Shown: positions 1 through 64,000 of the stretch, piece by piece
Layout of the letters: each line of letters opens with the position of its first letter
Position numbering within the stretch: the first letter of the stretch is position 1
DNA from: a virus
Virus record (IMG/VR): IMGVR_UViG_3300037510_000657
Span: 15,013-79,012 of that record
Reading direction: 5' to 3' (one strand)
DNA: 64,000 nt
Position numbers and translations under genes: made by a program
The notes under the pieces: generated by a model
Databases searched by the model: none
Told to the model about the DNA's origin: nothing
What the model saw: the letters and a program-made list of their open reading frames with translations, nothing else

Positions 1-17
1 AGTCGATCGGTGGCCAC

Positions 18-641
18 ATGAAGGCTCACACCGCTCCGGGCTCGAGCTCGAAGGTGCGCGGCGCCATGGACCACGGTCTGCGCAACAAGGAGCGCTACGC
101 GGTCGGTGCGGGCGCGGCTGCGGCCGGCGTCGGCGCCAAGAAGGCGTTCGGCGGCAAGAACAAGGAGGCTTCGGCCTTCGAGAAGCTGGCCGAGCTCCGC
201 GCCGGTGAGCTCCTCGGCGCCGCTGGCGTCACCCCCGACATGCACAACCAGGTGATGCAGCAGCGCATCATGCAGGAGCAGGCTGCTCGTCAGCAGCAGG
301 CTCAGCAGCCGCAGAACCCGATGGCGGCGCTGCACCCGGCCTTCGCCGAGCAGCCTGGCCAGGAGCAGCCCGGCGTCGAGCAGGAGCAGCCTGCCGGTGA
401 CGAGCAGTTCAACGGCGCCCTGGACGAGCGCGCCCTCCAGCTGCTGGCGGAAGCCGGCTACAACGTCGACGCTCTCGTCGAGCAGCTGACCGGTGGTCAG
501 GGCGGCGAAGAGGGTCAGCAGGCCCAGGGTCAGCCTGGCCAGCAGCCGCAGCGTCCCGGCCAGCCCCAGCAGGGTGGCCAGTCGCAGGGCATCCCGAGCC
601 AGCAGGCCACTGGTGGCCAGGACGACGGAGCCCAGCAGTAA
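18..641 (+). CDS. Head-module protein with Q/P/G-rich tail (probably 5'-truncated by window edge)
   Basis: Frame is open to the window start; contains EKLA; followed by a terminator. Confidence 0.6.
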   Translation: MKAHTAPGSSSKVRGAMDHGLRNKERYAVGAGAAAAGVGAKKAFGGKNKEASAFEKLAELRAGELLGAAGVTPDMHNQVMQQRIMQEQAARQQQAQQPQNPMAALHPAFAEQPGQEQPGVEQEQPAGDEQFNGALDERALQLLAEAGYNVDALVEQLTGGQGGEEGQQAQGQPGQQPQRPGQPQQGGQSQGIPSQQATGGQDDGAQQ

Positions 642-649
642 CACCCCCT

Positions 650-703
650 GAGGCGGGGGAGGGGGTACTCCTCCTCCCATCCTCTCCTCCGCCTCTCTTT
701 TTT
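650..703 (+). terminator. Intrinsic terminator
   Basis: GAGGCGG...CCGCCTC stem followed by TCTTTTTTT. Confidence 0.65.
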
Positions 704-725
704 TGTTTGGACTGAAGGACTGAAG

Positions 726-1073
726 ATGCCGCAGTGGATTCACAACCGGGCCGAGCACATCCAGGACAAGAATCCTGGCATGCCGGAGTCCGAGTCGTGG
801 GCCATCGCGACGAATCAGTACAAGAAGTCTTCTGGCAAGGACAAGAGCGCCCAGCTGCTCCTGCCCTTCCTCGAAAGCTTCTCGGATGAGCTCTCCAAGA
901 TCGCGAACGCGATGATGGGCAGCCCTTCGACCGTGGGTGAGATCACCAGCACCGTGCCCAAGAACACGATGAAGATGACCACCCCGAAGTACACCAAGGT
1001 GAACCCCGATGGCCCGGCGAGCCCGGCCCAGAGCTACCAACCCGTACTGAGCCCGCCTCCAGTGCGGGGGTAA
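726..1073 (+). CDS. Hypothetical head-associated protein
   Basis: 115 aa; FSDELSKIANAMMG motif; in structural gene string. Confidence 0.6.
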   Translation: MPQWIHNRAEHIQDKNPGMPESESWAIATNQYKKSSGKDKSAQLLLPFLESFSDELSKIANAMMGSPSTVGEITSTVPKNTMKMTTPKYTKVNPDGPASPAQSYQPVLSPPPVRG

Positions 1074-1085
1074 CAGGAGAATGTC

Positions 1086-2477
1086 ATGAAGCCTCGGCTC
1101 CCACTCCAGGACATGATCGCCAGCGTCATCGAGACGGCCACGACCAAGCTCGCTTCCGACCAGGGCAACAAGAAGGTGCGTAACCTTCTGGCCTACGAGA
1201 AGAAGGAGCACGGTCACATCCCCACTCCCTCCGAGGAAGAGGCGGAGAAGACGGCCGGCTTCGACCTGACCGATCCGTCCTACATCGAGAAGCTGGCGTC
1301 CACGGTCGACCAGATCGCCGCCAACGTCGACAACATCGACGTCCGCCCCTCGGCCCTGAAGCAGGCGTCCGAAGGCTCGGCTGTCGGCGCGGGCAAGGGC
1401 CCGGGCGCCCTCGAGGTGTCGCAGGCCATCGGCGGCCAGCAGTCGCACAAGAAGGACCACTCGAAGACCCACGACGCGTCGAAGTCGACCGCGGACTCGC
1501 CCCTCTCGGCTGGCGGCCTCCCCGGCGGCAAGACCCAGATGGAGAACGACATGCACCACGCCCCCGGTGGCGGCAGCGTCGCTCCCACCGCGAAGTACCC
1601 GACCGAGGGCGTCTTCCGCACCAAGTCGGCGACCGACCGCTACGCGGCCGTCATCGCGAAGACCGCTGCGGAGATCCGCGGCGCCCAGGCGCCCGTCGTT
1701 CGTGAGCAGGCCCCTGCCGTCAAGACCGCCGGCGACAAGCTGCGCGCGGCCGTGATGAGCAAGCTCGCCGGCGAGGACGTCATGAAGGCGAACATCAGCT
1801 CGTCCAAGGACGGCGGCCCCCTCCCCGGTGACGGCGGCCTCAAGGTGATGCAGTCCGGCGAGAACGCCTCGGGCGAGTCGGGCAACGCCGGCTCGGGTGG
1901 CGGCAACAGCGCCCGCTCGAACATCGCCTCGAACAAGTCGGCGATCGACACCACCAAGGCCGACGCCAAGGGTCCCCAGAAGACCATGCTCGGTGAAGTT
2001 CTGGACGAGCCGGCGCTCAGCAAGAGCACCGACTCCGTCCTGCGCAACAACCTGCGGAATGCCAGCAGCGCTGGCGTGAAGATCGCAGCGGTCGCAGCCC
2101 TGAAGAAGATCGCTTCGGAAGGCTGCAAGTGTGATGGCAAGGGAGAGTGCGCTTCCTGCCAGCTGAAGTCGAAGGTCGCAGCAGCGAAGTCCAAGCAGGC
2201 GAACGCCATGATGGGCTACGGCGGCGGTGGTGGCATGGGCCAGGCCGGCGGCGGAGCCATGGGTGGCGGGATGTCGGCGACCGCTGACGCCGGAGCAGGC
2301 GCAGACGGATGCACGTGCGGCAACACCGGCGCGTGCCGAGTCTGCATGCTGAAGGCAGCTCTCGCTGCCGCGAAGGCTGGTGGCGGTGCCCCGATGGCCG
2401 GCGGCGGAGTGCCCCAGGGCGCTCCCGAGAAGGACTCCACCATGGGCGGATCGGCCCCGGTGGGCGGCCAGTACTAG
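1086..2477 (+). CDS. Low-complexity head-associated protein with two Cys clusters
   Basis: SD AGGAG; 14 K-x-A motifs by hand count; two CxC-x5-CxxC motifs. Confidence 0.65.
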   Translation: MKPRLPLQDMIASVIETATTKLASDQGNKKVRNLLAYEKKEHGHIPTPSEEEAEKTAGFDLTDPSYIEKLASTVDQIAANVDNIDVRPSALKQASEGSAVGAGKGPGALEVSQAIGGQQSHKKDHSKTHDASKSTADSPLSAGGLPGGKTQMENDMHHAPGGGSVAPTAKYPTEGVFRTKSATDRYAAVIAKTAAEIRGAQAPVVREQAPAVKTAGDKLRAAVMSKLAGEDVMKANISSSKDGGPLPGDGGLKVMQSGENASGESGNAGSGGGNSARSNIASNKSAIDTTKADAKGPQKTMLGEVLDEPALSKSTDSVLRNNLRNASSAGVKIAAVAALKKIASEGCKCDGKGECASCQLKSKVAAAKSKQANAMMGYGGGGGMGQAGGGAMGGGMSATADAGAGADGCTCGNTGACRVCMLKAALAAAKAGGGAPMAGGGVPQGAPEKDSTMGGSAPVGGQY

Positions 2478-2501
2478 ACCCGGAACAGGAGACAAACGAC
2501 C

Positions 2502-2849
2502 ATGAACAAGCTCGCAAGCAACAAGGTGGCCGGCGTCCTGAACCAGGTCGGTCCGGCCCTTCGCGCCCTCAGCGAAGAGAACCAGTCGCTGAAGGAGAAG
2601 ATCGCCCACTACGAGAAGCGGGAGCGGGTCGAGAAGATCGCGTCGTCCATGACGGCGAAGAACCTCGAGCCCGAGACCTCGTACGAGGAGAAGGTCGCCA
2701 GCCTCATGGCGTCCGGTGACCTCGACGTCGTGGAGAAGGCGATCTCGTTCTCTGCACCCCAGATCAAGCTGGCGGCACTCTCGGACGAGCCGGGCGGTGG
2801 CGCTGACGCGGCTTCGAACTTCGAAGCCTTCATCATCGCCGGCTCGTAA
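2502..2849 (+). CDS. Putative capsid scaffolding protein
   Basis: Coiled-coil, acidic; C-terminal hydrophobic helix ASNFEAFII; two genes upstream of the capsid gene. Confidence 0.5.
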   Translation: MNKLASNKVAGVLNQVGPALRALSEENQSLKEKIAHYEKRERVEKIASSMTAKNLEPETSYEEKVASLMASGDLDVVEKAISFSAPQIKLAALSDEPGGGADAASNFEAFIIAGS

Positions 2850-2882
2850 CGAACAACCGCTGACGACAAGGAGATTCCGACA

Positions 2883-3365
2883 ATGTCCACCGCCCCTCAC
2901 CTGAATCTGCTCTCCCCGGTTCTGCCGGTCGATCGCCGTGACTTCTACATGGACGACCCGACCCTCCTGAACCCGAACAACGCCAACCCCATCATCGATG
3001 GCGAGTGGCTGTCGCTGGACACCACCAGCGGCAAGCTCATCCGTGGCTCGGGCACCCTGGCGACCATGTCGTTCCAGGTCTTCTCCGAGAAGGGTCGCTA
3101 CGACACCCAGCCCATCGGCAAGGTGACGACCCTGTTCCTCGGTGGCTACGAGGCCGAGACCGACGTCTACACGTCGACCGGCCTGGCCATCAACTCCTTC
3201 CTGGTGGTCGGCGACGTCACTGTCGGTGGCCTCACCAAGAAGGGCCTCATCAAGCTGCCGACCGCCTCGGGTTCGTACCTGGTGGTCGGCTCCGTGACCA
3301 AGCTCCCCACGGGCAAGGTCCGCTACGTCAAGTTCGCCTCGCCCTGGCTGCGAGTCGTCCCGTAA
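2883..3365 (+). CDS. Putative capsid decoration/minor capsid protein
   Basis: 160 aa beta-rich protein immediately upstream of the major capsid gene. Confidence 0.5.
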   Translation: MSTAPHLNLLSPVLPVDRRDFYMDDPTLLNPNNANPIIDGEWLSLDTTSGKLIRGSGTLATMSFQVFSEKGRYDTQPIGKVTTLFLGGYEAETDVYTSTGLAINSFLVVGDVTVGGLTKKGLIKLPTASGSYLVVGSVTKLPTGKVRYVKFASPWLRVVP

Positions 3366-3415
3366 CCGAGCCGGAACAACCCGGTTAACTGAAGAACAGG
3401 AAACAGGAGATCACA

Positions 3416-4531
3416 ATGAGCAACGTTCCGGCGAGAGTACTGAACGACCTCTTCAACCAGCGGCTGGACACGTCCGAAGGCCGCGAGAAGGTCGCCGAGC
3501 AGGGTTCGGTCTACATCCGTGACCGTCTGCGCGAGGTCTGCTTCGTGGACAAGATCCTGCCCCCCGACCCGGTCACCCGGGCGGACTGCCAGGTCTCGGT
3601 CAACCACGACACGCTCGTGAAGATCGTCGAGATCGAGCCCAAGAGCCGCGCGATGACCATGTCGTTCCGTGGCCAGCCCACGGCGCGCTTCATCCGCGCT
3701 CCCCGCGTCGAGTGCCCCTTCTACACCATCTCCTCGGAGAAGTTCGAGAAGACGGAGCAGGAGCTCCTGGCGTACCAGATGCCGATCACCAAGGTGATCG
3801 AGGACAACTCGGTCAAGGATCTCCAGGAGATCAAGGACCGCGAGTTCCTCCGCTACATCGAGGCGGCGGTCCAGGCCCTGCAGTCGGATGCGAACGGTGG
3901 CGCGACCGCGCTCCGCGCGTCGACCTACGCGGCGACCGTCAAGAAGTCGGTCATCAAGGGCATCGGCGCCCAGGGCGCGTCGTCGGATGACTTCACGGTC
4001 TACCCGATCCTGCGCCCCGACCTGGTGAACCTCTTCAAGCTCATGGACGGTGAGCGTCTGCGTACGGAGCGGTTCATCATGACCGAGCCGGACTACGACG
4101 ACGTCCTCGCCTGGACCCTCCAGGACATGGGCGACAAGATGCAGTCGGAGACCATGGTCGACGGCTACAAGTACAACACGCTGCTCGGCCGCAAGCTGAT
4201 CCGCACCATCAAGACCGACATCCTGCGCATCGGCAACGTGTACGCGTTCGCCGCGCCGGAGTTCCTCGGCAAGAACTTCGTCCTCAACAACACGAAGTTC
4301 TACATCGACAAGGTGGCGAACCTGATCACCTGGCAGTCGTGGATGGACATCGGCATGATCATCGCGAACATCGCGTCGGTCCGGAAGCTCGAGCTGTACC
4401 CCGGCTCGGTGACCACCTCGGCCACCGACTCGGGCTACGCGGCGAAGCTGCCCGTGGAAGAGGACGAGCTGGGCGCGGAGAACAACAAGGTCGACAGCGG
4501 CCTCAAGTACCCCGACGTCTCGCAGTTCTAA
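3416..4531 (+). CDS. Major capsid protein (probably HK97 fold)
   Basis: 371 aa; strong SD; strongly biased codons; terminator downstream; position after scaffold/decoration-like genes. Confidence 0.7.
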   Translation: MSNVPARVLNDLFNQRLDTSEGREKVAEQGSVYIRDRLREVCFVDKILPPDPVTRADCQVSVNHDTLVKIVEIEPKSRAMTMSFRGQPTARFIRAPRVECPFYTISSEKFEKTEQELLAYQMPITKVIEDNSVKDLQEIKDREFLRYIEAAVQALQSDANGGATALRASTYAATVKKSVIKGIGAQGASSDDFTVYPILRPDLVNLFKLMDGERLRTERFIMTEPDYDDVLAWTLQDMGDKMQSETMVDGYKYNTLLGRKLIRTIKTDILRIGNVYAFAAPEFLGKNFVLNNTKFYIDKVANLITWQSWMDIGMIIANIASVRKLELYPGSVTTSATDSGYAAKLPVEEDELGAENNKVDSGLKYPDVSQF

Positions 4532-4563
4532 GCGAGGCGCAGGGCTGTCCCTGCACACATACT

Positions 4564-4605
4564 GGGGGCACCTGGACAACTCGGTTCGGGTGCCCCCTTT
4601 TCTTT
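4564..4605 (+). terminator. Intrinsic terminator after capsid gene
   Basis: GGGGGCACC/GGTGCCCCC stem followed by TTTTCTTT. Confidence 0.8.
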
Positions 4606-4641
4606 CTTGGCTTCTTGGCAAGAAGGACGGAGGCTGGAACG

Positions 4642-5220
4642 ATGTGGAAGATCACGAATACTGCGTTCGACCGTAACAAGGAACTCCTGCACCGGCAGGC
4701 GGCCAAGTTCAACCCGTGCCCCATGGTGGGCGGCAAGGTCCTCCGCCGTGGTGACTCGATCACCATCAGCGACGAGGTCTTCGCCACGACCGAGACCTAC
4801 CTGCGCGAGCTGGTGCGTACCGGCGTCATCGTCATGGCTCGTCTGGGCGTCACCGAAGACCCGAGCGGCATCGGCACCTCGCCCAGCGACCCCGACGCCA
4901 AGCACACGGATGGTGGCATCATCATCTCTGCTCCGAAGGCTGCCCACACCGATGGCGGCATCATCGTCACGGAGCCCCTCAAGACCGGCGTCATCATCAC
5001 CGACCCCCTGAAGGTCGAAGCGCCCGCCGGCGATGATGTGGCCCCTGTCGACGAAGTCGCGGCTGTCGAAGCCTCCGTCGAAGAGGTCGCCAAGACCGAG
5101 GAGTTCCTGGCCGATGTCGAAGCCGGCATCAAGGAGCTCGACGAGGGCAAGGGCGTGAGCACGGAAGAGCTCAAGGCGTCGTTCGAGGGCAAGAAGAAGA
5201 ACAAGAAGAACCGGCAGTAG
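4642..5220 (+). CDS. Post-capsid protein with GIGTSPSDP and HTDGGII repeats
   Basis: ATG 4642 after GGAGG; N-terminal domain resembles 5231..5608. Confidence 0.65.
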   Translation: MWKITNTAFDRNKELLHRQAAKFNPCPMVGGKVLRRGDSITISDEVFATTETYLRELVRTGVIVMARLGVTEDPSGIGTSPSDPDAKHTDGGIIISAPKAAHTDGGIIVTEPLKTGVIITDPLKVEAPAGDDVAPVDEVAAVEASVEEVAKTEEFLADVEAGIKELDEGKGVSTEELKASFEGKKKNKKNRQ

Positions 5221-5230
5221 GAGGTGACCC

Positions 5231-5608
5231 ATGATCGTCGTGGTCACCAACATCACTGATGTGCCTGGCGACCGTGGGGCAAGCCCTACGGAGGTCGAGG
5301 TCTACAACAAGCGTCTCGCCCCTGGTGGGACCCTGCGCCTTCCGGCCGAGCTCGTGAACAAGCGAGTCCGGGACCTGGAGAAGCAGGGCCTCGTCGCCAT
5401 CGGAGCGGTGCCGCCCTGGTACGTCCGGGCCAAGACCCGTGGCGGCAGCAGGGCCCTCACTGCGGAAGAGAAGGCCAAGCGCAACGTCACCCCTCCCCCT
5501 CCGCCGGCTCCGCCCGCGAAGGTTCTCCTCCTCGAAGACGTCGTCCCTGCCGTCATCGAAGGCGACGAGTTCGAGCTCAAGGCTTCGAAGAAGCAGAAGA
5601 AGGGGTAG
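5231..5608 (+). CDS. Post-capsid small protein, paralog-like to 4642..5220
   Basis: SD GGAGG; shared pattern TN...L.pG.s..i..e.....lr.L...G. Confidence 0.6.
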   Translation: MIVVVTNITDVPGDRGASPTEVEVYNKRLAPGGTLRLPAELVNKRVRDLEKQGLVAIGAVPPWYVRAKTRGGSRALTAEEKAKRNVTPPPPPAPPAKVLLLEDVVPAVIEGDEFELKASKKQKKG

Positions 5609-5610
5609 CC

Positions 5611-6102
5611 ATGTCGGATATCGTCGGCACCTCTGTCCCGTCCATCGAGCTCGCCATGGAGCAGTTCATCTCCACGGTGCGTCTCTTCACTCGCGACTAC
5701 CCGGCGTTGAACCGGCTCATCCAGGGTGAGGAGAGCTCGAACCGCCTCATCGCCTGGGCGGTCATCGACGCCATCGACGACTTCAACTCGACCCCTCCGC
5801 TCACCCGGTGGGGCTTCTCCAACTTCCCCTCTCGCCACCTTCTCCTGCGGGGCACGGTCATCAGCCTCCTGGAGTCGGTCGGCCTCCTCATGACCCGCAA
5901 CCACCTCACGTTCTCGGACGGCGGCATCCAGGTGGGCGTGAGTGACAAGACCCCGCTGATCCAGTCGTGGATCCAGCTTTTCACCAACAAGTACGAAGAG
6001 AAGAAGCTCCGTCTCAAGATCTCGATGAACATCGAGGGTGCCTGGGAGGGCGGCGTCCACTCGGAGTACCTCTGGACCTCCGGCTTCTACGGGGGCTGGT
6101 AG
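5611..6102 (+). CDS. Putative head-tail adaptor/head completion protein
   Basis: 163 aa helical protein downstream of the capsid gene. Confidence 0.45.
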   Translation: MSDIVGTSVPSIELAMEQFISTVRLFTRDYPALNRLIQGEESSNRLIAWAVIDAIDDFNSTPPLTRWGFSNFPSRHLLLRGTVISLLESVGLLMTRNHLTFSDGGIQVGVSDKTPLIQSWIQLFTNKYEEKKLRLKISMNIEGAWEGGVHSEYLWTSGFYGGW

Positions 6103-6141
6103 GGCCTTCCCACCCAGTGCCTCTGAGAGGAGAATGACCCC

Positions 6142-6297
6142 ATGGCTGCTGCAATTCCCAAGTTCGACGTCGCGATCTTCGCCGACCCCCACGCTCTCAA
6201 GCTCTTCGTGAACAACGGAAGCAGCGTGGTGGCTTCGATCGTCGACATCGTCTGCGACTCGAGTGGCAAGTACATCCTCTTCTACATCCACACCTAG
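6142..6297 (+). CDS. Small hypothetical protein (51 aa, not in ORF track)
   Basis: MAAAIPKFDVAIF...FYIHT; SD GAGGAG; fills the gap between neighbours. Confidence 0.5.
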   Translation: MAAAIPKFDVAIFADPHALKLFVNNGSSVVASIVDIVCDSSGKYILFYIHT

Positions 6298-6306
6298 GAG
6301 ACGACG

Positions 6307-7068
6307 ATGGACAACGACTTCGACTTCTACGGTGGGCTGCGAGACGAGGACGATGTCCAGTCGGAGCGCCATGCCGCGGCCGAGCACTTCGTTCGCCTGA
6401 AGAAGCAGCACGGTCACCTTCCCGACAACGACCCCCAGCCGCTCGAGAAGGAGGCCATGATGGGCGCTCTTCTCGGTGCGGCCGCCAAGGGCATCGGCGG
6501 TCTGGCCACTCGCAAGGGTGTCGCCAGCCTGGCCGGCAACGTCGTGAAGGACGCTGTCGTCGGCAAGGCTGTCGGTGCTGTGGGCAACGCCATGAAGCCT
6601 GCCGCCGCTCCCGTGCAGCAGGCTGCCCAGGGCTTCAAGTACGCCGGCCTCGGCGCCATCGTCGCGGACGTGACGGGTGCCAAGGACAAGCTCAAGAAGG
6701 CGGTCGAGGAGCTCAAGGAGAAGAAGGCCAACGCCCTGGCCGCCATCAAGGACCCCGCCTCGTGGCCGTTCATGGCTGCGGGCGGTCTTCTGGCCGGTGG
6801 TCACTCCATCATGCAGAACCGCCCCAAGAAGGACCTGGGCGGCAAGAGCGAGAACGAGATCTCGAAGGAAGACGCCGTTGCCCGGCTTCGTGCCCGCGGC
6901 GAAGAGAAGGGTCTCTTCCAGAAGCTCAAGAACCGCACCACGGAGATGGAGGCCGGTACTGCCAAGGCCCTCCGTGAGCACCCCGTCAAGGCATCCCTGA
7001 TCGGCACCGGCGTCGGTGCTGGTCTCGGCCTGGGCCTGGCACAACTGCTCGGCGCCGGAGGCAAGTAA
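6307..7068 (+). CDS. Glycine-zipper-containing virion (possibly ejection) protein
   Basis: KEAMMGALLGAAA, KYAG, and C-terminal GTGVGAGLGLGLA segments. Confidence 0.55.
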   Translation: MDNDFDFYGGLRDEDDVQSERHAAAEHFVRLKKQHGHLPDNDPQPLEKEAMMGALLGAAAKGIGGLATRKGVASLAGNVVKDAVVGKAVGAVGNAMKPAAAPVQQAAQGFKYAGLGAIVADVTGAKDKLKKAVEELKEKKANALAAIKDPASWPFMAAGGLLAGGHSIMQNRPKKDLGGKSENEISKEDAVARLRARGEEKGLFQKLKNRTTEMEAGTAKALREHPVKASLIGTGVGAGLGLGLAQLLGAGGK

Positions 7069-7069
7069 C

Positions 7070-8590
7070 ATGAAGGACTGGCTGGTCAAGCTCGCAGAGA
7101 TGGAGCCCACGGACGAGCAGCAGTACGCCGAGGCGGTGGCTCAGCTGCCCCTCGAGGACCTGCTCGAGATCGCCAACGACCGTCCCGAGACCGTCTCGGA
7201 GATGGACACCCTCGCCGAGAAGATGGCCCACTACGACCAGCTCGGTCGGGAGATGGCCCACCAGCACGGCGAGGAGCTCATGAAGACCGCCTTCTCGATC
7301 ACGGAGAAGGGGCACGAGTACGATGCCAAGAAGCATCGCCTGCTCGCTCGGCAGAATGCCGAGATGGGAGCATTGCGCCAGGACTACCAGTCCATGGCCG
7401 GCATCGGAGCTCCGGCTACTCTCGGGTCGGTATTCCGCTTCGGCTTCGCCGAGGACCGCCCGGATGCCGCGGCTCGTCATCACGAGTACGTCGCCAAGAA
7501 GCACGAAGAGGGGAAGAACGCCTGGAACCCGCTGGGCGGCATGCTCACTCCCTCTTCTCACGAAGAAGGCGGAACTACTGGTATCGGCAGTCGGTACGGC
7601 AAGTCCGTCCCGAAGCCCGACAAGAAGCCCGACCAGGAGACCGAGAAGAAGGCCAACGTCATGAGCTCGCTCGTGGCGGCCGGTGGCGGCAAGGGCGGCA
7701 AGCTCCTGTCCGGCGCCGCGCAGATGATGCAGAAGAACCCCACCAAGGCGCTGGCCATCGGCGGTGCTGCGGTCGGAGCAGTCAACGGCCTCACCCGTGA
7801 CCCCGGCGTGGACCCCGCAACGGGCCAGCCTCGCTCGCGTCTCGCCGGCGCTGCCAAGGGAGCCATCGGTGGTGGAGCTCTCGGAGCGGCCGCGGGTCAC
7901 TTCGCCCCCAAGGCAGTCGGTGGTCGTGTCCAGGCCGCCGGCAAGCAGCTCGGTGGAGCTGTCGCTGCACACACTCCCGGCCCGCTCACCCAGATGATGC
8001 CCTCCATGCCGGCCGCCGGTAGCTCCGGCAACGGAGTGCTCCAGGCCAAGCCCGGCATGATGGACAGGCTGAAGGCCCGCTTCGCTGGTCCGAAGGCCCA
8101 GCCCTCGGTGCCCGGCGCTGCTGTGGCTGGTCCCGAGTGGGAGCAGAACAAGGTCGCCAAGGAGAAGCTCGCCATGCTGGCTTCGATGTGCGGCTCGAGC
8201 GGTGGCGGGGACACCTGGCTCTCGCAGTTCGAAGGCACTCCCCTCATGGAGAAGGCCATCGCCCTGGAAGAGCAGGAGCTCCAGATGGAGATGGCGGAGA
8301 TCCAGAAGCGTCAGCAGGATGCGGCCGAGAGCGAGGCTCGGATGCAGGAGAGCCAGGCTCGGTGGGCCCAGGTCGACCAGCTGAACCTCCAGCGCCGTGT
8401 TCTTGCGCTCGAGCTCGCCAAGTACAACATGGGCGCCGACAGCGTCCTCGCCCCCATGGGCGGTGCTCCCCAGGGTGCCGCTCCTCCCGCCCCTGACCAG
8501 GGTGCTCAGCCCTCTGCGCCCCCTGCTCCCGCCGATGCGCCTCAGGGCCAGCCGGACGCCGGCCAGGCCAAGGTCGCGTACCGGTTCTAG
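7070..8590 (+). CDS. Glycine-zipper/coiled-coil virion (possibly ejection) protein
   Basis: ATG 7070 directly after previous stop; K-x-A-bounded segments; GAAKGAIGGGALGAAAG. Confidence 0.55.
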   Translation: MKDWLVKLAEMEPTDEQQYAEAVAQLPLEDLLEIANDRPETVSEMDTLAEKMAHYDQLGREMAHQHGEELMKTAFSITEKGHEYDAKKHRLLARQNAEMGALRQDYQSMAGIGAPATLGSVFRFGFAEDRPDAAARHHEYVAKKHEEGKNAWNPLGGMLTPSSHEEGGTTGIGSRYGKSVPKPDKKPDQETEKKANVMSSLVAAGGGKGGKLLSGAAQMMQKNPTKALAIGGAAVGAVNGLTRDPGVDPATGQPRSRLAGAAKGAIGGGALGAAAGHFAPKAVGGRVQAAGKQLGGAVAAHTPGPLTQMMPSMPAAGSSGNGVLQAKPGMMDRLKARFAGPKAQPSVPGAAVAGPEWEQNKVAKEKLAMLASMCGSSGGGDTWLSQFEGTPLMEKAIALEEQELQMEMAEIQKRQQDAAESEARMQESQARWAQVDQLNLQRRVLALELAKYNMGADSVLAPMGGAPQGAAPPAPDQGAQPSAPPAPADAPQGQPDAGQAKVAYRF

Positions 8591-8593
8591 TAC

Positions 8594-9481
8594 ATGCTGA
8601 ACGTCACCAAGTTCTACGCGAAGTCCTTCGACCTCGACCACCTGGACATCTTCTGGGAGCTCGGGGACTTCGACGGTGACATCCACCGCTACCAGTTCAT
8701 CCTGCGGCGGTCGGAGGGTCCTGTCGGGCCCTTCGAGCAGCTCTGCGCTCCCTTCGAGGACCAGTACTACTTCCGGGACACCACGCCGGCGCTGCTGCAC
8801 AAGTGGCGCAACCTGTACTACGAGCTCGAGATCATCGACAAGCAGACCAGCGAGAGCATGAAGGTCGGCCCCACCGCCCAGGTCCCCGAGCCCGATCTCA
8901 TCGGTCTGGAGATCATGCGGCAGGAGGATGTGCTCTTCCGGGAGCATGTCGGTCGCCGCTGCTGGCTCTTCCCCGTGCGGACCTTCGGCGCCAAGTGCGT
9001 CTGTTTCGACCGAGTCGCCGGAAGACGAACGAAGTCGAACTGCCTCAACTGCTTCGACACCGGCTACCTGGGTGGCTACCTGTCCCCCATCGAGTGCTTC
9101 GTGCAGCTCGACCCGAACGCCAACGCCCCCCAGAACACCCCCATGGGAGAGCAGCAGTCGAACCTCACCTCGGCCAGGCTCATTTCCTTCCCACCCGTAA
9201 AGCCTAAGGATATCTTGGTGGAAGCTGAGAACCACCGGTGGCGGGTGACCCAGGTGAACACCACTCAGCGCCTTCGGGCAGTGGTTCACCAGGAGCTGGT
9301 ACTGAAGCAGATCGAGGGCGGCGACGCCGAGTACAGGGTCCCCATCAACATCAGCGACCTCCGGGCTCTGGCTCCTGCGTCCGAGCGGAACTTCTCGAAC
9401 CCACAGCATGTCGACGAGCCCCTCAATGTCAAAGACCTACTCGCCGTGTACGGCTATAAGCCGCGCGGCAGTGCTCGATGA
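8594..9481 (+). CDS. Putative neck/head-closure protein with Zn-finger-like motif
   Basis: CVC...CLNCFDTGYLGGY motif; lies between head and tail genes. Confidence 0.45.
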   Translation: MLNVTKFYAKSFDLDHLDIFWELGDFDGDIHRYQFILRRSEGPVGPFEQLCAPFEDQYYFRDTTPALLHKWRNLYYELEIIDKQTSESMKVGPTAQVPEPDLIGLEIMRQEDVLFREHVGRRCWLFPVRTFGAKCVCFDRVAGRRTKSNCLNCFDTGYLGGYLSPIECFVQLDPNANAPQNTPMGEQQSNLTSARLISFPPVKPKDILVEAENHRWRVTQVNTTQRLRAVVHQELVLKQIEGGDAEYRVPINISDLRALAPASERNFSNPQHVDEPLNVKDLLAVYGYKPRGSAR

Positions 9482-9770
9482 GCTGGTGAAGATCGGCGAA
9501 GCTGCCGAAGCCAAGAAGGGTCCCATGGGGGCCATCCTTGCCGGCGGTGCTGGTACGGCCCTGGGATGGGGGGCGGCGGAGCTCATGGGGAGGAAGATGA
9601 AGTTCTTCTCCCAGGTTCCGACCTCTCCGGCCGTTCTCGACAAGAGGGTCCGAGCAGCGAAGTTTATCCTTCCCATACTGACCGGTGCTGCTGGCATTCT
9701 AGCGGACAGGTACAGACAGTCGATGAACGAGCACCACCGACAGGTGCCCGGCTACCAAGAGAAGAAGTGA
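9408..9770 (+). CDS. Small membrane-segment virion protein (start uncertain: 9408, 9426 or 9471)
   Basis: VLDELVKIG motif; two Gly/hydrophobic segments. Confidence 0.5.
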   Translation: MSTSPSMSKTYSPCTAISRAAVLDELVKIGEAAEAKKGPMGAILAGGAGTALGWGAAELMGRKMKFFSQVPTSPAVLDKRVRAAKFILPILTGAAGILADRYRQSMNEHHRQVPGYQEKK

Positions 9771-10537
9771 TGTCTACCGAGCAGGTAACCCCAGGACTGG
9801 TTGAAGCACAGGGCATCGGCGAAGAGCCGCTGTTCTACTTCACCCGCGTCTACCTGCTCTTTCTCCAGGGTCTCTTCGGAGACATGGAGCCCGGCTCGTA
9901 CAAGTGGTCGAGCGATGAGAAGCTCACCGAGATCTCCATCACCGACCAGGCCGCCATCCCGAAGGACCGGATCGGTCAGCGGCCGCACATCGTCACCATG
10001 CGCGGGCCGGCCCAGTACGCCCGGCTCTCGCTGGACCAGATGCTCTACGTGGACCCTCGCACGGGAGCCAAGACTCGCTCGGACCTTGTGGCCTGCACCA
10101 TGACGCTGAACTGCATCGCCAAGAACGGCGTGGAGGCTCAGCGCATTGCGTGGCAGGTCATGCGTGGCCTCCGCTCCTTCAAGGAGATGATCCAGCGCGA
10201 GGGCAAGATGCACATGATCGGGGAGGACGTCTCCATCGGTCCCGAGTCCCCTCCTGGCGCGATGGTCGCCGGCGAGGCCGATCCGGAGTGCGTCATGGTC
10301 ACCGTCCACTCCCCCTTCTTCTTCCAGTGGAAGGAGACGGTCACGCCCCTCGATGGTCAGCGTCTCTCGCACATCGAGCTGCACATCCGAGCTGGCCTTT
10401 CGAATCCTGCTGCCCTCACGACCGCTGCCGCGGTTCGCATGAGGGAAGTCATCGGGGCACCGACGATTCGGGGCCGCGTCATCAACTCGGCTCCGTCGTA
10501 CCCGAGTTCGCCAATCGACCAAAAGGTCGAGACCTAG
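9770..10537 (+). CDS. Putative tail completion/terminator protein
   Basis: TGATG coupling; directly upstream of sheath gene. Confidence 0.45.
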   Translation: MSTEQVTPGLVEAQGIGEEPLFYFTRVYLLFLQGLFGDMEPGSYKWSSDEKLTEISITDQAAIPKDRIGQRPHIVTMRGPAQYARLSLDQMLYVDPRTGAKTRSDLVACTMTLNCIAKNGVEAQRIAWQVMRGLRSFKEMIQREGKMHMIGEDVSIGPESPPGAMVAGEADPECVMVTVHSPFFFQWKETVTPLDGQRLSHIELHIRAGLSNPAALTTAAAVRMREVIGAPTIRGRVINSAPSYPSSPIDQKVET

Positions 10538-10549
10538 AAGGAGAAGCCC

Positions 10550-13500
10550 ATGGCTGCCGAACTTCCCCGCCCCGGCGTAGAGATCATCCAGTCGTTCACC
10601 TCCGCGTCCCCGACCATCGTCCGGCCGACTCTCGTGCCGTGCGTTGCGGGTGCCGCGAAGGAGATCGTGGAGGTCACCAAGGCCGATGGCACGCTGAACA
10701 GCGACGCGAAGCAGGGTTCGTACGACCAGCTTCCCCGCACCATCTCGCAGACCAGCTTCCCCTCGCCCCGAGACAACATCTCGGAGGTGGACGTGGAAGA
10801 GGCGACCATTCGCGCCTTCCTGCTCTTCGGCGGCAAGCTGAACGAGCTCGAGCGTGAGCCCGGCGAGTCCTTCCTGGTCGGCTTCAACAACGCGTGCCGG
10901 CCTGCCTTCCGCTCGGCCTACTTCGTCACGTCGACCGGTCTCGACCTCGACGGCACCGTCCTGGTCATCGCGATCGACACCCAGGTTCCGGCCAACACCA
11001 CGAAGGACATCACCGTCACCTTCGCCTCGGACGGCAGCAACCTGACCCCGGCCCAGATCTGCGACCAGATCAACGCCGCGGTGGGTGACGACGTCGCCTC
11101 CGAGGTCGTGCTCGGCTCCAACAGCCGCATCCAGATCGCGTCGAACAAGTTCGGTGCGGCCGCGTCGGTCACCATCCGTGCGGGTGGCTCGGCCAACACG
11201 CTGTTCGGCCTGACGGGAAGCGCCGAGTACCGGGTCACCGGTTCGGGCTTCCGCGCCCAGGAGCAGAACAACAACACCACGCTCTCGCCCTGGATCGAGT
11301 GGTCTCCCGGCACCTACCTGGTGGACGGCGCCACGACCGCCATCCCGACGTACGATGACGACATCCCGACCGCCGGCTTCTCGGTCGGCTTCCTCGACAG
11401 CACCGACGACACTGCCTTCTCGGCAGCCTTCGTGCAGTCCTCGCTCGTCTTCACCTCGTCGGGTCTCGACCTCAAGGTCGGCGACGAGTTCGTGGCGGAT
11501 GGCGTGCTGCCCAACACGACCGCCGTCATCATGAAGGTGGAGTCCAGCCGCTTCAAGCTGGGCATCCTGAACGCCACCCTCTCGGTCTTCGACGACAACG
11601 GCAAGGTCACCTCCGCCGTCTACGACCAGAGCTCGGTCAACACCCTCCTGGCCTCGTCCGCCTTCGCGCCCCGCTACGCCTGGTTCATGGCGAAGGGTCT
11701 CGAGGTGAACGACACGGCCACCGCTGCCGAGCTCACTGGCTCGGTCTCGGGTACGGCTGCCACCACGGCGACCATCGAGGCTCCCTCGGTCCTCGCTGGT
11801 TCGTCGCCCTACGCCCTGGCCGGCCTGACCCTCGACTTCGACGTCACCGTCGATGGCGTGGCCCAGGACACCCAGACCTTCACCTTCACCGGCGGCCCCT
11901 TCGCCGACCTGACGGCCGTCATCGCAGCCTTCAGCGGTGTCGATGGTGTGTTCGCTCACACGGACACGGGCGGCACCAAGATCGCCTTCTCCACCGACCT
12001 GACCGGCGCTCAGCAGTCGCTGACCATCCGTGACAGCTCGACCGCCCTGGCCGCTCTCGGCTTCTCGGCCTCGACCGAGTACTCGGATGACGGCACGGAC
12101 GTGGAGTTCGTGGACGTGGCGGCCATCCTTCTGGGCGGCACGCAGACGTTCCCCTTCACCGCGGTCAACGGCGAGACCTTCATCGTCCAGATCTCCACGG
12201 ACGGTGGTCTCACCTACCCGACCACGAAGACCTACACCTTTGCGACCGGCAACCTGTCGTTCGCGAACATCGCTGCCCTGGTGACCGAGCTCGGCACGGC
12301 CACTCGCTGGGCTGGCGGTGTGCTGCCCACCCAGTTCGCCATCACGGCGCAGGGCAACAAGCTGAAGATCACCTCCACGGATACGGGTAGCCTGGTGGCT
12401 CTCCGCATCGGTTCGTCGTCCACCGCCATCGGTGCGACCACGAACTCCGACCTGCTCTTCACCTCGCTGCAGGCGGACGTGGGCGAGGAGAACCTCAACG
12501 GCCAGACCCTCGAGTTCACCATGAACGACCGTGAGAAGACCTACTCGGTCGTCTTCACGAGCGATTCGCTGGTGGACGCCGTGGCCGCCATCAACGAGGT
12601 GGTCGGCACCACCGTGGCCTCCATCGGCGGCGATGCGGACGACCAGCTCGTCCTCACCTCGACGCTGAAGGGCTACGCCTCGGCGATCGACGTCTCGGCC
12701 GGCTCTACCTCGACCAAGGCCCGCAACGCCCTGGGCTTCGGCTCGGGCAACACGTCGGCCGATGGCTCGGGCCGTCCCAACCCCGACTTCTCGGTGGACG
12801 TCTCGGGCAACGTGGTCCTGGGCGCCGAGATCATCCGCTCGGCCCTGACCGGTGCTCCGTTCGACCCGGGCAACGCGGACATCTACATCCAGTACCGCGG
12901 CCTCCGCAAGGACGTGTCGCCGGTGGCCTCGAGCCCCGCGCTGCTCCGCATCAGCGACATCGCCACCCTGCAGACGGTGCTCAGCCCGCTGACTGCCGAC
13001 AACCCCCTGGGTCTCGGCATGTTCTTCGAGATGATCAACGCCCCTGCGGTGGAGTGCACCGGCATCGGCGTGGACGAGACCTCGTCGGCGAAGCCCTACG
13101 GCACCCTGGCCGCCTTCGCTCGCGTCACCAGCTTCCTCGAGTCGCAGGAAGTCTACGCTCTCGCGCCCCTCACGGACGACGTGACCGTGCACTCGCTCTT
13201 CGAGACGCACGCCACCACCATGTCCGGCTCCACCCAGAAGGGCGAGCGCATCGTCTTCGTCTGCCCGCCGGTTCCCACCCGGGCGGTCGATGACGTCGTG
13301 GGCTCGGGTCTCTCGGGCGGCACCACCGCCACGGAGAACCAGTTCCTCCTGGACGACAGCGTCACCGGCGGCCTGACTGACCGTGGCCTGAACCCGCTGG
13401 ATCTGGCTGTCGACGACAACGTCGTCCTGACCATCGAGGTCAGCGGCGAGGTGCGGCACTACAGCGTGTCCGCGGTCAACAACACCCTGGTCACCGTGCG

Positions 13501-14275
13501 CGACTCGTTCGACACGGGCGAGAACGAGGACGGCTACTTCAGCACCGCCACCCTCAGCGAGACCCTGGTCAACGAGGACTGGTCGCTGGCTGTCCGCGGC
13601 GACAAGCTGCTCATCCCCGGCTCGACCCTGCCCGACAAGGCCCTGATCGCCGAGACCGTCCAGGCCTCGAACCAGGCCCACGGTCAGCGCCGTCTCTACT
13701 CGTTCTTCCCGGACACAGTGAAGGCGACGGTCGGCGGCATCGAGCAGGAGCTCCCGGGCTTCTACGCCTGCGCGGCGACGGCCGGCATGGTGGCGAAGTT
13801 CCCGCCTCAGCAGGGCTTCACCAACCTGCCCATCACCGGCTTCACCGGTGTGGTCGGCGCTCGCGACAAGTACTCGGAGCAGCAGCTCGACGTCATGGCC
13901 GCTGGTGGTACCTACATCATCGTCCAGGACGCCGTGGGCGCTCCCCTGGTGTGCCGTCACCAGCTGTCGACCAACCTCACCTCGATCGAGACCCGCGAGC
14001 TCTCGATCACCAAGGTGGTCGACTTCGTGGCGAAGTTCATGCGCGTCGGTCTGCGCAACTTCATCGGCACGTTCAACATCACCCAGCCCTTCCTGGACAC
14101 GCTCTCCACGGTGATCCAGGGCATGCTCGGCTTCCTCACCGAGGCCGGTGTCATCAACGGTGGTGACCTCAACAACCTCATCCAGTCCGAGGACCAGCCG
14201 GACACCGTGCTGGTGGACGTCACCCTCGACGTTCCGTTCCCCTGCAACTACATCCGCCTGACCCTGGCCATCTAA
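10550..14275 (+). CDS. Contractile tail sheath protein
   Basis: N-terminal PRPGVEIIQS; C-terminal ELSITKVVDFVAKFMR...DTVLVDVTLDVPFPCNYIRLTL typical of sheath termini. Confidence 0.8.
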   Translation: MAAELPRPGVEIIQSFTSASPTIVRPTLVPCVAGAAKEIVEVTKADGTLNSDAKQGSYDQLPRTISQTSFPSPRDNISEVDVEEATIRAFLLFGGKLNELEREPGESFLVGFNNACRPAFRSAYFVTSTGLDLDGTVLVIAIDTQVPANTTKDITVTFASDGSNLTPAQICDQINAAVGDDVASEVVLGSNSRIQIASNKFGAAASVTIRAGGSANTLFGLTGSAEYRVTGSGFRAQEQNNNTTLSPWIEWSPGTYLVDGATTAIPTYDDDIPTAGFSVGFLDSTDDTAFSAAFVQSSLVFTSSGLDLKVGDEFVADGVLPNTTAVIMKVESSRFKLGILNATLSVFDDNGKVTSAVYDQSSVNTLLASSAFAPRYAWFMAKGLEVNDTATAAELTGSVSGTAATTATIEAPSVLAGSSPYALAGLTLDFDVTVDGVAQDTQTFTFTGGPFADLTAVIAAFSGVDGVFAHTDTGGTKIAFSTDLTGAQQSLTIRDSSTALAALGFSASTEYSDDGTDVEFVDVAAILLGGTQTFPFTAVNGETFIVQISTDGGLTYPTTKTYTFATGNLSFANIAALVTELGTATRWAGGVLPTQFAITAQGNKLKITSTDTGSLVALRIGSSSTAIGATTNSDLLFTSLQADVGEENLNGQTLEFTMNDREKTYSVVFTSDSLVDAVAAINEVVGTTVASIGGDADDQLVLTSTLKGYASAIDVSAGSTSTKARNALGFGSGNTSADGSGRPNPDFSVDVSGNVVLGAEIIRSALTGAPFDPGNADIYIQYRGLRKDVSPVASSPALLRISDIATLQTVLSPLTADNPLGLGMFFEMINAPAVECTGIGVDETSSAKPYGTLAAFARVTSFLESQEVYALAPLTDDVTVHSLFETHATTMSGSTQKGERIVFVCPPVPTRAVDDVVGSGLSGGTTATENQFLLDDSVTGGLTDRGLNPLDLAVDDNVVLTIEVSGEVRHYSVSAVNNTLVTVRDSFDTGENEDGYFSTATLSETLVNEDWSLAVRGDKLLIPGSTLPDKALIAETVQASNQAHGQRRLYSFFPDTVKATVGGIEQELPGFYACAATAGMVAKFPPQQGFTNLPITGFTGVVGARDKYSEQQLDVMAAGGTYIIVQDAVGAPLVCRHQLSTNLTSIETRELSITKVVDFVAKFMRVGLRNFIGTFNITQPFLDTLSTVIQGMLGFLTEAGVINGGDLNNLIQSEDQPDTVLVDVTLDVPFPCNYIRLTLAI

Positions 14276-14287
14276 GGAGACACGACA

Positions 14288-15106
14288 ATGCCCGTCACCC
14301 TTTCCTCGAGCATCCTGAGCACTCTCCGTTCGCTGGCCGCACGCGGTGACCAGACGGCGGTGGCACTCGTCGCCATCATGAACGGAACGAACACCGCGGC
14401 TCTCACGGCTGCTACCGAGGCTTCCGAGATCATCCGCATCAGCGGTCAGGTCAAGGACGCCGATGGCCAGGCCGTGGCCGCAGTGAAGAACGTGCGCGTC
14501 AAGGCCAAGCTGGCTCTCGGCACGCCCAAGACCGAAGTGGTCGTCGCGACCGCCGCGGCCCTGCCCGCCTGCACCGCCGCGGGTACCGGCGTGGGCCACA
14601 CCCTGACCGCCGACGCGGTCGGTGTCCTCACGATCGACGGCGTCGCCGTTGCCTCGGGCGACCGCATCCTGGTGAAGAACCAGGTGGCGGGAGACGACAA
14701 CGGTATCTACACCCTGACCACCGTCGGCACCGGCGGCGTGGCCTTCGTGCTGACCCGCGCCACCGACTTCGACGCTCTGGGCGAGATGCCCTACGGCTCG
14801 AACGTCTTCGTGCGCACTGGCAAGGCGAACGCCGGCAAGACCTTCGTGCTGACCTCGACGGTCGTCACGGTGGACACCACCGCCCTGACCTTCACCGACC
14901 TCGACACCCTGGTCACCCTCGGCCTCGGCGCCGCGGGCGCCACGGTCAAGTCCGGCACCGGAAGCCGCGACCTCTGGCTGCAGACGGCGTCCACTGGCGC
15001 CTTCTCGGTCGATGTCACCTCGGTGTCCGCCTGGACCGGTGACGTCCTCCTCGAGGTGGATGTCGACAACGGCGAGACCGAGCTCCTGGTCGTCACCTTC
15101 GCGTAA
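14288..15106 (+). CDS. Virion structural protein (fibre/appendage-like domain)
   Basis: GDRILVKNQ...DNGIY...LTRATDFD segment seen in phage fibre-type proteins. Confidence 0.5.
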   Translation: MPVTLSSSILSTLRSLAARGDQTAVALVAIMNGTNTAALTAATEASEIIRISGQVKDADGQAVAAVKNVRVKAKLALGTPKTEVVVATAAALPACTAAGTGVGHTLTADAVGVLTIDGVAVASGDRILVKNQVAGDDNGIYTLTTVGTGGVAFVLTRATDFDALGEMPYGSNVFVRTGKANAGKTFVLTSTVVTVDTTALTFTDLDTLVTLGLGAAGATVKSGTGSRDLWLQTASTGAFSVDVTSVSAWTGDVLLEVDVDNGETELLVVTFA

Positions 15107-15164
15107 GCGAAGATGTGAGACAATCAGGTAGAATCGGAAGACGCCCGGAAGAAGGAGCCCCGAG

Positions 15165-15890
15165 ATGGCAAAGCTGAGTGAGTGGAAGCCCTACGAGCGG
15201 TACGTTCAGGGAGGCCTGGTCGATGGCCAGTACCTGTCGGCCGCCTTCACCATGGTCGCTGCTGGTCCGCCTCGTCTGGCGAACATCGGCGGCGCCGGCG
15301 CTGCGGCTGGTGCTCTCTCGACTGCTGATGGCAGCTCCCAGAAGGACTGGGCTCTTCCGATCGGCGTCGTCCAGAACATCGGTCTCTCGCACAACCGCAA
15401 CTTCGCCCGGTTCTGGGAACTGGGCTCGGAGAGGTCGTACTTCATCTCCGGTCGCACGGTGGGCCAGCTGCAGCTGAGCCGGATCATGTACCACGGTCCG
15501 TCTCTGCTCCGCATGCTGTACGCCTACTACCAGGACCTCATCCCGCCGACGGTCGTTCCCTTCGTCTACCCGAACCCCGGGGCGGCGACGGTGGCGAACC
15601 CGCACGACGTGAAGATCCCGCCCGGCTACGAGAACATCTTCCTCAACCTGGCCTCGGACCTCTTCAGCCAGCCCATCGGCCTGCTGATGTACTTCCGCGA
15701 CTCGAACGAGGACACGGTCGGCGCCATCTACATGGAGGGCTGCTACGTGCCCTCGCACCAGATCGCCACCGACGCCGGCGGCACGGTCATCCAGGAGTCG
15801 GCGGCCATCCAGTTCGAGCGGGCCGTCCCCGTGGCTGTGAAGGGCCTGGCTCTCATCACCGGTCAGTTCAACCCGCAGACCGGCTTCTAA
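15165..15890 (+). CDS. Tail tube protein
   Basis: 241 aa beta-rich; IGVVQNIGLS...ELGSERSYFISGRTVGQLQLSR; downstream of sheath. Confidence 0.6.
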   Translation: MAKLSEWKPYERYVQGGLVDGQYLSAAFTMVAAGPPRLANIGGAGAAAGALSTADGSSQKDWALPIGVVQNIGLSHNRNFARFWELGSERSYFISGRTVGQLQLSRIMYHGPSLLRMLYAYYQDLIPPTVVPFVYPNPGAATVANPHDVKIPPGYENIFLNLASDLFSQPIGLLMYFRDSNEDTVGAIYMEGCYVPSHQIATDAGGTVIQESAAIQFERAVPVAVKGLALITGQFNPQTGF

Positions 15891-15902
15891 GGGAGGCGCT
15901 AC

Positions 15903-17087
15903 ATGGATCGCGAACTGGCTACCGCGGTTCTTCAGCGTTGGGAGGAGGGGCTCCCCGTCACTGAAGGCAACCTGTACAAGGCAGCGTCTGTCCTGGGCAT
16001 CGACCCGGGCCAGGCCCTGCTCGAGGCTCGCTACTACACGCAGCTCGACAAGTACCTCGAGAAGCGTGGCAGCATGACTCCTGCCCAGCGCCAGCTCTTC
16101 TCGGCTGCTGCCGGCATGGACTCCCGCGTCATGGTCAAGACCGCTTCGTGGTCTGGCTTCTCTCCCGAAGAGCTCATCATCGAGGCCCTGCGCGAGAACG
16201 ACTTCGCACCCGACCTCGAGAAGCTGGCAAACCTGTCCGCGGCCGGTGGTGATCCCACGGTGGCGGCCGGTCCCGGTGCGGCTGGTCAGGGTGGCCCGGT
16301 GGACCCGGCGGCGATGGGCGGCCAGGACCCACAGAAGCCCCAGCCCGGTGCTGCAGTGCAGCAGAACCCGGCAGCTCGCTTCAAGCCCTCGCCCACGGCT
16401 CCCGACCAGGCTGCTCCCAGCCCGGCCGGCAACCTGGACGCTCTCCTGGCCGAGACCCAGGGCGTCTACGGGCAGCAGGCTCAGGACAACGGCGGCCTGC
16501 CCCCTTCGGGCCAGCCCCAGCCTCCTCCGCCCCCGCCCGACCCCACGGAGCGTGTGCGCCAGGTGGCCCCGGCCCTGGACGACGAGACGGCCGGTCGCTA
16601 CGCCGACGCCCTTACTCGGCTCGAGGAACAGGTCGGCATGCCTGTCCAAGACCCGAAGCAGATGGTCAAGTTCGTCAAGGAGATGCAGAAGGTCGACGGC
16701 AAGAGGATCGACCAGGGCATCAAGGCGGTCGGAGAGCAGCTCGAGCAGGAGCAGGCGGCCGAGCTGGGTGTGGGCAACCAGACCTTCGCTCCCGGCCTGG
16801 GCCCCGAGGCCATGAACGGCGGAGCCGCCGGTGGTCCTCCGGGTGCTGGTGGTCCTGGCGGCGGCGCCAAGCCTCCCCAGGCAGGTCCACAGGGCCCCGC
16901 GGCCCAGGAACAGCCCAACGAGGAAGGCCCGCCTCCCGGCGGTCCCCAGAGCGCTGCAGGCCAAGCCCAGGGAATGCCCCCGAAGCAGAAGCAGCAGCCC
17001 AAGCCGGCTCCCCAGCAGACCCCGCAGGCAGCCGCAGAGAAGGTGGCCCATGCCGCACGCCACATGGCCCGGTGCCGTAACCAGTGA
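15903..17087 (+). CDS. Hypothetical virion protein with P/Q/G-rich regions
   Basis: SD GGAGG; VKTAS, EKLAN and EKVAH motifs. Confidence 0.6.
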   Translation: MDRELATAVLQRWEEGLPVTEGNLYKAASVLGIDPGQALLEARYYTQLDKYLEKRGSMTPAQRQLFSAAAGMDSRVMVKTASWSGFSPEELIIEALRENDFAPDLEKLANLSAAGGDPTVAAGPGAAGQGGPVDPAAMGGQDPQKPQPGAAVQQNPAARFKPSPTAPDQAAPSPAGNLDALLAETQGVYGQQAQDNGGLPPSGQPQPPPPPPDPTERVRQVAPALDDETAGRYADALTRLEEQVGMPVQDPKQMVKFVKEMQKVDGKRIDQGIKAVGEQLEQEQAAELGVGNQTFAPGLGPEAMNGGAAGGPPGAGGPGGGAKPPQAGPQGPAAQEQPNEEGPPPGGPQSAAGQAQGMPPKQKQQPKPAPQQTPQAAAEKVAHAARHMARCRNQ

Positions 17088-17314
17088 GTCCATCTCGGCT
17101 CGTCGATCCCTCCTCCCCGACGAACCGAGTGACGACACGGACTCCCGCCAGGTCCAGCCACTTGGCGGGGGTCCACTTTTTCCTGATGGCTCGAGTCCCG
17201 GGGACCCAGTCGTCGGCGAGCATGCTGTCTCTCTTGCGATGCAAGACCTTCTCACCACCGTCTCCACCGTGAGACAAAGGTTGAGAGACAAGACGAGACG
17301 ACTGAGAGAACCCC

Positions 17315-17908
17315 ATGCCACCCGAGAAGAGAGCATCGACAGTTCCGCCGACGACTCCCGTCTCCAACCAGACGCTTCTCGAGCTGATCTTCGCCATCAA
17401 GGGGATCGCTCAGTCGCTGGACTTCGTGCACGGGGACTTGGAGAGGCGCCTCGCGGACGCGGATCGCGATAGGGAACGAGACCACGACCGTCTCTCCGAG
17501 AGACTGACCAAGGTCGAGCAGGCTGTGGCCGCCATCCCGGTGACCACGGCCGATCGCGTTTCCGACGTCCTCAGCGACAGCCTCCGGGCAGTGGTCGACG
17601 AGGCACGCAGGTCCATGGACGACGTCCGCATGAAGATGTGGCTCGCCTGTGGACAACCGCGTGGGCCCGAGGCCAGTGGGAGCGGCATGACCGTCAAGGA
17701 CGGCGTCCCTGTCCCCCTGGACGAGCCAGATGTCACGGGGCGGATCACGCTCCACGATGACGGCGTTCGGCTCGAGGGCAACATCGACTTCGACAAGGTC
17801 AAGAAGGTCTGGGGCGTAGCGAAGTACATCATCGCCGGCGCCGCTGCGTCCACCGGTGTGGCCGGCCTCATCAAGGCCATCATCGCTCTCGTCACCGGCC
17901 AGCCCTAA
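17315..17908 (+). CDS. Coiled-coil protein with C-terminal TM helix (holin-like topology, unproven)
   Basis: C-terminal YIIAGAAASTGVAGLIKAIIALV. Confidence 0.5.
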   Translation: MPPEKRASTVPPTTPVSNQTLLELIFAIKGIAQSLDFVHGDLERRLADADRDRERDHDRLSERLTKVEQAVAAIPVTTADRVSDVLSDSLRAVVDEARRSMDDVRMKMWLACGQPRGPEASGSGMTVKDGVPVPLDEPDVTGRITLHDDGVRLEGNIDFDKVKKVWGVAKYIIAGAAASTGVAGLIKAIIALVTGQP

Positions 17909-17911
17909 GAG

Positions 17912-17940
17912 CTAAGAGAAGGGCCGCAGGCGCCCTTCTC
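17912..17940 (-). terminator. Conserved hairpin family copy
   Basis: CTAAGAGAAGGGCCGCAGGCGCCCTTCTC between convergent genes. Confidence 0.65.
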
Positions 17941-17942
17941 CC

Positions 17943-18605
17943 TCACCGTAGCGAGTGTCTTCGGATCTCGAGCCGGAGCTCTAGTTGCTCTCCGGCTTCA
18001 CCTCGAACGCGGCGCTCGTCTTCCCGTTGCTGCACTCGAACCTCGTGAAGCCCACCCGCGGCACTCCCTGCCAGGCCTTCCCCGGCAAGGTCTCCGGGAT
18101 GTCCACCCCGCACAGGTCGCTGCCCTCCATCACCAGCGTCTTCCCGTCCGGTCCCGCCACGCGGAACTTCGCCTCGAAGCCCACGTAGTCGCTCAGTGTC
18201 TGCAGGCTCTGCGCCTCGATCTTCCGGTCGTCCAGCGTTGGCTGGTAGACCGGATCCTTCCGCTCGAGCTCCTGACGAACCCGCACCGTCGCCGCCACAG
18301 TCATGAGCAGGATCATCACCAGTACGACCTTCAGCATCGATGCCTCCTTCCGGAACTGCGGCGTACCAGTAGGGCGACGCCTGGATGCGGGCATAGCTGC
18401 CCATGGTTGCGGTCTTCTTCGTCTTCCACCAGCAGAACGTCTTCCCGTTCCAGAAGATGTAGTCGTCGAGCTTGGGGTGGCCGGCGAGCACCGACCCAGG
18501 CTCCGACTCCTTCAGCTCTCGGAACAGGTCGCCTCCGTCGTGGGTCACCACGTCGTTTCCTCCCGCATCGGTGACGACCATCCGAGGCGGGGCCTTGTAG
18601 CTCAC
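17943..18605 (-). CDS. Hypothetical protein whose frame runs through the next gene
   Basis: GTGA coupling to the upstream gene; first ~90 aa protein-like. Confidence 0.4.
   Translation of the reverse strand: MSYKAPPRMVVTDAGGNDVVTHDGGDLFRELKESEPGSVLAGHPKLDDYIFWNGKTFCWWKTKKTATMGSYARIQASPYWYAAVPEGGIDAEGRTGDDPAHDCGGDGAGSSGARAEGSGLPANAGRPEDRGAEPADTERLRGLRGEVPRGGTGREDAGDGGQRPVRGGHPGDLAGEGLAGSAAGGLHEVRVQQREDERRVRGEAGEQLELRLEIRRHSLR
17981..18337 (-). CDS. Secreted/membrane-anchored hypothetical protein
   Basis: SD GGAGG; N-terminal hydrophobic MLKVVLVMILLM. Confidence 0.55.
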   Translation of the reverse strand: MLKVVLVMILLMTVAATVRVRQELERKDPVYQPTLDDRKIEAQSLQTLSDYVGFEAKFRVAGPDGKTLVMEGSDLCGVDIPETLPGKAWQGVPRVGFTRFECSNGKTSAAFEVKPESN

Positions 18606-18904
18606 TCGGTCTCCTCGACGTCGAAGTTGTAGATGTGGTCGTCGGGGTAGCTGCCGGAGTCGTAGCGACGCACCACGGTGGTCATGTCCACGAATCGGAG
18701 CTGGGCCGAGTAGCGGGGTGTCTTGACGGTGTCGTCTTCGGGGTCCCTGTGCTCGCGCAGCCAGTCGACGATCTTCTCCTTGGCCAGCTCGACGGCCTTG
18801 TCGAAGCTCGGAAACTCCAGCGTCACTTGAAGATCAGCCAGGTGCTTCGGTCTTCTCTGCAAGGGGTCCAGGGGACTCCGTTCGGTGAGGTTGACTCTGG
18901 GCAT
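18602..18904 (-). CDS. Hypothetical protein
   Basis: 100 aa ORF with typical codon usage. Confidence 0.55.
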   Translation of the reverse strand: MPRVNLTERSPLDPLQRRPKHLADLQVTLEFPSFDKAVELAKEKIVDWLREHRDPEDDTVKTPRYSAQLRFVDMTTVVRRYDSGSYPDDHIYNFDVEETE

Positions 18905-19142
18905 GCTTCTCTTCCCTGTTCCATCGGCGCCACCCGACGATGTTGATGTAGAAGAAGGCGATGTGGTTGATGAAGAGGGGCCAGGCGAACGCGAAGAAGG
19001 AGTAGATAATCCAGGCCACGTTGGCGACCAGCCGGATCATCCACCCCACCTTGCTCTTCGTGGTGAGCTTCATGTTGCCCCACACGTTGAGCACGAACGC
19101 GCCCCAGCCGAGGACTTCGGCGGCCAGGCGTATGGGCGTCAC
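18834..19142 (-). CDS. PnuC/PQ-loop-like 3-TM membrane protein
   Basis: GTG 19142 overlaps upstream stop; GWMIRLVANVAWIIY...FYINIVGWRRW. Confidence 0.5.
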   Translation of the reverse strand: MTPIRLAAEVLGWGAFVLNVWGNMKLTTKSKVGWMIRLVANVAWIIYSFFAFAWPLFINHIAFFYINIVGWRRWNREEKHAQSQPHRTESPGPLAEKTEAPG

Positions 19143-20284
19143 AGAGTAGACGCCAGCGTCTTGCCGGTGACCTGCCAGTACCGATTGTGGAGGTAGGCGT
19201 ACTTCTCCGACCAGTCGAGGTGCTGCATCTTCTCCCACAGCTCCTCCTTGATGGAGTTGGGATAGCAGCCGGTGTAGCTGGCGATGGCCCCGACGACCCT
19301 TGCCACGAGGTGGATGTAGAACGTGAAGGCCAGCCCACGAGCGATGGGCTCCCAGGTACTCGCCTCCTCCACCTCGCGGAGGAAACGATCGTCCTGCATC
19401 GCCGCTGCCGCCATGGCGTCGGCCGCGGTGTAGGCGGCCAACATCCGTTTCTCGACGGTGCGAAAGTCCATCTCCGCGAACACGGGGACGGGTGCCTTCG
19501 ATTCCTTGTGGAGGGCATCCGAGAAGAGCACGGGCTTCTTGGGGCTGACCCATTCCTGGATGTCAGAGAACCTCACCGGCTTTGCCGCCATCCGTGGCTT
19601 GGGAGGATCGAACTCGGGGCCGAGGTAGCTCATCCGCCCGGTCTCGACGAGAGGTGTGCGCTTGCTCGTCTCGTTCGGCGTGGACCAGCGTCGAGGCGGA
19701 GGGAGAGCACTGAGAGCGTACTGCCAACCCTCCACCCTCTCGTTGATGGCCTGCTCTCGCTTGTACGCCTTCGCAGCGTCCCGGTCGTCCTCGAAGATGC
19801 CGCAGTCGTCACACCGCTCGACCATCTCGGTCTCGTGGTTGAGGAAGTAGCCGGGGCAGCCGGGAGAGCAGGACACCGGCTTCGAGAGCGAGGTGCGCTT
19901 GAACTGCTCGGCGCCCATGCCGCTCATGAACTCTGTCATGCCCGGCCACGCCTTCAGCCAGTCCTCCCTCAGCTTCGCGGCCTGCTCCACCGTGATCTTC
20001 AACGGCAGCATCGGCGAGGGGCCGCGTCGAGTCTCGGTGTCGAGCGCAGCCATGACCGCCACGTCACTGACCCCGTCCTTCGAGCGGTCGACTCCGACGA
20101 CGGTCTTCGGCCCGAACTCGTAGACCACCTCGTCGTGGAGGTTGAACTGACCCTTGAGCTCGATGTCCGGGTTCATCTTGAGAACGTTCTGCACGACCTC
20201 TTCCTCGTGCTCTCGTAGCTCTGCCATGAGCCGCTCGGCCGTCTTGGCATAGGCGTAGCGGTCCATGTTGCGGAAGTACTTCAT
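19139..20284 (-). CDS. Protein with scrambled family A DNA polymerase motif fragments
   Basis: LHDEVVYEF, WLKAWPGM, TGRMS, MDFRTVEKRMLA; ATGA coupling at 20284. Confidence 0.5.
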   Translation of the reverse strand: MKYFRNMDRYAYAKTAERLMAELREHEEEVVQNVLKMNPDIELKGQFNLHDEVVYEFGPKTVVGVDRSKDGVSDVAVMAALDTETRRGPSPMLPLKITVEQAAKLREDWLKAWPGMTEFMSGMGAEQFKRTSLSKPVSCSPGCPGYFLNHETEMVERCDDCGIFEDDRDAAKAYKREQAINERVEGWQYALSALPPPRRWSTPNETSKRTPLVETGRMSYLGPEFDPPKPRMAAKPVRFSDIQEWVSPKKPVLFSDALHKESKAPVPVFAEMDFRTVEKRMLAAYTAADAMAAAAMQDDRFLREVEEASTWEPIARGLAFTFYIHLVARVVGAIASYTGCYPNSIKEELWEKMQHLDWSEKYAYLHNRYWQVTGKTLASTL

Positions 20285-20532
20285 CTCCCGACGGAGAGCA
20301 AGCCCCGGCGAACCATACGACGGCGGACCGGTTTGTTCGCCACCAGATCGTTCGTCACCGCCCTCTGGTACACCATCTGCGCCAGTGTCTCGAGGTTGAT
20401 CTCGTACACCTTGTGCCGGCGATGGATCCGTACCTGCGCCAGGTTGTTGTCCCGATCGATGGTGATGGTCGCCTTCTGCACCTTGTTCGGTGCGTCGAAT
20501 CCCGCTTCCACTTCGAAGTGCGCCTTGGCCAT
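20281..20532 (-). CDS. Hypothetical protein
   Basis: SD GAGGAG; 83 aa. Confidence 0.55.
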   Translation of the reverse strand: MAKAHFEVEAGFDAPNKVQKATITIDRDNNLAQVRIHRRHKVYEINLETLAQMVYQRAVTNDLVANKPVRRRMVRRGLLSVGR

Positions 20533-20744
20533 TGTAGAACTCCTCTGCAGTCGTTGGGGTTGCCTGCCCGGCGAGGATGTGGGATCCCCCGCGCAGGCGG
20601 TACAGCTTGATGTCCTGGTGGGTGACGGGGATGGCCTTCACCACCTGCAGGTCACCATCGTAGGCGATGTCCTTCCAGACGCTGTGCTGCTTGTGGTAGC
20701 CAGCGGCCTTGAGAACCTCGGGGTTGACTCGGATGTAGACGAGC

Positions 20745-21002
20745 TCAGTCATCAGTCTCCTCCTCTTCGTCGGCTGTCTCATCGTCGTCGAAGGCGATGA
20801 GGTTCATGAGCAGGGCCTGCTCGGCACCGACGACGGTGCTCTGCTCGCAGTCCGGACAGTCGTAGCCTTCAGCGTCCGGTTCGGTGCACTCCCGCGTGAA
20901 GCTCTTGCAGGTGGTGCACCAGCCGGTGTACGACTCGGTGGCCTCGGCGTACTCGCTCTCTTTCACCACTGACGGACCGTGCTTCTCCTGAGTCGCTTCC
21001 AT
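20745..21002 (-). CDS. Small Zn-ribbon protein
   Basis: WCTTC...CPDC; SD AGGAG; first gene after motif at 21038. Confidence 0.6.
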   Translation of the reverse strand: MEATQEKHGPSVVKESEYAEATESYTGWCTTCKSFTRECTEPDAEGYDCPDCEQSTVVGAEQALLMNLIAFDDDETADEEEETDD

Positions 21003-21037
21003 GGTTTCTCCTAGCAAAGAGCGCTCTGGCTCATGGT

Positions 21038-21065
21038 CCTTATCACCTAAGAAAGCCTGCAGATG
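21038..21065 (-). promoter_or_regulatory. CAA-N16-GnnATAAGG motif copy
   Basis: CAT-N16-GTGATAAGG. Confidence 0.55.
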
Positions 21066-21079
21066 CAGGCCCGGGGCCG

Positions 21080-23170
21080 TTAGCCCCGTGTGAGGTACGT
21101 GGTGAAGTTCTCGATGACCAGCCTCGAGAGCGCGACGGCCAGCCCCTCCTCGCTGGTCCTTCGCCAGAAGCGCTTGGGCCCGAACATCTGAAGGCACTTG
21201 TCCTCGGGGATGGACTCCTCGCCGATGACCAAGGTGAAGACCTTGATGCCCGATGCACGAGCTCGTTGGATCTCCTTTGCCACGAACGCCCGCAGCATGG
21301 ATTCGGGGATGGTACCGCCCGAGGTCTTCTGCTGGTAGGGAGAACCGTCGGTGAGGAGGAAAAGGCACTTCGCCATGCCCGACGAGACGTAGGACCGCAG
21401 GTGTGTGGTGGCCACGTGGATGGCAGGTGCCATCGGAGTGAGACCGCCGCACTCCACCGGTACGTTGAGCGGGAGTCCGTTGAAGGGATTCCTCACGGTG
21501 CTCACGCCCTTGTGCCCGTTGCAGTCCTTGTCGTACCGGTAGATCCACACCTCGCCCGGGTCGGCCTTCCGAACGAAGTTGTTGCCCGTGACAGCGGTTG
21601 CACCGCGGAAGCCCCATTGGCTCCCCATGACGAAGGGGAAGTCGAGGGACTTCTTCAGCAGCTCCATGCCGTGGCAGACCTCGACGTACGCGGTGTCCAT
21701 CGAGCCCGACATGTCCGAGAGCACTGCGTAGGCGAACCCACGCTGAGTGTCCTCGGACTCGAAGACGTTCGGGTCGGCTCCGCCGCACAGGTACTGCACG
21801 AAGGCAGGCACGTCCACCACAGGACCTGTCGGTCCGCGCTTCGCCTTCCTGCGCCCGAGGGCCTTGAAGAACGAGGAACGCATGCGCTGCACTACCAGCA
21901 GCTCCTCGGGAGTGAGCTCGATAGCCGAGCCCTCGACGTCCTCTGGCTTCACGTCGATGAGGAGGGTCTTGGCCTTGGTGTCCGAGATCAGCATGGAGGC
22001 CATGCTCTTCTGGGAGATGCCGTCTCTCAGCTGATCGACAGCATCACGCACGTCCTGGTCCGGCGGTCCGGACAGAAGAGCGTCCACCTCTTGTGGGTCG
22101 AGCTTCTCGGGCTGGAGAGCTCGAGCCACCATGGCCCGTGCCACCTGAGCTCCGGGGCTCTTCATGTCGTCAGGCGATGGGTCCGCGTGCGTCTCGTTCT
22201 CGTCGAGCTCCTCGGCCCCTTGCACTAGCTTGTCGAGGCCCTTGACGTTGGGGGTGGTGTCCGGAGTGCGTAGCTGTGCCTCGAGTGGCCCGGGCGGAGA
22301 GGGGCCACCTGCTGATGGCGGGGGTGGCGGCTGTGGTTGCTCTTGCTGCTGTACGAGTGCTGCCAGGCACTGCTCGACCACTACCCGCAGGTCGAGCAGC
22401 ATGTTGGCGAAGCCGCGGTACTGCACCTTCTCCGTGCCCCACTTCACGATGGCCCGGAGCTGGTCCCACTTCGGGTCAGAGGGCAGGTCGAAGTGGGTCT
22501 GGAAGACGAAGGTGATGAAGTCGTTGCTGGTCTTCTCCTCGGTGAGCCGGCGCCACCGCTTCCAGATCTCATCGGAGGACCCGGGGTAGACCAGGCTCCA
22601 CAGGCTGTTGCACCTGATGTCGTCGAAGGCGTTGACGAGGATGGAGAGGAACTCGACGATCTTCTGCTCGTTCAGGTGGGGCGGGATGCGGTTGCTGATG
22701 AAGAGCATTCGAGCGAACTGCTCGCAGAAGATCTTCCGAGCCACCAGGTTGCTCTTGAAGATGATGTGCTGCCACTCGTGCTCGAAGCCCCGGTAGATCT
22801 GCTGAGCGCTACACAGCAGGCACGGCGCCGGGTTCACCCCGTTGACGACCGCTCCTGGCTTGCCTCTCCACTCGTGCCCACAGGCCAGGGAGTAGGTGTG
22901 CGTGGTCTCGGCGATGGGGGCGTCGATGATGCCCGTGATCACCTGCTCGAGCCGCTCGCCGAAGTTGACGAAGATCTTCTTCGCGCAGTCGGTGGCGTTG
23001 TTGGGGCCCTGCTCGATGCGGAAGTTCTTCTTGAAGAGGTTGTTGAAGATCTCGTTCGTCCGGTAGAACGGATCCTTGTCCAGGAGGGGGACTCCCGGGA
23101 TGGGGTGCTCGGTGTCCGTGTCGGGGCCGCCGGAGGTGAAGTGGCTACGGCTCCTCTTGCTTCTCGACAT
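21080..23170 (-). CDS. VWA (MIDAS) domain protein, partner of MoxR-type AAA+
   Basis: SDMSGSM, GLTP, LLTDGSP; SD GAGGAG before ATG 23170. Confidence 0.8.
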   Translation of the reverse strand: MSRSKRSRSHFTSGGPDTDTEHPIPGVPLLDKDPFYRTNEIFNNLFKKNFRIEQGPNNATDCAKKIFVNFGERLEQVITGIIDAPIAETTHTYSLACGHEWRGKPGAVVNGVNPAPCLLCSAQQIYRGFEHEWQHIIFKSNLVARKIFCEQFARMLFISNRIPPHLNEQKIVEFLSILVNAFDDIRCNSLWSLVYPGSSDEIWKRWRRLTEEKTSNDFITFVFQTHFDLPSDPKWDQLRAIVKWGTEKVQYRGFANMLLDLRVVVEQCLAALVQQQEQPQPPPPPSAGGPSPPGPLEAQLRTPDTTPNVKGLDKLVQGAEELDENETHADPSPDDMKSPGAQVARAMVARALQPEKLDPQEVDALLSGPPDQDVRDAVDQLRDGISQKSMASMLISDTKAKTLLIDVKPEDVEGSAIELTPEELLVVQRMRSSFFKALGRRKAKRGPTGPVVDVPAFVQYLCGGADPNVFESEDTQRGFAYAVLSDMSGSMDTAYVEVCHGMELLKKSLDFPFVMGSQWGFRGATAVTGNNFVRKADPGEVWIYRYDKDCNGHKGVSTVRNPFNGLPLNVPVECGGLTPMAPAIHVATTHLRSYVSSGMAKCLFLLTDGSPYQQKTSGGTIPESMLRAFVAKEIQRARASGIKVFTLVIGEESIPEDKCLQMFGPKRFWRRTSEEGLAVALSRLVIENFTTYLTRG

Positions 23171-23513
23171 GCTTCGTCTCCTCGTACAGGTGCAGCAGGC
23201 CAACTCCCGGCTTCTTGGCCAGGGCCATGCCGAGCCAGGTGAGCTGGTCACCCTCCATGCCGGCGCCGCTGGGCATGATGAAGAAGTGCCGCTCCTCCAG
23301 CTCCGCGGTCTCGTCCAGGCTGGCGTCCACCTCGACGATCATGGTGGGCACCTCCTCGAACAACCGCACGTTCTCCTGGCCAGGGATGGCGAGAGGGCTG
23401 GTGCGGTCGACGACGAGGAGTACGAAGCCCACCACCTTCGCTTCCTTGGGGAGGCGGGGGTGGAACTCCATCTTGCCAGAGGGGAAGTTGATTTCCAGGA
23501 TTCCGCGCTTCAT
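23145..23513 (-). CDS. Hypothetical protein
   Basis: ATGA coupling. Confidence 0.55.
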   Translation of the reverse strand: MKRGILEINFPSGKMEFHPRLPKEAKVVGFVLLVVDRTSPLAIPGQENVRLFEEVPTMIVEVDASLDETAELEERHFFIMPSGAGMEGDQLTWLGMALAKKPGVGLLHLYEETKHVEKQEEP

Positions 23514-23725
23514 GCCTTCTCCTTGAGGTACGTCTCGTGCAGCGTGCTGAAGTGGTCGTGCAGGGCTTCGGTGAAGTCCCAGTCGGCCTGCCTGTCGTCG
23601 ATGTCCTTGATGAGCTGCAGGAGGACGTCCTTGTCCATGTCCGCAACTGCCTCGAGCAAGCGCTCCCTGTCCATCTCGATGTGGAGGAACACGCTGCTGG
23701 TCTCTTCCTTGTTCTTCTGCTTCAT
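23510..23725 (-). CDS. Hypothetical acidic protein
   Basis: ATGA coupling. Confidence 0.55.
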   Translation of the reverse strand: MKQKNKEETSSVFLHIEMDRERLLEAVADMDKDVLLQLIKDIDDRQADWDFTEALHDHFSTLHETYLKEKA

Positions 23726-24711
23726 GTCGGCGTCCCCGTCGGGCCTCCCCAGAAGCTTCGCAGCTTCTTGTCGCCGAAGATGGAGTTCATCCGTCCCAGC
23801 ACGGTCTTACGGTCGGCTCCCTCGAACTTCAGTAGCACCAGCTGCAGCGCCGTGTCCATCCCGAGCTTGGCCACCGTGCGAATGAGGCGGTCGAGGTCTC
23901 GAGTGGAGAGCGCGTAGCCGGTGGCCTGCTGCCGAGTCTCCCTGGCGAAGCGGATGAGCAGGTCGAGCTGGGGGTCGGAGAGGCCAGGCCCAGGGATGCT
24001 CTTCAGGATGCGCTTCTCCTGCTCGTGCATCGGGTAGGTGACCTCGATCTCCTCGAAGCGGGACTTGAGGTCCTCGTTGAGGTCGTAGGTGCCGCCGTAC
24101 ACCGTCGGGTTCATCGTGCCGACCACCCAGATCTGAGCTCCGGGCTGGAGTCGATAGGTTCGGCCGATGTGCGGGATGGAGCACATCTTGCGGAAGTCGG
24201 TGACGGCGTTGAGCTGCTTCTGCACCTGCGGCGTGAGGGCGTTGATCTCCTCGAGCATCAGGATGCAGTAGCCGGTCTCGTTGGCGACGTCGATGGCGGT
24301 GGGGATGCAGCCGAGCGAGAAGACGGTCTCCTGCCCGATGATGAACTGGGAGCCCTGGAGGTCGTACTTCTTGGTGTCCTCCGAGCACTCCTGGATGACC
24401 AGCGGGATCTTGTTCATCGCTGCGTACGCGATGATGGAGAGGGACTTGCCGTCGCCCTTTGGTCCCTTCAGCAGAAGGTTCGACTCGAAGGCGATGCTGC
24501 GGTAGACGTTGTGGAGCTCGAAGATGTCCACGAACGCCGGCGGGTTCTGGACGTAGAGCTCTTCGGTGGGGCTGCGGGTGATGCGAACACGGACCTCGCT
24601 CTCCTCGGCGAAGTCGGGGCGAAGGAGCTCGTAGAGCACCTCACGTTGGTCGGCTGGTACCGTCTCGAGCCAGGTAGCCCATGCTGCCTGCGCCTGCTGG
24701 TTGTGACTCAT
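23722..24711 (-). CDS. MoxR/CbbQ/NirQ-type AAA+ ATPase
   Basis: Walker A GPKGDGKS; Walker B ILMLEEIN; GTMNP; SD GGAGG. Confidence 0.85.
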   Translation of the reverse strand: MSHNQQAQAAWATWLETVPADQREVLYELLRPDFAEESEVRVRITRSPTEELYVQNPPAFVDIFELHNVYRSIAFESNLLLKGPKGDGKSLSIIAYAAMNKIPLVIQECSEDTKKYDLQGSQFIIGQETVFSLGCIPTAIDVANETGYCILMLEEINALTPQVQKQLNAVTDFRKMCSIPHIGRTYRLQPGAQIWVVGTMNPTVYGGTYDLNEDLKSRFEEIEVTYPMHEQEKRILKSIPGPGLSDPQLDLLIRFARETRQQATGYALSTRDLDRLIRTVAKLGMDTALQLVLLKFEGADRKTVLGRMNSIFGDKKLRSFWGGPTGTPT

Positions 24712-24745
24712 TCGAACCTCCGGGGAAACCAAATGGCTTCGGCCG

Positions 24746-24773
24746 CCTTATCCCGGGAGACAAGGCGGCCTTT
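24746..24773 (-). promoter_or_regulatory. CAA-N16-GnnATAAGG motif copy
   Basis: AAA-N16-GGGATAAGG. Confidence 0.55.
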
Positions 24774-24800
24774 CACCGAAGGTAGCAGATGAGGCTGACG

Positions 24801-25265
24801 TCAGTGCTGGGGATTGTACGGCGGTGCCTGGGGCGTGCCGTACGGCGTGGCGGGCGTGAAGGACCGGATGGGGTAGGCCGGAGCCTTGCTCTCGGTCTGC
24901 TGCTCCTCCTCGTCGTGGAAGATGTCTCTCCTCATGTTCCCGACGAGCCTCACGTGCGCCTTGATCTCCTCGTCGATGCTGTGGAGCAGGTCGTTGTCGA
25001 TCTGGTCCGAGTCCACGAGCTGCTTGCGCACAGCAGAGATGGTGCTGAGGTTGCTGCGAAGAGTGAGGGCCTCCTCCAAGGCCGAACCGAGCGTCTCGGA
25101 CTTCTCCTGCTTCGGGTGCGGGGTGCTCTTCCGTGCCGCGGCCAACATCGCCTTGGTCTTCTCGAGCTCGTCCTTCAGCTTCCCCCTCTCGTTCATCGTC
25201 TGCTTCAGTTCGGCCTCGAGACGGTTGATCTTGGAGACCTTGCGATCGTACTTTCCACGCGGCAT
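24801..25265 (-). CDS. Coiled-coil hypothetical protein
   Basis: SD AGGAGG; MPRGKYDRK start. Confidence 0.6.
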   Translation of the reverse strand: MPRGKYDRKVSKINRLEAELKQTMNERGKLKDELEKTKAMLAAARKSTPHPKQEKSETLGSALEEALTLRSNLSTISAVRKQLVDSDQIDNDLLHSIDEEIKAHVRLVGNMRRDIFHDEEEQQTESKAPAYPIRSFTPATPYGTPQAPPYNPQH

Positions 25266-25465
25266 GTTGTCGTTCCTCCTGTCTTCTCTCCTCAGCAATC
25301 TTCTTGCCAGTGAGTTTCTCTGACCCGATCTTTCGACATCTCCCGTCGGTGATGAGCACTCGCGAACAGTGCAATGTTTCAGCCTCGTTGCAGGAATCTC
25401 GTGGCAACTCCGCACAGGTGTGCGCACGTGCTGTGCGCCTTCGCCACTGATCTGGTCGTCACACA

Positions 25466-25498
25466 GCTAAGGAAAGGGTGAGGAGACTCACCGCTTCC
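25466..25498 (-). terminator. Probable terminator hairpin with GCTAAG flank
   Basis: GGTGAG-GAGA-CTCACC stem downstream of the collagen gene. Confidence 0.5.
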
Positions 25499-25511
25499 AT
25501 TTGCTGAACTT

Positions 25512-26345
25512 CTACTGCAGCACGACCGTCCAGGGCTTCGAGTTTGCGACCGGGTTGTTGAACGACGTGAGCGTAGCGACGGTGAAGCCCGCAGTGACGG
25601 ACACGGCTAGACAGCCACCGTTGATGCCACGCTTCGACAGGGCGCTGTTCATAGAGGCGCCAGAGCCGTTCGCCTTGAAGAGCTGGTTGGGCGCACCGGG
25701 CGTCCAGTACAGCATGTTGTCGAAGAGCCTCGTGGGGTCGAGCTGCAGCATCGGGGTGCCGGTGCAACCAGAGCTCGAGAAGAAGACCTCGAGCACGGGC
25801 TCGGAGGGGATGAGCCAGCCTTCGGGGAAGGTGGCATCCGCGCTGTCGCGATGAGCGAGCACAGCAATGCGCGGAGTCACGCTCGAGCTCGGGTAGAGGA
25901 AGGGAACCAGGATGCCGATCTCCTGGCCGTCCATCCCGAGGGCCGTGGGGCTCTGGCCAGGCAGCCCGCGAGGGCCAGCAGGACCAACGGGGCCTACCGG
26001 CCCGGCGGCACCAGGAGCGCCGGTGTCACCCTTCAGACCCTGAGCGCCGGGAGTTCCAGGCATGCCCTGCGGGCCCTGTGCGCCGACAGCCCCAGGCGCA
26101 CCAGTGTCGCCCTTGGGGCCGGCAGCGCCGGTCTCACCCTTGTCGCCCTTGGCGCCGGCGGGTCCAGTGAGACCCCGCGGGCCCTGCTCACCCTGCGGAC
26201 CCTGAGGCCCGGCAGGTCCCTGCTCGCCAACGCAGGTCGACTCGGTGGCACACATCTGGCCCGTGCCAGTGTCGGCGCCGGGCGCCGCGTTCGAACCACA
26301 AGCAGTCACGACCACGAGAACCAGCGAGCTGAGAACGATGCGCAT
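25512..26345 (-). CDS. Collagen-like triple-helix repeat lipoprotein
   Basis: Signal peptide with lipobox VVTAC; long run of Gly-X-Y repeats. Confidence 0.8.
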
Positions 26346-26376
26346 GTGAATCCCCCTATCGAGAGTTGGTGTGTTG

Positions 26377-26877
26377 TTACTGCATCCGCGGACGAAGCGA
26401 CTCGAGGAACAGAGCGATGGGCTCCACGCAAGCCTTGAGCCGGTGGTTGATGCCCGCATCCACTTCCCTGAGCTCGAGGAGAACGCCCATGTTGTCGTCT
26501 CCCTCGAGCTGCTCGAGCATGGCCGTCATGACTTCGGCCCGGTCACGGAGAAGGAACTTGGTGGGCTTCATCAGCTTCACCAGCATCTGCTCCTCGTCGA
26601 GCGTAGTGTGCACCCGCTTGCCGATGTACTGGCCCAGCTGGTCGTGGCACACCAGCGACAGCTTGGCGAGCTCCTTGCCGAGCTCGGAGCCGTCGTCCTT
26701 GTGGATGAGCAGGCCGCCTTCTTCCGAGGTGGCGCTCAGCGGGCCCTTGCCGTACTTGTAGCCCTTCTTGTGCAGCCAGTGCCTCGCTCCGAGGTGAGCA
26801 ACCGCTCCACCGACCGCACCGCTCGCCGTGCAGACAGAACCGACCAGAGCCCCAACCGCGATGATGATGGGAAGCAT
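26377..26877 (-). CDS. Hypothetical protein with N-terminal glycine-rich TM segment
   Basis: [13 protein letters not shown]; SD GGAGG. Confidence 0.55.
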
Positions 26878-26927
26878 GTGACCCTCCATGAAAAAGCAGC
26901 GCAGGGAATCGTGTTCTCTGCTATGGG

Positions 26928-26955
26928 CCTTATGCCCGCTTTTTACCGCCTCTTG
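26928..26955 (-). promoter_or_regulatory. CAA-N16-GnnATAAGG motif copy
   Basis: CAA-N16-GGCATAAGG. Confidence 0.65.
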
Positions 26956-26981
26956 CGGTTTGGGAGCCCCCAGACTAGTCT
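26953..26981 (+). promoter_or_regulatory. Sigma70-like promoter (leaderless candidate)
   Basis: TTGCGG-N17-TAGTCT, 7 nt before GTG 26989. Confidence 0.4.
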
Positions 26982-26988
26982 CTTGGGT

Positions 26989-27291
26989 GTGGAAGAGGAA
27001 AACATCATCCTGACGGCTGATCAGCTCGCCAATCCGGACTTGGCCATGACAGCTGCGGTGGCTCTGGGTGCGATCGCGCTGGCCGCTATCAAGAACCATG
27101 GCTGCGTGACCTTCTTCGTGTCCCTCGAGGGGAAGGTCGAGTTCTGCCCGCCTTGGGAGTCGGCCCTGGACTCGGTAGAGTCGACCACCGCCCTCCGCAC
27201 CCTGCTCGACCGTGACTACACCGACGAGCAGCTCGAGAACTACCTGCGTGGCCGGGCTGCTCGCCTGCACGCTGCGGAGACCGCCAAGTGA
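26989..27291 (+). CDS. Hypothetical protein
   Basis: Start GTG 26989 or ATG 27046; coupled to next gene. Confidence 0.5.
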   Translation: MEEENIILTADQLANPDLAMTAAVALGAIALAAIKNHGCVTFFVSLEGKVEFCPPWESALDSVESTTALRTLLDRDYTDEQLENYLRGRAARLHAAETAK

Positions 27292-27530
27292 GTCTGATCT
27301 GCGATCGATCTCCCTGCGCTCCTCTCCTGAAGGCTCTCGGGGTGTGGATCTTCGGCTCCCCCGACAAGCCTGGGTTCCTCATCCTGGCAGCTACCGACAG
27401 CGTCGATGTCGAAGTGGCTATCGAGTACTGCCCCTTCTGCGGCACGCGGCTCGAAGACGTCCAGCGTGTTCTCATCGAGAAGTTCGTCCGGCCTCGCAAG
27501 AGACGGTCGAAGGCCAAGCCTGCAGCCTAA
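27288..27530 (+). CDS. Small Zn-finger protein
   Basis: C...C and YCPFCG motifs. Confidence 0.55.
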   Translation: MSLICDRSPCAPLLKALGVWIFGSPDKPGFLILAATDSVDVEVAIEYCPFCGTRLEDVQRVLIEKFVRPRKRRSKAKPAA

Positions 27531-27551
27531 GAGAAGCCGCAGGCGCTTCTC
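27527..27551 (-). terminator. Conserved hairpin family copy
   Basis: CTAAGAGAAGCCGCAGGCGCTTCTC at a convergent junction. Confidence 0.6.
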
Positions 27552-27557
27552 CCCGCC

Positions 27558-27866
27558 CTAGATGGCGGTGGGTATGTCGTTGAAGTCGGGGCGGGCCTTG
27601 AGGTAGCCGCCCTCCTGGATGAGACCCAGGTGCTGGAACCGGTCCACCATCTGGTCCTTGAACTGCTCGAGCCCGTTGGCGAACAGGTCGGAGTAGAGAA
27701 CGACCAGGTCGTCCATCTCCTGCAGCATGCCGCGGTTGAGGCCAGCACCCTCACGGATGCGCCACGCCCCGCCCTTGACCTTCTCGATGACGATGGTGAG
27801 GCCCTCGTCGAAGGCCACGGTGTGGGTCATGACGTTCCCGATTTTCTTACCGACGGAGCTGAACAT
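27558..27866 (-). CDS. Hypothetical protein
   Basis: SD GAGGAGG before MFSSVG. Confidence 0.55.
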   Translation of the reverse strand: MFSSVGKKIGNVMTHTVAFDEGLTIVIEKVKGGAWRIREGAGLNRGMLQEMDDLVVLYSDLFANGLEQFKDQMVDRFQHLGLIQEGGYLKARPDFNDIPTAI

Positions 27867-27877
27867 GGCGGCCTCCT

Positions 27878-28396
27878 CTACGAGATGCTGATGGTCTGCT
27901 GGTTCCAGTACGTGGGCAGGATGCGAGCTCGCAGCTGCGAGAACATCCGCTCGATGGTCTCCTGCGGGACCCCGTGCGTCTGGCGCGCCATCGCAACGTG
28001 CACCGGGCACTCGATGGTGAGGATGGTGACCTCGTTCCCGAACGCCAGCGCCAGCTGGGCGTAGGGAGCAATCTCGATGGCCGTCGTGTTGGTGTTATCC
28101 ACGACGACGTAGCGCTCGGGGTCCAGCGCCAGGGGCGAGGTGATGAGCTGCGTGTAGCCGCGAAGGCAGTACTGGTGAGCCGCTCCCTGCATGGCCTTCT
28201 TGAAGTCGTAGAACTCGAGCGTGCCCTTGCAGATGGCACACTCGAGATTGATGTTCGGACCGTCGGTGAACTGGCACTTCGGGCAAGGCTTCCTGAAGTA
28301 GTCATCCGACGAGTAGACGGCGGCGCCGGCGTAAGCCTCCTTCTGGAACGTGGTCTTGCCGGAACCGGGGATACCAGACATGATGACGACCTTCAT
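27878..28396 (-). CDS. AAA_33/PNK-like P-loop kinase with Zn-ribbon insertion
   Basis: MKVVIMSGIPGSGKTT; VVVDNTN; CPKC...CAIC. Confidence 0.75.
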   Translation of the reverse strand: MKVVIMSGIPGSGKTTFQKEAYAGAAVYSSDDYFRKPCPKCQFTDGPNINLECAICKGTLEFYDFKKAMQGAAHQYCLRGYTQLITSPLALDPERYVVVDNTNTTAIEIAPYAQLALAFGNEVTILTIECPVHVAMARQTHGVPQETIERMFSQLRARILPTYWNQQTISIS

Positions 28397-28410
28397 GGTG
28401 CTTGCCTCCG

Positions 28411-28845
28411 TTAGACGAGATGGATGTAGCGCTGCTCGGCTGCCGCGACGATGAGGTCGTAGCGAACCACCCACAGCGGGCTCGGGTCAGGAATCAGGAA
28501 GTGCTCGAGCAGCTCAGCTCCCTTGCGCTCGAGGTGAGGGCAGTTGAGCGTGAGCAGCTCGGCCACCAGTGCCTGCCGCAGAGGCAGTGTAGCGTTGTGC
28601 CGCTTGATGATGTGCCAGATGACCGAGTTGAACTCGAGGTGCGTCTGGTGGACGAGAGGGGCGACCTCGTTGGTGCCCGGTATCCAGCCGTCCACCACGC
28701 ATGCGCACTTCCCCGGCAAGGGGTTCGTCACTCCCAGCTGCAGGAGATGACCGGCTGCCTGGTGCCAAGCCGAGCCCGTGTTGTTGCGGGCGGTGAACAG
28801 CAGGCAGTAGTGAAAGGCGTTGATCCAAGCCTCGACGATGTCCAT
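28411..28845 (-). CDS. Hypothetical protein, paralog of 29146..29583
   Basis: Shared LGVT.P.PG.C.CV, FNS.VW and EHFL...PDP.LWV-like motifs. Confidence 0.65.
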   Translation of the reverse strand: MDIVEAWINAFHYCLLFTARNNTGSAWHQAAGHLLQLGVTNPLPGKCACVVDGWIPGTNEVAPLVHQTHLEFNSVIWHIIKRHNATLPLRQALVAELLTLNCPHLERKGAELLEHFLIPDPSPLWVVRYDLIVAAAEQRYIHLV

Positions 28846-28860
28846 GTTCCCCCTCCGCCC

Positions 28861-29133
28861 CTAGTCCTTGTTGACGGTGTCGATGCACTTCTGCACGATG
28901 CTGGCCGGTTCGGGCGGCAGCATGTCGCGCAGAGCTTCGAGCTTCTTGATGGCGTGCTTGGTGCCGAACTTGTCCCCTTCCGCGAAGCCGCTCACCCTGG
29001 CTTCGGGGATTTCGACGAACTGCGCGTTGTTGAACTTGCTGCGGCAGTCGTTGAGCCGAGCCTTCAGGTCTTCGGCCAGGCGCTCGTTCTCCTCGGCCAT
29101 CTTGCGCCACTTCCGGTTGATGCGGTTCGCCAT
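28861..29133 (-). CDS. Hypothetical coiled-coil protein
   Basis: 90 aa between paralogs. Confidence 0.55.
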   Translation of the reverse strand: MANRINRKWRKMAEENERLAEDLKARLNDCRSKFNNAQFVEIPEARVSGFAEGDKFGTKHAIKKLEALRDMLPPEPASIVQKCIDTVNKD

Positions 29134-29145
29134 GTTCTTGTCCCC

Positions 29146-29583
29146 CTAGAGCTCGATGTCGTAGCCGACGACGTTGCCCGTGACCGGAGAGAAGATGGAG
29201 ACGTACGACTCCATCACCCACAGCGGGTCGGGCTTGTTCTGCAGGAAGTGCTCGATGAGCTCGAGCGCGTAGTCCCTGGCCATCCAGTTCGGGACACGCT
29301 CGAGCGCCTCCTTCAGGGCGATGCGCCTGAGGAAGGGCATGATGCCGTGAATCTGGATGGTCATCCAGACCGTCGAGTTGAAGGCGTAGTGGTCGCGGTG
29401 CACGGGAGGGAGGTGGCCCCAGTCCTCCTTCACGCACATGCACTCGCCCGGCGTCGGGCTGGTCACACCCAGCTGGACGAAGAAGTCCACCACCCGGTCC
29501 CAGTCGCTCACGAGCTGGGTGCCCTTGGCGCTGAGGATGGCCGACTCGAACTCCCGAACCAGAACGGTCAACGAAGGGTGCAT
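29146..29583 (-). CDS. Hypothetical protein, paralog of 28411..28845
   Basis: SD AGGAGG; shared motifs. Confidence 0.65.
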   Translation of the reverse strand: MHPSLTVLVREFESAILSAKGTQLVSDWDRVVDFFVQLGVTSPTPGECMCVKEDWGHLPPVHRDHYAFNSTVWMTIQIHGIMPFLRRIALKEALERVPNWMARDYALELIEHFLQNKPDPLWVMESYVSIFSPVTGNVVGYDIEL

Positions 29584-29631
29584 GGTGTCCTCCTAAAGTT
29601 GTGCCTTGCCGCAGTGGCTCAGCTTCAGGGT

Positions 29632-29659
29632 CCTTATCCCCTGGGATGGCCTGAAGTTG
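29632..29659 (-). promoter_or_regulatory. CAA-N16-GnnATAAGG motif copy
   Basis: CAA-N16-GGGATAAGG. Confidence 0.65.
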
Positions 29660-29705
29660 CAGTTATAGCTAAGGAAAGGCCTGTTTAGGGCCTTGGGGTG
29701 GTGGG

Positions 29706-30257
29706 CTATGCGGCGGGGGCTTCGACGAGGATGTCCTGCTGGGCGACCTCCTCGACCGGACCGGAGCCGAAGTGGAACTCCCCGCGGATGAGGGCGTTGA
29801 CGCGGGTCTTCAGGCGGTTGACCTCGCCACGGAGCTGGTTGTTCTCCTCGCCCTTGAGGTGCAGGCGCCGGCGCAGCTTGTCGGGCTCGACCCAGTCCCG
29901 GCGGTAGCGCTGGGCCAGGGCCTCGGCTTCCTTCGTCTTGTCCTTGGCGATGGCGAGGTCGGCCTCGTGCTGGGCGACCATCATCTTCACGTCGAGAGCG
30001 TGCTGCTCGGTGAGGAACTGGATGGCGTTCTCCTTGTCCTTCTGGAGACGCTGCTCCATCGACCGCATCTCCTGCCTCATCATGGCGATGGCCTCGTTGA
30101 GCGAGGACGACTTGGCCATGAGCTCGGCGATGCGGTCGCTGCTGGTGGCGAGGCTCTCGTTCTTCGCCTCGATCTCCTGCTCCCAGACCCGGGCGTCACG
30201 GCCCAGCTTGATGAGCTCCTTGGCCTTCTTGTCCTTGCGGCGCTGCTTCGAGTTCAT
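29706..30257 (-). CDS. Coiled-coil hypothetical protein
   Basis: 183 aa with heptad pattern. Confidence 0.6.
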   Translation of the reverse strand: MNSKQRRKDKKAKELIKLGRDARVWEQEIEAKNESLATSSDRIAELMAKSSSLNEAIAMMRQEMRSMEQRLQKDKENAIQFLTEQHALDVKMMVAQHEADLAIAKDKTKEAEALAQRYRRDWVEPDKLRRRLHLKGEENNQLRGEVNRLKTRVNALIRGEFHFGSGPVEEVAQQDILVEAPAA

Positions 30258-30736
30258 GGCGTTCCCCTTTCAGCGGTGGCGTGAGATGTGGAGTCGCAGT
30301 TGAGCGTGAAGTTGTTGTACTCCGGGTAGAACTGAACGACGTGCTGGGCGAGGGTCTCGTGGAGATGCCCCAGCCCGTCGATGGTCCAGCTCGTGGCCTC
30401 TCGGGTGAAGGTGGTGGTCACGGTGTAGTTGCCGTACTGCGGATGGTACTTGTGGACCACGCAGGTGGCGCCGACCACCGGCACTGCGACGTCCTCGACC
30501 ATCTCGAGCTCGTAGGTGCAGCCGGCGTTGGCCGAGAAGGTGAAGGCGTTGCTCGTGTACTCGAAGGTCCCGTTGGCTCCGGGGTTGAGCACCAGCTCCC
30601 CGGCTTCGCCGTCGTCGCAGGAGAAGCTCCCCGTACCGGTCGTGTACGCCCACGTCCCGATGAAGGGGTCGGACGGTTTCGAGTCGTCACCCGAGCACGC
30701 GGCGAGCACCAGCAGACTGAGCAAGAACTTCTTCAT
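30254..30736 (-). CDS. Lipoprotein, lipocalin-like beta protein
   Basis: MKKFLLSLLVLAAC lipobox; FIGTW motif. Confidence 0.7.
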   Translation of the reverse strand: MKKFLLSLLVLAACSGDDSKPSDPFIGTWAYTTGTGSFSCDDGEAGELVLNPGANGTFEYTSNAFTFSANAGCTYELEMVEDVAVPVVGATCVVHKYHPQYGNYTVTTTFTREATSWTIDGLGHLHETLAQHVVQFYPEYNNFTLNCDSTSHATAERGTP

Positions 30737-30746
30737 CTGACCCTCC

Positions 30747-30956
30747 TCATGGCAACAGACCGTGAAGCACCGGCAAAAGCGCCGGGGCCAACTTCTTGTA
30801 GAGCGTGTAGGCCTCTTTGGAGGGCTCCGGGTATGCCTGCTGCGGAGCAGCCGGAATCGGAGTCATCCCGCCGCAGTGCAGGGTGGCGAGAGCCACGATG
30901 CAGACCAGGCACATGACGAACAGAGAACCACCGATGGCCTTCGTAAAAGAGTGCAC
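30747..30956 (-). CDS. Small putative lipoprotein/membrane protein
   Basis: GTG after GAGGAGG; hydrophobic segment ending LHCGG. Confidence 0.5.
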   Translation of the reverse strand: MHSFTKAIGGSLFVMCLVCIVALATLHCGGMTPIPAAPQQAYPEPSKEAYTLYKKLAPALLPVLHGLLP

Positions 30957-30973
30957 GTCGTCCTCCTCTAGTT

Positions 30974-31001
30974 CCTTATCTCTTCCCACATGGCCGTATT
31001 G
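30974..31001 (-). promoter_or_regulatory. CAA-N16-GnnATAAGG motif copy
   Basis: CAA-N16-GAGATAAGG. Confidence 0.65.
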
Positions 31002-31016
31002 CGCTATCTTCGAAGG

Positions 31017-31436
31017 ATGCGGGCCCTCTGTCTTATCGTCTTCTTGGCCGCCTGCCACGCACAGGCGAAGCCCACGATCCCAACCGTGACCAAGACGCAG
31101 GTCGTGTTGGTCGTGAAGCACGTGACGCTGAACATCCCCGTGCTGCCCGTCCCGAAGTCCTGCATGGCCCCCGCACCTGTGCTTCCAGAGCCCACCCTCC
31201 CCACCGACGCCGACAAGCTCGGCAACGTCGTCATCTCGGCCGCGAAGGTCGACATCATCAACGACTGGGTGAGCACGTACAAGATCTACGTGGAGGAGCA
31301 GTTCGAGAGGTGCAAGGACACCTCGTTGCCTCCCTACGCTATCCCCGAGCCCGAGGAGAACCCGCTCATGCCAGAGGTTCCCGTGCTCGTTGGCCCCTTC
31401 GACTCTCTGCCACCCGACGGTCAACCGCCTTACTAG
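31017..31436 (+). CDS. Proline-rich lipoprotein (o-spanin-like features, unproven)
   Basis: MRALCLIVFLAAC lipobox; TATCTT 6 nt upstream. Confidence 0.55.
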   Translation: MRALCLIVFLAACHAQAKPTIPTVTKTQVVLVVKHVTLNIPVLPVPKSCMAPAPVLPEPTLPTDADKLGNVVISAAKVDIINDWVSTYKIYVEEQFERCKDTSLPPYAIPEPEENPLMPEVPVLVGPFDSLPPDGQPPY

Positions 31437-31445
31437 GAGTTCATC

Positions 31446-31796
31446 ATGGCCGTGTACCAGCTGTTTGGCTGCAAGCTCTCCATCGTCAACAACCCTGCCC
31501 TGGCGTCCGCGTACGGGGACTACATGGCCATCTACGACTCGGAGCGCTCTGCTCGCTACGAGCACGCCATCATCCCGGGCAAGCCCGAGCCGCAGGAGGC
31601 GAACAAGGCCTTCTCCCAGCTAAGAGAACGGTGGCCGCACCTCGAGGCGGCCGCCGCTCAGGCTGCCCGCTGCCTGGCCAAGCGCCAGCTGCGGGTCGAT
31701 CAGTTCGTCATCACCGGCGATGAGGTCGTGGCCTACGCTCACCCCGACTTCGGGTACGAGCGGACCTCTGCCTTCCCCATCGTCAAGAAGCGGTAG
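31446..31796 (+). CDS. Hypothetical protein
   Basis: SD AGGAG. Confidence 0.55.
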   Translation: MAVYQLFGCKLSIVNNPALASAYGDYMAIYDSERSARYEHAIIPGKPEPQEANKAFSQLRERWPHLEAAAAQAARCLAKRQLRVDQFVITGDEVVAYAHPDFGYERTSAFPIVKKR

Positions 31797-32189
31797 AGCT
31801 TCCTGAGGTCGGGCAGCGTCAACCCGACCATGATCATCCCCACGCAGACGATCACCTGCCAGCTCTCCTCCTCGTAGCCCGCCATCAAGCACAGGAAGTA
31901 CACGAGGAACGAGCTGATCTCGATGAAGAGCTGCCAGTCCCTGATCCTCATCGGCTCATCCTCCTCATCCTGGCCTTCCGTCGCTCTTCGCGGACGACCA
32001 TGACGGGCATGAGGACCAGGGACGCGATGAGCATCCACGCGCCCAGGTGAGAGGTGCGATGGTGCCCAAACACCGCCGCAGCCACCCAGATGAAGGCTCC
32101 TCCGAAGAAGAGCGCGAGGACCAGCCACTCCCACCACTGCAGCGGTTCCGGTTCGATGTCGTGCCAGCTCATGTTCTCCCCCTCTGCGG

Positions 32190-32642
32190 CTACGCGCCGT
32201 CGTCGATGTCGATGTCCCGTTCCAGCTCGTGCAAGTCGGCGTGGAACTTGGCATTACGCTTCCACTCCTCCTTCTCCCGCTGCAGGAGCTCTATCTCCTT
32301 GGACATGGCCGAGACCAGCCCCTTCTGGTGCGTGACCTCCTTCTCGAGCTCGTCGTTCTTCTTGGTCGCGATCTCGAGGTGGACGAACAGGTTCCGCAGT
32401 GAGGTGTTCTGGTTCGCATTGCGGAACTCAACGGCCTCCTTCTCGAGGCTGAGGGCAGCATGGCTCTCGGCGGCGAGCTCGGCGTCGTCGAGGACCTTCT
32501 CGAGCTTGGCCTGGGCTTCTGCAAGCTTGGTCTTGAAGCGCTCGGTTTCCCGCTTGGCGAGCCTCGTCTCCTCTTCGGCCGCTGCGACCTTCGCGTTGGC
32601 CTCTTGCACGAGCTGGTAGGAGCGGACCCAGCCCCAGCTCAC
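32190..32642 (-). CDS. Coiled-coil hypothetical protein
   Basis: GTGA coupling; heptad pattern. Confidence 0.55.
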   Translation of the reverse strand: MSWGWVRSYQLVQEANAKVAAAEEETRLAKRETERFKTKLAEAQAKLEKVLDDAELAAESHAALSLEKEAVEFRNANQNTSLRNLFVHLEIATKKNDELEKEVTHQKGLVSAMSKEIELLQREKEEWKRNAKFHADLHELERDIDIDDGA

Positions 32643-32890
32643 CGGACCTTCTCCCTGTAGAGGCGGAAGATCTCGTCCTTGCGCTCGGGGTGGTGGCCGA
32701 TGTACTCGGTCAGCACCGCCGCCGTCCTCGGCGTGAGCGTGGTGTTGGCGTGGGAGACGCGGTCCATGCGGAGCGACACGTCATCCTTGAGCTGGTCGAA
32801 GCTCCCGTACGCAGCGAAGCGCCGGCGCTCCTGGCGGTCCTTCCAGCGAGCCCTCTTCGAACGGTTCCCGGTTCTCGGCTTGTAGCTCAT
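32639..32890 (-). CDS. Basic hypothetical protein
   Basis: 83 aa; SD GAGGAG. Confidence 0.5.
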   Translation of the reverse strand: MSYKPRTGNRSKRARWKDRQERRRFAAYGSFDQLKDDVSLRMDRVSHANTTLTPRTAAVLTEYIGHHPERKDEIFRLYREKVR

Positions 32891-33337
32891 GTCACTCCTC
32901 CTCGTCGGTGATGTCGATGCGCCTGTCCCCGAGCCTCCAGTGCTCAGGAACGAAGGTCACGATGATGAAGGCCACGGCACACATGATGCCGAGGCCGATC
33001 TCTGCGCCCTTGCTGTTGTAGAAGGCGGTCAGGATGGCCAGAACGACCCCGACCCCCAGGTTGAGCCAGGCAGCTGCGTCTCGAACGGTCATGGTCTCTT
33101 TCTCTCCGTGGCCAGGGTGATGTAGGTCCCCACGCAGATGCCGTCCATCAGCATGGTGAAGATGTTGGAAGCCTTCATGTTCTGGCCGATACCGTAGAGG
33201 ATCCCCGAGGTCAGGAACACGGTGGCAATGACCCACCTGAACGTGTCCATGTGCTTCTTGCTCATTTGGAATCTTCCCCTCATCGTTTCGACCTCTTGGG
33301 TGTTGGCCAAAAAGCTATCCACAGTGTCACGACATTT

Positions 33338-33365
33338 CCTTATCACCGACGGAGAGGCCTTTGTG
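33338..33365 (-). promoter_or_regulatory. CAA-N16-GnnATAAGG motif copy
   Basis: CAC-N16-GTGATAAGG; heads a string of small membrane-protein ORFs (31739-33283). Confidence 0.55.
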
Positions 33366-33432
33366 GTAGGCTCTCCCGATAGGTAGTCAAGAAACTACTT
33401 TGGTTTCTGCACTGCCTGTTGGAGGCCCGCGA

Positions 33433-34917
33433 ATGAGCGACGTTGTATGCCGCCACGCCCGCCAGATCGCAGCGAAGCACACGACCCTCGAGTCGTTGAC
33501 CGCTGCCATCAATGCCCACCACAAGCTGGACCTCTCGCCAGATGCACTGGCCTGCAGGTACCGTCGGTGGCGGAAGGAGCGTCCGAAGGAGCCGATGCTC
33601 AAGGACATCCTCGGTCTCGAGGCTCGCAAGGCCAAGCAGGAGGCAGAGGCTGTCGAAGCTGACCGCCTGCGTCGCTTGCACTCGGACTACGAGAACCTTC
33701 GTCCGGACGACCAGGTCGGTGTCGGCAACGACGGCCGTGTCGATCGCGAGGCCTCTCGGGAGAAGCGCCAGGAGTACTCCGAGAGCATGGGCCGCTTCGC
33801 CAAGGCCCTGCGCAAGACCGGAGGTGTTCCCGACGACATGCCCGAGGACCTGGGTGGGTACGTCGGTCTCCTGGCCGAGCAGGAGCGTCGGTTCGCTAAC
33901 CGCCGCGTGGCTCGTACCGTCTCCATCACGGCCGCCAACGAAGCGCTGCACCTGGCCCAGTTCAAGGACGCGGCCAAGCTCTTCGACGCTCGTATCGTCC
34001 CCAAGGGCTTCGCCACCTCGCTCCCCAAGCCGGGCAAGCGCACGGTCGTGACCCTGCTCTCCGACTGGCACCTGGGCTCGGACCTCTCGGCCGTCGACAA
34101 CCCCATCCCCTTCGGCAACGTGGAAGAGGCTCGCCGTCTCGAGCACGTCGTCCACCACGTCATCGACTACAAGCCCGAGCACCGTGAGGACTCCGAGCTC
34201 CTCGTCCTGCTCAATGGCGACATGATCGACGGCAACCTCCAGCACGACCTCAAGGACGGTGCGCCGCTCATCGAGCAGAAGCTGCGCTTCTGGCACCTGA
34301 GCTCGCTGATGATGGCGGAGTTCGCTCGGTCCTTCAAGCGTGTCCGGGTCGTGCCCAAGCCCGGCAACCACGGTCGAGACAAGCTGCGTCACCCTGGTCG
34401 CGCCACGAGCTCGAAGTGGGATGGCCACGAATGGGAGATGTACTACGCGCTGATGCGCATGTGCTCCGAGCTCAAGAACGTCCAGTGGGAGCTCGACCGC
34501 AAGGCCTGGTCGCTGGTGGACGTCCACGGCTCGAAGATGCTCGTGACCCACGGCGATACGCACGTGAAGATGGCTCACCCGGACAAGGGCGCCGAGAAGA
34601 ACGCCATGCTCCTCGACCGGTACAACGCCAACAAGACCTTCGGAGACGAGTTCCAGGCTGCCTGCTTCGGGCACTGGCACACGCCTCGCCACAAGCCCGG
34701 AACCCCGGACGTGGTGGTCAACGGCATGCTGCAGCCGCCGAACGGTCACTCCATCTCGGAGGGCTACGTGGCCGAGCCCTGCGGCCAGTGGGTGTGGGAG
34801 GCTGTGGAGGGCTTCCCGGTGGGCGATGCCCGCTACATCCGGGTCGGCCCGGACCAGGACAACGACGAACGGCTGGGCAAGGTCCTGACCCCGTTCGAAT
34901 GGCCCAAGGGGTTCTAA
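33433..34917 (+). CDS. Calcineurin-like metallophosphoesterase with N-terminal helical/coiled-coil extension
   Basis: SDWHLG, NGDMIDG, PGNHG, THGD and GHWH motifs; SD GGAGG. Confidence 0.85.
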   Translation: MSDVVCRHARQIAAKHTTLESLTAAINAHHKLDLSPDALACRYRRWRKERPKEPMLKDILGLEARKAKQEAEAVEADRLRRLHSDYENLRPDDQVGVGNDGRVDREASREKRQEYSESMGRFAKALRKTGGVPDDMPEDLGGYVGLLAEQERRFANRRVARTVSITAANEALHLAQFKDAAKLFDARIVPKGFATSLPKPGKRTVVTLLSDWHLGSDLSAVDNPIPFGNVEEARRLEHVVHHVIDYKPEHREDSELLVLLNGDMIDGNLQHDLKDGAPLIEQKLRFWHLSSLMMAEFARSFKRVRVVPKPGNHGRDKLRHPGRATSSKWDGHEWEMYYALMRMCSELKNVQWELDRKAWSLVDVHGSKMLVTHGDTHVKMAHPDKGAEKNAMLLDRYNANKTFGDEFQAACFGHWHTPRHKPGTPDVVVNGMLQPPNGHSISEGYVAEPCGQWVWEAVEGFPVGDARYIRVGPDQDNDERLGKVLTPFEWPKGF

Positions 34918-34918
34918 C

Positions 34919-35362
34919 GTGAAGCTGCAGGAGACCAAGCCAGGCTGCGGGGCGGCCTCTATCTGCAACGCGATCGAGTCACTGGGGGGACATCAGTACC
35001 AGGAGGTCGTGATGACCATCGCGGGAGGGACAGGCCAGGACGGCATCCCGCCCAAGAGCATCATGAAGACCCTGGACACCCTGGGCTACGACGCCGAGCC
35101 TGTCGTCTACCTCGTTCCCGGAAGAGCCGCTGAGGCCCTCCGGCGCTTCCTGCACAAGGGCTTCCCGGTCATCATGTGCGTGGACAACGACGAGCACTGG
35201 GTGTGCGCCATCGGGGTCCTCGGCTCGAGGTTCCTGGTCGCCGACCCGGCCGATGCCGAGCTGGTGCTGTCATACGACCCCGAGAAGCTCACCACTCGCT
35301 GGAAGAACAAGACCAAGAAGCCCTACTACGGGATCGTGGTCAGCCCCAAGGGGAACCCATGA
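34919..35362 (+). CDS. Peptidase C39-like (papain-fold) protein
   Basis: LQETKPGCGAAS (Q/C), EHWV (H), LVADP (D). Confidence 0.7.
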   Translation: MKLQETKPGCGAASICNAIESLGGHQYQEVVMTIAGGTGQDGIPPKSIMKTLDTLGYDAEPVVYLVPGRAAEALRRFLHKGFPVIMCVDNDEHWVCAIGVLGSRFLVADPADAELVLSYDPEKLTTRWKNKTKKPYYGIVVSPKGNP

Positions 35363-35613
35363 TGCGCTACCTCGTCCTGCCGCTCTTCCTGGCCTCTTGC
35401 CTGGGGGATGGCGGTGGCAACCCGCCCTGCGGTGCTCCGGGCCCTAGCTCGCCAACTGGCGGCTCTGGCTGCAAGCCTCCGCCCAAGGAGGCCCTCGACC
35501 CTCTCGTCTCCCTCTCCCAGGAGGAATACGACGCTCTCGAGGGACCGACCGAAGAGGAGATCCAGGAGGCCCTGGACGCCGGCTACCGAGACGCCTTCGG
35601 GCGAGACCGATGA
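35359..35613 (+). CDS. Small lipoprotein
   Basis: MMRYLVLPLFLASC lipobox. Confidence 0.55.
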   Translation: MMRYLVLPLFLASCLGDGGGNPPCGAPGPSSPTGGSGCKPPPKEALDPLVSLSQEEYDALEGPTEEEIQEALDAGYRDAFGRDR

Positions 35614-35819
35614 GCTGCCGCTGCAACCAGCCCCGCAGCCCTCAAGGGCCTCTGTGGGACACGCCAGCCACGAACGACACCGCCTTCTCCAAGCTGAAGG
35701 TCACGGCCGAGGAGGTGAAGGAAGCCCTGGGTAAGATGACCCCAGAAGAGCTGGCCGAGTATAAGCGCAAGATCGAAGAGCGCTGCCGTCCGTACCGCAC
35801 AGTCATGCGATTCCGCTAG
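35610..35819 (+). CDS. Hypothetical protein
   Basis: ATGA coupling. Confidence 0.5.
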   Translation: MSCRCNQPRSPQGPLWDTPATNDTAFSKLKVTAEEVKEALGKMTPEELAEYKRKIEERCRPYRTVMRFR

Positions 35820-35844
35820 GTGTGCGGTTATGCCTCAATGAGGC

Positions 35845-36294
35845 ATGATTCTTCTCCTCACCACAGCGCTCAACAACAACCCGGCGAACAAGCGCTCGAC
35901 GGTCGAGGTGAACACTGACGATGTTCTCAGCGTCGCTACCGTAGGTGGCAACACAGTGGTGTCTACGACCAACGGGGACATCACGGTTCTCGAGGGTCTC
36001 TCGGACGTGGAGCTCCAGTACAGCCTCGGCGCGGTGGATCCTCCCAATGGTCGTGACCGCAAGTTCGCTCTTGCTGGCTTCAGTGCGGCAAACATCACTG
36101 CTCTCGCCGGCGCGAACATCAACACCATCCAGGCTCTCGTCAACCGAGCCCTCTCCAGCGACGTTCAATTCGCTGCGGTAGCTACTCTCCTCGGTGTTGG
36201 GTCTTCCGACCTCGCTGCGATGCTGATGAAGTGCATGAGGTCCACGGGCTACTTGCCTCCTGGAAGAGAGAACGCTACCGTCCTGAAGAAGTGA
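35845..36294 (+). CDS. Hypothetical protein with FlbD/SwrD-like N-terminus
   Basis: MILL...VNTDDVLSV...NTVVSTTNG.ITVLEGLSDV resembles the FlbD pattern. Confidence 0.4.
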   Translation: MILLLTTALNNNPANKRSTVEVNTDDVLSVATVGGNTVVSTTNGDITVLEGLSDVELQYSLGAVDPPNGRDRKFALAGFSAANITALAGANINTIQALVNRALSSDVQFAAVATLLGVGSSDLAAMLMKCMRSTGYLPPGRENATVLKK

Positions 36295-36578
36295 CCTTCG
36301 TCCTCTTCTTCACGGCTGGCCTTGTTCTCGAAGGTCTCTGCGTTCTCTGGCTGAACGCCTACGAGAAGGACGTCATCGGCAAGGCCACCTTGCTCTCGAT
36401 GCTCTTCTGCTCTGTGCAGCTCTTCGGTGTCGGGAGCTCGGGCAGTGAGCTAAGAAAAGCCGTCCCCTATGTCCTGGGGTACGGCACGGGCACCGCCTTG
36501 GCGATGCTGGTTCGACGGAGAGCTAGAGCGGCCGCCCTAGCTCGTGCTCATCCTTCCGAGCCGCCCTCTTGCCCATGA
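36291..36578 (+). CDS. Small 3-TM membrane protein
   Basis: GTGA coupling; YVLGYGTGTALAM. Confidence 0.5.
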   Translation: MTFVLFFTAGLVLEGLCVLWLNAYEKDVIGKATLLSMLFCSVQLFGVGSSGSELRKAVPYVLGYGTGTALAMLVRRRARAAALARAHPSEPPSCP

Positions 36579-36903
36579 AGAAGGCGAACATGATGACTCG
36601 GTTGATGGGGATGGAGAAGTCGAAGTCGTCCTGAGTGAGCTCCCGGCCCAGGCGCTTCTCGAGGCAGGACAAGCACAGGATGCCCTCGTTGTTGCCCCGG
36701 ACCCTCGAGGTGCCGTGGGCTCCCTTCGCTTCGTCCCACGTGGCGAGCTTCACCATGTAGTCGTCACTGGGGTAGGCAGAGCAGTCGTGGCAGGACCAGA
36801 GCTTCTTCTGCTCTTCGTCGAAGGAGCGCCTGCCTTCCGCGGTGGCGAAGCCCTTGCCGTTGCACCGCCTGCAGATGACGCTCTTGTCTGCGAAGCCCTT
36901 CAT
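36523..36903 (-). CDS. Multi-Zn-finger protein
   Basis: CRRC, CHDC, LCLSCLEKRLGR. Confidence 0.6.
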   Translation of the reverse strand: MKGFADKSVICRRCNGKGFATAEGRRSFDEEQKKLWSCHDCSAYPSDDYMVKLATWDEAKGAHGTSRVRGNNEGILCLSCLEKRLGRELTQDDFDFSIPINRVIMFAFFMGKRAARKDEHELGRPL

Positions 36904-37367
36904 GGCTCTTCCTCTTCGGCGGCGTCCGGCACCCAGAGACCGAGGGTGTCCTTGAGCACCTTCCGCACCTCGAGGCCGTCCTCCTGTCCCTGGGTCTCCG
37001 CGTCGCTGTGTACACGGGACTTCCTACCGGTGTCGAGCGCGCTGATGAAGCCCTCGACGTAGGCGCACGGGAGATCCAGGCCATCGGCCAGGAACAGCAT
37101 CTTCTCCTTCTTCAGCTGCTTCACCTTGTTGAAGCGCTTGATGCGTGCATCGGTGGTACGACCTTTGGCGACGTAGAGCGTGGTGAGCGGGCACGTGTTC
37201 GCCTGGGTCGTCTCGGTGGATTCCTGGTACTTTGGCGTGCCTCCATCCCAGCCGACCAGGAGCCGCTTCTTCTTGAAGACGCCGAAGGCATACCGCCGGG
37301 CCATGGGTGCGAACCCCAGCTTCTTGTACGCCTGGATGATGTCGCTGATCTTCACCCTTGCTTTCAT
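36900..37367 (-). CDS. Hypothetical protein
   Basis: ATGA couplings at both ends. Confidence 0.55.
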   Translation of the reverse strand: MKARVKISDIIQAYKKLGFAPMARRYAFGVFKKKRLLVGWDGGTPKYQESTETTQANTCPLTTLYVAKGRTTDARIKRFNKVKQLKKEKMLFLADGLDLPCAYVEGFISALDTGRKSRVHSDAETQGQEDGLEVRKVLKDTLGLWVPDAAEEEEP

Positions 37368-37984
37368 GGCGTCTCCGAGAAGTCGGTGAGCTCGTCGAGC
37401 CACACTCGTGTCTCGTACGGCCCCTCCTTGTTACCGAGGACTGTGGTGATACCGACGTCGCCCATCCTCGACGCCATCACCAGCCGAACCCGCTTACCCT
37501 TGTGGGTAGCGAAGCAGGCCGGGTTGACGTTCTTCCGGTGCGCCATCAGACGAGCCCAAGCAGGAAGCCGCTCGATGAGGATCCACCACACCAGGCACTC
37601 GGGGTTGTTGTAGGGCAGGTAGTCGTCGCAGTGCTTGTGCTTGCCCCCGTAGAGCTCTATCTTCGGCGCGTCGTCGTCCTTGGGGGTGGTCCCACCGACG
37701 AAGTCTCCGCTGGCCATGAGGGGGAGGCTATCGACGATCACCATCTCGGGCTTGCCTTGGGTCAGCTCCATGGCCATCTGCCCGGCAAGCCTGTCCTCCT
37801 CCGCTGTATTGCCGATGGGCAGGAACATCATCCCCGCCGGGGCGTTGAACCCAGCTGGTCGGTGCCTGATGAAGTCCCGCTGATCGGCACCACGTACTAG
37901 AACTGGGTTGGGGGCTTTGAGGCGCCGGCTGATGTCAGCCTGCTCCTGCTTACGCTTCTTCCGAGCCTTCTTCTTGGAGCTCAC
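37364..37984 (-). CDS. Hypothetical protein
   Basis: GTG 37984 after GGAGG. Confidence 0.55.
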   Translation of the reverse strand: MSSKKKARKKRKQEQADISRRLKAPNPVLVRGADQRDFIRHRPAGFNAPAGMMFLPIGNTAEEDRLAGQMAMELTQGKPEMVIVDSLPLMASGDFVGGTTPKDDDAPKIELYGGKHKHCDDYLPYNNPECLVWWILIERLPAWARLMAHRKNVNPACFATHKGKRVRLVMASRMGDVGITTVLGNKEGPYETRVWLDELTDFSETP

Positions 37985-38337
37985 GGTTTCACCTCCCGCT
38001 CGTAGATGGTGAAGTTGTAGTCGATGCCGCAGCCCTTGGCCTCGTGCTGGGTAGTGTTGCCCGTGTAGGGCTCCCTTGGTTCCCAGACCAGGGTCTCCAC
38101 GTAGGGAACGACATCGTCCGGGTAGTCGTCCTCGAGGGAGACCATCTCTCGGCCAGTTTCCGCGGACCGCTTCTTGCGCCACTCGCGCCGCTCCTCGAGC
38201 ATCTCGTTGTGCTTGGCATTCTCGGCGTCGGCGGCCTTCTGCGCAGCCTGCAAGCTGTCGAAGACGTCGATGAAGTTGCTGCCCTCCCAGTTCCACTGGA
38301 AGAGCAAGAACACGTGCAGCTTGGCGTCGTCCATCAC
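37981..38337 (-). CDS. Hypothetical protein
   Basis: GTGA coupling. Confidence 0.55.
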   Translation of the reverse strand: MMDDAKLHVFLLFQWNWEGSNFIDVFDSLQAAQKAADAENAKHNEMLEERREWRKKRSAETGREMVSLEDDYPDDVVPYVETLVWEPREPYTGNTTQHEAKGCGIDYNFTIYEREVKP

Positions 38338-38819
38338 GGCATCCCCACGCCGTCGGGCAGGTCGTCGTCGGTCACGTACATGAGCTCGATGATGCCGATC
38401 TGCGTCACCGGGCAGTACGAGGCCTGGATGTTCGGTTCGCACTCGTCGTCCGGCGTGAGCGCCTTGACCTCGATGCCCATCGTCCTCATCAGCGTGAGCA
38501 GTCGGTCCGCCGCTCCCTCGACGGACTCGACTTCGTCATCGACCTGGATGATGACGTGCGGTGCCGGGATCATGCACCCTTCGTCGTAGGGCAGGCTGAA
38601 CTCCGGGCAGGTGCACGGTGCGTCTGGCCCCGGAGACTCGCACGAGGCGCACCGCTTGAAGCTCTTGCGGTACTGCGCGTTCGCTTCGTACTTCGTGACA
38701 CCGTCTCCCGAGTCGGTGGTGTCGAAGTGTCTCTCGTTGAGCAGGCGCACCAGGCGACGTACGCCGGGGTCGCAGCCAGCAACGATCTCTTCCAACTCTT
38801 GCTTGGTCACAACCATCAC
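38334..38819 (-). CDS. Hypothetical protein (tRNA-wybutosine-MTase-like N-terminal motif, weak)
   Basis: DPGVRRLVRLLN...FDTTDSGDG pattern. Confidence 0.45.
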   Translation of the reverse strand: MMVVTKQELEEIVAGCDPGVRRLVRLLNERHFDTTDSGDGVTKYEANAQYRKSFKRCASCESPGPDAPCTCPEFSLPYDEGCMIPAPHVIIQVDDEVESVEGAADRLLTLMRTMGIEVKALTPDDECEPNIQASYCPVTQIGIIELMYVTDDDLPDGVGMP

Positions 38820-39023
38820 TCGACCTCCACTCCGAGCTCGTCGAGGGCTGCTTCAGCCTTCAGAGCTCTGTTGCGCCAGTACTCCGCCCGAAGCTTGTGA
38901 GCTCGGAGCGCCATGCGCCAGGTGTGTATCTTCTCGAGCAACCCCTTCCTGGTCATCACAACCGGGGTGTGCTCGTCCTTCTCCCTTGATGCGGCCATGC
39001 CTGCTCCCCCTCCGCATTGTTGT

Positions 39024-39452
39024 CTACTCGCGCGTCGCTTCCTTCTCCTTGGTGCTGCGGAACGGGCCGTCGTTGATGTCGAGCGGCTTGTCCTTGTGCG
39101 GGCGGTACTTCCACCGCAAGTAGCTCTTCTTCACCCAGGCCTGCGCTATCTGGGTCCATGCGCCGAGTGCCTGAGGCACGGAGAGCAGACCTCTCAGCGC
39201 CGCAGCCAGAGCGCACATGGTGGTGAAGCCCACGATGACCAGGACGGTCACCTCCCAGAACACGAGCATCATCTGAATGGGGATGATTTCTGTTATTGCC
39301 CAGTCCTTGAGGCGCCCGTCAACGACCGCGGCTCCGATGAAGCCACGGATGAAGTAGAACAGGAACAGCAGGAAAGCCACCGTCGGTAGCTGGAAGTGCA
39401 ACAGCACCCTGCCCATGGCTGCCCAGTCAGCCGCATCTCTTTCGCTCATCAT
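39024..39452 (-). CDS. Membrane protein
   Basis: Two or three TM segments. Confidence 0.5.
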   Translation of the reverse strand: MMSERDAADWAAMGRVLLHFQLPTVAFLLFLFYFIRGFIGAAVVDGRLKDWAITEIIPIQMMLVFWEVTVLVIVGFTTMCALAAALRGLLSVPQALGAWTQIAQAWVKKSYLRWKYRPHKDKPLDINDGPFRSTKEKEATRE

Positions 39453-39621
39453 TGCTCCTATCCGACGTAGCGGTAGAGAACGCCATCGACGAAGGCGAAG
39501 AAGCCCTTGTCGATGTAGTCCTGTGGTGGTTTGAGGTTCTCGCCCATCAGCTCTCTGAACTTCCACATCCGGGCGACGGCTTGGAACTCGAAGAAGGTGA
39601 TGTCCTTCTTCTTGGTCTTGC

Positions 39622-39945
39622 TCATGGCGCCTCGTCGTCCTCGACGTAGGCCTTGGGCAGCGGGATCCTGGGAAGCCTGCCGGCTCTCTCGGCCAGCTTC
39701 CCGCCGATGAAGCCGGGAGCGTAGAAGGCCAACACGACGATGGTGATGGGGAGAGCGACCGGGAAGAGCACGCACCAGACGTAGTAGGCAGGCACCAGGT
39801 CCGGGTTCTTGTAGCTGCTGAAGCTGTCCTGCACCCAGGTCACGAAGCCGCTACGAGTACCGTGGCGTGCGTTGAGGTAGTTGTAGAGGGAGATGAAGTA
39901 GAAGGAGCAAACTCCCCAAGAGAGGAAGAACACCAACTTGGTCAT
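39622..39945 (-). CDS. Membrane protein
   Basis: Two TM segments; SD GGAGG. Confidence 0.5.
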   Translation of the reverse strand: MTKLVFFLSWGVCSFYFISLYNYLNARHGTRSGFVTWVQDSFSSYKNPDLVPAYYVWCVLFPVALPITIVVLAFYAPGFIGGKLAERAGRLPRIPLPKAYVEDDEAP

Positions 39946-40262
39946 CACCAGCCCTCCTTGTGTGTGGCCACGGGGAGCTCCTCGACGTGCGGGTTGACCG
40001 CGGCATCGACCCTCGCCTGGCACTGCTTCTCGAAGCTGTTCTGCTGCTCGAGCATCTGCTTCTCGAGGGCGTCGCGCTGGCGCTTCCACTCCTTGTGAGC
40101 GGTGTCGAGGTCACGCTGCTTGCGCTGCACCTCGGCCCGCAGGATGTCCCTGTCGGCGTTGAGGTCCTCGATGCGCTCCTGCTTCATGTCGAGATTGAAC
40201 GACGAGATGCAGAGCGCCAGGAACAGCAACCCCATGATGAACCACTTCGCCTTGTTGCCCAT
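39945..40262 (-). CDS. TM-anchored coiled-coil protein (i-spanin-like topology)
   Basis: N-terminal TM followed by heptads. Confidence 0.55.
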   Translation of the reverse strand: MGNKAKWFIMGLLFLALCISSFNLDMKQERIEDLNADRDILRAEVQRKQRDLDTAHKEWKRQRDALEKQMLEQQNSFEKQCQARVDAAVNPHVEELPVATHKEGW

Positions 40263-40343
40263 GTGTCTTCCTCCCTCAGCCTGCGATGATGTCGAGGAGC
40301 ATGGTCCAAGCCGTGAGCACCACAGCCAGAACCAGGCCCCGAA

Positions 40344-40949
40344 CTAGAACGCGGTCCACGCGATGCCGACGACGTGCTTGGTCGCCATGTTGTCGTAGCA
40401 GCGTTGGCAACGCGCTGCCTTCTTGTTGCCCTTGGGCCAGGTGAACTCACCGATGGCCGGGCCGCACTGAGCCGTTGCCGACGAGCATGCCACCACCGGC
40501 TTGGGCGTGTACCTCGAGGACGGTTGCGGAGATGCCCCGTTGGGGATGACGAGAACAGGAGGCTTGATCACCTCGAACTCTCGCCACAACCAGTCCTTGT
40601 TCAGGTGGAACTGCCCGGGAACTATGGGCGACAAGCAGGCATGGCACCGGTAGGCGATTGCCGTCACTGGGCGTAGAGAGGTGTTCACGATGATGCCATC
40701 GGCCTTGTCGCCGCAGTCTCCGCACGGTGCGTCCACCCGCGGGTACGCTTGAGGGTCCATCCAGTCGCCCAAGCGTGGGTCCGTGGGGCGGCTCGGTAAG
40801 ACGTCCCAGTGGCGATCCTGCGCGGTGAGATGTGCAAAGCCTAGGTAGTGCGCTTCGCAGAAGAGTCCGAGATGCCTACCGTCCAGGTTTCGGGTGAGCA
40901 CTCTCGTGGGGAGGCCCAAGCAGAACAGGATACGACACGTTTGAATCAT
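40344..40949 (-). CDS. Cys/His-rich multi-Zn-finger protein
   Basis: Several CxxC pairs. Confidence 0.55.
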   Translation of the reverse strand: MIQTCRILFCLGLPTRVLTRNLDGRHLGLFCEAHYLGFAHLTAQDRHWDVLPSRPTDPRLGDWMDPQAYPRVDAPCGDCGDKADGIIVNTSLRPVTAIAYRCHACLSPIVPGQFHLNKDWLWREFEVIKPPVLVIPNGASPQPSSRYTPKPVVACSSATAQCGPAIGEFTWPKGNKKAARCQRCYDNMATKHVVGIAWTAF

Positions 40950-41186
40950 CTCAGTCCTCCAGGTCCAGCTCTGTGTACCGTTGCGGTGGCAGATCGCTCA
41001 GTCGCTCGCAGCGCCACCAGCGCGAGCTCGGAGGGTAGGCAACCCAGCCATGCCCCTCGACGTGCATGCGTCCGCAGTAGCCTGGCTCGGTCTCGATGGT
41101 GACCACCTTGCCTACGTGCCCGCTGCAGTGGTGCATGATGTCCCCGACCACGATGCCCCCGATGTTGGGGAAGCGCTTCTTGGGCG

Positions 41187-41402
41187 TCACGGCTTCGGGC
41201 CTTTGAAGCTGTTCGGGTCGATGTTGTGCTTGCGCAGCAGCTCTCGCAGATGGTTGCGGTCCATGCGAGCCACTCGAGCGACTCGAGAAACGTTGCCGTG
41301 GTACATCTCCATCATCTGGGAGAGGAAGCCTCGTTCCCACCCGTCCGTGACCTCCTTCTTCATCTCGGCGTACGACTGTCGGGATACGGTCTCGGTCGTC
41401 AT
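41187..41402 (-). CDS. Stand-alone Fis-type HTH (sigma54 enhancer-binding-protein C-terminal type)
   Basis: WERGFLSQMMEMYHGNVSRVARVARMDRNHLRELLRKHNI. Confidence 0.75.
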   Translation of the reverse strand: MTTETVSRQSYAEMKKEVTDGWERGFLSQMMEMYHGNVSRVARVARMDRNHLRELLRKHNIDPNSFKGPKP

Positions 41403-41827
41403 GGTTTCCCCTCCGGCCACACGTACGGCAGGTCGTGCGGTTCAGTCCAGCCGAGCTTGCCGTAGAACTCGGGGCTCTTGCGAAGCAGGTTGGAACGATG
41501 GCTGGCATGGAAGTCCTCGCGCCCGAGCCAGGGCGGATGAACGATCTCCACGTAGTCGAGCAGCATGATCCCGAACCACCTCGAGGTGGTGTCCTTGTAG
41601 CCTCGACCGATCCACACTCGGCAAGCCGTGAGGCCGTAGTGTGCCAGGGAGGCTTCGTAGCCTCGCCACATCTTCACGGCTGGATGGTTGCGCCATCCGC
41701 CTGTGTTGGCTCGGTCGAGGAGCGTGGCGAGTATCTGCTTGGCCTCGATGCGCTGCTTACCGAGGCGCCTGGTGTCCAAACAACGCAACGACTGCTCGAA
41801 GTCGGAGTAAGGCAAGAAGGTCTGCAT
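41399..41827 (-). CDS. Pyrimidine-dimer glycosylase/MSMEG_6728-family protein
   Basis: MQTFLPY...LDTRRLGKQRIEAKQ...HPAVKMWRG...SHRSNLLRK. Confidence 0.8.
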   Translation of the reverse strand: MQTFLPYSDFEQSLRCLDTRRLGKQRIEAKQILATLLDRANTGGWRNHPAVKMWRGYEASLAHYGLTACRVWIGRGYKDTTSRWFGIMLLDYVEIVHPPWLGREDFHASHRSNLLRKSPEFYGKLGWTEPHDLPYVWPEGKP

Positions 41828-41842
41828 GGTCGCCTCCAAGAC

Positions 41843-41870
41843 CCTTATCTCCGCAGACGGCTCGCTCTTA
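41843..41870 (-). promoter_or_regulatory. CAA-N16-GnnATAAGG motif copy
   Basis: TAA-N16-GAGATAAGG, abutting hairpin. Confidence 0.6.
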
Positions 41871-41871
41871 G

Positions 41872-41896
41872 CTAAGAGAAGGCCGCAGGCGCCTTC
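41872..41896 (-). terminator. Conserved hairpin family copy
   Basis: CTAAGAGAAGGCCGCAGGCGCCTTC. Confidence 0.6.
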
Positions 41897-41903
41897 GTAG
41901 AGC

Positions 41904-42533
41904 TCAACCGTCAGAGGCACGGAAGGCGATGATGCCCATGGGGGCTGGGCTGTTGTAGCTGTCGGTGAAGAGCAGCTCCATGCGAGGTCTGGAGAGGGCC
42001 TGTCTCACGAGCTCGATGGAACCGGCGAAGCGAACAACCTTGCGCTCCTCGAGGTCCTTCGGAGCACTCTTCCTGCCCGCGTAGAACAGCACCTTCTCGG
42101 GCAGCTTATGCGCCATGAAGAAGGTCACAAGGACGATGGCCCTCGGCAGGATGAGCCCACGGATGGCCCGTAAGCCGTTGGCATCGGTCTCGTTGAGAGA
42201 GCTCATGAAGTCGAGGTGTGCGAAGCCGATTGGCGGTCGGTGCTGCTTGAACACCTGATGCAGCAGCCCTCGGTGAGCGCTGACCTCCGGCAATTGGCGC
42301 TTCGCATCCAGCACAGGACCTGGGAGCTTGTCGACCGCCCAAATGCGGTCAGCGCGCCAGTTCAGCACGTTGATGAGCTCTGGCAGCTCTGGGGCTCCGG
42401 GGCCAGGCAAGATGAGTGCGTTTCCCCCAGGCCACCCGAAGCGCCGGTAGCAGTCGCGAACACGAGGCCACACCTCGTGCATCTTCTCGCCCTTGGTGAC
42501 CGAGCGCCCTCGATACGGCGTACTACTGGCCAT
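41904..42533 (-). CDS. Class I SAM-methyltransferase-like protein
   Basis: ALILPGP, IWAVDK, FAHLDF spaced like Rossmann MTase motifs. Confidence 0.45.
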   Translation of the reverse strand: MASSTPYRGRSVTKGEKMHEVWPRVRDCYRRFGWPGGNALILPGPGAPELPELINVLNWRADRIWAVDKLPGPVLDAKRQLPEVSAHRGLLHQVFKQHRPPIGFAHLDFMSSLNETDANGLRAIRGLILPRAIVLVTFFMAHKLPEKVLFYAGRKSAPKDLEERKVVRFAGSIELVRQALSRPRMELLFTDSYNSPAPMGIIAFRASDG

Positions 42534-42536
42534 GGG

Positions 42537-42965
42537 TTAGGTTGCCGAGTAGGTAACGCCGATGGGGCAGTTGTACGGCCAGTGGCTCTTCACCAGACTT
42601 CTGCGCAGCAGGCTTTTCATGGAGTTCTGGACTTGCCTTCTCGGGAGACGCGTTCCGTTCGCTATCTCTTTGGTCGAGCACTTCTTGCCTGCGCTCTGCA
42701 AGAAGGCCAGCACGCTCCCGCAGATGGTATCGTCGCCCCTTGCTTTCCTCGCACCATCGGCCGCGAGGCTCTTGGCCTTGGCTTCCGTGGCTGCCTTGAA
42801 GTAGCCACCATCGACACCCAACAGGCGTGCCAGGTGCACCCGGGCATCGTTGTGTGCTTTCATAGCCAGGTCGGCTTCAGCTTCGGTCTCCTGGAAGCGC
42901 TGCCAGGCCTTCTGCATCTCGTCTCGGGTGGCCGGCTTCGTCGCGGTCGTAGCGGTGCTGCTCAT
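42537..42965 (-). CDS. Winged-HTH DNA-binding protein
   Basis: STKEIANGTRLPRRQVQNSMKSLLRRSLV. Confidence 0.6.
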   Translation of the reverse strand: MSSTATTATKPATRDEMQKAWQRFQETEAEADLAMKAHNDARVHLARLLGVDGGYFKAATEAKAKSLAADGARKARGDDTICGSVLAFLQSAGKKCSTKEIANGTRLPRRQVQNSMKSLLRRSLVKSHWPYNCPIGVTYSAT

Positions 42966-43005
42966 GATTGCCTCCGTTGAAAAGTGTGGTCTCCACGTTC
43001 AAGGT

Positions 43006-43033
43006 CCTTATCTCTCAGGAGGCCCTCAGTTTG
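43006..43033 (-). promoter_or_regulatory. CAA-N16-GnnATAAGG motif copy
   Basis: CAA-N16-GAGATAAGG. Confidence 0.65.
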
Positions 43034-43106
43034 TGGTTCCTCGATTCGTTCTTCAGTGCTATGACTCGGTGTGTCGGGATGCGGTCCCGAAGAAAGAGAG
43101 AGCGTG

Positions 43107-43793
43107 ATGAACGAAAAGAACGCAGCGTGGAACAGCGAAGGAACCAGTGAACGCCTGAAGGGTGAGGCCGATGTCAGGGCCAAGCTGGACAAGCTCGAGA
43201 CAGAGCGCCGAAACCAGGCCGGGAGCCAGGAGGAGTTCGTGCAGGTCGCCGGCTACAAGGTGGTCGAGTACAAGCGCCTGGCCGGCAAGGTGTTCGTGGT
43301 CCCGCCTGATGTCGTGAGAGGTCCTGTGACCAACCAGGCCAGCTCAGGCCCTGACCCGTACGGAGAGCTCGTCACGGAGCAGCTCACCGAGTACGCGGCC
43401 GGCCAGAGGGCGCAGACGGCCTGCGAAGCGCTGCAAGAGCGCAACCCTCGCATGAACCTGAAGTACGCCGAGTGGCGGGCCATCGAATCCATGCTCAAGG
43501 ACGCCTTCCTGAACGGCGCAGCCCAAGAGCGCAGGCGCATCCTGGACAGCTCAGAGGTCATCGATGACCCTCGTGGCCTCGGCATGCTCACCTACGACCA
43601 GGCCAACAAGGACGCCCAGCGGTTCAAGGCAGAGGCCGAAGCAGCTGAGGCCAGGCTCGGAGCCGCCACACGGCAGGCACAGGCGCTCGAGTACATCATC
43701 CGAGGCGTTCTGCGCAAGGGCCAGACCATCTCGCTCGAAGACCACAGAGACCTGGACGCCCTGCTCGGCATCAAGCCAGGCGACAAGTACTAG
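43107..43793 (+). CDS. Hypothetical protein
   Basis: 228 aa; typical codon usage. Confidence 0.55.
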   Translation: MNEKNAAWNSEGTSERLKGEADVRAKLDKLETERRNQAGSQEEFVQVAGYKVVEYKRLAGKVFVVPPDVVRGPVTNQASSGPDPYGELVTEQLTEYAAGQRAQTACEALQERNPRMNLKYAEWRAIESMLKDAFLNGAAQERRRILDSSEVIDDPRGLGMLTYDQANKDAQRFKAEAEAAEARLGAATRQAQALEYIIRGVLRKGQTISLEDHRDLDALLGIKPGDKY

Positions 43794-44164
43794 CTCTCCT
43801 GCGTCCTGAGCCCCGGCGAAGGCGCAGATCGCCCATGTAGCTGGCTCCTCGATACGCCCTCCACACAGCCTCACAGCCCCACGCTCATCTGGGCGGCCCC
43901 AGCTCTCAAGGGCGCAAGGCGGCAAGCCCAGAGACATCCCACAGGCTCGTCCCCTTACTGCTACGCATAGAGCCTCGTCCTCCCTGGAGCTGATGTTTCA
44001 GCTCCTCTAGCTATGCCTTTTCCTCGACCTAGCTACCCCAAGTACTGTCACCTAGGTGCAGATAGCTGAGAAGAACAGCCCGGAAGTAGGCTTGGGCCTC
44101 CACCTATCAGAGAGATAGAGAACTCAGATTTTGTCACTTCCCGTAAAGCCAAAAGCCAGTTGTT

Positions 44165-44214
44165 GTAGCTCATCAACTATTGACGTAGCTCACTTACTCC
44201 ATTACTGTAGCTCA
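44165..44214 (+). repeat. Three direct GTAGCTCA repeats (operator candidate)
   Basis: At 44165, 44185 and 44207, overlapping the promoter. Confidence 0.6.
44180..44208 (+). promoter_or_regulatory. Sigma70-type promoter
   Basis: TTGACG-N17-TACTGT. Confidence 0.65.
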
Positions 44215-44217
44215 ACA

Positions 44218-44499
44218 ATGGGACGACCACCTAAGCCCCTGGGCGAGAGACGTGCTGCTGCTCAGATGGTGCGCCTTACTGATGCAGAGGCAGAACTCAT
44301 CAATCGAGCATCTGCGCTCTCATTGCGCACTCCTTCTGCGTTCACCCGCGAATGGGCGCTCTACGGTGCGCGCCATGTGCTCACGCAGGCGGGACAGTCA
44401 GTGATCGCGCAAGCCTCGCCCAAAGACGAGTCATCGCCTATTGGTAGACCTAAGAAGAACAAGAACGGAGGCCGTACAGGGGGGGACAGTGGTACCTGA
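44218..44499 (+). CDS. Ribbon-helix-helix (MobC/DUF1778-like) DNA-binding protein
   Basis: MGRPPKP...QMVRLTDAEAELINRAS...SAFTRE. Confidence 0.6.
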   Translation: MGRPPKPLGERRAAAQMVRLTDAEAELINRASALSLRTPSAFTREWALYGARHVLTQAGQSVIAQASPKDESSPIGRPKKNKNGGRTGGDSGT

Positions 44500-44614
44500 G
44501 ATTCAGGGGGTACCCTGTTTGGGTGGGTGGCAGAAAACAAGCGCCGAGAAAAATTTTTTGGGGGATGGGTGCCTCCAGCCGACATATGAGCTGGAGCTAC
44601 AACTGGAGGAACGC

Positions 44615-44929
44615 ATGGACACGTACTTGGAAGAGCAGCCGATCAGGACCATGGCCGAACTGAAGGCATGGCGCGGGAGGGACACGGCAGCAGAGGATGG
44701 GGACAGCTGGACCATCCTGGGGCTGAACCACGACGGCGTGATGAGGATCCAGGGGCACAACGGGATCGACACCAGGATCCCAACGGACATCCTGTTCAAG
44801 GACAACCGAAACGCAGACGACAAGTGCGTCTTCACGTGCAACCTGACCGGTAGCTACGTTCGCATCCACCCAGAGCTTCATCGCCACCTGCTCAAGCTCT
44901 TGGAGACGAAGAAGGCGGCTGAGGGCTAA
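44615..44929 (+). CDS. Hypothetical protein
   Basis: SD GGAGG. Confidence 0.55.
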   Translation: MDTYLEEQPIRTMAELKAWRGRDTAAEDGDSWTILGLNHDGVMRIQGHNGIDTRIPTDILFKDNRNADDKCVFTCNLTGSYVRIHPELHRHLLKLLETKKAAEG

Positions 44930-44956
44930 GAGAAGGGCCAGGGGGCGCCCTTGCTC
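44926..44956 (-). terminator. Conserved hairpin family copy
   Basis: CTAAGAGAAGGGCCAGGGGGCGCCCTT at a convergent junction. Confidence 0.55.
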
Positions 44957-44963
44957 GGAGTAG

Positions 44964-45377
44964 CTAGTTGTCGTAGCGGACCTCGGAGGAGGGCTGCTTG
45001 ACCCTCATGCTGGCCCCGCGGTTGAAGGACCGGCGGATGGCCTCCTCGACCGGCATGACCCCGAGCTCGTGGTAGAGGGCGGAGCTCTCCATGGCCGAGA
45101 AGGTCTTGCCAGTGGCGAAGCCCTCGAGGTAGTCCTTGATGCTCTCGAGCTTGTTGGCCACGTTGATGGCCCAGCGGGCATGGCGAGTGTTCCGGTGGGC
45201 GTTCTTGAGCAGGTTGAGCCGGCTCTTCTCCACGCCCTGGTGCTCCACGAAGGCGGCCACGGCCTTGACCATGATGTCCCGGGCGGTGTCGATGGTGAGG
45301 TTGTCCTCCACGGCAGCCTTGGCCAGGTCCTTGGAGATGGTGGCGAGGGTCGAGATGAGCTTGATGGTCTTGAACAT
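44964..45377 (-). CDS. Hypothetical helical protein
   Basis: First gene after motif at 45436. Confidence 0.6.
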   Translation of the reverse strand: MFKTIKLISTLATISKDLAKAAVEDNLTIDTARDIMVKAVAAFVEHQGVEKSRLNLLKNAHRNTRHARWAINVANKLESIKDYLEGFATGKTFSAMESSALYHELGVMPVEEAIRRSFNRGASMRVKQPSSEVRYDN

Positions 45378-45435
45378 GGTGGTGTCCCCCTGTTGAAAAG
45401 GTTGAGTCGGGCGGGTGTGCCTTTCTCTTCAGGGC

Positions 45436-45463
45436 CCTTATCCCACGGATCGACCGGTTCTTG
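45436..45463 (-). promoter_or_regulatory. CAA-N16-GnnATAAGG motif copy
   Basis: CAA-N16-GGGATAAGG. Confidence 0.65.
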
Positions 45464-45473
45464 CTCCTGGGGG

Positions 45474-45500
45474 CTAAAAAGAGGGCCTCAGGCACCCTCT
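45474..45500 (-). terminator. Conserved hairpin family copy
   Basis: CTAAAAAGAGGGCCTCAGGCACCCTCT. Confidence 0.55.
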
Positions 45501-45507
45501 GCGACCC

Positions 45508-45732
45508 CTACTCCATGTGGGGAGGTAGGTCATCGATGGTCCACGTACCACCAAGCTCACAGCACCAGTTGTTGTCCGGGTTGTAGAGGTCCTGCACCTC
45601 TATCCTGCTGCCGTTGATGTGGAAGAGGCAGTTGCCTGGGAAGCTGAGGAAGAGTCTGTACATCCTTTCGAACTCGGCTGCGTGCTTGGGGAACCGTTCT
45701 CTGAACTCTGACCACCCAATCGTTTCGTACAT
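45508..45732 (-). CDS. Hypothetical protein
   Basis: 74 aa. Confidence 0.5.
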   Translation of the reverse strand: MYETIGWSEFRERFPKHAAEFERMYRLFLSFPGNCLFHINGSRIEVQDLYNPDNNWCCELGGTWTIDDLPPHME

Positions 45733-45785
45733 CGACCCGCCGCCCTACCCGCCAACCCCGTCCGTGAGACTTCTACTGCCGAACG

Positions 45786-46028
45786 CTACCCCTTCAGGAG
45801 CTCCTCCTTCTGGGCCTTGGTCAACCGCTTGATCTTGACCTCAAGCCTCAGGGCAGACGATTTCGTCTCCATGTCCCTGGTGAATGCGATGTGGAAGGGG
45901 CCTCTGCCCCTGGTGTACTTGGCTCCCCGGCCTTCAGTGTGCTGGCGGAGGCGTCGGCTCAGGTTGTTGGTGATGCCGGTGTACAGCGTTCCGTCGGCAC
46001 ACCGGAGCATGTACACCACCCAGCTCAC
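45786..46028 (-). CDS. GIY-YIG nuclease (UPF0213/YhbQ-like)
   Basis: VYMLRCADGTLYTGITNNLSRRLRQH...GAKYTRGR. Confidence 0.9.
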   Translation of the reverse strand: MSWVVYMLRCADGTLYTGITNNLSRRLRQHTEGRGAKYTRGRGPFHIAFTRDMETKSSALRLEVKIKRLTKAQKEELLKG

Positions 46029-46243
46029 GGGATCTTGGCGGCCGTGTCCGCTGCCTGGCCGTAGGCCCAGTCCGTCAGCTCATGCAGGTCGGCCTTGGTC
46101 TTGCCATGCTTGATGGCGGAGACCATGAAGGTTCCGGTCAGGAGGATGAAGGCGTTCTCCTTGCCGAACTTCTCCTCCAGCTCCTTCCTGAGCTGAAGCA
46201 TGGCGAGGGTGAACTGCTCATCGGTCATGTTGACTGAGTCCAT
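46025..46243 (-). CDS. Hypothetical protein
   Basis: GTGA coupling. Confidence 0.5.
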   Translation of the reverse strand: MDSVNMTDEQFTLAMLQLRKELEEKFGKENAFILLTGTFMVSAIKHGKTKADLHELTDWAYGQAADTAAKIP

Positions 46244-46271
46244 ATCGAGTTCCTCTTTTCAGATCGGGGGA

Positions 46272-46940
46272 TCAGCGGCGAACCGAGGGGTTGAAGTGGG
46301 CGTACCTGCCGTCCATGGCCTTGTACTCCTGATCGTCGGTGAGTGGCGGGGGGACGAACATGCCGTCGTTGGCGATGATGTTCTTCATGATGGCGATCAC
46401 GCGGGCCGTCGGGGACTTGAACTGAGCCCCGAAGGCAGCAGCGATGAGACCCTCGCTCTGGTACTCGTCCATGTCGTCGATGCCGGAGACGCCAGAACCC
46501 TCGAAGGCCTTCTCGATGAGCGCGAGCTGCTTGAAGGAGAAGTACTTCTCGAGGTACTCGACCATGTTACCGGTGTTGACGCCGCCGCCCGAGAACAGGT
46601 CGGAGGTGGTGAGCTCGTCCGTCCGGAGGACGCAGGCCAGGAGCACGCTGCCGAGAGCGCAGCCCGTGCACCTCGGCGCACCAGCCTCGATGTAGAGGTC
46701 ACGCACCTCCTCCGACGTCCCGGCCCGCTGGCTCTGCGCCAGATCCACACCGATGTCGACAACCTTGCCGACCAGGTAGCCCTTGTGCGCCGGAGCGTAC
46801 TTCTTGCTCTGGATGAGAGCGAGGACATCCTTGGCCACCACGACGCGCTGCTGCGCTCTGCTCATCTTGTGGAACCGGCGCTCCCGGTCCCGGATGATCT
46901 TCCGCATCTTCGCCTGCTGCTTCTCCTTCTTGGTCATCAC
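46272..46940 (-). CDS. Hypothetical protein
   Basis: 222 aa; CTGCALG motif. Confidence 0.6.
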   Translation of the reverse strand: MMTKKEKQQAKMRKIIRDRERRFHKMSRAQQRVVVAKDVLALIQSKKYAPAHKGYLVGKVVDIGVDLAQSQRAGTSEEVRDLYIEAGAPRCTGCALGSVLLACVLRTDELTTSDLFSGGGVNTGNMVEYLEKYFSFKQLALIEKAFEGSGVSGIDDMDEYQSEGLIAAAFGAQFKSPTARVIAIMKNIIANDGMFVPPPLTDDQEYKAMDGRYAHFNPSVRR

Positions 46941-47293
46941 TTCCTCTCCTTCTCGAGCTTGATGAGGGCCGCGAGCTCGTTGGCGGCCTCGTTGCGACGC
47001 TGGTTGATGGGCAGGCAGAGGACGATCCCCAACGCCCGCTCGTATGCCTTGATGGCGGCAGCCTTCCGCTCGTCGGCGACCACCCGGTAGAGGTCGTGCA
47101 CGGTGTCCATGTTGCCGAGGTTCTGCTCGGCTACCTCCATGCAGTGCGACTCCTCCGTCGTGAGAGGTCTCGGCTCGTTCTTGTTCCGTCGAGCCGTCTT
47201 GGCCGCATGCGCCTTCAGCTCTCGCTCCAACCTCTCGTTCCCGACGGGATCGTAGTCGTCGTCTCTGTTGTCGCCGCCAGTGTTGCTGGGCAT
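46937..47293 (-). CDS. Hypothetical protein
   Basis: SD AGGAG; after motif at 47327. Confidence 0.55.
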   Translation of the reverse strand: MPSNTGGDNRDDDYDPVGNERLERELKAHAAKTARRNKNEPRPLTTEESHCMEVAEQNLGNMDTVHDLYRVVADERKAAAIKAYERALGIVLCLPINQRRNEAANELAALIKLEKERK

Positions 47294-47326
47294 CTGCGTC
47301 TCCTAAGCGTTGGTTGGGTCCATAGT

Positions 47327-47354
47327 CCTTATCTCAGGCGCCCTACGTTCCTTG
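47327..47354 (-). promoter_or_regulatory. CAA-N16-GnnATAAGG motif copy
   Basis: CAA-N16-GAGATAAGG. Confidence 0.65.
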
Positions 47355-47382
47355 AAAGAACCCGGAACGGCCTGGGATAAGC
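47355..47382 (+). promoter_or_regulatory. Plus-strand copy of motif (divergent pair)
   Basis: AAA-N16-GGGATAAGC upstream of the plus-strand island. Confidence 0.55.
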
Positions 47383-47408
47383 TCGCCGCACCCCCAAGGA
47401 GTTACCCC

Positions 47409-47621
47409 ATGACCGAAGAGCACATGCTGAAGCTGTGGAACGACTACTTTGCGGCCGCCGAAGAGCTCTACTCGACTCTCGGCCTGGCCTCACACGGAGA
47501 CACGGGAGAGGTAGTGGCGTTCGTTACCTCCGGAACCACGGCTGCGATGGAGCGCCTGCACCAGGCGGCCACGGCCATCATGGTCTCTCGAGGCCTCGTC
47601 CCACCGGGGTCGGCGTCGTGA
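47409..47621 (+). CDS. Hypothetical protein
   Basis: SD AAGGAG. Confidence 0.55.
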   Translation: MTEEHMLKLWNDYFAAAEELYSTLGLASHGDTGEVVAFVTSGTTAAMERLHQAATAIMVSRGLVPPGSAS

Positions 47622-47926
47622 GCGCCAAGGGACCGCTCCGAGCCTTCCGCGTGGAGACCAACAAGGAGATCTCCTTCGCACACTTTGCGTCCGGCGTGGT
47701 ACTTGCGGAGGACATGCACGAGGCGATGCGGCTAGCTGAGCTGTCGCTTGGTGGGAAAGCCACCAGTGCTTCGCTCATCGGCACAGTCATCGCTTACACC
47801 TCAACCGCGCGCGATAAGGTATTGGACGAAGTCGAACAGGGGTTAGAGCTCCTCGAGGCCGACTGCCAGTGCGGCAACCTCAAGTACGGAGACATCCTCG
47901 ATGTACTGAAAGGACTGAGGCGATGA
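47618..47926 (+). CDS. Hypothetical protein
   Basis: GTGA coupling. Confidence 0.5.
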   Translation: MSAKGPLRAFRVETNKEISFAHFASGVVLAEDMHEAMRLAELSLGGKATSASLIGTVIAYTSTARDKVLDEVEQGLELLEADCQCGNLKYGDILDVLKGLRR

Positions 47927-48591
47927 CTCACTTCGAAGTGCACCAGCTGCAGATGAAGGTCCGAGTGCTCGAGACCAGGCTCGAGGCGTTGACCCAGTTC
48001 CTCCTCGTCGTCGCCGAGAAGGGCAAGGAGATGACCGACTCCGAGATTCTCAACCGCCTCAAGGAGATCGGCAAGATGCCGGAGAAGAAGGAGCCTGCGA
48101 AGCCGCCCTCGAACTGGCTTCGGTGTCTATCCACCTACGCCGTTCCTGGCACCGGGGTGAGCACGCGCTGCGTGAGCAACCGTGGGCACGCCGACACCAT
48201 CCAGCACACCGACGGGATCAGATACTGGGACAGCGACAACCCAGGAGCTGCTCCCTTCTTCTGCGAGTGCTCATGCCACAACAACATGGCCGTGGGCATC
48301 GACTGCCCGACTTGGTGTTCGTGCCGCGAGAAGACGAGGTCGCTGGTCAAGCAGGTCTCGGAGGAGGAGCTGCGGACGGCCAAGACGGACATCGTGAGCG
48401 CCATCCGGACACCGCAGGTCGACAACCCTCCGAACTGGGAGAGCAGGGCCCGCGCCTTCCTCAGCTCGATCGGGTCGCAGTGGACGGATCAGTGGTTGCA
48501 GGAGCAAGCGGTCGCGTTTATGAAGGAGGCCTACGAGAAGGGCCTCCGCGACGGAGCGAAGAAGGAACAACAAGCAGGAGGTTTCGAATGA
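47923..48591 (+). CDS. Cys-rich hypothetical protein
   Basis: ATGA coupling; CECSCH...CPTWCSC. Confidence 0.55.
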   Translation: MTHFEVHQLQMKVRVLETRLEALTQFLLVVAEKGKEMTDSEILNRLKEIGKMPEKKEPAKPPSNWLRCLSTYAVPGTGVSTRCVSNRGHADTIQHTDGIRYWDSDNPGAAPFFCECSCHNNMAVGIDCPTWCSCREKTRSLVKQVSEEELRTAKTDIVSAIRTPQVDNPPNWESRARAFLSSIGSQWTDQWLQEQAVAFMKEAYEKGLRDGAKKEQQAGGFE

Positions 48592-48929
48592 GCAACGACA
48601 AGAAGCAGTACCCACCGGAGACGGAGCACTCGCTACGCAAGAGAATCATCCGCTTCGTCACCACCACGCACGGCATAGCTGCCGCCGCTGGCTACATCAA
48701 CATCCGCGAGCGCACCGTCATCCGACTGCGCAAGCAGGACGAGGGTCGGATGATCGAGGAGCTTCAGATGGGTTGGTGGGGCGACTTCCTGCGCTCCGGA
48801 GCGGAGCACTATGCGGAGACGCGTCGCCCGATCCGGGACATCTTCCGTAGCAGCATGACTGGTGGGCACACCATCCTCGGGATGAGGGTCGAGTGGGACT
48901 CTCCCAACTTCGAAGTGGAGGTGGTCTGA
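48588..48929 (+). CDS. Hypothetical protein
   Basis: SD GGAGG; coupling. Confidence 0.55.
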   Translation: MSNDKKQYPPETEHSLRKRIIRFVTTTHGIAAAAGYINIRERTVIRLRKQDEGRMIEELQMGWWGDFLRSGAEHYAETRRPIRDIFRSSMTGGHTILGMRVEWDSPNFEVEVV

Positions 48930-49192
48930 TGACTCGAGGAAGCGAAGACACGTTGGAGAACTTCCACATGCGCATCGGCCCCGAGGTCCACCGCACGTAC
49001 TCGTTCGGTGATGCGGTCACCTACGCGATCGGCAAGCTCGAGGGTGCCGGCACCATCATGGGGCTTGGACTGCGTGCCGCTGGCGTGGACCTCTGGATCG
49101 TGGACCTGGGGCGCATCGTCGTCGACGAAGACGGGCACGAACGGTCGGCCATGCTCATCCCTGAGGGGCTGCTGAAGAGGTTCGTCCCATGA
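48929..49192 (+). CDS. Hypothetical protein
   Basis: TGATG coupling. Confidence 0.5.
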   Translation: MTRGSEDTLENFHMRIGPEVHRTYSFGDAVTYAIGKLEGAGTIMGLGLRAAGVDLWIVDLGRIVVDEDGHERSAMLIPEGLLKRFVP

Positions 49193-49509
49193 GAGAGCTG
49201 GTAGCGGTGACGCTCATCGGCGGGCAGGTGATCAACGCCCACCATCCCGACAAGTGCAAGGACCAGAGCTCGTGCTCGATCCACAAGCCGTCGCAACACC
49301 ACATGCGCGAGTGGCCGCAGAACTGGCGCATGGACGGTTACCTGATGGAGCGCATCTGCCCGCACGGCATCGGGCACCCAGACCCCGACCACATGCTCTA
49401 CATGATGACCTCGGGGCAGTACGATCCCATCCTCGAGACCCATGGCTGCGACGGCTGCTGCAAGGAGACCCACGGCGAGATCGTCGTGAAGGAAGGAGTG
49501 TACCGATGA
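49189..49509 (+). CDS. Cys/His-rich small protein
   Basis: CSIHKPSQHHM...ERICPHGIGHPDPD...HGCDGCC. Confidence 0.6.
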   Translation: MRELVAVTLIGGQVINAHHPDKCKDQSSCSIHKPSQHHMREWPQNWRMDGYLMERICPHGIGHPDPDHMLYMMTSGQYDPILETHGCDGCCKETHGEIVVKEGVYR

Positions 49510-49856
49510 CGTCGGAGGATGACAGCGGGCCGGTCCTGAAGAGCCAGCGCATCGAGATGTTCCGTCCGATCATCGAAGTGCGGAACCCCGAGCAAGAGAT
49601 CACCACCCCCTACCAGGAGAAGCGAGAGATGGCGGTCCCGAAGGAGGAGATGGACATGCGCCTACGCGTGCGGCGTCTGTTCAAGTTCATGCTCAGCGCC
49701 GGCATCGACGGTGTGCACAGCGACGTCTACGCGGCCGAGAAGCAGCTCGACAAGATGCCGGCACACCTGGTGAACGAGGAGTTCAACCTCCTCTTCCCAG
49801 AGCTCCGCGGCGTCGACGTCTCGCGGGTCATCTACCCCGACGGCGGAGGTTCGTGA
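49506..49856 (+). CDS. Hypothetical protein
   Basis: ATGA coupling. Confidence 0.5.
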   Translation: MTSEDDSGPVLKSQRIEMFRPIIEVRNPEQEITTPYQEKREMAVPKEEMDMRLRVRRLFKFMLSAGIDGVHSDVYAAEKQLDKMPAHLVNEEFNLLFPELRGVDVSRVIYPDGGGS

Positions 49857-50059
49857 CGCTCCTGGTGATGCAGGTCGGCGTACCAACGGGCCACGCTCTC
49901 GAGCTTCGCCCTGTGTTTCACGATGGGCCTGCCAGTCTTGGTCGACCTGACCAGGATCCAGGAGGCCAGCGAGGGCATGGTGGCGATGTACCAGTTCGTC
50001 TTGGGCACGGCCTGAAGATCTAGCAACGCCTGCGACGGCTGCAAGGGCACCGCTGTGGG

Positions 50060-50092
50060 CTAAAGAAGGGCCGCAGGCGCCCTTCTCTTAGC
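50060..50092. terminator. Near-symmetric (bidirectional) hairpin family copy
   Basis: CTAAAGAAGGGCCGCAGGCGCCCTTCTCTTAGC at the convergence of + and - islands. Confidence 0.65.
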
Positions 50093-50551
50093 TGTCAGGG
50101 AAGACGAACGTCCTCCAGCAAGTCGATGACGTAGTCCACGCAGGCCAGGTACTTGTTCACCGCCGCCGTCTCGGTGTAGCAGGAGGCGGGGTCGCATCCT
50201 TCGTGTGGCTGCTCGTGCGACAGCGAGTGCCGAAGGAAGAGAAGGTGGACCAGCTCCGGCTGGACATTCCACTCCTTGGCCAGGGCGTCTCGAGCCTTCT
50301 TGAACTCCTCCAGGGCTTCCTCTAGATGCATCCCGGTACCTCCATGTCGAAGCGGTGCAGGTAGATGTGGTGCTCGTGCCCGTCCTCCTTCACGGCCCAC
50401 CGCCCGTCGTGGATCACTTCGACGAGCTCGCCGTGGAACGCGTCCCAGCCGTAGTACTGGTCGTCGGCACCACCGTCGCGAAGCCGGTAGAAGGTGACTC
50501 GGTCACCGGGCTTCGGGTCCTTGAGCCCCTTGGCAGGGCTGTGGAACAGCA

Positions 50552-50884
50552 TCAGGGCCACTTGCTCTTGGGCTCCGGGCCCAGCAGCTCTTCGGCGTTG
50601 CCGCCGGCGTTCGTGATCATGATGCGGAGAACTTCGCGATCGCTCTCCGCGATGTAGGCATACACTTCGTACTCGTAGAAGATCCGCCCGTCGTCCGTCT
50701 TGTACTTGGTGTACTCGACGGTCTGCTCGAACGGTTCCTTGTCGACGTCAGGTGGGGTGAACCTGAGGCGGATGGGCGAGAAGCCTACCGATACTGCCTT
50801 GCCGATGAGAGCTCCTCTGCCTGGATCGGTACGTTGGTGGAAGAGGATGTATTCGGTGCCGATGGGTGGGATGACTGCCATCAT
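50552..50884 (-). CDS. Hypothetical protein
   Basis: SD AAGGAG. Confidence 0.5.
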   Translation of the reverse strand: MMAVIPPIGTEYILFHQRTDPGRGALIGKAVSVGFSPIRLRFTPPDVDKEPFEQTVEYTKYKTDDGRIFYEYEVYAYIAESDREVLRIMITNAGGNAEELLGPEPKSKWP

Positions 50885-50886
50885 GG

Positions 50887-51231
50887 TTACTCCTTTCCGA
50901 TGTCGCGGAGTCGCTCGGACAACGTCTCGGCCTCCACGATCTCCTCGGCCTTGTCGGGGTCGTCGGAGCCTGGTTCATGGACGAAGCCGTCGTTCCGGTA
51001 GCCCTCGTCGGAGAGCTGCCAGTAGACGTGGCTGTCGAGAGCCTCGGAGAGCAGGTAGAGCTCGTAGCCGGTGAGCTCCACCTGGTACTTCTTCTCCATC
51101 TTCGCCTTGTTGGCCAGCTTCTCCGCGTCCTCATGGTCGCGTCGGCACTGGTCGGAGCAGAACTCCTTGTCCGTGTGGTACTCGGGGTACACCTTCGAGC
51201 ACTGCTTGCAGGTCGGCGCGCTCATTCCCAT
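50887..51231 (-). CDS. Zn-finger (CxxC...FCSxxC) protein
   Basis: CKQC...FCSDQC; SD GAGGAG. Confidence 0.55.
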   Translation of the reverse strand: MGMSAPTCKQCSKVYPEYHTDKEFCSDQCRRDHEDAEKLANKAKMEKKYQVELTGYELYLLSEALDSHVYWQLSDEGYRNDGFVHEPGSDDPDKAEEIVEAETLSERLRDIGKE

Positions 51232-51233
51232 GG

Positions 51234-51974
51234 TCAGTTCTCCTCGCAGGGAACGGGCTGGAAGACTGCGTCGACCCAGCCGCGGATGATGGTGGCCGTG
51301 ACGAGGTAGCCAGCATCGTTCGGGTGCAGGCCGTCCCCGTGGTCGTACTCCGTCACCAGGTAGTCGGCGCCGTTGTTCAGCGCGTCGCTGACCCGTCGCA
51401 GACCGCCCATGTTGAGGTAGTAGCCGTTGAGCTCCTGCCAGAGCGGGTACCGCGGCGGGCCCACCTGCGCCATGGTCTCGAACCGCAGGCGGGCCGGGTC
51501 CATGATGGAGAAGAACACCGTGGCCTCGGGGTTGTTGGCGCTGATGTCGTCGAGCAGGTCTTCCATCCTCGCCGCGATGTTCGGTGCTGTTGTCTCCCCG
51601 TGGAGGACGTCGTTGATGCCGCACTGGACGAAGATCCACGACACGTCGGGGTTGCCGCGGGCCGGGGAGAGAAGCCAGGCGGAGTACTGGTTGTCGACCG
51701 TGTTGCCGGCGACCGAGACGTTGATGACCGCGTCTCCCTCGTGAAGCATGAACGAGCGGTACGCCTTGAAGGCGCCGACCACGATGGAGTCACCGATGAA
51801 GGCTCCCGTGGTCTTCTGCTCGCAGCGAGGGCGAGTGTCAGCATCGGGCGGAGTGGCGTCGGGGACGGAGGCATCGAAAACGGCCGCGTCCGGAGAGGAC
51901 GCATCTGGCTCGACTCCGAGTTCTTCGCTCGAGCATGCCGATAGGACGAGTAGCAGTGGGAGTAGATACTTCAC
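51234..51974 (-). CDS. SGNH/GDSL hydrolase lipoprotein
   Basis: Lipobox VLSAC; FIGDSI, GIND, DGLHPN. Confidence 0.85.
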   Translation of the reverse strand: MKYLLPLLLVLSACSSEELGVEPDASSPDAAVFDASVPDATPPDADTRPRCEQKTTGAFIGDSIVVGAFKAYRSFMLHEGDAVINVSVAGNTVDNQYSAWLLSPARGNPDVSWIFVQCGINDVLHGETTAPNIAARMEDLLDDISANNPEATVFFSIMDPARLRFETMAQVGPPRYPLWQELNGYYLNMGGLRRVSDALNNGADYLVTEYDHGDGLHPNDAGYLVTATIIRGWVDAVFQPVPCEEN

Positions 51975-52174
51975 GTCATCACCTTCCATGGTAGAGAGAA
52001 CGTGGTGCCGTCCGGGCTTCGGTCCACGAGTCCGTTGTTGATGAGGTTGCAGATGTCGCTGGGCAGCCGCCACGGGAGGAAGTAGAACTTCCCCTTGAGC
52101 GCCTCGAGGAGCTCGTCAACCGTCTTCGGCCCCGTGTCGAGCTGCTTCACGATGGCCTTCTGCAGGTTGGTCAC
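51971..52174 (-). CDS. Small winged-HTH protein
   Basis: GPKTVDELLEAL...ICNLINNGLVDR. Confidence 0.5.
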   Translation of the reverse strand: MTNLQKAIVKQLDTGPKTVDELLEALKGKFYFLPWRLPSDICNLINNGLVDRSPDGTTFSLPWKVMT

Positions 52175-52588
52175 CTCCGCACCTTCGCCCTCGGCAGCTT
52201 GTGCTTGGGCGGGTTGCAGATGGGGCAGGTCTTGCTGCACTTGCCGCGCAAGATGGTCCTGACGAACCACTCGAGGAACCAGATCAGCCCTCCGTCTTTT
52301 TGCCGCATAGGCAGCACCTCAGGTTGGTGACCGTGAGCTCCATGTCGCTGGTGTCGAAGCTGGGCTGCCACGGAGTGCAGCACACCGAGTTCGGGCGGGC
52401 GTCGCTCACGGGGACGGAGTCGTCCACGAGGTGCCAGGACGAAGGAGTGCCCTGCAGGAAGCCGAAGCCAGGCGCCTCGACGTAGAAGATGTTGTCCCTG
52501 CCAGAGTGGTACGAGACCACGATGCCGACAGTGCCGCCGGGGTCGTTGAACTGCACCCGCTTCCCCAGCCACTCGTTCATTGCATGAC

Positions 52589-52849
52589 TCATTTCAGTAC
52601 CACCCCTTCTCCCAGACACTTGGGGCACCTCACGTAGGTGCTCTGGATGATGCCGTGGCGAGCGGCGTGTTTCTCCGCATCGTCAAGCTCCTGCTTGCTG
52701 AACCTCTCTGGGTTCGCCAGGACTCCGCATTCCGGAGAGCAGTAGAACTTGTTGCCGTGGTAGGGCGGTACCGCTCGGACGCAGCCTACGCGCATGCAGT
52801 TCCCGTCGGCGCGTCCGGCCCGACGAGTAGCAGTGCCCTCGAGGCTCAT
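52589..52849 (-). CDS. Zn-finger protein
   Basis: CMRVGC...YCSPEC...CPKCLG. Confidence 0.5.
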   Translation of the reverse strand: MSLEGTATRRAGRADGNCMRVGCVRAVPPYHGNKFYCSPECGVLANPERFSKQELDDAEKHAARHGIIQSTYVRCPKCLGEGVVLK

Positions 52850-53097
52850 GGCTTGTGGGTCTTCGCGATGTTCCAGCAGTGCTCGATGCTGTTCTCCACC
52901 GAGCACAGGTGCCCGGCCGCGTTGGAGAGATGGCTGGAGAGGAGGACGCGACCACGGGCCGCATCCTCGACGACGTCCTTCTGCAGCTCGAGCCGCAGGT
53001 TCTTGATGAGCTCGAACAGAGCGTCGTAGCGGAGCTCGGAGACTTCCTTCGCGAGCTCCTTCATGTTGAGGCCTTGGACAGTGGTCGCGTGGTTCAC
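52846..53097 (-). CDS. Hypothetical protein
   Basis: SD AGGAG; coupling. Confidence 0.5.
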   Translation of the reverse strand: MNHATTVQGLNMKELAKEVSELRYDALFELIKNLRLELQKDVVEDAARGRVLLSSHLSNAAGHLCSVENSIEHCWNIAKTHKP

Positions 53098-53106
53098 GTT
53101 CTTCTC

Positions 53107-53466
53107 CTATCTGTTGTCGTACGGGTCGATGATGTCCAGTACGTCCATGATGTCGTGGTTGTACCGTGTCTCGGTGATGAAGAGGGAGGGCTCGGCTACG
53201 TGGTAGTGGCTGAGGTGCCCGGTGTAGCACCACTCATCGGCGAGAGCGACCTTCAGGCAGAACACGCAGAGGTGGAGCTCATGCGAGTGGTTCGCCCGGA
53301 GGCAGAACTCGGGATGCGTCTCACTGACGTTGACGCAGACGTTGGTCCCAGAGAACCAGTGCCTCCCTCGGAAGCAGTTCCAGGTGTCCAGCCAGCTCGG
53401 CTCGACCCTCTTGAAGTGGAGGTCCGGGTGCCGGATCTTGTAGGCGTTGGCTCGGTAGGCGCTCAC
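53107..53466 (-). CDS. Cys/His-rich hypothetical protein
   Basis: 119 aa. Confidence 0.5.
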   Translation of the reverse strand: MSAYRANAYKIRHPDLHFKRVEPSWLDTWNCFRGRHWFSGTNVCVNVSETHPEFCLRANHSHELHLCVFCLKVALADEWCYTGHLSHYHVAEPSLFITETRYNHDIMDVLDIIDPYDNR

Positions 53467-53592
53467 TTCGTCCTCTCCCTCCTGGCGTCGAGGATGGCGC
53501 GCACCCGGCGCTCCTCGTCCACGCCGTGCTTCTTGGTCCTGATGGAACGGATGAGCCGGCGCTCGTTCTCACGAGCTTCCTTCCTCCACTCC

Positions 53593-53985
53593 CTACTTCT
53601 TGCGCGTTGCCTTGCCGCCCATTCGGCTTCCGCCGCGTTTGAATCTGGCTGAAGAGCTTCGAACTCCTCGAGGATGCTCCGGCGCAGATTCAGCCACACG
53701 TTCATCCTCCTCCGGGCTGGTCAGGGCCTGCAGCGCAGCCAGTGCACCGATGCGCCAGTTGTTGCGTTCGTCGATGAGCTTGCCGACGAGCTCGTCGTCG
53801 AGGTTGCGGGCCATGATCATGAGCTTGTTCGACGCCATGTAGCCGACGATGCTCATCGCTGGGTTGGCGTCGTGGCGCAGGGCGGCGCGGAGGAGCTCTT
53901 CGACAACGAGCTCATGCGCCATCCGCTCCCAGTGCTTCATCGACTTGCCGTTGAACCGGCCCTTCTTGTCGACCTTGAAGCTCAC
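53593..53985 (-). CDS. Hypothetical protein
   Basis: GTGA coupling. Confidence 0.5.
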   Translation of the reverse strand: MSFKVDKKGRFNGKSMKHWERMAHELVVEELLRAALRHDANPAMSIVGYMASNKLMIMARNLDDELVGKLIDERNNWRIGALAALQALTSPEEDERVAESAPEHPRGVRSSSARFKRGGSRMGGKATRKK

Positions 53986-54374
53986 GGGTACTCCTTGATG
54001 GGACCGATGGCCTCGAGCTCCCGCCTCGACTGGCGGATGCGCTCCTCCGACTTCTCGATCTCGTGCTCCGCGTGGGCGACACGACGGATCTTCGCGATCT
54101 CATCCAGGCATGCGAGGGCCTGCTCGACGAGGTCGCCGGACCTGAGGGCGTCGATGGACTCGTTGAGGATCTTCATCGGGGTGACCTCCCCGTTCTGCAT
54201 CTGCGCTACGAGCCAGTTCTGGCGGTCGCTGGTGCCCTGCTCGAGCACCTCTCGCATGGCGCCGGCCGCGTTCGAGATGTTGCGGAGGATGGTGTCCAGC
54301 TTCTCCCCGTACAGGATGCTCTTGATGCGGTCGCGCTGGATCTTCTCGAGCTGGTACTGCTTGGCGTTGTCCAT
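53982..54374 (-). CDS. Hypothetical helical protein
   Basis: SD GAGGAGG. Confidence 0.55.
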   Translation of the reverse strand: MDNAKQYQLEKIQRDRIKSILYGEKLDTILRNISNAAGAMREVLEQGTSDRQNWLVAQMQNGEVTPMKILNESIDALRSGDLVEQALACLDEIAKIRRVAHAEHEIEKSEERIRQSRRELEAIGPIKEYP

Positions 54375-54377
54375 GGT

Positions 54378-54599
54378 CTACCTCCTCAAGACCTTTGCGG
54401 TCTTCTCGTGGGTGTCGAACTCGATGTCGACGTACTCCCCGTGCTCGATGAACTCCCCCATCAGCTTGCTGGCGTCCTGGAGGAACGCGTCGAGGGTGTC
54501 CTCGTCCATGGGGGAGGCCACCTCGGTTGCGTCGCGCCTCAGGTCGGCGAGCGCGTCGTGGATGGCGTCCGGCGTCTTGAACGTGACGGTGAACTTCAT
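54378..54599 (-). CDS. Hypothetical protein
   Basis: MKFTVTFKTPDA; 73 aa. Confidence 0.55.
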   Translation of the reverse strand: MKFTVTFKTPDAIHDALADLRRDATEVASPMDEDTLDAFLQDASKLMGEFIEHGEYVDIEFDTHEKTAKVLRR

Positions 54600-54953
54600 T
54601 TGACTACCTTCTCCACTTCCGTGCGGATGAGCTTCACGATGGTGTCGGTCGAGGGGCAGCCCTCGTTGCGCCACTCGTCGTCGGGGAGCCCGGGGATGTC
54701 GGTGAGCCTCTTCACCTCGGTGAGGGTGTCCTTGAGCTTCTCGCGCTCGTCTTTGAGTCGCTCGAGCTCAGCCTCTAGGCCCTCCACGTACTCTGCGTCG
54801 AATCGGCCCATCAGTACCTCCCGAGGTTGGCTGGCAAGGGGAGCGCCAGGCGCTCGTACAGCCAGCGGGTCAGAACAGCCACTACGGTCGCGAGACAGGT
54901 CACCAGAACCTGCCGTATCAGTTCTTTCATCGGAGTCTCCTCCCAGGAAAAAG

Positions 54954-55006
54954 AAAGGCAGGAGCGGTGATCGCTCCGGGTCGGGAGTTGGGACACTCCT
55001 GCCTTT
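54954..55006 (-). terminator. Terminator/attenuator in the leader after motif 55075
   Basis: AAAGGCAGGAG/CTCCTGCCTTT inverted repeat followed on the minus strand by CTTTTT. Confidence 0.55.
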
Positions 55007-55074
55007 CCAGTCGCCGGCCATTACAGCCAGCTACCGCATGAACTCTCACCCCCCTTCAAACTTGGGTTCAGAGT

Positions 55075-55102
55075 TCTTATCTCTTCTTGGGCACATGGAT
55101 TG
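55075..55102 (-). promoter_or_regulatory. CAA-N16-GnnATAAG motif copy
   Basis: CAA-N16-GAGATAAGA. Confidence 0.6.
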
Positions 55103-55340
55103 CGTCGGTGGTGCGCACCAGCGCCTCGAACTCCTCCTTCGTGGCGATCTCGTAGAGCTTGGTGTCCGGTGTCGGCGCCAGGAGCCAGCTCTTGTTGTCG
55201 AAGTGAGAGGCTGGATTTCCCTCGAGGGCCCCGCCGGTTGGAACGACGCCGCCGAAGAGGGATTGGATGAGCACGCATCCGACCTTCTTCTGCTTCATGT
55301 CGTAGGCGACCCAGGCGTAGGGCTTCTTCTTGTCCGTCAT
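55077..55340 (-). CDS. Hypothetical protein
   Basis: ATGA coupling. Confidence 0.5.
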   Translation of the reverse strand: MTDKKKPYAWVAYDMKQKKVGCVLIQSLFGGVVPTGGALEGNPASHFDNKSWLLAPTPDTKLYEIATKEEFEALVRTTDAIHVPKKR

Positions 55341-55561
55341 CGGTACGGCCCCTTGATGAGAGGGAACTTGTCCTCTTTGAACTTGATGACGGTCTCGATG
55401 AACTCGAAGTCGGCCAGCGACTTCAACCGCGACCCGATGGCGTTGACGACACTGAAGTCGATGTCCGGCTCTTCGCCCTCGGTGATGGCCTTGTTCTCTT
55501 CGAGCCACTTCAGGACGATTTCCTTCAGTTCCTTCTCGGTGAGCTTCACGATGACCTTCAC
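55337..55561 (-). CDS. Hypothetical protein
   Basis: SD GAGGAG. Confidence 0.55.
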   Translation of the reverse strand: MKVIVKLTEKELKEIVLKWLEENKAITEGEEPDIDFSVVNAIGSRLKSLADFEFIETVIKFKEDKFPLIKGPYR

Positions 55562-55570
55562 TGTCTCCTC

Positions 55571-55873
55571 CTAGAGGACCACGTTGGCCTTGTTGAGCCG
55601 GTCCTGGACCCACATGGCGCGGATGAGAACGGCGCGAGCGTAATCGCTCTTGTCGCCGAGGTTGACGCGAACGAACGCCTTGCCATCGCGGATCCACTCC
55701 GTGGCGTCGGCCATGTCCTTGGCGCTGGCCATGGACTCCAGTCGCTTGTGCAGCCGGTCGATGAACTGGTTGGGCGCCTTGTCCTCGTTGAAGGCGATGA
55801 GGAAGCAGAGGTCGTGGTACAGGCGGCGATGGTCAATGGTGAGGCCGGTCTGGAGATGCACAGAAGCGCCCAT
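55571..55873 (-). CDS. Hypothetical protein
   Basis: First gene after motif at 55908. Confidence 0.55.
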   Translation of the reverse strand: MGASVHLQTGLTIDHRRLYHDLCFLIAFNEDKAPNQFIDRLHKRLESMASAKDMADATEWIRDGKAFVRVNLGDKSDYARAVLIRAMWVQDRLNKANVVL

Positions 55874-55907
55874 GGTTTCCCCCTAAGGTGTGGTTTGCGT
55901 TCAAGAT

Positions 55908-55935
55908 CCTTATCTCACCGAACGGTCCTCTCTTG
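55908..55935 (-). promoter_or_regulatory. CAA-N16-GnnATAAGG motif copy
   Basis: CAA-N16-GAGATAAGG. Confidence 0.65.
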
Positions 55936-55936
55936 G

Positions 55937-55963
55937 CTAAGAGAAGGCCACAGGCGCCCTCTC
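55937..55963 (-). terminator. Conserved hairpin family copy
   Basis: CTAAGAGAAGGCCACAGGCGCCCTCTC. Confidence 0.6.
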
Positions 55964-55970
55964 CCTCGGC

Positions 55971-56228
55971 TCAGTTGAGCCGGTCGGTCTCGGGATCCCA
56001 GGGGCCGCCGGGACTGTGCATGTACTTCTTCATCGAGTTGATGGCATGACCCTGGGTGATGCCGTCGTGGCGCTTCGGATAGCCCTCGGGCGATATCCAG
56101 GCGCCCTTGACGTGCGGGTACTTCTCCCAGCCGTAGGCGAGTAGGTACGCCTTCTCGGCGAGGTCCAGGGCCTTGCTCGCGGCCTTGCGCAGCAGCTTCT
56201 TGATCTTCAGCTTCATGTTCGGCTCCAC
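55971..56228 (-). CDS. Hypothetical protein
   Basis: 85 aa. Confidence 0.5.
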   Translation of the reverse strand: MEPNMKLKIKKLLRKAASKALDLAEKAYLLAYGWEKYPHVKGAWISPEGYPKRHDGITQGHAINSMKKYMHSPGGPWDPETDRLN

Positions 56229-56237
56229 GTGTTCTCC

Positions 56238-57008
56238 CTACGCCGGCACGACGGCCGGCTCCTTGGCGAAGATGGTTTGGATCATCGGGACGGTGTCGAT
56301 GTAGCGGTCCGTCCGGAAGTGCAGCGGCTGGTCGAGGGTCTCCATCAGGAGGTTCGCCGCGCCGCCGGCGCGCTTGACTTTGTTGCTGGTGCGACGGTCC
56401 CAGCGAGCGTTGAGCGTGGTGATGGTGAGCGTGCACTCGATGTGCTTCCAGAAGTACGGGATGGTCTCGAGGAGGCGCTCGGTGAGGGGACCGGTGAAGT
56501 CGAGCCACGCGTCCGTGTAGAGCCGCGTGTTGACCTCGGCGAACTCCTCGAAGGTCGTGAGGTGGAAGCGCTTGATGAACGGCGTCTTCATCGTGCACGT
56601 CGACCGCATGAAGTCGTCGGGCAGGTGCTCGAGCCCGCGGTCGGCGCCGGGGATGTCCTTGAGCGCCGCCACGAAGATGGGAGGCTCGCGCTCGATGGAG
56701 GTGATGCTGGTGCGGGAGACCTTGCCCTCGGCGAGCTCGGGCTCGCGGAGCTTGAGCAGGTTCTTCTCGAAGTGCCACGTGATGCCGGGCATGGTGAGGA
56801 TGGAGATGGGCGTCTTCCGACGCAGCGGGGACAGCAGTCCCAGGATCTGAGCTCGAGCGTCGTCCTTTCCGTCCTTCCACGGTTCGGAGAACTGGGACCT
56901 GGCGAAGTTGACGCCGGGACTCTGGTTCTTCCGCTGCCGTACGATCGCGGCGAGCGACTCCATGTCCTGCTCCGGTCCCCAGTAGCGCTTGACCTTCTCA
57001 TTGCTCAT
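56238..57008 (-). CDS. Class I SAM-methyltransferase-like protein
   Basis: SILTMPG, SITSIERE, DAWLDF. Confidence 0.45.
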   Translation of the reverse strand: MSNEKVKRYWGPEQDMESLAAIVRQRKNQSPGVNFARSQFSEPWKDGKDDARAQILGLLSPLRRKTPISILTMPGITWHFEKNLLKLREPELAEGKVSRTSITSIEREPPIFVAALKDIPGADRGLEHLPDDFMRSTCTMKTPFIKRFHLTTFEEFAEVNTRLYTDAWLDFTGPLTERLLETIPYFWKHIECTLTITTLNARWDRRTSNKVKRAGGAANLLMETLDQPLHFRTDRYIDTVPMIQTIFAKEPAVVPA

Positions 57009-57021
57009 GTGCGGTCTCCTC

Positions 57022-57366
57022 CTAGCAACAGTCGCCGTTGTGACACTTGTGCTGTTGGAAAGCAGGGCACCGCTCGTCGTGACACGAGTGCACTTCCTGC
57101 CGCGGGTTCTTGGGCGTCGTTGTGGTCTCGGTAGTCGTCGTCCGAGAGACGTAGTGGATTTCGGATAGCCCGGAGCCCCCGAGTCGTTCCGTCATCTCGT
57201 CGATCTTCTTCTTGGCCTTCTTGACGCCGTCCGCGGCGCCGGCGCTGATGGCCAGAACGAAGCTCTTGGCTGCGCTCTGGATCATCAGGTACGTCACCAA
57301 CGCAGAGAAGGCGACGCTGAGGCCCACAGAAATCAGAATGACTAGCGCATCTTCTTTCATCACCAT
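57022..57366 (-). CDS. TM-anchored hypothetical protein
   Basis: SD AAGGAG; N-terminal TM. Confidence 0.5.
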   Translation of the reverse strand: MVMKEDALVILISVGLSVAFSALVTYLMIQSAAKSFVLAISAGAADGVKKAKKKIDEMTERLGGSGLSEIHYVSRTTTTETTTTPKNPRQEVHSCHDERCPAFQQHKCHNGDCC

Positions 57367-57402
57367 CTCCTTGTTGAGGACAAAGCAAGTCCCGTGCAGA
57401 TT

Positions 57403-57430
57403 CCTTATCTCCGCTGCGGTGCTCCGCTTT
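57403..57430 (-). promoter_or_regulatory. CAA-N16-GnnATAAGG motif copy
   Basis: AAA-N16-GAGATAAGG (CAA lies 2 nt further out). Confidence 0.55.
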
Positions 57431-57436
57431 TGCGAG

Positions 57437-57465
57437 CTAAGAGAAAGGCCACAGGCGCCTTCTCT
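57437..57465 (-). terminator. Conserved hairpin family copy
   Basis: CTAAGAGAAAGGCCACAGGCGCCTTCTCT. Confidence 0.6.
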
Positions 57466-57470
57466 CCCGA

Positions 57471-57827
57471 CTAGAGCTCGAGGTACTCGTCGCCGACGTC
57501 GCTGTTGTCGAACGACTTCGAGTTGTCCTCCTCGGTGAGGTCGAGGTGCTCGCGCTCCGGGTCGACGTTCCTCGCCGCCTCGCTGAGCTGACCGAGGACC
57601 GACTGCGCCCGCTCCGGGGAGACGGTGATGAGGGTCGGCTCTTCCTCCGCCGGCGGCAGGGTCTTGTTGTCGACCTGCTTGCCGAAGAGCGAAGCGATGA
57701 TGACCTCGGTGACGCCGCGAGGCTCGGAGCCGGCGGGCAGGTCCTTCGTGCGGAGCTCCCAGAGCTTGCGGGCCTGCCAGGGGGTGAGGCGGATGGTGAC
57801 ACGGCGGGTCTGCTTCATGTCGTTCAT
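57471..57827 (-). CDS. Putative RHH-like DNA-binding protein
   Basis: TRRVTIRLTPWQARKLWEL; SD AAGGAG. Confidence 0.45.
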   Translation of the reverse strand: MNDMKQTRRVTIRLTPWQARKLWELRTKDLPAGSEPRGVTEVIIASLFGKQVDNKTLPPAEEEPTLITVSPERAQSVLGQLSEAARNVDPEREHLDLTEEDNSKSFDNSDVGDEYLEL

Positions 57828-57990
57828 GGGGTCTCCTTGTCGTTCTGCTTGTAGAGCTTGGTGGCGAGGCTGGAGTGGATGACTCGCGAGAAGAACTTGC
57901 GGTACGCCTCCTCGCGGACCGGGTCGGCGGAGCGGGGCTTCTTCTGAACCCACACGCCATCGACCTCTTCCATGTCGATGACGTCTTTCA

Positions 57991-58422
57991 TCAGTTGCCC
58001 GAGGGGATGGAGACCAGGACCGGGGGGCTGACGTAGGTGCGGACCTCCGTCTCCTCTTCCTCCCAGGGGAAGGGCGCCCGGGCGTTGCGCCGGGAGTCCA
58101 GCCACGCCTCGAAGATGCGGGCGTCCTCCAGGGCCACTGCCGACTCCAGGGCGGCCTCGATGTTCCCGGTGGCGACGAAGGCATCCCGGACGTCCAGGAG
58201 GCGTTCACGGACCGTCACAGCCCGTTCCGTGACCACGTCCATGGTCGGCCGACCAGCCATGGTGACGCCTACCTCGTAGAGGGCCACGTCGATCTGGTCG
58301 ACCGCGGCGATGACCGCGCTGGTGGTCACCAGCATGGCATCCACCAGACCGAGGGTCAGGCGCGGCATGCGGTTGAGGGTCTTCGGAACGACGGTCTCGA
58401 ACAGCTCAGCGATGAATCCCAT
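57991..58422 (-). CDS. Hypothetical helical protein
   Basis: First gene after motif at 58471. Confidence 0.55.
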   Translation of the reverse strand: MGFIAELFETVVPKTLNRMPRLTLGLVDAMLVTTSAVIAAVDQIDVALYEVGVTMAGRPTMDVVTERAVTVRERLLDVRDAFVATGNIEAALESAVALEDARIFEAWLDSRRNARAPFPWEEEETEVRTYVSPPVLVSIPSGN

Positions 58423-58470
58423 GGTCTCTCTCCCCTTGGTGACAGGAAAACGAAGTGTTTTCCGCTAGAT

Positions 58471-58498
58471 CCTTATGCCACCAGGTGAGGAGAAATTG
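58471..58498 (-). promoter_or_regulatory. CAA-N16-GnnATAAGG motif copy
   Basis: CAA-N16-GGCATAAGG. Confidence 0.65.
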
Positions 58499-58589
58499 AG
58501 GGAAAACTGAGGGCTAAGGAAGCGCCGGGAGGGCGCTGTGGGGGTGGGATATGTCTGGGAGAGGTTCTCGGGCTTGAGGTCGCGGTGCG

Positions 58590-61163
58590 CTAGCCGTTCT
58601 TCTCGACGACCTCGGCCAGGCCGGTGTCCGCGACGAGCTGGGAGACGCCGCGGGCGACAGCCTCCTTGTCGTCCATCTGCTCGATGTCCGAACGGCTGAG
58701 GGAGACGTGGTTCTGGAAGAGGTACTCGCGCAGGCCGCTGGCGACGACCTCGCCGAAGGCCTCGCCGAGGACGACCAGGTCCGGCTTCTCCGCCTCCGGC
58801 TCCTCGAGGTGCTTGGCGTGGTTGAGCATCTGCGCCGCCGCGATCTCCAGGTGCTTGGCGGTCACGAGCAGCTTGCCGTTGCGGTCCTTGCTGCGGAAGC
58901 GGACGGCGGCGAGCTTGGAGCGCTCGACCGTCTCGCGGATGATGGCCGGGATCTGGCCGGCGAGCAGCTTGCCCACCTTGGTGAGGTCGGCGGAAGGGTC
59001 GATGATGTTGTGGCCGCTCTCCTCGACGCCGTAGACGTTGATGAGCTCCTGCACCGCCGTCGGGTCGGGCGGCAGGAAGGTGATGATGGCGTCCGTGCGG
59101 CCCGGGCGCATGAAGGCGGGGTGGATGGCGTCGACGTTGTTGCTGGTGAAGACGAGCATGACCTTGTCGTTCTTGCGGTCGACGCCGTCGATGGTGTTGA
59201 GCAGCTCGTCCATCTCGTCGTCGCGCATGCCCTCGGTGACGCGGTCCACGTCCTCGGCGAAGATGACGCAGGGCGCGTACTTCTTGGCGAAGTAGAGCGC
59301 CTTGGGCAGCTGCTTGAGGTCCTTCAGGTAGAGGTAGGTCCACCCGTTCTCCTCGCACTTGCGCGAGGTCACGTGGGCGGTGAGGGTCTTGCCGGTGCCG
59401 AACGTGCCCTCGAGCAGCACGGTGCGCCGGATGGGGATGCCGTTGTCGAGGCAGGCCTGCGTCTCCTCGATGGGCGTCCAGAGGTTCACCTCGACGAGCT
59501 CGCGGATGTCGGCGGGGAGTACGAGGGCGTTCGCCTTGCCGCGGGTGTCGATGAACGTCGGCGCGCGGAGCACGTCGAAGTTGATGTTGTCGGGGGTGAA
59601 GATGGTGAAGTCCACCTGGACCGCCTTGCCCTTGTAGATGGACTCCTTGGCGAGCATCTCCTCGGTCAGCTGCATGAGCTTGTCGGCCTGCGCACGCTCG
59701 CTGTTCTTGATGACGGCGCTGAGCACCAGGCAGGGCAGGCCGTTGTGGAAGGCGATGTTCGGCGTCAGCTTGCCCGAGAGACCGCGCACCTCGATGGGGC
59801 CCCACGGGACCTGCTGCTTGGTGCCGAGGCCGGTCTCGATGGTGAGCATCGTCGGCGGGATCTCGCCGAAGAAGGTGTCGGTGCCGGTGACGTGCGAGAA
59901 GCCGTAGACCTGGGCGATGGCCTTGTAGAGCGCCCACGCCGCGTCGAGCGGGTACCAGTCCTTGAACTTGTACGAGAAGTTGTAGGTCCGCTCGGCCTCC
60001 TCCTTCATCTTCGCCAGCCAGTAGATGGCGGTGTCGAGGTCCATGCCCTTGGGCAGGTTGATGTGCTGGGCGTTCGGGTCCTCCGTGAACATCACGTTCA
60101 CCGAGCTGAACTTCTCCAGCTGCTTGCCGAGCTTGTCGCCGAGAGCGTTGACGGTGTTCTTCTTGTCGGCCATGTTGTTCCCCTTGTTGTCCTGCGTTGC
60201 GTTGTCGTTGCGGGTGTTGACGAGCTGACGGACCAGCTCGTTGATGTCGTCGCCACTGGCGACTTCTTCGTCTTCGGGCGGAGGCGGGAGCGGGAAGACG
60301 TTGCCGTTGGCGTCGGCCTTCTCCTTGCGGACCTGGCAGTCCGGGTCCGTGCAGTTGCGGTCGTGGATGGCGGCTCCGACCTTCGCCAGGTTCTCCCTCG
60401 CTTCTTCGATCTTCGGGCGTACATACGGGTCGTCGTAGTACTCCTGCATCCACTTCTCCATGATTCCCGGAGGAGTGGCCTTCCCTTTTTCCCAGTACTC
60501 GAAGTTCGCCTTGGCCCTGGCGTGCTGGAGCGCGTCGAAGTCGATGTAGGAGATCTGGGCGAGGGCGACGCAGCGCTCCTTGATGTCGCGAAGCGTCGAC
60601 TCCGAGGGCGGCGACTTGCCGTATATGATGGCGACCTCGGTCTTCATGGCGAAGACCGAGTCCATCTTCGCCTTGGTGATGAACTCGGAGAGGAGCGTAC
60701 CCCACGCCTGTGCTGCGGCCGGGTCCGCGGCGGCGCCATCGGCGACCGTGTTGCCCCACTCGACGGCGTCCTCGGGGAGGTTGTCCTCTTCCGTGTACCA
60801 GACCCCGTCACGGGGGTCACTGAAGCCGCCTTCCTGCGCGGCCTTCCGGCACCCCATGAGGACGTCGAGCTCGCCGTCGATCTTCTCCATCAGGCGCTTG
60901 TCGCGGAGCATGCCGGCGATGAACTTGAGCTGGTCGATGGCTCGACGCGCGAGGTCGCCGCTCCTGCGGAAGACGTAGAACATCTCCCGGTAGGTGAAGT
61001 TGTAGGTCGTGCCCCGAAGGAACTCGAGCTGCCTCTCGCTCAGCGGAAGCTCGGGGAGCAGACCCTTCTCGATGTTGAGCGAGTCGAGCTCGTCGTCATT
61101 GCCGCCTTCCTCGACGGGCTCCTCCTCTTCTTCGTATCCGTCGTCGCTGTCTTCGTGTCCCAT
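58590..61163 (-). CDS. AAA+ ATPase (classical clade) with long N-terminal extension
   Basis: Walker A GTFGTGKT; Walker B IFAEDVD; SRH FMRPGRTD. Confidence 0.85.
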   Translation of the reverse strand: MGHEDSDDGYEEEEEPVEEGGNDDELDSLNIEKGLLPELPLSERQLEFLRGTTYNFTYREMFYVFRRSGDLARRAIDQLKFIAGMLRDKRLMEKIDGELDVLMGCRKAAQEGGFSDPRDGVWYTEEDNLPEDAVEWGNTVADGAAADPAAAQAWGTLLSEFITKAKMDSVFAMKTEVAIIYGKSPPSESTLRDIKERCVALAQISYIDFDALQHARAKANFEYWEKGKATPPGIMEKWMQEYYDDPYVRPKIEEARENLAKVGAAIHDRNCTDPDCQVRKEKADANGNVFPLPPPPEDEEVASGDDINELVRQLVNTRNDNATQDNKGNNMADKKNTVNALGDKLGKQLEKFSSVNVMFTEDPNAQHINLPKGMDLDTAIYWLAKMKEEAERTYNFSYKFKDWYPLDAAWALYKAIAQVYGFSHVTGTDTFFGEIPPTMLTIETGLGTKQQVPWGPIEVRGLSGKLTPNIAFHNGLPCLVLSAVIKNSERAQADKLMQLTEEMLAKESIYKGKAVQVDFTIFTPDNINFDVLRAPTFIDTRGKANALVLPADIRELVEVNLWTPIEETQACLDNGIPIRRTVLLEGTFGTGKTLTAHVTSRKCEENGWTYLYLKDLKQLPKALYFAKKYAPCVIFAEDVDRVTEGMRDDEMDELLNTIDGVDRKNDKVMLVFTSNNVDAIHPAFMRPGRTDAIITFLPPDPTAVQELINVYGVEESGHNIIDPSADLTKVGKLLAGQIPAIIRETVERSKLAAVRFRSKDRNGKLLVTAKHLEIAAAQMLNHAKHLEEPEAEKPDLVVLGEAFGEVVASGLREYLFQNHVSLSRSDIEQMDDKEAVARGVSQLVADTGLAEVVEKNG

Positions 61164-61220
61164 TCTTCCCTCCTTTGGTGACGAGAAAGAGACACTCGGC
61201 GTGCCTCTCTTCCTACCTTT

Positions 61221-61248
61221 CCTTATCTCGTAGAGGACACACGTATTG
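61221..61248 (-). promoter_or_regulatory. CAA-N16-GnnATAAGG motif copy
   Basis: CAA-N16-GAGATAAGG. Confidence 0.65.
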
Positions 61249-61300
61249 CGCGCTCTGCGAGCTAAGGAAAGAGGGCGGGGGATGGGAGGGGAGAGAGGAA

Positions 61301-61489
61301 CTACTTGGGGACGGAGGGCGAGGTGCCGATGCCAGCGACGAGCAGGTACTCGGCGTACGGATCGCTCGGCGAGGTGCCGATGCCGTTCTCCTGCGGCGGC
61401 GTGAAGACCACGCTACCGTCGCCGCCACGGACCTGCTTGAGGGCCTCGGTCGACAGCTGCTTGCGGGAAAGTGCGATGCGACTCTTCAT
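61301..61489 (-). CDS. Double-glycine-leader peptide precursor (bacteriocin/RiPP/pheromone-like)
   Basis: Leader ...LSTEALKQVRGG; core with GIGTSPS x2; SD GAAAGGAG. Confidence 0.7.
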   Translation of the reverse strand: MKSRIALSRKQLSTEALKQVRGGDGSVVFTPPQENGIGTSPSDPYAEYLLVAGIGTSPSVPK

Positions 61490-61513
61490 GGTGTGACTCC
61501 TTTCAACCGCATG

Positions 61514-61759
61514 CTAGCCAGTGACTTGTGCGTTGACCATCGCACCACCATGCGGCTGGACGTTGTTGATGCAAGACGCCTTCGTGCAGTAGCTCTGCCC
61601 GCAGGTCGTGCACTGGAGGTGGAAGTGATCCACGTGGGCGGGTTGGAAGATGTGGAAGGAGTCCGTGCCCTGCTCCGAGCAGTAGCAGGTTGCGTGGTGC
61701 GCAGGGAACACGTTCCCCTCAGCGTCCTCTTCTTCGAGGAGCTCCCAGCGGAGCGACAT
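61514..61759 (-). CDS. Cys/His-rich small protein
   Basis: SD AGGAGG; CYC...CTTCG. Confidence 0.5.
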   Translation of the reverse strand: MSLRWELLEEEDAEGNVFPAHHATCYCSEQGTDSFHIFQPAHVDHFHLQCTTCGQSYCTKASCINNVQPHGGAMVNAQVTG

Positions 61760-61943
61760 GCGCCCCTCCTTTCAGGTGTGTTGGGTTACTGCCGAGGCAG
61801 GTACTTGTAGAGACCGATGAGGCAGGCGACGAAGAGCGCGATGGTGAAGCTGATCAGGAACGCGACGACGTCACGGTCCTGGGCAGTGCAACGAGGACAG
61901 GCGACCTCGTCGACTTCTTGCGAATCGCGACACAGCGAACAGC

Positions 61944-62132
61944 TCATGAACCACCTCCCTGCTTGCTGGCCAAGACCCGAATCCGCTCTGCGACCGCTTC
62001 CTTGATGAAGTCGGAGACCGTTTGACCAACGTGTTTGGCCCACCCCTCGATGGAGTACCTCTCCTCTTGGGTCACCTTGGTCACCATGGTCTCGCAGCGC
62101 TTCTCACTGGCCTTCTTCTTCGGTCTGCCCAT
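61944..62132 (-). CDS. Ribbon-helix-helix DNA-binding protein, similar to 44218..44499
   Basis: MGRPKKK...VTKVTQEERYSIEGWAKHVGQTVSDFIKEAV. Confidence 0.6.
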   Translation of the reverse strand: MGRPKKKASEKRCETMVTKVTQEERYSIEGWAKHVGQTVSDFIKEAVAERIRVLASKQGGGS

Positions 62133-62138
62133 GTCCCC

Positions 62139-62167
62139 ATGATAGGAGAGCAAGAGCCGGCCGTCGA
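62139..62167 (-). promoter_or_regulatory. Sigma70-like promoter (leaderless candidate)
   Basis: TCGACG-N17-TATCAT, 6 nt before ATG 62132. Confidence 0.45.
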
Positions 62168-62169
62168 GG

Positions 62170-62616
62170 CTAGTTGCTGTGGTTCTTGTTCACGCGGGCG
62201 AGGGTGGCTCCGAGGACGGCGGCGGTCAGGGGATTCTCCCCGGCCTCCTTGTCCAGGTCGGTCACCTCGATGGTGTTGTCGACGACCCCCATCTCCTTGG
62301 CCACGTCATCGAGGAAGACGCGCTCGCACCGCAGCTTGAAGAGCTCGTCGCTCTCCTCCACGGTCAGGTGGAAGCAGTGCTGGTCGGGCGGCCGGCCAGA
62401 TGCCTTGCACCCCTTGCAGTGGAAGGTCCAGAGCAGACCCTTGCAGTGGACGCAGTTGTCCACGTACATCTTCAGGGCCGCAGGGTTGGTGCTGACGTAC
62501 CGGACCCTCGCCAGGGCAGCCGAGGCGATTGTCTCGATGGCCAGCTCGACCCTCTTGATGTCGAGGGCCAGGTCTTCCTTGCTGAGCGGACGCTTGAAAC
62601 TGAAGTTGTGTCCCAT
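62170..62616 (-). CDS. Zn-finger hypothetical protein
   Basis: CVHC...CKGC. Confidence 0.55.
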   Translation of the reverse strand: MGHNFSFKRPLSKEDLALDIKRVELAIETIASAALARVRYVSTNPAALKMYVDNCVHCKGLLWTFHCKGCKASGRPPDQHCFHLTVEESDELFKLRCERVFLDDVAKEMGVVDNTIEVTDLDKEAGENPLTAAVLGATLARVNKNHSN

Positions 62617-62619
62617 GGT

Positions 62620-62895
62620 TCACCCCCATCCATCCCGTGTCGGGCACAGGTGTTCGTGGCGTCTTCCGATGTAGTACGAGACGGTTCCGACGGCCGCAAT
62701 GGCGACCCCGGTGGTCCTCCCCATGAACAGGAGGACGAACATCGCGAGGATGCAGAGCACCGGGAAGCACCTGAGCAGGAAGTGGATGACCACCCACAGC
62801 CGTGCCTCGGCGTCGTAGTCGAAGAACGGCTTCTCTTCTCTCTCGACCCACTTCGGCCCTTCATCGGCCAGGTTCAGCTTGCGCGTCAGCGGCAT
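62620..62895 (-). CDS. Small 2-TM membrane protein
   Basis: SD AAGGAG. Confidence 0.5.
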   Translation of the reverse strand: MPLTRKLNLADEGPKWVEREEKPFFDYDAEARLWVVIHFLLRCFPVLCILAMFVLLFMGRTTGVAIAAVGTVSYYIGRRHEHLCPTRDGWG

Positions 62896-62932
62896 GGTCT
62901 CTCCTTGGAAAAAGACTTCCTGTCCACAAGGT

Positions 62933-62960
62933 CCTTATGCCCGCAGAACCGTTGGCTTTG
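62933..62960 (-). promoter_or_regulatory. CAA-N16-GnnATAAGG motif copy
   Basis: CAA-N16-GGCATAAGG. Confidence 0.65.
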
Positions 62961-62961
62961 A

Positions 62962-63023
62962 GCTAAAAAGCGGAGAGGGTGGTGGGGTCACCGGCGGGGG
63001 ACCGTAGGCCCACCACCCTCTCC
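62962..63023 (-). terminator. Long-stem terminator
   Basis: 15-bp perfect inverted repeat GGAGAGGGTGGTGGG/CCCACCACCCTCTCC followed by GCTTTTTAG on the minus strand. Confidence 0.7.
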
Positions 63024-63054
63024 TAGACACAAACGCAGGGCTTGCTGTCCTAGT

Positions 63055-63082
63055 TCTTATCTCGCGAAAGCAGCTAGATGTG
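63055..63082 (-). promoter_or_regulatory. CAA-N16-GnnATAAG motif copy
   Basis: CAC-N16-GAGATAAGA. Confidence 0.5.
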
Positions 63083-63589
63083 CATCTCCGCAGCAGCCGA
63101 GCAGCCGGCGCCGCAGTAGCGCCCGCCCGGGTAGGCGAGTGCTTCTCCGCAGCGCTCGCACAGGTACGAGACCGCGCTGCCGAGGTAGCGGTTGTACCGC
63201 TCGAGGTCGCCGTCGCTCAGGTCCGCGTAACTGCCGCCTTCCTCGTTCTCGGGGTCGGGGATGAACTTGGCGATGACGAAGGTGCCACGGACGCGGTGCA
63301 CTCCGACCTCGCCGGCGGGGAGCGGAACGGCGCCGCCCACGGCGACGACGAAGTCCGGCTTGAAGGCGGGTGCGCGAACGACATCCGGCACGGCGCGGTT
63401 GAAGGGAATCCCGGTCGCCTCCGCCTCCTCGTCGCAGAGCAGGTCGTTGCCGTCGCTGAGATGGACGATGCCGACAGGGCCGCTGATGAGCTCCCTGCAG
63501 TGGTCGAACGGGTTCCCGACGAACTCGACCTTCGGCGGCTTGCCGACGCTGACGGTGATGACTCGAAAGACCTTCTTCGCTTGTCCCAT
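63074..63589 (-). CDS. DUF3846-like protein with C-terminal Zn finger
   Basis: LLCDEEA...PFNR...VRGTFVIAK...DLSD; CERC...YCGAGC. Confidence 0.55.
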   Translation of the reverse strand: MGQAKKVFRVITVSVGKPPKVEFVGNPFDHCRELISGPVGIVHLSDGNDLLCDEEAEATGIPFNRAVPDVVRAPAFKPDFVVAVGGAVPLPAGEVGVHRVRGTFVIAKFIPDPENEEGGSYADLSDGDLERYNRYLGSAVSYLCERCGEALAYPGGRYCGAGCSAAAEMHI

Positions 63590-63601
63590 GGTTCTCTCCT
63601 C

Positions 63602-63907
63602 CTACCGTTCGTTCAACAGCGGAACCCGCTGTCCAGATGCCTTGAGCCTGCGGAACTCGTCGAGCGGCAGCCCGGTGGCGCACGAGAAGCAGGCGATCCT
63701 ATCGGGATTGAGCTCGACCGAATCAGCGACGTCGAGCATACGATGGCAGTGGCAACACATCACGTTCGTCATGACGGGCTCCTGCGCCACCTCGACCTCG
63801 ACGATCTGCTGGGGCTCGTACTGCGGGGTACCGCACCTGTCGCACTTGCCGCTGGCGGCGATGGTCCCGTTGCACCCTCCCCAGATGCAGGCCTTGGGGT
63901 AGTTCAC
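63602..63907 (-). CDS. Multi-Zn-finger small protein
   Basis: Several CxxC pairs. Confidence 0.5.
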   Translation of the reverse strand: MNYPKACIWGGCNGTIAASGKCDRCGTPQYEPQQIVEVEVAQEPVMTNVMCCHCHRMLDVADSVELNPDRIACFSCATGLPLDEFRRLKASGQRVPLLNER

Positions 63908-64000
63908 GACTTCACCCGAGCCTTCCGCTTCCCGGCGCCGAGGAACCGCTCCATGATCCGAGCGACCTTGCTCTTGGTCTTCACGGGAGTGCCGATGTCG

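Follow-up and report, generated by a model that had tools for sequence, protein, structure and literature searches.

A hydrophobic-x-Lys-x-Ala motif in phage head-module proteins as the candidate signal of an assemblin-fold prohead protease

The window analysed here is a stretch of 64,000 nucleotides from a large uncultured phage (positions 15,013 to 79,012 of IMG/VR record IMGVR_UViG_3300037510_000657), and the genes listed in this paragraph all lie on its + strand. The first encodes a 364-aa disordered head-module protein; it begins 453 bases upstream of the window and has its C-terminal 207 codons at 1..641. It is followed by a 115-aa head-module protein (726..1073), a 463-aa mostly disordered protein that is scaffold-like or internal to the head (1086..2477), a 115-aa candidate scaffold encoded two genes upstream of the capsid gene (2502..2849) and the major capsid protein (3416..4531). 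Further along are two hypervariable virion proteins, one Gly-rich and of 253 aa (6307..7068) and one of 506 aa (7070..8590), and a 394-aa Pro/Gly/Gln-rich protein (15903..17087), for which BLAST gave no orthologues in the fetched loci. In PHROG and Pfam scans of ten head-region proteins, only the capsid protein was matched.

An initial annotation had pointed to lysines with alanine two residues later (K-x-A) as being concentrated in the head proteins, and had proposed that the triplet is a cleavage code for a prohead protease. Its hand counts hold on recount: 14 of 41 lysines in 1086..2477 stand in K-x-A, as do six of ten in 2502..2849, where the triplets read KLA, KVA, KIA, KIA, KVA and KLA as listed. 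The copy near the capsid N-terminus is borne out as K25-V-A27. The motif is also scarce where it was said to be, with one of 28 lysines in 10550..14275 and none of five in 15165..15890; these are the genes read in the annotation as tail sheath and tail tube, and neither gives a PHROG match. The other genes carry two (726..1073), six (6307..7068), nine (7070..8590) and five copies (15903..17087, a candidate substrate of the annotation). The recurring flanking contexts named there are real. DELSKIA/DELVKIG does recur, but DELVKIG (near window position 9477, in the ORF 9408..9770) reads K-I-G and is not a copy of K-x-A.

Shuffling of composition, the check suggested with the motif, leaves the excess in place: 14 copies against 6.7 expected in 1086..2477 (p 0.003), 6 against 1.55 in 2502..2849 (p 0.002) and 9 against 3.5 in the 364-aa protein that runs into the window (p 0.003). 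The candidate substrate set reaches upstream of the window. For 726, 6307, 7070 and 15903 the motif is present as claimed, but significance at the level of the single gene is absent (p 0.08-0.29); the counts are 9 against 5.5 expected for 7070..8590 (p 0.08), 5 against 2.8 for 15903..17087 (p 0.13) and 6 against 4.6 for 6307..7068 (not significant). The excess is confined to a spacing of +2 and is absent at +1 or +3. When residue pairs of every kind are scanned without preselection at gaps of 1-4, Lys with Ala at +2 is the top-ranked pair (z 5.7), and Glu followed directly by Lys ranks second or third. The fuller motif [LIMVF]-x-K-x-A occurs 38 times in eight head-module proteins against 6.4 expected (z 12.9), and with [SAG] added at +3 there are 22 occurrences against 1.9 (z 14.7). 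The actual signal is longer than K-x-A, namely [L/M/I]-x-K-x-A-[S/A/G]. Across the genome, the ratio of observed to expected K-x-A is 2.42 in the head module and 1.15, near expectation, in the remaining ORFs, and the six most enriched of the 155 ORFs are all head-module genes.

About 20 K-x-A sites are conserved across 11-66 orthologues at 35-65% identity, often as islands within otherwise hypervariable linkers. Lysine conservation is 0.49 within K-x-A and 0.26 for other lysines (MWU p 8e-5). The best-conserved sites of the 364-aa protein (K19, K28 and K115) lie upstream of the window. The 726..1073 protein has a conserved LSKIAN (K58, bases 897-905), and a similar DLSKIAN is present in gp225 of Salmonella phage Arash. 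Conserved sites in 1086..2477 are K21 (1146-1154), K55 (1248-1256), K69 (1290-1298), K226 (1761-1769), K332 (2079-2087) and K341 (2106-2114); those in 2502..2849 are K3 (2508-2516), K33 (2598-2606), K45 (2634-2642, 95% conserved) and K64 (2691-2699). In the capsid protein, the N-terminal EGKEK[IVL]AE (K25, bases 3488-3496) is nearly invariant across 68 orthologues, and the capsid proteins of Arash and Vibrio phage D181 have L[VT]KEAG (K27) at a similar distance from the N-terminus. Sites near both ends of the 7070..8590 protein, LVKLAE (7088-7096), AEKMAH (7220-7228) and the C-terminal AKVAY (8570-8578), are conserved in the few relatives that can be aligned. At LEKEA (6448-6456) and KEKKAN (6721-6729) of 6307..7068, K-x-A is retained in only one or two of seven relatives. 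Two features of the conservation count against a cleavage role: conservation extends to no more than roughly one third to one half of the K-x-A triplets, and some conserved sites form part of longer islands, such as VEKLASAVEYL, which are more than a protease needs.

A search of the rest of the genome for a prohead protease, as the initial annotation had advised, returned an assemblin-fold candidate 0.5-2.8 kb upstream of the window start. A 753-aa polyprotein (G000:C1:12242-14503), the gene of which ends 509 bases before the window, has the putative protease as its N-terminal domain (residues about 61-247). In genome coordinates, the order is large terminase (6939-9098), protease polyprotein (12242-14503) and capsid (18428-19543), which places the protease gene between the terminase and capsid genes, within the head module. 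The AF2 model of the core (residues 50-246) has pLDDT values of 80-96. Its best structural match is T4 gp21 (5jbl_A; VIA-align Z 9.2, rmsd 2.8, 130 aligned residues); herpesvirus assemblins, more than 30 of them, come next at Z 5-7.7. Foldseek alone gave no match at E<=0.001; its top rows, at weak E-values of 0.05-0.2, are nearly all assemblins and gp21. H132/H133 and S189 of the polyprotein are invariant in 29 sequences, and H133 and S189 share MAFFT columns with H85 and S140 of gp21, which we take to be the catalytic residues of that enzyme. An invariant insert with three cysteines follows the candidate catalytic serine. No Pfam family matches the protease domain at E up to 10, and phmmer against PDB sequences gave chance matches only. 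PHROG 18299, "head maturation protease", matches it weakly (E 0.0027), and its tblastn matches (E 4e-7 to 2e-10) include annotated prohead or capsid maturation proteases, among them those of Rhodococcus phage E3, Gordonia phage Pupper and phage G (gp19). On the strength of the modelled structure, the upstream domain is assigned to the prohead proteases of the T4 gp21/HK97 gp4/herpesvirus assemblin fold class, with a predicted proteolytic activity.

The motif is also found around this domain. A [LMF]EK[TAQ]A site precedes the protease core, and an invariant GADKTAKVMAKLA, modelled at pLDDT below 50, immediately follows its final strand. Among orthologues, conservation is 82-97% for K251/K258 and K708, which are in segments modelled with low confidence, and K335, K473, K493, K505 and K708 fall in linkers of pLDDT<50 between confidently folded domains. 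No K-x-A occurs inside either the protease core or the InPase domain. In orthologues, K-x-A islands bracket large insertions, e.g., the RRM-like insert in L007. K660 is invariant yet sits within a confidently modelled helix, which counts against the cleavage reading. The C-terminal domain of the polyprotein (508-753) gave only TM scores below 0.35 in an Atlas look-up. At the same position after the core, Arash, Vibrio phage D181 and phage G have K-V-A (LEKVA or LQKVA), and T4 gp21 has its own I-T-E.

The same pair scan ranks Lys with Ala at +2 first in Arash (z 6.15) and in Vibrio phage D181 (z 7.57), both of them cultured but distant relatives, where it is accompanied by Leu or Met two residues before the lysine and by Ser at +3. 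With T4 gp67/68/21/22 as a positive control, the scan recovers the known gp21 motif, with I+2E in first place and L+2E in second. K-x-A is likewise enriched in gp19 and gp21 of phage G. Position -2 is hydrophobic in 86% of the sites in Arash and in 79% of those in D181, with +1 at background. The determinants therefore occupy every second residue, which is the spacing of a bound beta-strand and differs from the i+3/i+4 spacing of a helix. In the phage studied here +1 is hydrophobic in 50% of sites, and the -2/+1/+5 pattern also fits an amphipathic helix, a point against cleavage. In the more distant cluster C mycobacteriophage ET08, a homologous protease heads a 1286-aa protein and K+2A is not the top pair (z 2.2), which indicates that not every member of this protease family uses the code.

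Prohead proteases decide which proteins remain in the capsid and in what form. To our knowledge, their cleavage rules are known by experiment for only a few phages (T4, phiKZ, SPN3US and HK97) and for the herpesviruses. T4 gp21 is the closest structural relative, with aligned His and Ser and with its own motif beside its core, and the T4 I/L-x-E signal shares the P3-x-P1 architecture, the enrichment in scaffold and core proteins and detection by the same scan. The two systems differ in that P1 would here be Ala and not Glu, and P3 Lys and not an aliphatic or small residue, with an extra hydrophobic determinant at P5. In addition, the protease is here fused to cargo domains in the 753-aa polyprotein and carries the three-Cys insert, and the two sequences share hardly any similarity (16% identity across the 130 residues aligned by structure). 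Related motifs are S/A/G-x-E for phiKZ gp175 and A-x-E for SPN3US gp245 (PMC10052503).

In the herpesvirus assemblin polyprotein (UL26/UL80), the release and maturation sites are cut after Ala and before Ser/Thr (PMC4498786). This polyprotein belongs to the same fold class and is likewise a single ORF with an N-terminal protease, a linker and a C-terminal domain; a conserved site again lies directly after the core, with a second one some 45 residues short of the C-terminus. A P1 Ala and a small P1' residue, as predicted here, are shared too, and at P1/P1' the proposed sites are closer to those of herpesviruses than to those of T4-type phages, which end in Glu. The herpesvirus sites, however, have an aliphatic residue or Tyr at P3/P4 in place of Lys at P3 and a hydrophobic residue at P5, and the phage sites are many and spread across many separate proteins. 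As for the Ser-His-His triad of the herpesvirus enzymes, the phage domain has an HH dyad at 132-133, but no conserved His follows S189 among the 29 aligned sequences.

Among the nearer relatives, protease identity to this phage is 39% for Arash, the protease protein of which is shorter (491 aa), 40% for Vibrio phages D69/D148/D181 and 32% for gp19 of Bacillus phage G; P2 is not hydrophobic in these phages. A multi-omics paper on phage G names gp19 as the head maturation protease, without cleavage sites (PMC12484599), and a paper on jumbo capsids (PMC5646251) has nothing on cleavage. Searchable papers yielded no published cleavage rule for Arash, Vibrio D69/D148/D181 or phage G, a full-text search for "KXA" with "prohead" gave nothing relevant, and our literature search found no description of a hydrophobic-x-Lys-x-Ala cutting rule for phages. 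The single virion mass-spectrometry study of a relative, that of Arash, gave near-complete coverage of 116 proteins, reported without a peptide list, and it neither shows nor excludes processing (PMC10585845).

The cleavage-code reading of the initial annotation is supported by the enrichment, the conservation, the nearby protease, the sites flanking its core, the relatives and the T4 control. We consider it likely that the prohead protease encoded by this phage recognises and cleaves its substrates at [L/M/I]-x-K-x-A followed by S/A/G, with the cleavage itself being a prediction. By analogy with the enzymes of this fold class, which read P3-x-P1, the substrate would be bound as an extended strand, with a hydrophobic residue at P5, Lys at P3 and Ala at P1, and we infer that it is cut at the motif, after Ala and before the small residue. 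Inside the prohead, the protease would free itself from the polyprotein and separate the cargo modules, including the InPase pyrophosphatase-like domain. It would also trim an N-terminal peptide of roughly 27 residues off the capsid protein and, so that DNA can enter, cut up the disordered proteins of the scaffold and the head interior (those from -453..641, 726, 1086, 2502 and probably 7070). The annotation had remarked that Lys-x-Ala would be a different specificity; if true, the pairing of a P3 Lys with a P1 Ala would be a new rule within the assemblin-fold class, itself a known kind of enzyme.

With somewhat less assurance, we lean towards a wider reading, in which a wide and largely uncultured clade of phages of 180-500 kb (this lineage and the Arash-like, Vibrio D69-like and phage G-like phages) uses this undescribed assemblin-fold specificity (hydrophobic P5, Lys P3, Ala P1, small P1'), and in which the motif is punctuation that defines the cargo modules packaged in the capsid. 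The rule would then predict mature head proteins, propeptides and packaged cargo across this lineage, and the proteome of the mature virion, as well as which enzymes are delivered along with the DNA (e.g., the InPase domain, or the RRM-like insert in a relative), could be readable directly from sequence.

Of the other explanations, an uncleaved docking signal is the strongest, though unlikely. Here the motif would act as a short linear peptide by which scaffold, internal and cargo proteins are anchored to the inside of the capsid, to the portal or to the scaffold core, much as with the cargo-loading peptides of encapsulins or the targeting portion of the T4 capsid-targeting sequence. Its presence in many head-module proteins, often near termini and module boundaries, would suit such a role, as would the islands that exceed a typical protease footprint. 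Targeting and cleavage signals overlap in the T4 sequence, so both roles can coexist. Against it, in four distant lineages the sites closely border the catalytic core of the protease itself, and determinants on alternate residues with a small residue at +3 form the pattern of protease subsites. Scaffold-like proteins moreover carry about one site per 20-35 residues, as does T4 gp22 with its scan-detected cleavage motif.

It is less probable still that the motif is a by-product of secondary structure, whereby amphipathic or coiled-coil helices in Ala/Lys/Glu-rich scaffolds simply tend to begin with E-K-hydrophobic-A, which no enzyme would recognise. The heptad-like hydrophobic positions at -2, +1 and +5 in this phage, and K660 in its modelled helix, agree with this, but the enrichment is specific to +2 and absent at +3, and the relatives weaken this reading, with +1 at background and -2, 0 and +2 fixed. 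The majority of the conserved polyprotein sites lie in linkers of pLDDT<50 and not in helices, and the Lys and Ala identities are retained while their surroundings diverge. Chance or composition, or a nucleotide-level signal read in frame, is the least credible source of the motif. The proteins are indeed rich in Ala and Lys and the genome has 65% G+C, but shuffle z-scores of 5.7 to 14.7, the recurrence of the pattern in relatives with other hosts and presumably lower G+C, and the diversity of the underlying DNA refute it. A DNA-level motif was rejected in particular, since the 70 K-x-A sites are spread over 41 different 9-mers and their codon use is that of the background.

Convergent, indirect evidence supports the proposal of the initial annotation that Lys with Ala at +2 (K-x-A) is a cleavage code for the prohead protease, and the motif could be refined and a predicted protease located. 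The concentration of K-x-A in the head module was confirmed, and all of the earlier counts were reproduced on recount. With 5,000 composition-preserving shuffles per protein as the null, enrichment beyond composition was found in three proteins: 14 occurrences against 6.7 expected in 1086..2477 (p 0.003), 6 against 1.55 in 2502..2849 (p 0.002), and 9 against 3.5 in the product of a 364-aa gene that starts 453 bases upstream of the window (p 0.003). The genes at 726, 6307, 7070 and 15903, for which the motif had also been noted, were not significant individually. Lys-Ala pairs at spacings +1 and +3 were not enriched in the shuffle test, a control for stretches that are locally rich in Lys/Ala. 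When all 400 residue pairs are compared at spacings of 1-4, K+2A gives the strongest signal (z 5.7); E+1K comes second or third, according to which proteins are included. The six most K-x-A-enriched of the 155 ORFs called all lie in the packaging/head block (genome 2-17,861). The ratio of observed to expected is 2.42 for the five head-core proteins versus 1.15 for the other 150 ORFs pooled (156 occurrences, 135.5 expected).

The extended form [LIMVF]-x-K-x-A occurs 38 times against 6.4 expected (z 12.9), and 22 times against 1.9 when S/A/G is required at +3 (z 14.7). As the 70 sites are encoded by 41 distinct 9-mers and codon use within them is that of the background, the signal lies at the protein level. 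Orthologues of each head-module protein were taken from 80 related loci. Across five consecutive proteins, approximately 20 K-x-[A/S/G] sites persist in 60% or more of the orthologues, although overall orthologue identity is only 35-65%; the weighted site logo reads [L/M/I]-E-K-[I/L/T/V]-A-[S/A]-A. When seven proteins are pooled, Lys conservation is 0.49 in K-x-A versus 0.26 elsewhere (Mann-Whitney p 8e-5), and 32% of K-x-A lysines are conserved at 80% or more versus 9% of the others. Many K-x-A triplets are without conservation, so the bare triplet overcounts real sites.

No protease gene had been recognised within the window, because the gene sits just outside it: a 753-aa ORF (genome 12242-14503) ends 509 bases upstream. 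Its N-terminal domain has no Pfam match and a weak match to the PHROG “head maturation protease” (E 0.0027). This domain is strongly conserved among 29 orthologues, with H132, H133, S189-M-G and a cluster of three Cys invariant, and an AlphaFold2 model from their alignment gives a confident core at residues 50-246. The best VIA-align match of the model is T4 gp21 (5jbl_A, Z 9.2, rmsd 2.8 Å, 130 residues), followed by more than 30 herpesvirus assemblin structures (Z 5-7.7). The top Foldseek rows are also gp21 and assemblins, but with weak E-values. H133 and S189 share MAFFT columns with H85 and S140 of T4 gp21, which we take to be its catalytic residues. The Cys cluster (C199/C202/C213) lies in the core after the predicted catalytic Ser and is absent from T4 gp21; in several orthologues, about 35 additional residues are inserted at this spot. 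Homologues were detected by tblastn in Vibrio phage D181 (40%), Salmonella phage Arash (gp222, 39%) and Bacillus phage G (gp19, 32%), and the search also reaches annotated prohead or capsid maturation proteases of Rhodococcus phage E3 and Gordonia phage Pupper. Phage G gp19 has been named a head maturation protease (PMC12484599).

The 753-aa protein continues into an InPase domain (PF18823, residues 341-462, E 2e-33) and a helical C-terminal domain. InPase domains occur in the polyvalent proteins of mobile elements, so the one fused here to the predicted prohead protease is probably an enzyme that is packaged in the head. Neither the protease core nor the InPase domain contains a K-x-A. K32 (89% conserved) lies ahead of the core, while K251 and K258 follow immediately past its last strand, within the invariant GADKTAKVMAKLA, at pLDDT below 50. 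K335, just ahead of the InPase domain, is conserved in close relatives only; K473 (95% conserved), K493 and K505 occupy the linker past it, and K708 (82-97% conserved) a loop 45 residues from the C-terminus. In a second AlphaFold2 model, K335, K473, K493, K505 and K708 all fall in segments of pLDDT<50 that separate confidently folded domains, the exception being K660, within a helix. When the orthologues are aligned, hypervariable linkers have no conserved columns other than the K-x-A-[S] islands, which flank lineage-specific insertions: an RRM-like domain in locus L007, and stretches of about 200 and about 100 residues in L028 and L047, respectively. Such a layout is what a polyprotein cut between its modules would show, and it has a parallel in herpesvirus UL26 with its release and maturation sites (PMC4498786). 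The insertion-bearing orthologues are located at L007:3921-6014, L028:3858-6221 and L047:4034-6073, and the L007 insert resembles an RNA-recognition motif (LYVGNL...).

The product of the capsid gene (3416..4531) has a match in PHROG 2522, “major head protein”, and 131 relatives on viral contigs, several of which are 190-210 kb long. The IMG/VR contig itself is 105,876 bases long, with the window at bases 15013-79012 (G+C 61-66%), and its completeness is estimated at about 50%. The nearest cultured capsid relatives are those of Arash (28% identity) and Vibrio phages D69/D148/D181 (25%). The N-terminal EGKEK[IVL]AE is nearly invariant among capsid orthologues; for the capsid proteins of Arash and D181, the N-terminal motif is L[VT]KEAG. 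The residue-pair scan places K+2A first in the Arash head-module proteins gp220-225 (z 6.15; next L+2K, K+3S and M+2K) and in the D181 head proteins (z 7.57). For phage G it is weaker overall (z 2.8), yet present in gp19 and gp21. In all three phages, the protease core ends in a K-V-A site (LEKVA or LQKVA). As a positive control, the scan of T4 gp67, gp68, gp21 and gp22 returned I+2E first and L+2E second, and the I/L-x-E motif of T4 gp21 is known experimentally (PMC10052503; T4 literature). T4 gp21 has its own I-T-E where K-L-A sits in the protease of this phage. In the cluster C mycobacteriophage ET08, K+2A reaches z 2.2 and does not rank first, so this branch may follow another cutting rule. 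The homologous protease there forms the N-terminus of a 1286-aa protein (record 43857-47717) that adjoins another of 1281 aa.

In an extended strand, a bound peptide shows every second residue to one face of the protease cleft; helical packing would have i+3/i+4 spacing. The determinants here, at -2, 0 and +2, follow the alternation of an extended strand. Position -2 is hydrophobic in 86% of Arash sites and 79% of D181 sites (background 27%); in both phages, +1 is at background level and +3 is Ser or Ala. In this phage, +1 is also hydrophobic in 50% of sites, and a helical contribution to its motif is thus possible. The T4 (I/L-x-E) and phiKZ (S/A/G-x-E) proteases read P3-x-P1. The same reading is made by the SPN3US protease at A-x-E (PMC10052503) and by herpes proteases, which cut after Ala (PMC4498786). 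Taken with the alternate-residue determinants, these precedents point to subsites that would accept a hydrophobic P5, Lys at P3, Ala at P1 and a small P1′, from which we infer a cut after the Ala of K-x-A. A literature search found no description of a K-x-A cleavage rule. The 116 “structural” proteins listed in the Arash virion study have coverage of 72-100%, and the study gives no peptide list (PMC10585845).

A Met/Gly-rich stretch follows K-x-A in three proteins: SKIANAMMG (897-923), SKQANAMMG (2193-2219) and EKEAMMG (6448-6468). The second, in the 463-aa protein, is conserved only in the closest relatives, where it reads KQASPMMG and EKTAMMNG. Recent exchange may account for such repeats across proteins, or they may mark where Gly-zipper segments begin. 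Two Gly/Ala-rich proteins of 253 and 506 aa (6307-8590) are hypervariable, with only 6-7 orthologues by BLAST in the 80 loci; inserts hundreds of residues long are present in relatives, and conservation is mainly at the termini and in one C-terminal block.

Upstream of the window, an unannotated 534-aa fragment truncated by the contig end (genome 2-1606) holds 14 K-x-A against 4.0 expected, including EKTAS and EKLAS. An unannotated 339-aa protein (genome 10294-11313) holds 8 against 2.6, with K150 and K258 conserved at 94-97%. No portal gene was recognised anywhere in the contig.

Within the window, two ORFs on the + strand overlap (9408-9770 and 9566-10537). Since homology of the second to its relatives starts only at residue 69 and the first has homologues of its own in five loci, both genes are probably real, with the downstream start near 9770. 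Neither 10550-14275 nor 15165-15890, initially read as tail sheath and tail tube, has a PHROG match. The gene at 14288..15106 matches head-decoration and tail-fibre PHROGs.

Follow-up and report, generated by a model that had tools for sequence, protein, structure and literature searches.

Background

Short linear motifs (SLiMs) and their imitation by viruses are central in eukaryotic virology and, to our knowledge, barely documented for phages. A short motif may also be shared between a protease and its substrates, as in the subtilisin-type maturation of Phr peptides and in PatA/PatG with the cyanobactin precursors, where the proteases have a motif in common with their own propeptide junction and with small substrates. 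Viral mimicry of host SLiMs is well documented for eukaryotic viruses (PMC10694346). As for foreign pieces in phage proteins, Mizuno et al. (2019) described bL12 domains variably placed in larger phage proteins whose homologues lack them (PMC6375957).

The locus described here resembles each of these systems in some respects and departs from each in others. It lies in a stretch of 64,000 nucleotides, referred to as the window, which covers positions 15,013 to 79,012 of the virus record IMGVR_UViG_3300037510_000657 from IMG/VR. A selected host-lineage motif is found there on two unrelated proteins of one large, uncultured soil phage, each time in a flexible segment: the product of the gene following the major capsid gene (4642, named by its start), and a small peptide with a double-glycine-type leader. 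The features are listed in Table 1.

Table 1. Positions of the features discussed (those of the phage are window positions unless a locus is named)
Feature	Position	Strand	Basis or remark
Major capsid protein gene, 371 aa, directly upstream of 4642	3416..4531	+	phrog_2522, tblastn
Strong hairpin resembling an intrinsic terminator, 14-bp stem followed by a T run	4564..4597	+	Between the capsid gene and 4642
192-aa ORF (P0001), member of an unnamed head-module family	4642..5220	+	HMMER relatives, synteny
Conserved folded N-terminal domain, residues 1-70, pI 9.9	4642..4851	+	AlphaFold2, alignment
Acidic disordered arm, residues 71-178, pI 4.1, hypervariable in the family	4852..5175	+	pLDDT 46-59, no secondary structure
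GIGTSPSDP, single canonical copy, start of the arm	4867..4893	+	Sequence; SGIGTSPSDP equals the junction copy of L142
Three degenerate units, HTDGGIIISAP, HTDGGIIVTEP and KTGVIITDP	4903..5001	+	Direct-repeat family D1; TRF
Basic C-terminal tail, residues 179-192, pI 10.6	5176..5217	+	K/R count in the family
Next gene, 125 aa, organised much like 4642 (small N-domain, linker rich in Pro, basic tail with KKQKKG at its end)	5231..5608	+	Syntenic orthologues
62-aa peptide gene, double-glycine-type leader, two motif copies	61301..61489	-	Sequence, pattern LSxxELxxIxGG
Peptidase_C39 gene	G000:C1:1608-2423 = L162:1159-1974	+	~12.6 kb upstream of the window start
Loci of 4642 homologues bearing L7/L12	L010:2830-3618, L013:2280-3059, L014:5232-6008, L015:3051-3827		
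4642 homologues with the LDGPT.EEW..AGY module	P0004, P0010, P0015, P0019, P0022, P0024, P0032, P0038, P0041, P0050; L005:1205-1930		
Haliangiales subtilases with GIGTSP	L096:3961-6390, L098:5429-7999, L106:2-2281(-), L142:1614-4250(-), L146:1153-3807(-), L153:7461-10127(-)		
Acidobacteriota signal-peptide proteins, 3-5 GIGTSP(A/V/M/I)P.PP units	L100, L101, L141, L147, L154, L158, L160		
Small highly charged Haliangium proteins, five DGIGTSP units, C-terminus exactly GIGTSP	L095:5192-5584(+), L102:7304-7690(-), L159		

Results

Three copies of the motif in one phage genome

An earlier note on this DNA had reported that a gene next to the capsid gene carries the same nine residues as a secreted-peptide precursor. 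On re-reading, both the coordinates and the identity were confirmed: GIGTSPSDP occupies residues 76-84 of the 4642 product and residues 36-44 of the peptide (61384-61358), which carries a further copy, GIGTSPSVP, at residues 53-61 (61333-61307). All three copies have the extended form GIGTSPS.P, with Ser at position +1 after GIGTSP and Pro at +3. The reported 17-nt identity among them also holds: the window contains the 17-mer GGCATCGGCACCTCGCC at exactly three places, and the whole 105,876-base (105.9-kb) record no further one, against 0.05 expected, and a count of three was reached in 0 of 100 shuffles. Codon usage of this phage is extremely biased (ATC 99%, GGC 67%, ACC 65%), and an independent copy of GIGTS would take the same five preferred codons with P=0.14; the 17-nt identity is thus mostly due to codon bias, and adds little to the identity of the amino acids. 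The next Ser is encoded by AGC in two of the copies and by TCC in the third.

Shared 9-mers are found elsewhere in the record as well: a six-frame control yielded three or four other, unrelated ones, all in low-complexity Arg/Ser/Pro-rich frames of non-coding appearance. Since such sharing does occur by chance, what speaks against coincidence is the independent conservation of the motif as a unit. Indeed, GIGTSPS.P is repeated within the peptide, recurs in the only homologue of the peptide (P0003), and is conserved in bacterial families described below; with assumed residue frequencies, we estimate the probability of a third GIGTSP arising by chance in ~35,000 coding residues at roughly 0.002.

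The best local DNA alignment between 4642 and the first copy in the peptide gene covers 43 nt, and similarity is confined to it. Within the nine motif codons there are three synonymous and no non-synonymous differences, and the differences in the flanking codons of the alignment are non-synonymous, a contrast resting on six or seven substitutions. Small as these numbers are, the pattern is the one expected if the nine residues were under selection in both genes and the copy were not brand new.

The peptide ORF is the only one in the record that matches LSxxELxxIxGG. Its homologue P0003 has two NGIGTSPS.P copies, with G-N-G in place of G-G, and no relatives of the peptide were found in viral contigs. 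The record also encodes a 271-aa protein with a Peptidase_C39 domain (49.5 bits, above the cut-off), which is retained at 57-64% identity in relatives without the GG-leader peptide, indicating that it is not dedicated to the peptide and has another main role; it could still cleave the peptide leader within the cell. No S8 protease, GT2 glycosyltransferase or protein kinase is encoded in the 105.9-kb record, which is ~50% complete.

A head-module family with a disordered arm

The adjacency of 4642 to a capsid gene, also put forward in the earlier note, is borne out by matches of the upstream ORF to the phrog_2522 major head protein (E 9.7e-07) and, in tblastn, to the annotated major capsid protein of Salmonella phage Arash (28% identity, E 3e-28). 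The closest cultured phages are distant, at this 28% capsid protein identity, and viral contigs contain 131 relatives of the capsid protein at 62-80% identity. Given the strong terminator-like hairpin ahead of 4642, synthesis of its product, through read-through or from a start of its own, would probably fall short of that of the capsid protein. Paralogy of 4642 with the gene that follows it was considered and rejected (hhalign profile comparison, probability 5%, not significant); the L006 orthologue of that next gene, at about 5613-6000, contains GIGTTPAP.

A full HMMER scan of 1.84 billion representatives gave 47 relatives of the 4642 product (E 1.5e-10 to 1e-3), all of which align only to its N-terminal part (residues 1 to 60-100). 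In 13 syntenic orthologues from related phage loci, the N-domain match lies 90-560 nt past the end of the capsid gene, and columns N6, R18, P27 and G61 are invariant in the family alignment. With this alignment, AlphaFold2 modelled residues 1-70 at pLDDT 94-98 in the order beta-alpha-beta-beta-alpha-alpha-beta, and left residues 71-192 disordered (pLDDT 46-59), with the lowest confidence at residues 79-97. The motif starts six residues past the folded domain, inside the poorly modelled stretch. The arm, rich in Pro, Glu, Ala and Val, is not alignable between homologues, and is net negative in 98% of the family. Of 48 family members, 47 end in a basic tail, with 4 or more K/R among the final 14 residues, and an AT-hook-like G(R/K)P(K/R) or GPG(K/R) core is present in 15.

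Searches for a named relative brought little. Fold matches of the N-domain are weak and non-diagnostic (VIA-align: uL30 at best, Z 5.0, and YqbF, Z 3.2; Foldseek against PDB, best E 0.15; BFVD, at best an uncharacterised phage protein of 51 aa, E 0.022), and the ESM Atlas yielded unnamed clusters only. The product has no match to any family in Pfam, PHROGs or NCBIfam, those of head decoration proteins (gpD, Soc, Hoc and Psu types) included; a word-indexed homologue search returned only the protein itself, and tblastn against 50,697 phage records returned nothing. An FHA domain, suggested by a weak match to the aprataxin FHA profile (E 0.084), is ruled out by the confident small alpha/beta model with three helices. 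The 4642 family is a conserved, uncharacterised head-module family of this lineage of jumbo phages, composed of an N-domain, a disordered arm and a basic tail.

As read from its sequence, the 4642 product has no signal peptide, so that exposure of the motif outside the cell would require a location on the virion surface, as in the display on the virion that the earlier note had put forward as a possibility. The basic, partly AT-hook-like tail suggests association with DNA rather than such a location, and the tail together with the L7/L12 inserts described below would point to a cytoplasmic or DNA-associated role, for example that of an internal head protein. As a rough split, we would assign somewhat less than half of the weight to an internal or DNA-associated site, a quarter to external decoration, and a little under a third to neither.

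The motif as a private insertion into the arm

The earlier note had proposed to look for the motif in homologues of 4642, and for its co-occurrence with the peptide in related phages; the outcome was negative on both counts. None of ~60 homologues of 4642 contains GIGTSP, and three relatives that are 91-100% complete (~190-210 kb) have neither the motif nor the peptide gene, the sole exception being a lone GIGTTP, at chance level, in the next gene of one of them. The co-occurrence is thus limited to a single genome, and tandem-motif scans of IMG/VR viral contigs revealed no other contig with tandem copies. The note itself would have taken absence from the homologues, combined with lack of co-occurrence with the peptide, as the mark of a one-off recombination scar, and a co-occurrence seen in one genome goes half of the way to that outcome. 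Because both the ~60 homologues and the near-complete relatives lack the motif, it is a private insertion of this one phage at the start of the arm.

A scan of viral contigs for GIGT[ST]P[ST]DP gave seven stretches, which is about the number estimated by chance. Two of the carriers, L084:3986-4225(+) and a DnaB-like helicase (L087/L088, in the C-terminal tail), carry GIGT(S/T)PSDP near a terminus, in an extension that lies beyond the conserved domain (phrog_1761/5120 and phrog_19); as the number of stretches matches the chance estimate, neither is counted as evidence.

The repeats that the earlier note had seen after the motif, HTDGGII twice and a degenerate third unit, are present as described. 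The units at 4903-4926 and 4945-4968 are 42 nt apart and 88% identical, and the third, LKTGVIIT, is at 4978-5001; spacings in the direct-repeat family are 42 and 33 nt, and the TRF period is 30. Read as a whole, the stretch after the N-domain forms a four-unit array, SGIGTSPSDPDAKHTD / GGIIISAPKAAHTD / GGIIVTEPLKT / GVIITDPLK. The G-I..S.P pattern and the HTD ends suggest that all units share their origin with the GIGTSP unit, and the most plausible view of the HTDGGII units is that they are decayed members of one short tandem array, next to the canonical unit, with no second motif involved. With one canonical copy and three degenerate units, 4642 lacks the multiple copies typical of the bacterial carriers. 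The homologue P0004 has DGGVII at the corresponding arm position.

Other family members carry other insertions in the arm. Between the head-module N-domain and the basic tail, the homologues P0037 and P0042 have the C-terminal domain of ribosomal L7/L12 (PF00542 in Pfam, above the cut-off with E 2.8e-11 and 2.2e-14). The arm is thus a site of module swapping that collects foreign modules. A second recurrent arm module of ~45 residues, ...G.(K/R)LDGPT.EEW..AGY.PE.YPP.GYAEKPS.GL..., has no match in Pfam.

GIGTSP proteins of soil bacteria

Each prokaryotic species, represented by one genome, was searched for pairs of units coding for GIGTSP within 33 nt, and the scan was repeated on metagenomes. 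The species genomes gave matches in Haliangium, Haliangiales and Kofleriaceae (Myxococcota), Acidobacteriota and Planctomycetota, and the metagenomes gave more of each kind. In the literature searched, GIGTSP came up solely in unrelated names of Unc5 constructs.

One family of carriers consists of S8 subtilases of ~800-900 residues (Peptidase_S8, E 3.9e-35) with lipoprotein-type signal peptides. Six orthologous members, 46-69% identical, have the motif at four conserved positions. At the junction of propeptide and mature enzyme it reads G(I/L)GTSP, with columns G, G, T, S and P invariant; in support of this placement, the closest subtilase chain of known structure, PDB 9rk9_B, begins to align at the Pro of the motif. 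The three further sites are linkers, the copy number varies from 1 to 7, and the sites fall in gapped, length-variable regions of the alignment. An AlphaFold2 model of the L142 subtilase, built from 6 sequences, has a mean pLDDT of 44 and is readable only at residues 56-134, where it takes the form of a beta-alpha-beta-beta-alpha-beta, propeptide-like domain. NCBIfam matches to PatA and mycosin stay far under the cut-off. It is worth mentioning that the L098 enzyme has a long His-rich insertion in its catalytic domain.

Other carriers are small proteins with signal peptides and two to five copies, including Acidobacteriota proteins built of GIGTSPAP.PP units. Conserved around the latter are genes for a secreted protein, VWA-like on visual inspection, for a multi-pass membrane protein (~247 aa) and for a protein of 158 aa; the two downstream neighbours match no Pfam family. 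The five-copy Haliangium proteins have no obvious signal peptide, and L097, like L095 and L102, is a carrier without export signals. In L095, the neighbouring genes encode a TPR-GAF histidine kinase and a PDZ-containing protease of the HtrA type. The motif also occurs shortly behind the lipobox of a lipoprotein, at the C-terminus of another protein, and twice in an ImuB-like protein. The usual count in bacterial proteins is 2-10, and single copies occur in L116 and L119.

Within a protein, the copies vary in their synonymous codons, with both TCN and AGY found for Ser, and GIGTSP stays the same throughout. In addition, the residue at +1 is uniform in each protein (T in 8/8 copies, G in 10/10, S in 5/5, S in 4/4, A in 5/5). 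An invariant GIGTSP and a uniform +1 residue in the face of codon turnover show selection at the protein level, the signature of a motif read by a co-evolving partner, so that GIGTSP with its lineage-specific next residue is a short linear motif under purifying selection. The claim of the earlier note that nine identical residues in unrelated genes are no coincidence is strengthened by these surface subtilases and secreted repeat proteins, in which GIGTSP is invariant despite synonymous codon turnover. Each of five Haliangiales genomes has 8-11 occurrences of the GIGTSP-coding pattern, which cluster in one to three genes; the reversed pattern, used as a control, gives 0-2 occurrences in four genomes and 7 in the remaining one. 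None of the five was seen to combine multi-copy small proteins with motif-bearing subtilases, and the idea that the subtilase is the reader of the small repeat proteins is thereby weakened.

The phage copies resemble particular bacterial ones. The metagenomic subtilase L142 has at its junction the very SGIGTSPSDP of 4642 and, elsewhere, GIGTSPSVP; the C-terminus of the phage peptide, GIGTSPSVPK, recurs unchanged in the secreted protein L145. The combination of S at +1 and P at +3 is shared with L142, L106, L145 and L119. Judging by this form of the motif, and by the match to L142, the host would be a bacterium with the S-type motif, and probably Haliangiales-like. The phage capsid protein was not found in 401 Myxococcota genomes, a result that is uninformative on the host. 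Beyond the motif, similarity between the arm and the subtilases was no better than in shuffled controls.

Discussion

Proposed mimicry of a host motif and its alternatives

The explanation that we favour, and consider on balance probable, is mimicry of a host motif on two phage proteins that have one putative reader in common. GIGTSPSDP, foreign to the 4642 family, is inserted at the first arm residues in one phage, at the head of a short tandem array with three presumably decayed units behind it. Soil bacteria maintain the same motif unchanged in disordered linkers of surface and secreted proteins, chiefly in lipoprotein S8 subtilases of Haliangiales (Myxococcota), and the phage has GIGTSPS.P three times, twice on the leader peptide and once on the arm. 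Both phage proteins would offer the same docking or processing site to one reader of the host lineage, be it a protease, a modifying enzyme or a binding partner, and would compete with, or join, the motif-bearing proteins of the host. In this scheme, we infer the functionality of the 4642 copy, the Haliangiales-like host, and the identity and location of the reader. The agreement between presence and absence supports the mimicry reading, in that the 91-100% complete relatives that lack the peptide also lack the motif.

As to the nature of the reader, a protease-site role fits the junction position, and fits poorly with the back-to-back arrays and with the separate genomes of the carriers; the arrays would fit a modification site or a binding epitope. 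A shared ligand, receptor or modification site, as proposed in the earlier note, is the natural reading, because the motif is selected and the phage copies share its extended form. This much of the proposal stands, whereas the two genes do not form a conserved pair. Several observations speak against mimicry. The link rests on n=1, with no motif in 4642 homologues and no second phage among the viral contigs scanned to show co-occurrence; 4642 has a single canonical copy, as opposed to the usual count in bacterial carriers; most of these carriers are extracytoplasmic, and the head-module protein of the phage is made in the cytoplasm; and none of the three candidate enzyme types sought is encoded in the available half or so of the genome. 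A more specific version, in which virions with a head-attached arm and an exported or released peptide engage the same putative host reader, such as a surface GIGTSP subtilase, for the purpose of adhesion, escape from proteolysis or decoy action, we regard as rather doubtful.

The main alternative is a neutral recombination scar, in which microhomology-mediated recombination or gene conversion between the peptide gene and the arm left a copied patch of ~40 nt that has no function and persists since the arm accepts almost any sequence. The hypervariable, unalignable arm, the absence of the motif from all homologues and relatives, the confinement of DNA similarity to 43 nt and the visible decay of the adjoining repeat units all agree with such an origin. 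It is nevertheless unlikely, although it deserves to be taken seriously: with all three motif differences synonymous and those of the flanks non-synonymous, the patch is not brand new and its nine residues are intact, and the extended form is retained in full, from the S ahead of the motif to the residues at +1 and +3, just as it is held under selection in the bacterial proteins. The same bacterial proteins bear on the possibility that GIGTSP is a capsid-targeting or cargo-loading signal, docking inside an HK97-fold shell so that both the peptide and the 4642 product are packed in the head. Encapsulin loading peptides are short, Gly/Ile-rich, and dock on the inner face of such shells, and GIGTSP may resemble them; 4642 directly follows an HK97-type capsid gene, its motif is in a flexible segment, and the basic family tail fits an internal protein contacting DNA. 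Yet the main carriers, lipoprotein subtilases and signal-peptide proteins, cannot be capsid cargo, relatives with 73-80% identical capsid proteins are entirely devoid of the motif, and in 4642 it is internal (residues 76-84 of 192) and not terminal, which makes a loading signal quite improbable.

A nucleic-acid element, with the 17-mer acting as a DNA or RNA site (regulatory, recombinational, or an sRNA target) and the residues being incidental, would account for three exact copies where 0.05 are expected. All copies, however, are in frame and use preferred codons, for which P=0.14 per copy, unrelated bacteria maintain the peptide motif with other codons, and the codon of the next Ser already differs among the phage copies; we therefore give this explanation very little credence. 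Hardly any is left for pure compositional coincidence in a GC-rich genome. The three or four other unrelated 9-mers common to frames of the record speak in its favour, but these are in low-complexity Arg/Ser/Pro frames, while GIGTSPS.P is repeated in the peptide and kept in P0003 and in bacterial families, with a chance estimate of ~0.002.

Comparison with known systems

Beyond the phage itself, the analysis reveals a motif system of soil bacteria that had not been described and of which a phage has a copy. GIGTSP with its lineage-specific next residue is new to the literature searched, and its conservation in Haliangiales subtilases equals that of the catalytic residues.

The leader peptide resembles precursors of double-glycine-leader bacteriocins and pheromones processed by C39 peptidases, as its leader fits LSxxELxxIxGG and the record has a Peptidase_C39 protein. 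It differs from such systems in that the C39 gene is kept in peptide-less relatives, and P0003 has G-N-G, not G-G. The subtilases recall the Phr- and cyanobactin-type proteases, GIGTSP being present both at the propeptide/mature junction of an S8 enzyme and, repeatedly, in small secreted proteins. Unlike in those systems, arrays of 4-7 back-to-back copies look more like linkers or modification sites, the small repeat proteins and motif subtilases were not both found in any of the five genomes, and GIGTSP is at most a putative cleavage site.

The arm of the 4642 family, in carrying L7/L12 domains variably, parallels the phage bL12 insertions (PMC6375957), and the arm is therefore a platform for foreign modules, with GIGTSPSDP as a very small one. 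It differs from the published cases in that the insert is a nine-residue motif and not a folded domain, and the capsid-following 4642 family is not described there. A further parallel is SLiM mimicry by eukaryotic viruses. The present case differs in that it concerns a phage, that no bacterial literature on the motif was found, and that the host is deduced only from the form of the motif. As in eukaryotic viruses, however, a motif in a disordered viral segment is identical to one selected in proteins of the host lineage, has been acquired privately by one virus, and is found on more than one viral protein. One phage bears the motif on two unrelated proteins, one of them from a head-module family whose disordered arm gathers foreign modules, and the form of the motif may serve as a new host-prediction signal for uncultured phages. 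If the proposed reading is true, motif-level mimicry of the type seen in eukaryotic viruses would extend to a phage of predatory soil bacteria.

Follow-up and report, generated by a model that had tools for sequence, protein, structure and literature searches.

An orphan phage protein combines a portable four-cysteine module with out-of-order segments resembling family A DNA polymerase motifs

Can a phage gene whose product carries motifs of the family A DNA polymerases (PolA) in scrambled order still encode a polymerase palm, is it put together from polymerase pieces, or is the resemblance fortuitous? This question is raised by P0001, a minus-strand gene of a large uncultured phage in the 64,000-nucleotide stretch of viral DNA analysed here (the window; bases 15013–79012 of a 105,876 bp IMG/VR viral contig, ∼50% complete according to CheckV). 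An initial annotation had read in its translation a motif C-like segment, a helix like that following motif B, a Cys-rich insert, a TGRLSS-like motif and motif A, and had suggested that the product could be a mini-enzyme with a permuted palm, a decoy or inhibitor of PolA, or a patchwork made by recombination.

The DNA has a GC content of 62–67%, and frame 1 of P0001 displays coding-type GC3 values of 0.85–0.97 from about position 20300 down to 19200. The ATG of P0001 at 20284 shares an ATGA with the stop codon of an upstream 83-aa ORF, and a public gene caller had recorded an identical 381-aa product in the protein collection. Because of the GC3 profile, the ATGA overlap and this matching product, P0001 is a real gene and its originally proposed coordinates are right. 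A 547-aa frame (19139–20782) in the mechanical ORF list was discarded as artefactual, arising from an off-frame stretch that lacks stops; its middle part is non-coding by GC3. Its appearance in the list is explained by a coding-type GC3 frame on the minus strand from 20782/20752 (MTELVYIRVNPEV...), which meets no stop before the 83-aa ORF opens in another frame at 20532; this 20533–20782 frame could reflect a single-base error in the assembly, programmed frameshifting or a short gene with an unplaced end. The 83-aa ORF itself is coding, as judged by GC3, in a frame different from that of P0001. Neither a sigma-70 promoter nor a convincing terminator was found around P0001.

The protein begins with helices (residues 9–37), followed by a C-like hairpin, a YF-like helix, a four-cysteine (Cys4) module, a predicted-disordered Pro/Lys-rich segment, a TGRLSS-to-motif A block and a helical tail (Table 1). 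Within the hairpin, QFNLHDEVVYEF (residues 46–57, window 20114–20149, His codon 20135–20137) was paired by HMMER --max with PolA llqvHDElvfev, and within the YF-like helix lies EQAAKLREDWLKAWPGMTEF (residues 100–119, window 19928–19987). The next block contains, in this order, TGRLSS, IP.R, IR..F and motif A with D273, E278 and R280, and then a helix; here TGRMS occupies residues 215–219 (window 19628–19642) and FAEMDFRTVEKRMLA residues 269–283 (window 19436–19480). TGRLSS and motif A thus appear in native order and at nearly native spacing, with C and YF upstream of both, and the overall order in P0001 is C, YF, Cys4, TGRLSS, A in place of the canonical TGRLSS-A-B-YF-6-C. Motif B, i.e. the O-helix (R...K...FG..YG), is absent, as its sub-profile (S8) scored 4.7 and was matched or beaten by 18 of 50 controls, and motif 6 is absent as well (sub-profile S7). 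All motif positions of the initial annotation were confirmed on the P0001 translation, together with the permuted order, the absence of motif B, for which the S8 score lies within the control range, and the retention of both palm aspartates, D51 aligning with the Asp of motif C and D273 with that of motif A.

Table 1. Positions in the window of P0001, its segments and the two adjoining genes, with the results of the PolA sub-profile comparisons.
Feature	Residues of P0001	Window position	Strand	Evidence	PolA sub-profile result
P0001 gene, 381-aa orphan protein	1–381	19139..20284	-	Stop codon 19139–19141; GC3 and ATGA start overlap	
PolA motif C-like beta-hairpin with H50-D51-E52	42–58	20111..20161	-	HMMER --max, sub-profile	Motif C hairpin, 17 columns: score 13.6, HH P 0.012, HH probability 2%; best control 8.7 (n = 50)
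YF..YPGV-like helix (PolA 't.eeA..li..YF..fPgV', after motif B)	97–122	19919..19996	-	Sub-profile	YF helix, 26 columns: score 22.3, HH P 3e-4, HH probability 17%; best control 12.7 (n = 45)
Cys4 zinc-ribbon-like module and long helix	139–193	19706..19870	-	Database homologues, AlphaFold	
PolA palm-collinear block (N-terminal half of the palm)	214–306	19367..19645	-	End-to-end hhalign	A block (TGRLSS to D.H), 74 columns: score 29.1, HH P 1.7e-5, HH probability 55%
C-terminal helical tail	307–381	19142..19366	-	hhalign p 0.9 versus shuffles	No PolA match
83-aa ORF, upstream, translationally coupled to P0001		20281..20532	-	ATGA overlap; own AGAGGAG ribosome-binding site	
PnuC (NMN) transporter-like small membrane-protein gene, ∼100 codons		18834..19151	-	PF04973 partial match; GC3 frame switch	

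Several simpler ways of accounting for this arrangement were considered and rejected. A simple circular permutation does not apply, as rotating the canonical order never produces C, YF, TGRLSS, A. An internal duplication with two A-B-YF repeats was not borne out by Smith-Waterman comparison of residues 1–130 with residues 196–381, which gave scores no better than shuffles. When the N-terminal half was read as collinear with A-DIH-B-YF, local hhalign scored 25.5, but nearly all of this was contributed by the YF block, for which the score is 22.3 on its own. Finally, TGRMS could be taken as the later GYV.T..GRRR.LP motif, but both HMMER and hhalign favoured TGRLSS.

No match for P0001, be it to PF00476, the family A polymerase domain, or to any other family, was obtained from Pfam at E ≤ 1, nor was there one in NCBIfam, PHROGs or PADLOC. 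A six-frame search of the whole contig with PF00476 was empty at E ≤ 10, where relatives score 316–340 bits, and phmmer against the PDB with the whole protein and with both halves retrieved nothing relevant at E ≤ 10. BLASTP gave a best E-value of 0.32 among 90 PolA sequences and was not significant with the PolAs of the phage lineage itself, and a PolA search of the genome contigs yielded nothing. A word-indexed search of 5.8 billion proteins returned only P0001 itself, whereas exhaustive phmmer against 1.84 billion representative proteins found 15 others, 14 of which match residues 133–198 only; the match of the remaining one, P0015 (1099 aa), is confined to residues 205–255 (E 7e-4). Neither tblastn of 50,697 phage records nor the viral contigs nor tblastn of the syntenic loci of relatives revealed a homologue, and P0001 is a singleton, unique so far and in this sense lineage-specific. 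The expectation that homologues would preserve the motif arrangement therefore failed in the 5.8-billion and 1.84-billion protein searches, the viral contigs and the syntenic loci. The expectation that each segment would match PolA failed in ordinary searches but held for three blocks when targeted end-to-end sub-profiles were used. As the initial annotation had named a lack of PolA matches, or of any homologue with the same arrangement, as what would count against it, the outcome of the ordinary searches leaves its reading half refuted. With the whole protein as a query, the ESM Atlas named ten neighbours, all of them PF00476 clusters, at a weak score of 0.81, a level that one in three shuffled proteins also attains; a query with only the N-terminal 130 residues found no match there.

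The targeted comparisons employed a PolA profile and sub-profiles built from 90 viral PolA sequences. With the filters switched off, HMMER placed segments of P0001 on the very motifs that had been named, at ∼0–6 bits. The scores were reached by none of 2000 shuffles for the YF..fPkV helix (residues 95–121), by one for TGRLSS (residues 213–224), by two for motif A (residues 270–297) and by 70 for motif C (residues 41–57); the motif C hairpin had −1.3 bits with HMMER --max, and 36 of 2000 shuffles were as good. Local hhalign of residues 268–306 scored 33.0 (HH P 0.0019), which none of 199 shuffles reached and to which the reversed sequence compares with 15.1. In a comparison with 96 real ORFs from this contig, P0001 ranked top at 32.8, ahead of a runner-up at 25.3; whole-protein local scores of 25–28 are found in ∼3% of real proteins.

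The end-to-end alignment of the A block covers 73 of its 74 columns with two insertions, and T215, G216, R217, S219, D273, E278, R280 and A283 fall on conserved positions. A motif A preceded by TGRLSS is thus present in block 214–306 at motif level only. The control ORFs came from this phage group, and their highest scores for this block were 12.7 among 115 real ORFs and 23.2 among 252 six-frame ORFs. The latter value belongs to a 255-codon ORF of a related 210 kb phage (L021, plus strand, frame +1, ∼2940–3710), which is without any of the catalytic residues and was taken as a chance match that calibrates the false-positive tail. Because this control makes the tail heavier than the Gumbel fit, the p-value of the A block was taken as ∼2e-4 and not 2e-6, all such p-values resting on small null samples of 45–367 control sequences. 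The motif C hairpin is the weakest of the three PolA-like blocks. The motif B-to-GYV.T stretch and the motif 6-to-C-terminus stretch found no match to P0001 as sub-profiles, and global alignment of the N-terminal region to PolA motif 6-to-end failed (p 0.28). Scores of hhalign -glob with long templates (S5, S9) were artefactual and were discarded. The resemblance to PolA exceeds chance in targeted tests only. P0001 and PolA share ∼16–25% identity. The lineage's own PolA was also considered as the source of the blocks and rejected, the blocks being not closest to the PolAs of the lineage.

By comparison, the Cys4 module in the centre of the protein, with the cysteine pairs C139/C143 and C158/C161, is the sole solid homology in P0001. 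Its relatives were recovered by phmmer over residues 133–198 with E-values from 5e-11 to 7e-4, and the carriers listed are P0002–P0016 and the locus L104:5472-5705. They are stand-alone proteins of 77–146 aa or fusions to unrelated domains; the 77-aa protein sits among small ORFs of a 77 kb viral contig, and P0002 has the module twice, ahead of a TSCPD domain. The alignment gives the consensus C-x3-C-x-G-[WY]-F-x-N-x-E-T-x2-[IV]-E-R-C-D-x-C-x2-F-x2-D-x2-A, in which C139, C143, G145, C158, D159, C161, D167 and A170 are invariant. Residues 139–170 of P0001 share all the invariant positions of these mini-domain proteins, whereas PolA-like flanks occur in P0001 only. Pfam has no model for the module, and a DNA-pattern search of the genome contigs produced chance matches only. 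AlphaFold, supplied with the Cys4 alignment, modelled residues 140–190 at a pLDDT of 93–96 as a hairpin (146–149/154–157) followed by a helix (167–193), so that the module is predicted to be a zinc-ribbon-like unit.

The structure predictions were less informative for the remainder of the chain. AlphaFold placed strands at residues 43–49 and 52–57 of the motif C-like hairpin and modelled the tail helices (307–381) at a pLDDT of 67–85, while, apart from these helices and the Cys4 module, most of P0001 had values below 60, and no palm was built. Foldseek and VIA-align retrieved generic helical bundles only. The top VIA-align row, Thg1 (3wbz_A; Z 7.1, rmsd 1.9, 64 residues), covers the tail (residues 310–381) only and is at background level, and Pfam found no Thg1 domains in P0001.

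The locus was compared with those of related phages, which were found via a vWA-like neighbour. P0001 belongs to a block of minus-strand genes, and the head module begins downstream on the opposite strand; nearly all neighbouring genes are without a Pfam match. Upstream on the minus strand lies a conserved pair consisting of an AAA_5 (MoxR/CobS-like) ATPase (23722–24732) and a 723-aa vWA-like protein (21080–23251), the latter with a weak C-terminal vWA match and 37–42% identical in three related phage contigs. Two relatives are near-complete (199 and 210 kb), and each carries a canonical full-length PolA of 657–676 aa (L004:781-2754 and L005:1489-3519). In each of the three relatives, the slot that lies between the vWA gene and the head module's end is occupied by different genes: L002 encodes there a winged-helix protein, a receiver domain and a Cys-rich protein of 531 aa, L003 an unrelated 324-aa protein, and L022 several others including a CxxCxxCC protein.

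The 531-aa protein, P0017 (L002:11318-12913), has four homologues, P0018–P0021, and occupies the same slot as P0001 with a diverged Cys4-like module (hhalign Prob 36% versus P0001). Residues 231–256 of P0017 match the PolA YF-helix block with a score of 21.9; they are part of an inserted stretch which is unique within its own family and aligns with residues 78–122 of P0001. P0017, the only member with the YF-like block, otherwise differs from P0001 in that its Cys region comes first, the A block and the C hairpin are lacking, and its conserved C-terminal domain is missing from P0001. The P0017–P0021 proteins (454–531 aa) share an N-terminal multi-zinc-ribbon region including CGCGHGLP, and their C-terminal domain (LLGQLNEMTFQD..., VNGEQQPVNDP, GDYVLCIYPG) is strongly conserved with no Pfam match.

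Immediately downstream of P0001, the PnuC-like gene gave a PF04973 match with an E-value of 4.7e-6 and 27.1 bits (cut-off 27.3) over positions 3–71 of 175. Its product is fragment-sized, a piece of two to three helices, and the phage carries NAD-related genes as well. The region gives the impression of a site at which parts of genes are shuffled into new small genes, which fits a patchwork origin of P0001.

Compared with the family A DNA polymerases (PF00476; Klenow, Taq and T7 type), P0001 matches TGRLSS, motif A, YF..YPGV and the HDE hairpin at motif level but has no family-level match, and four elements are missing from it, namely motif B, motif 6, thumb and exonuclease domain. It is also shorter, 381 aa with a Cys4 insert and with C and YF upstream, as against 650–930 aa in the polymerases. 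With these four elements missing, P0001 cannot be a stand-alone templated DNA polymerase, and since the relatives in addition carry a normal PolA, it is not the replicase either. [quoted passage not shown] Like these, P0001 has its motif C upstream of motif A within a single chain. As far as that cited account extends, however, the viral RdRps belong to another branch of the superfamily, retain fingers, thumb and motif B and are conserved, active enzymes, whereas in P0001 C and A are ∼210 residues apart and motif B is gone; the likeness is one of analogy and not of membership.

Among the explanations for P0001, we tentatively prefer a mosaic accessory protein that would combine the Cys4 module with diverged PolA palm pieces and act in binding, a reading to which we give slightly less than even confidence. 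For the underlying claim that the blocks truly descend from PolA, the alignments tip the balance a little in favour. Of the readings offered initially, the patchwork fits best, in view of the portable Cys4 module, the variable slot, the PnuC fragment and the out-of-order blocks that score above their controls; the other two have a low probability, as set out below. The main competitor is coincidence, with P0001 an orphan whose only true homology is Cys4, and we regard this as a considerable possibility although not the favoured one. It would explain why Pfam, NCBIfam, PHROGs and PDB are all without a match and why pairwise BLAST stays at E-values of at least 0.32, and it is in keeping with the 23.2 that a control ORF devoid of catalytic residues attained on the A block, with the whole-protein local scores of 25–28 seen in some 3% of real proteins and with the failed global alignment of the N-terminal region to motif 6-to-end (p 0.28). 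The order of the blocks, not even a simple circular permutation, points the same way, and the motifs were picked by a motif-minded reader from ∼90 proteins with many families to choose from, a selection bias worth perhaps four orders of magnitude. Coincidence is harder to reconcile with three separate blocks that all resemble one family and each exceed every control, for which a rough estimate of the chance probability is 1e-6 to 1e-7 per protein–family pair. Nor would it predict the native order and nearly native spacing of TGRLSS and motif A, or that the residues retained (T, G, R, S; D, E, R, A; H, D, E) are the most conserved positions of PolA, and the Atlas independently gives PF00476.

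If the palm were still active, the C hairpin and the A strand would have to form a two-metal site for nucleotide transfer, with the zinc module possibly replacing the fingers. Both catalytic Asp residues are kept at ∼16–25% identity along with E278, R280 and H50/E52, a pattern that active-site selection would give but that may equally reflect bias of the profile and of the reader; the predicted secondary structure agrees, with a hairpin at C and a helix after A, and by analogy permuted palms do function in birnavirus-type RdRps, at least according to the work cited in PMC4207942 (Gorbalenya et al., 2002). However, P0001 has neither motif B nor motif 6 nor a thumb, C and A are separated by ∼210 residues that include a predicted-disordered stretch, AlphaFold builds no palm, and as P0001 is without homologues it is also without a sign of selection, so that we consider an active enzyme improbable. 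A decoy or inhibitor, in which the palm pieces would mimic surfaces of the phage or host polymerase and titrate a sensor of host defence or a partner of the polymerase, or else block host Pol I, appears similarly improbable. The PolA-like blocks and the location among accessory genes agree with it and nothing else does, whereas a mimic is expected to conserve surfaces and not buried catalytic motifs, and neither a PADLOC or anti-defence match nor a linked partner gene was found.

On the preferred reading of a mosaic accessory protein, the portable four-cysteine zinc-ribbon-like module would form the centre of P0001, and the diverged pieces flanking it, i.e. the C-type hairpin, the YF..YPGV helix and the TGRLSS-to-A half of the palm, would most likely derive from a family A polymerase gene. 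We infer that these pieces probably came together in their non-canonical order through illegitimate recombination within an accessory slot whose content changes fast. As to the mode of action, the zinc module would hold its partner, either nucleic acid or protein, and remnants of the palm may add a surface that binds metal, nucleotide or a partner.

Should the PolA resemblance be due to chance, the remaining gain would be the description of a widespread and uncatalogued Cys4 mini-domain, and P0001 would serve as a worked example of why collages of motifs in orphan proteins have to be tested by sub-profile with real proteins as controls. If the acidic motifs still form an active site, palm permutation would extend beyond the polymerases of RNA viruses to the Pol I family, and P0001 would represent a very small PolA-derived catalytic core, the counterpart among DNA polymerases to RdRps with permuted palms. 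Should the blocks truly descend from PolA, phages would be seen to build a new protein by reusing parts of an essential replication enzyme along with a portable zinc module.
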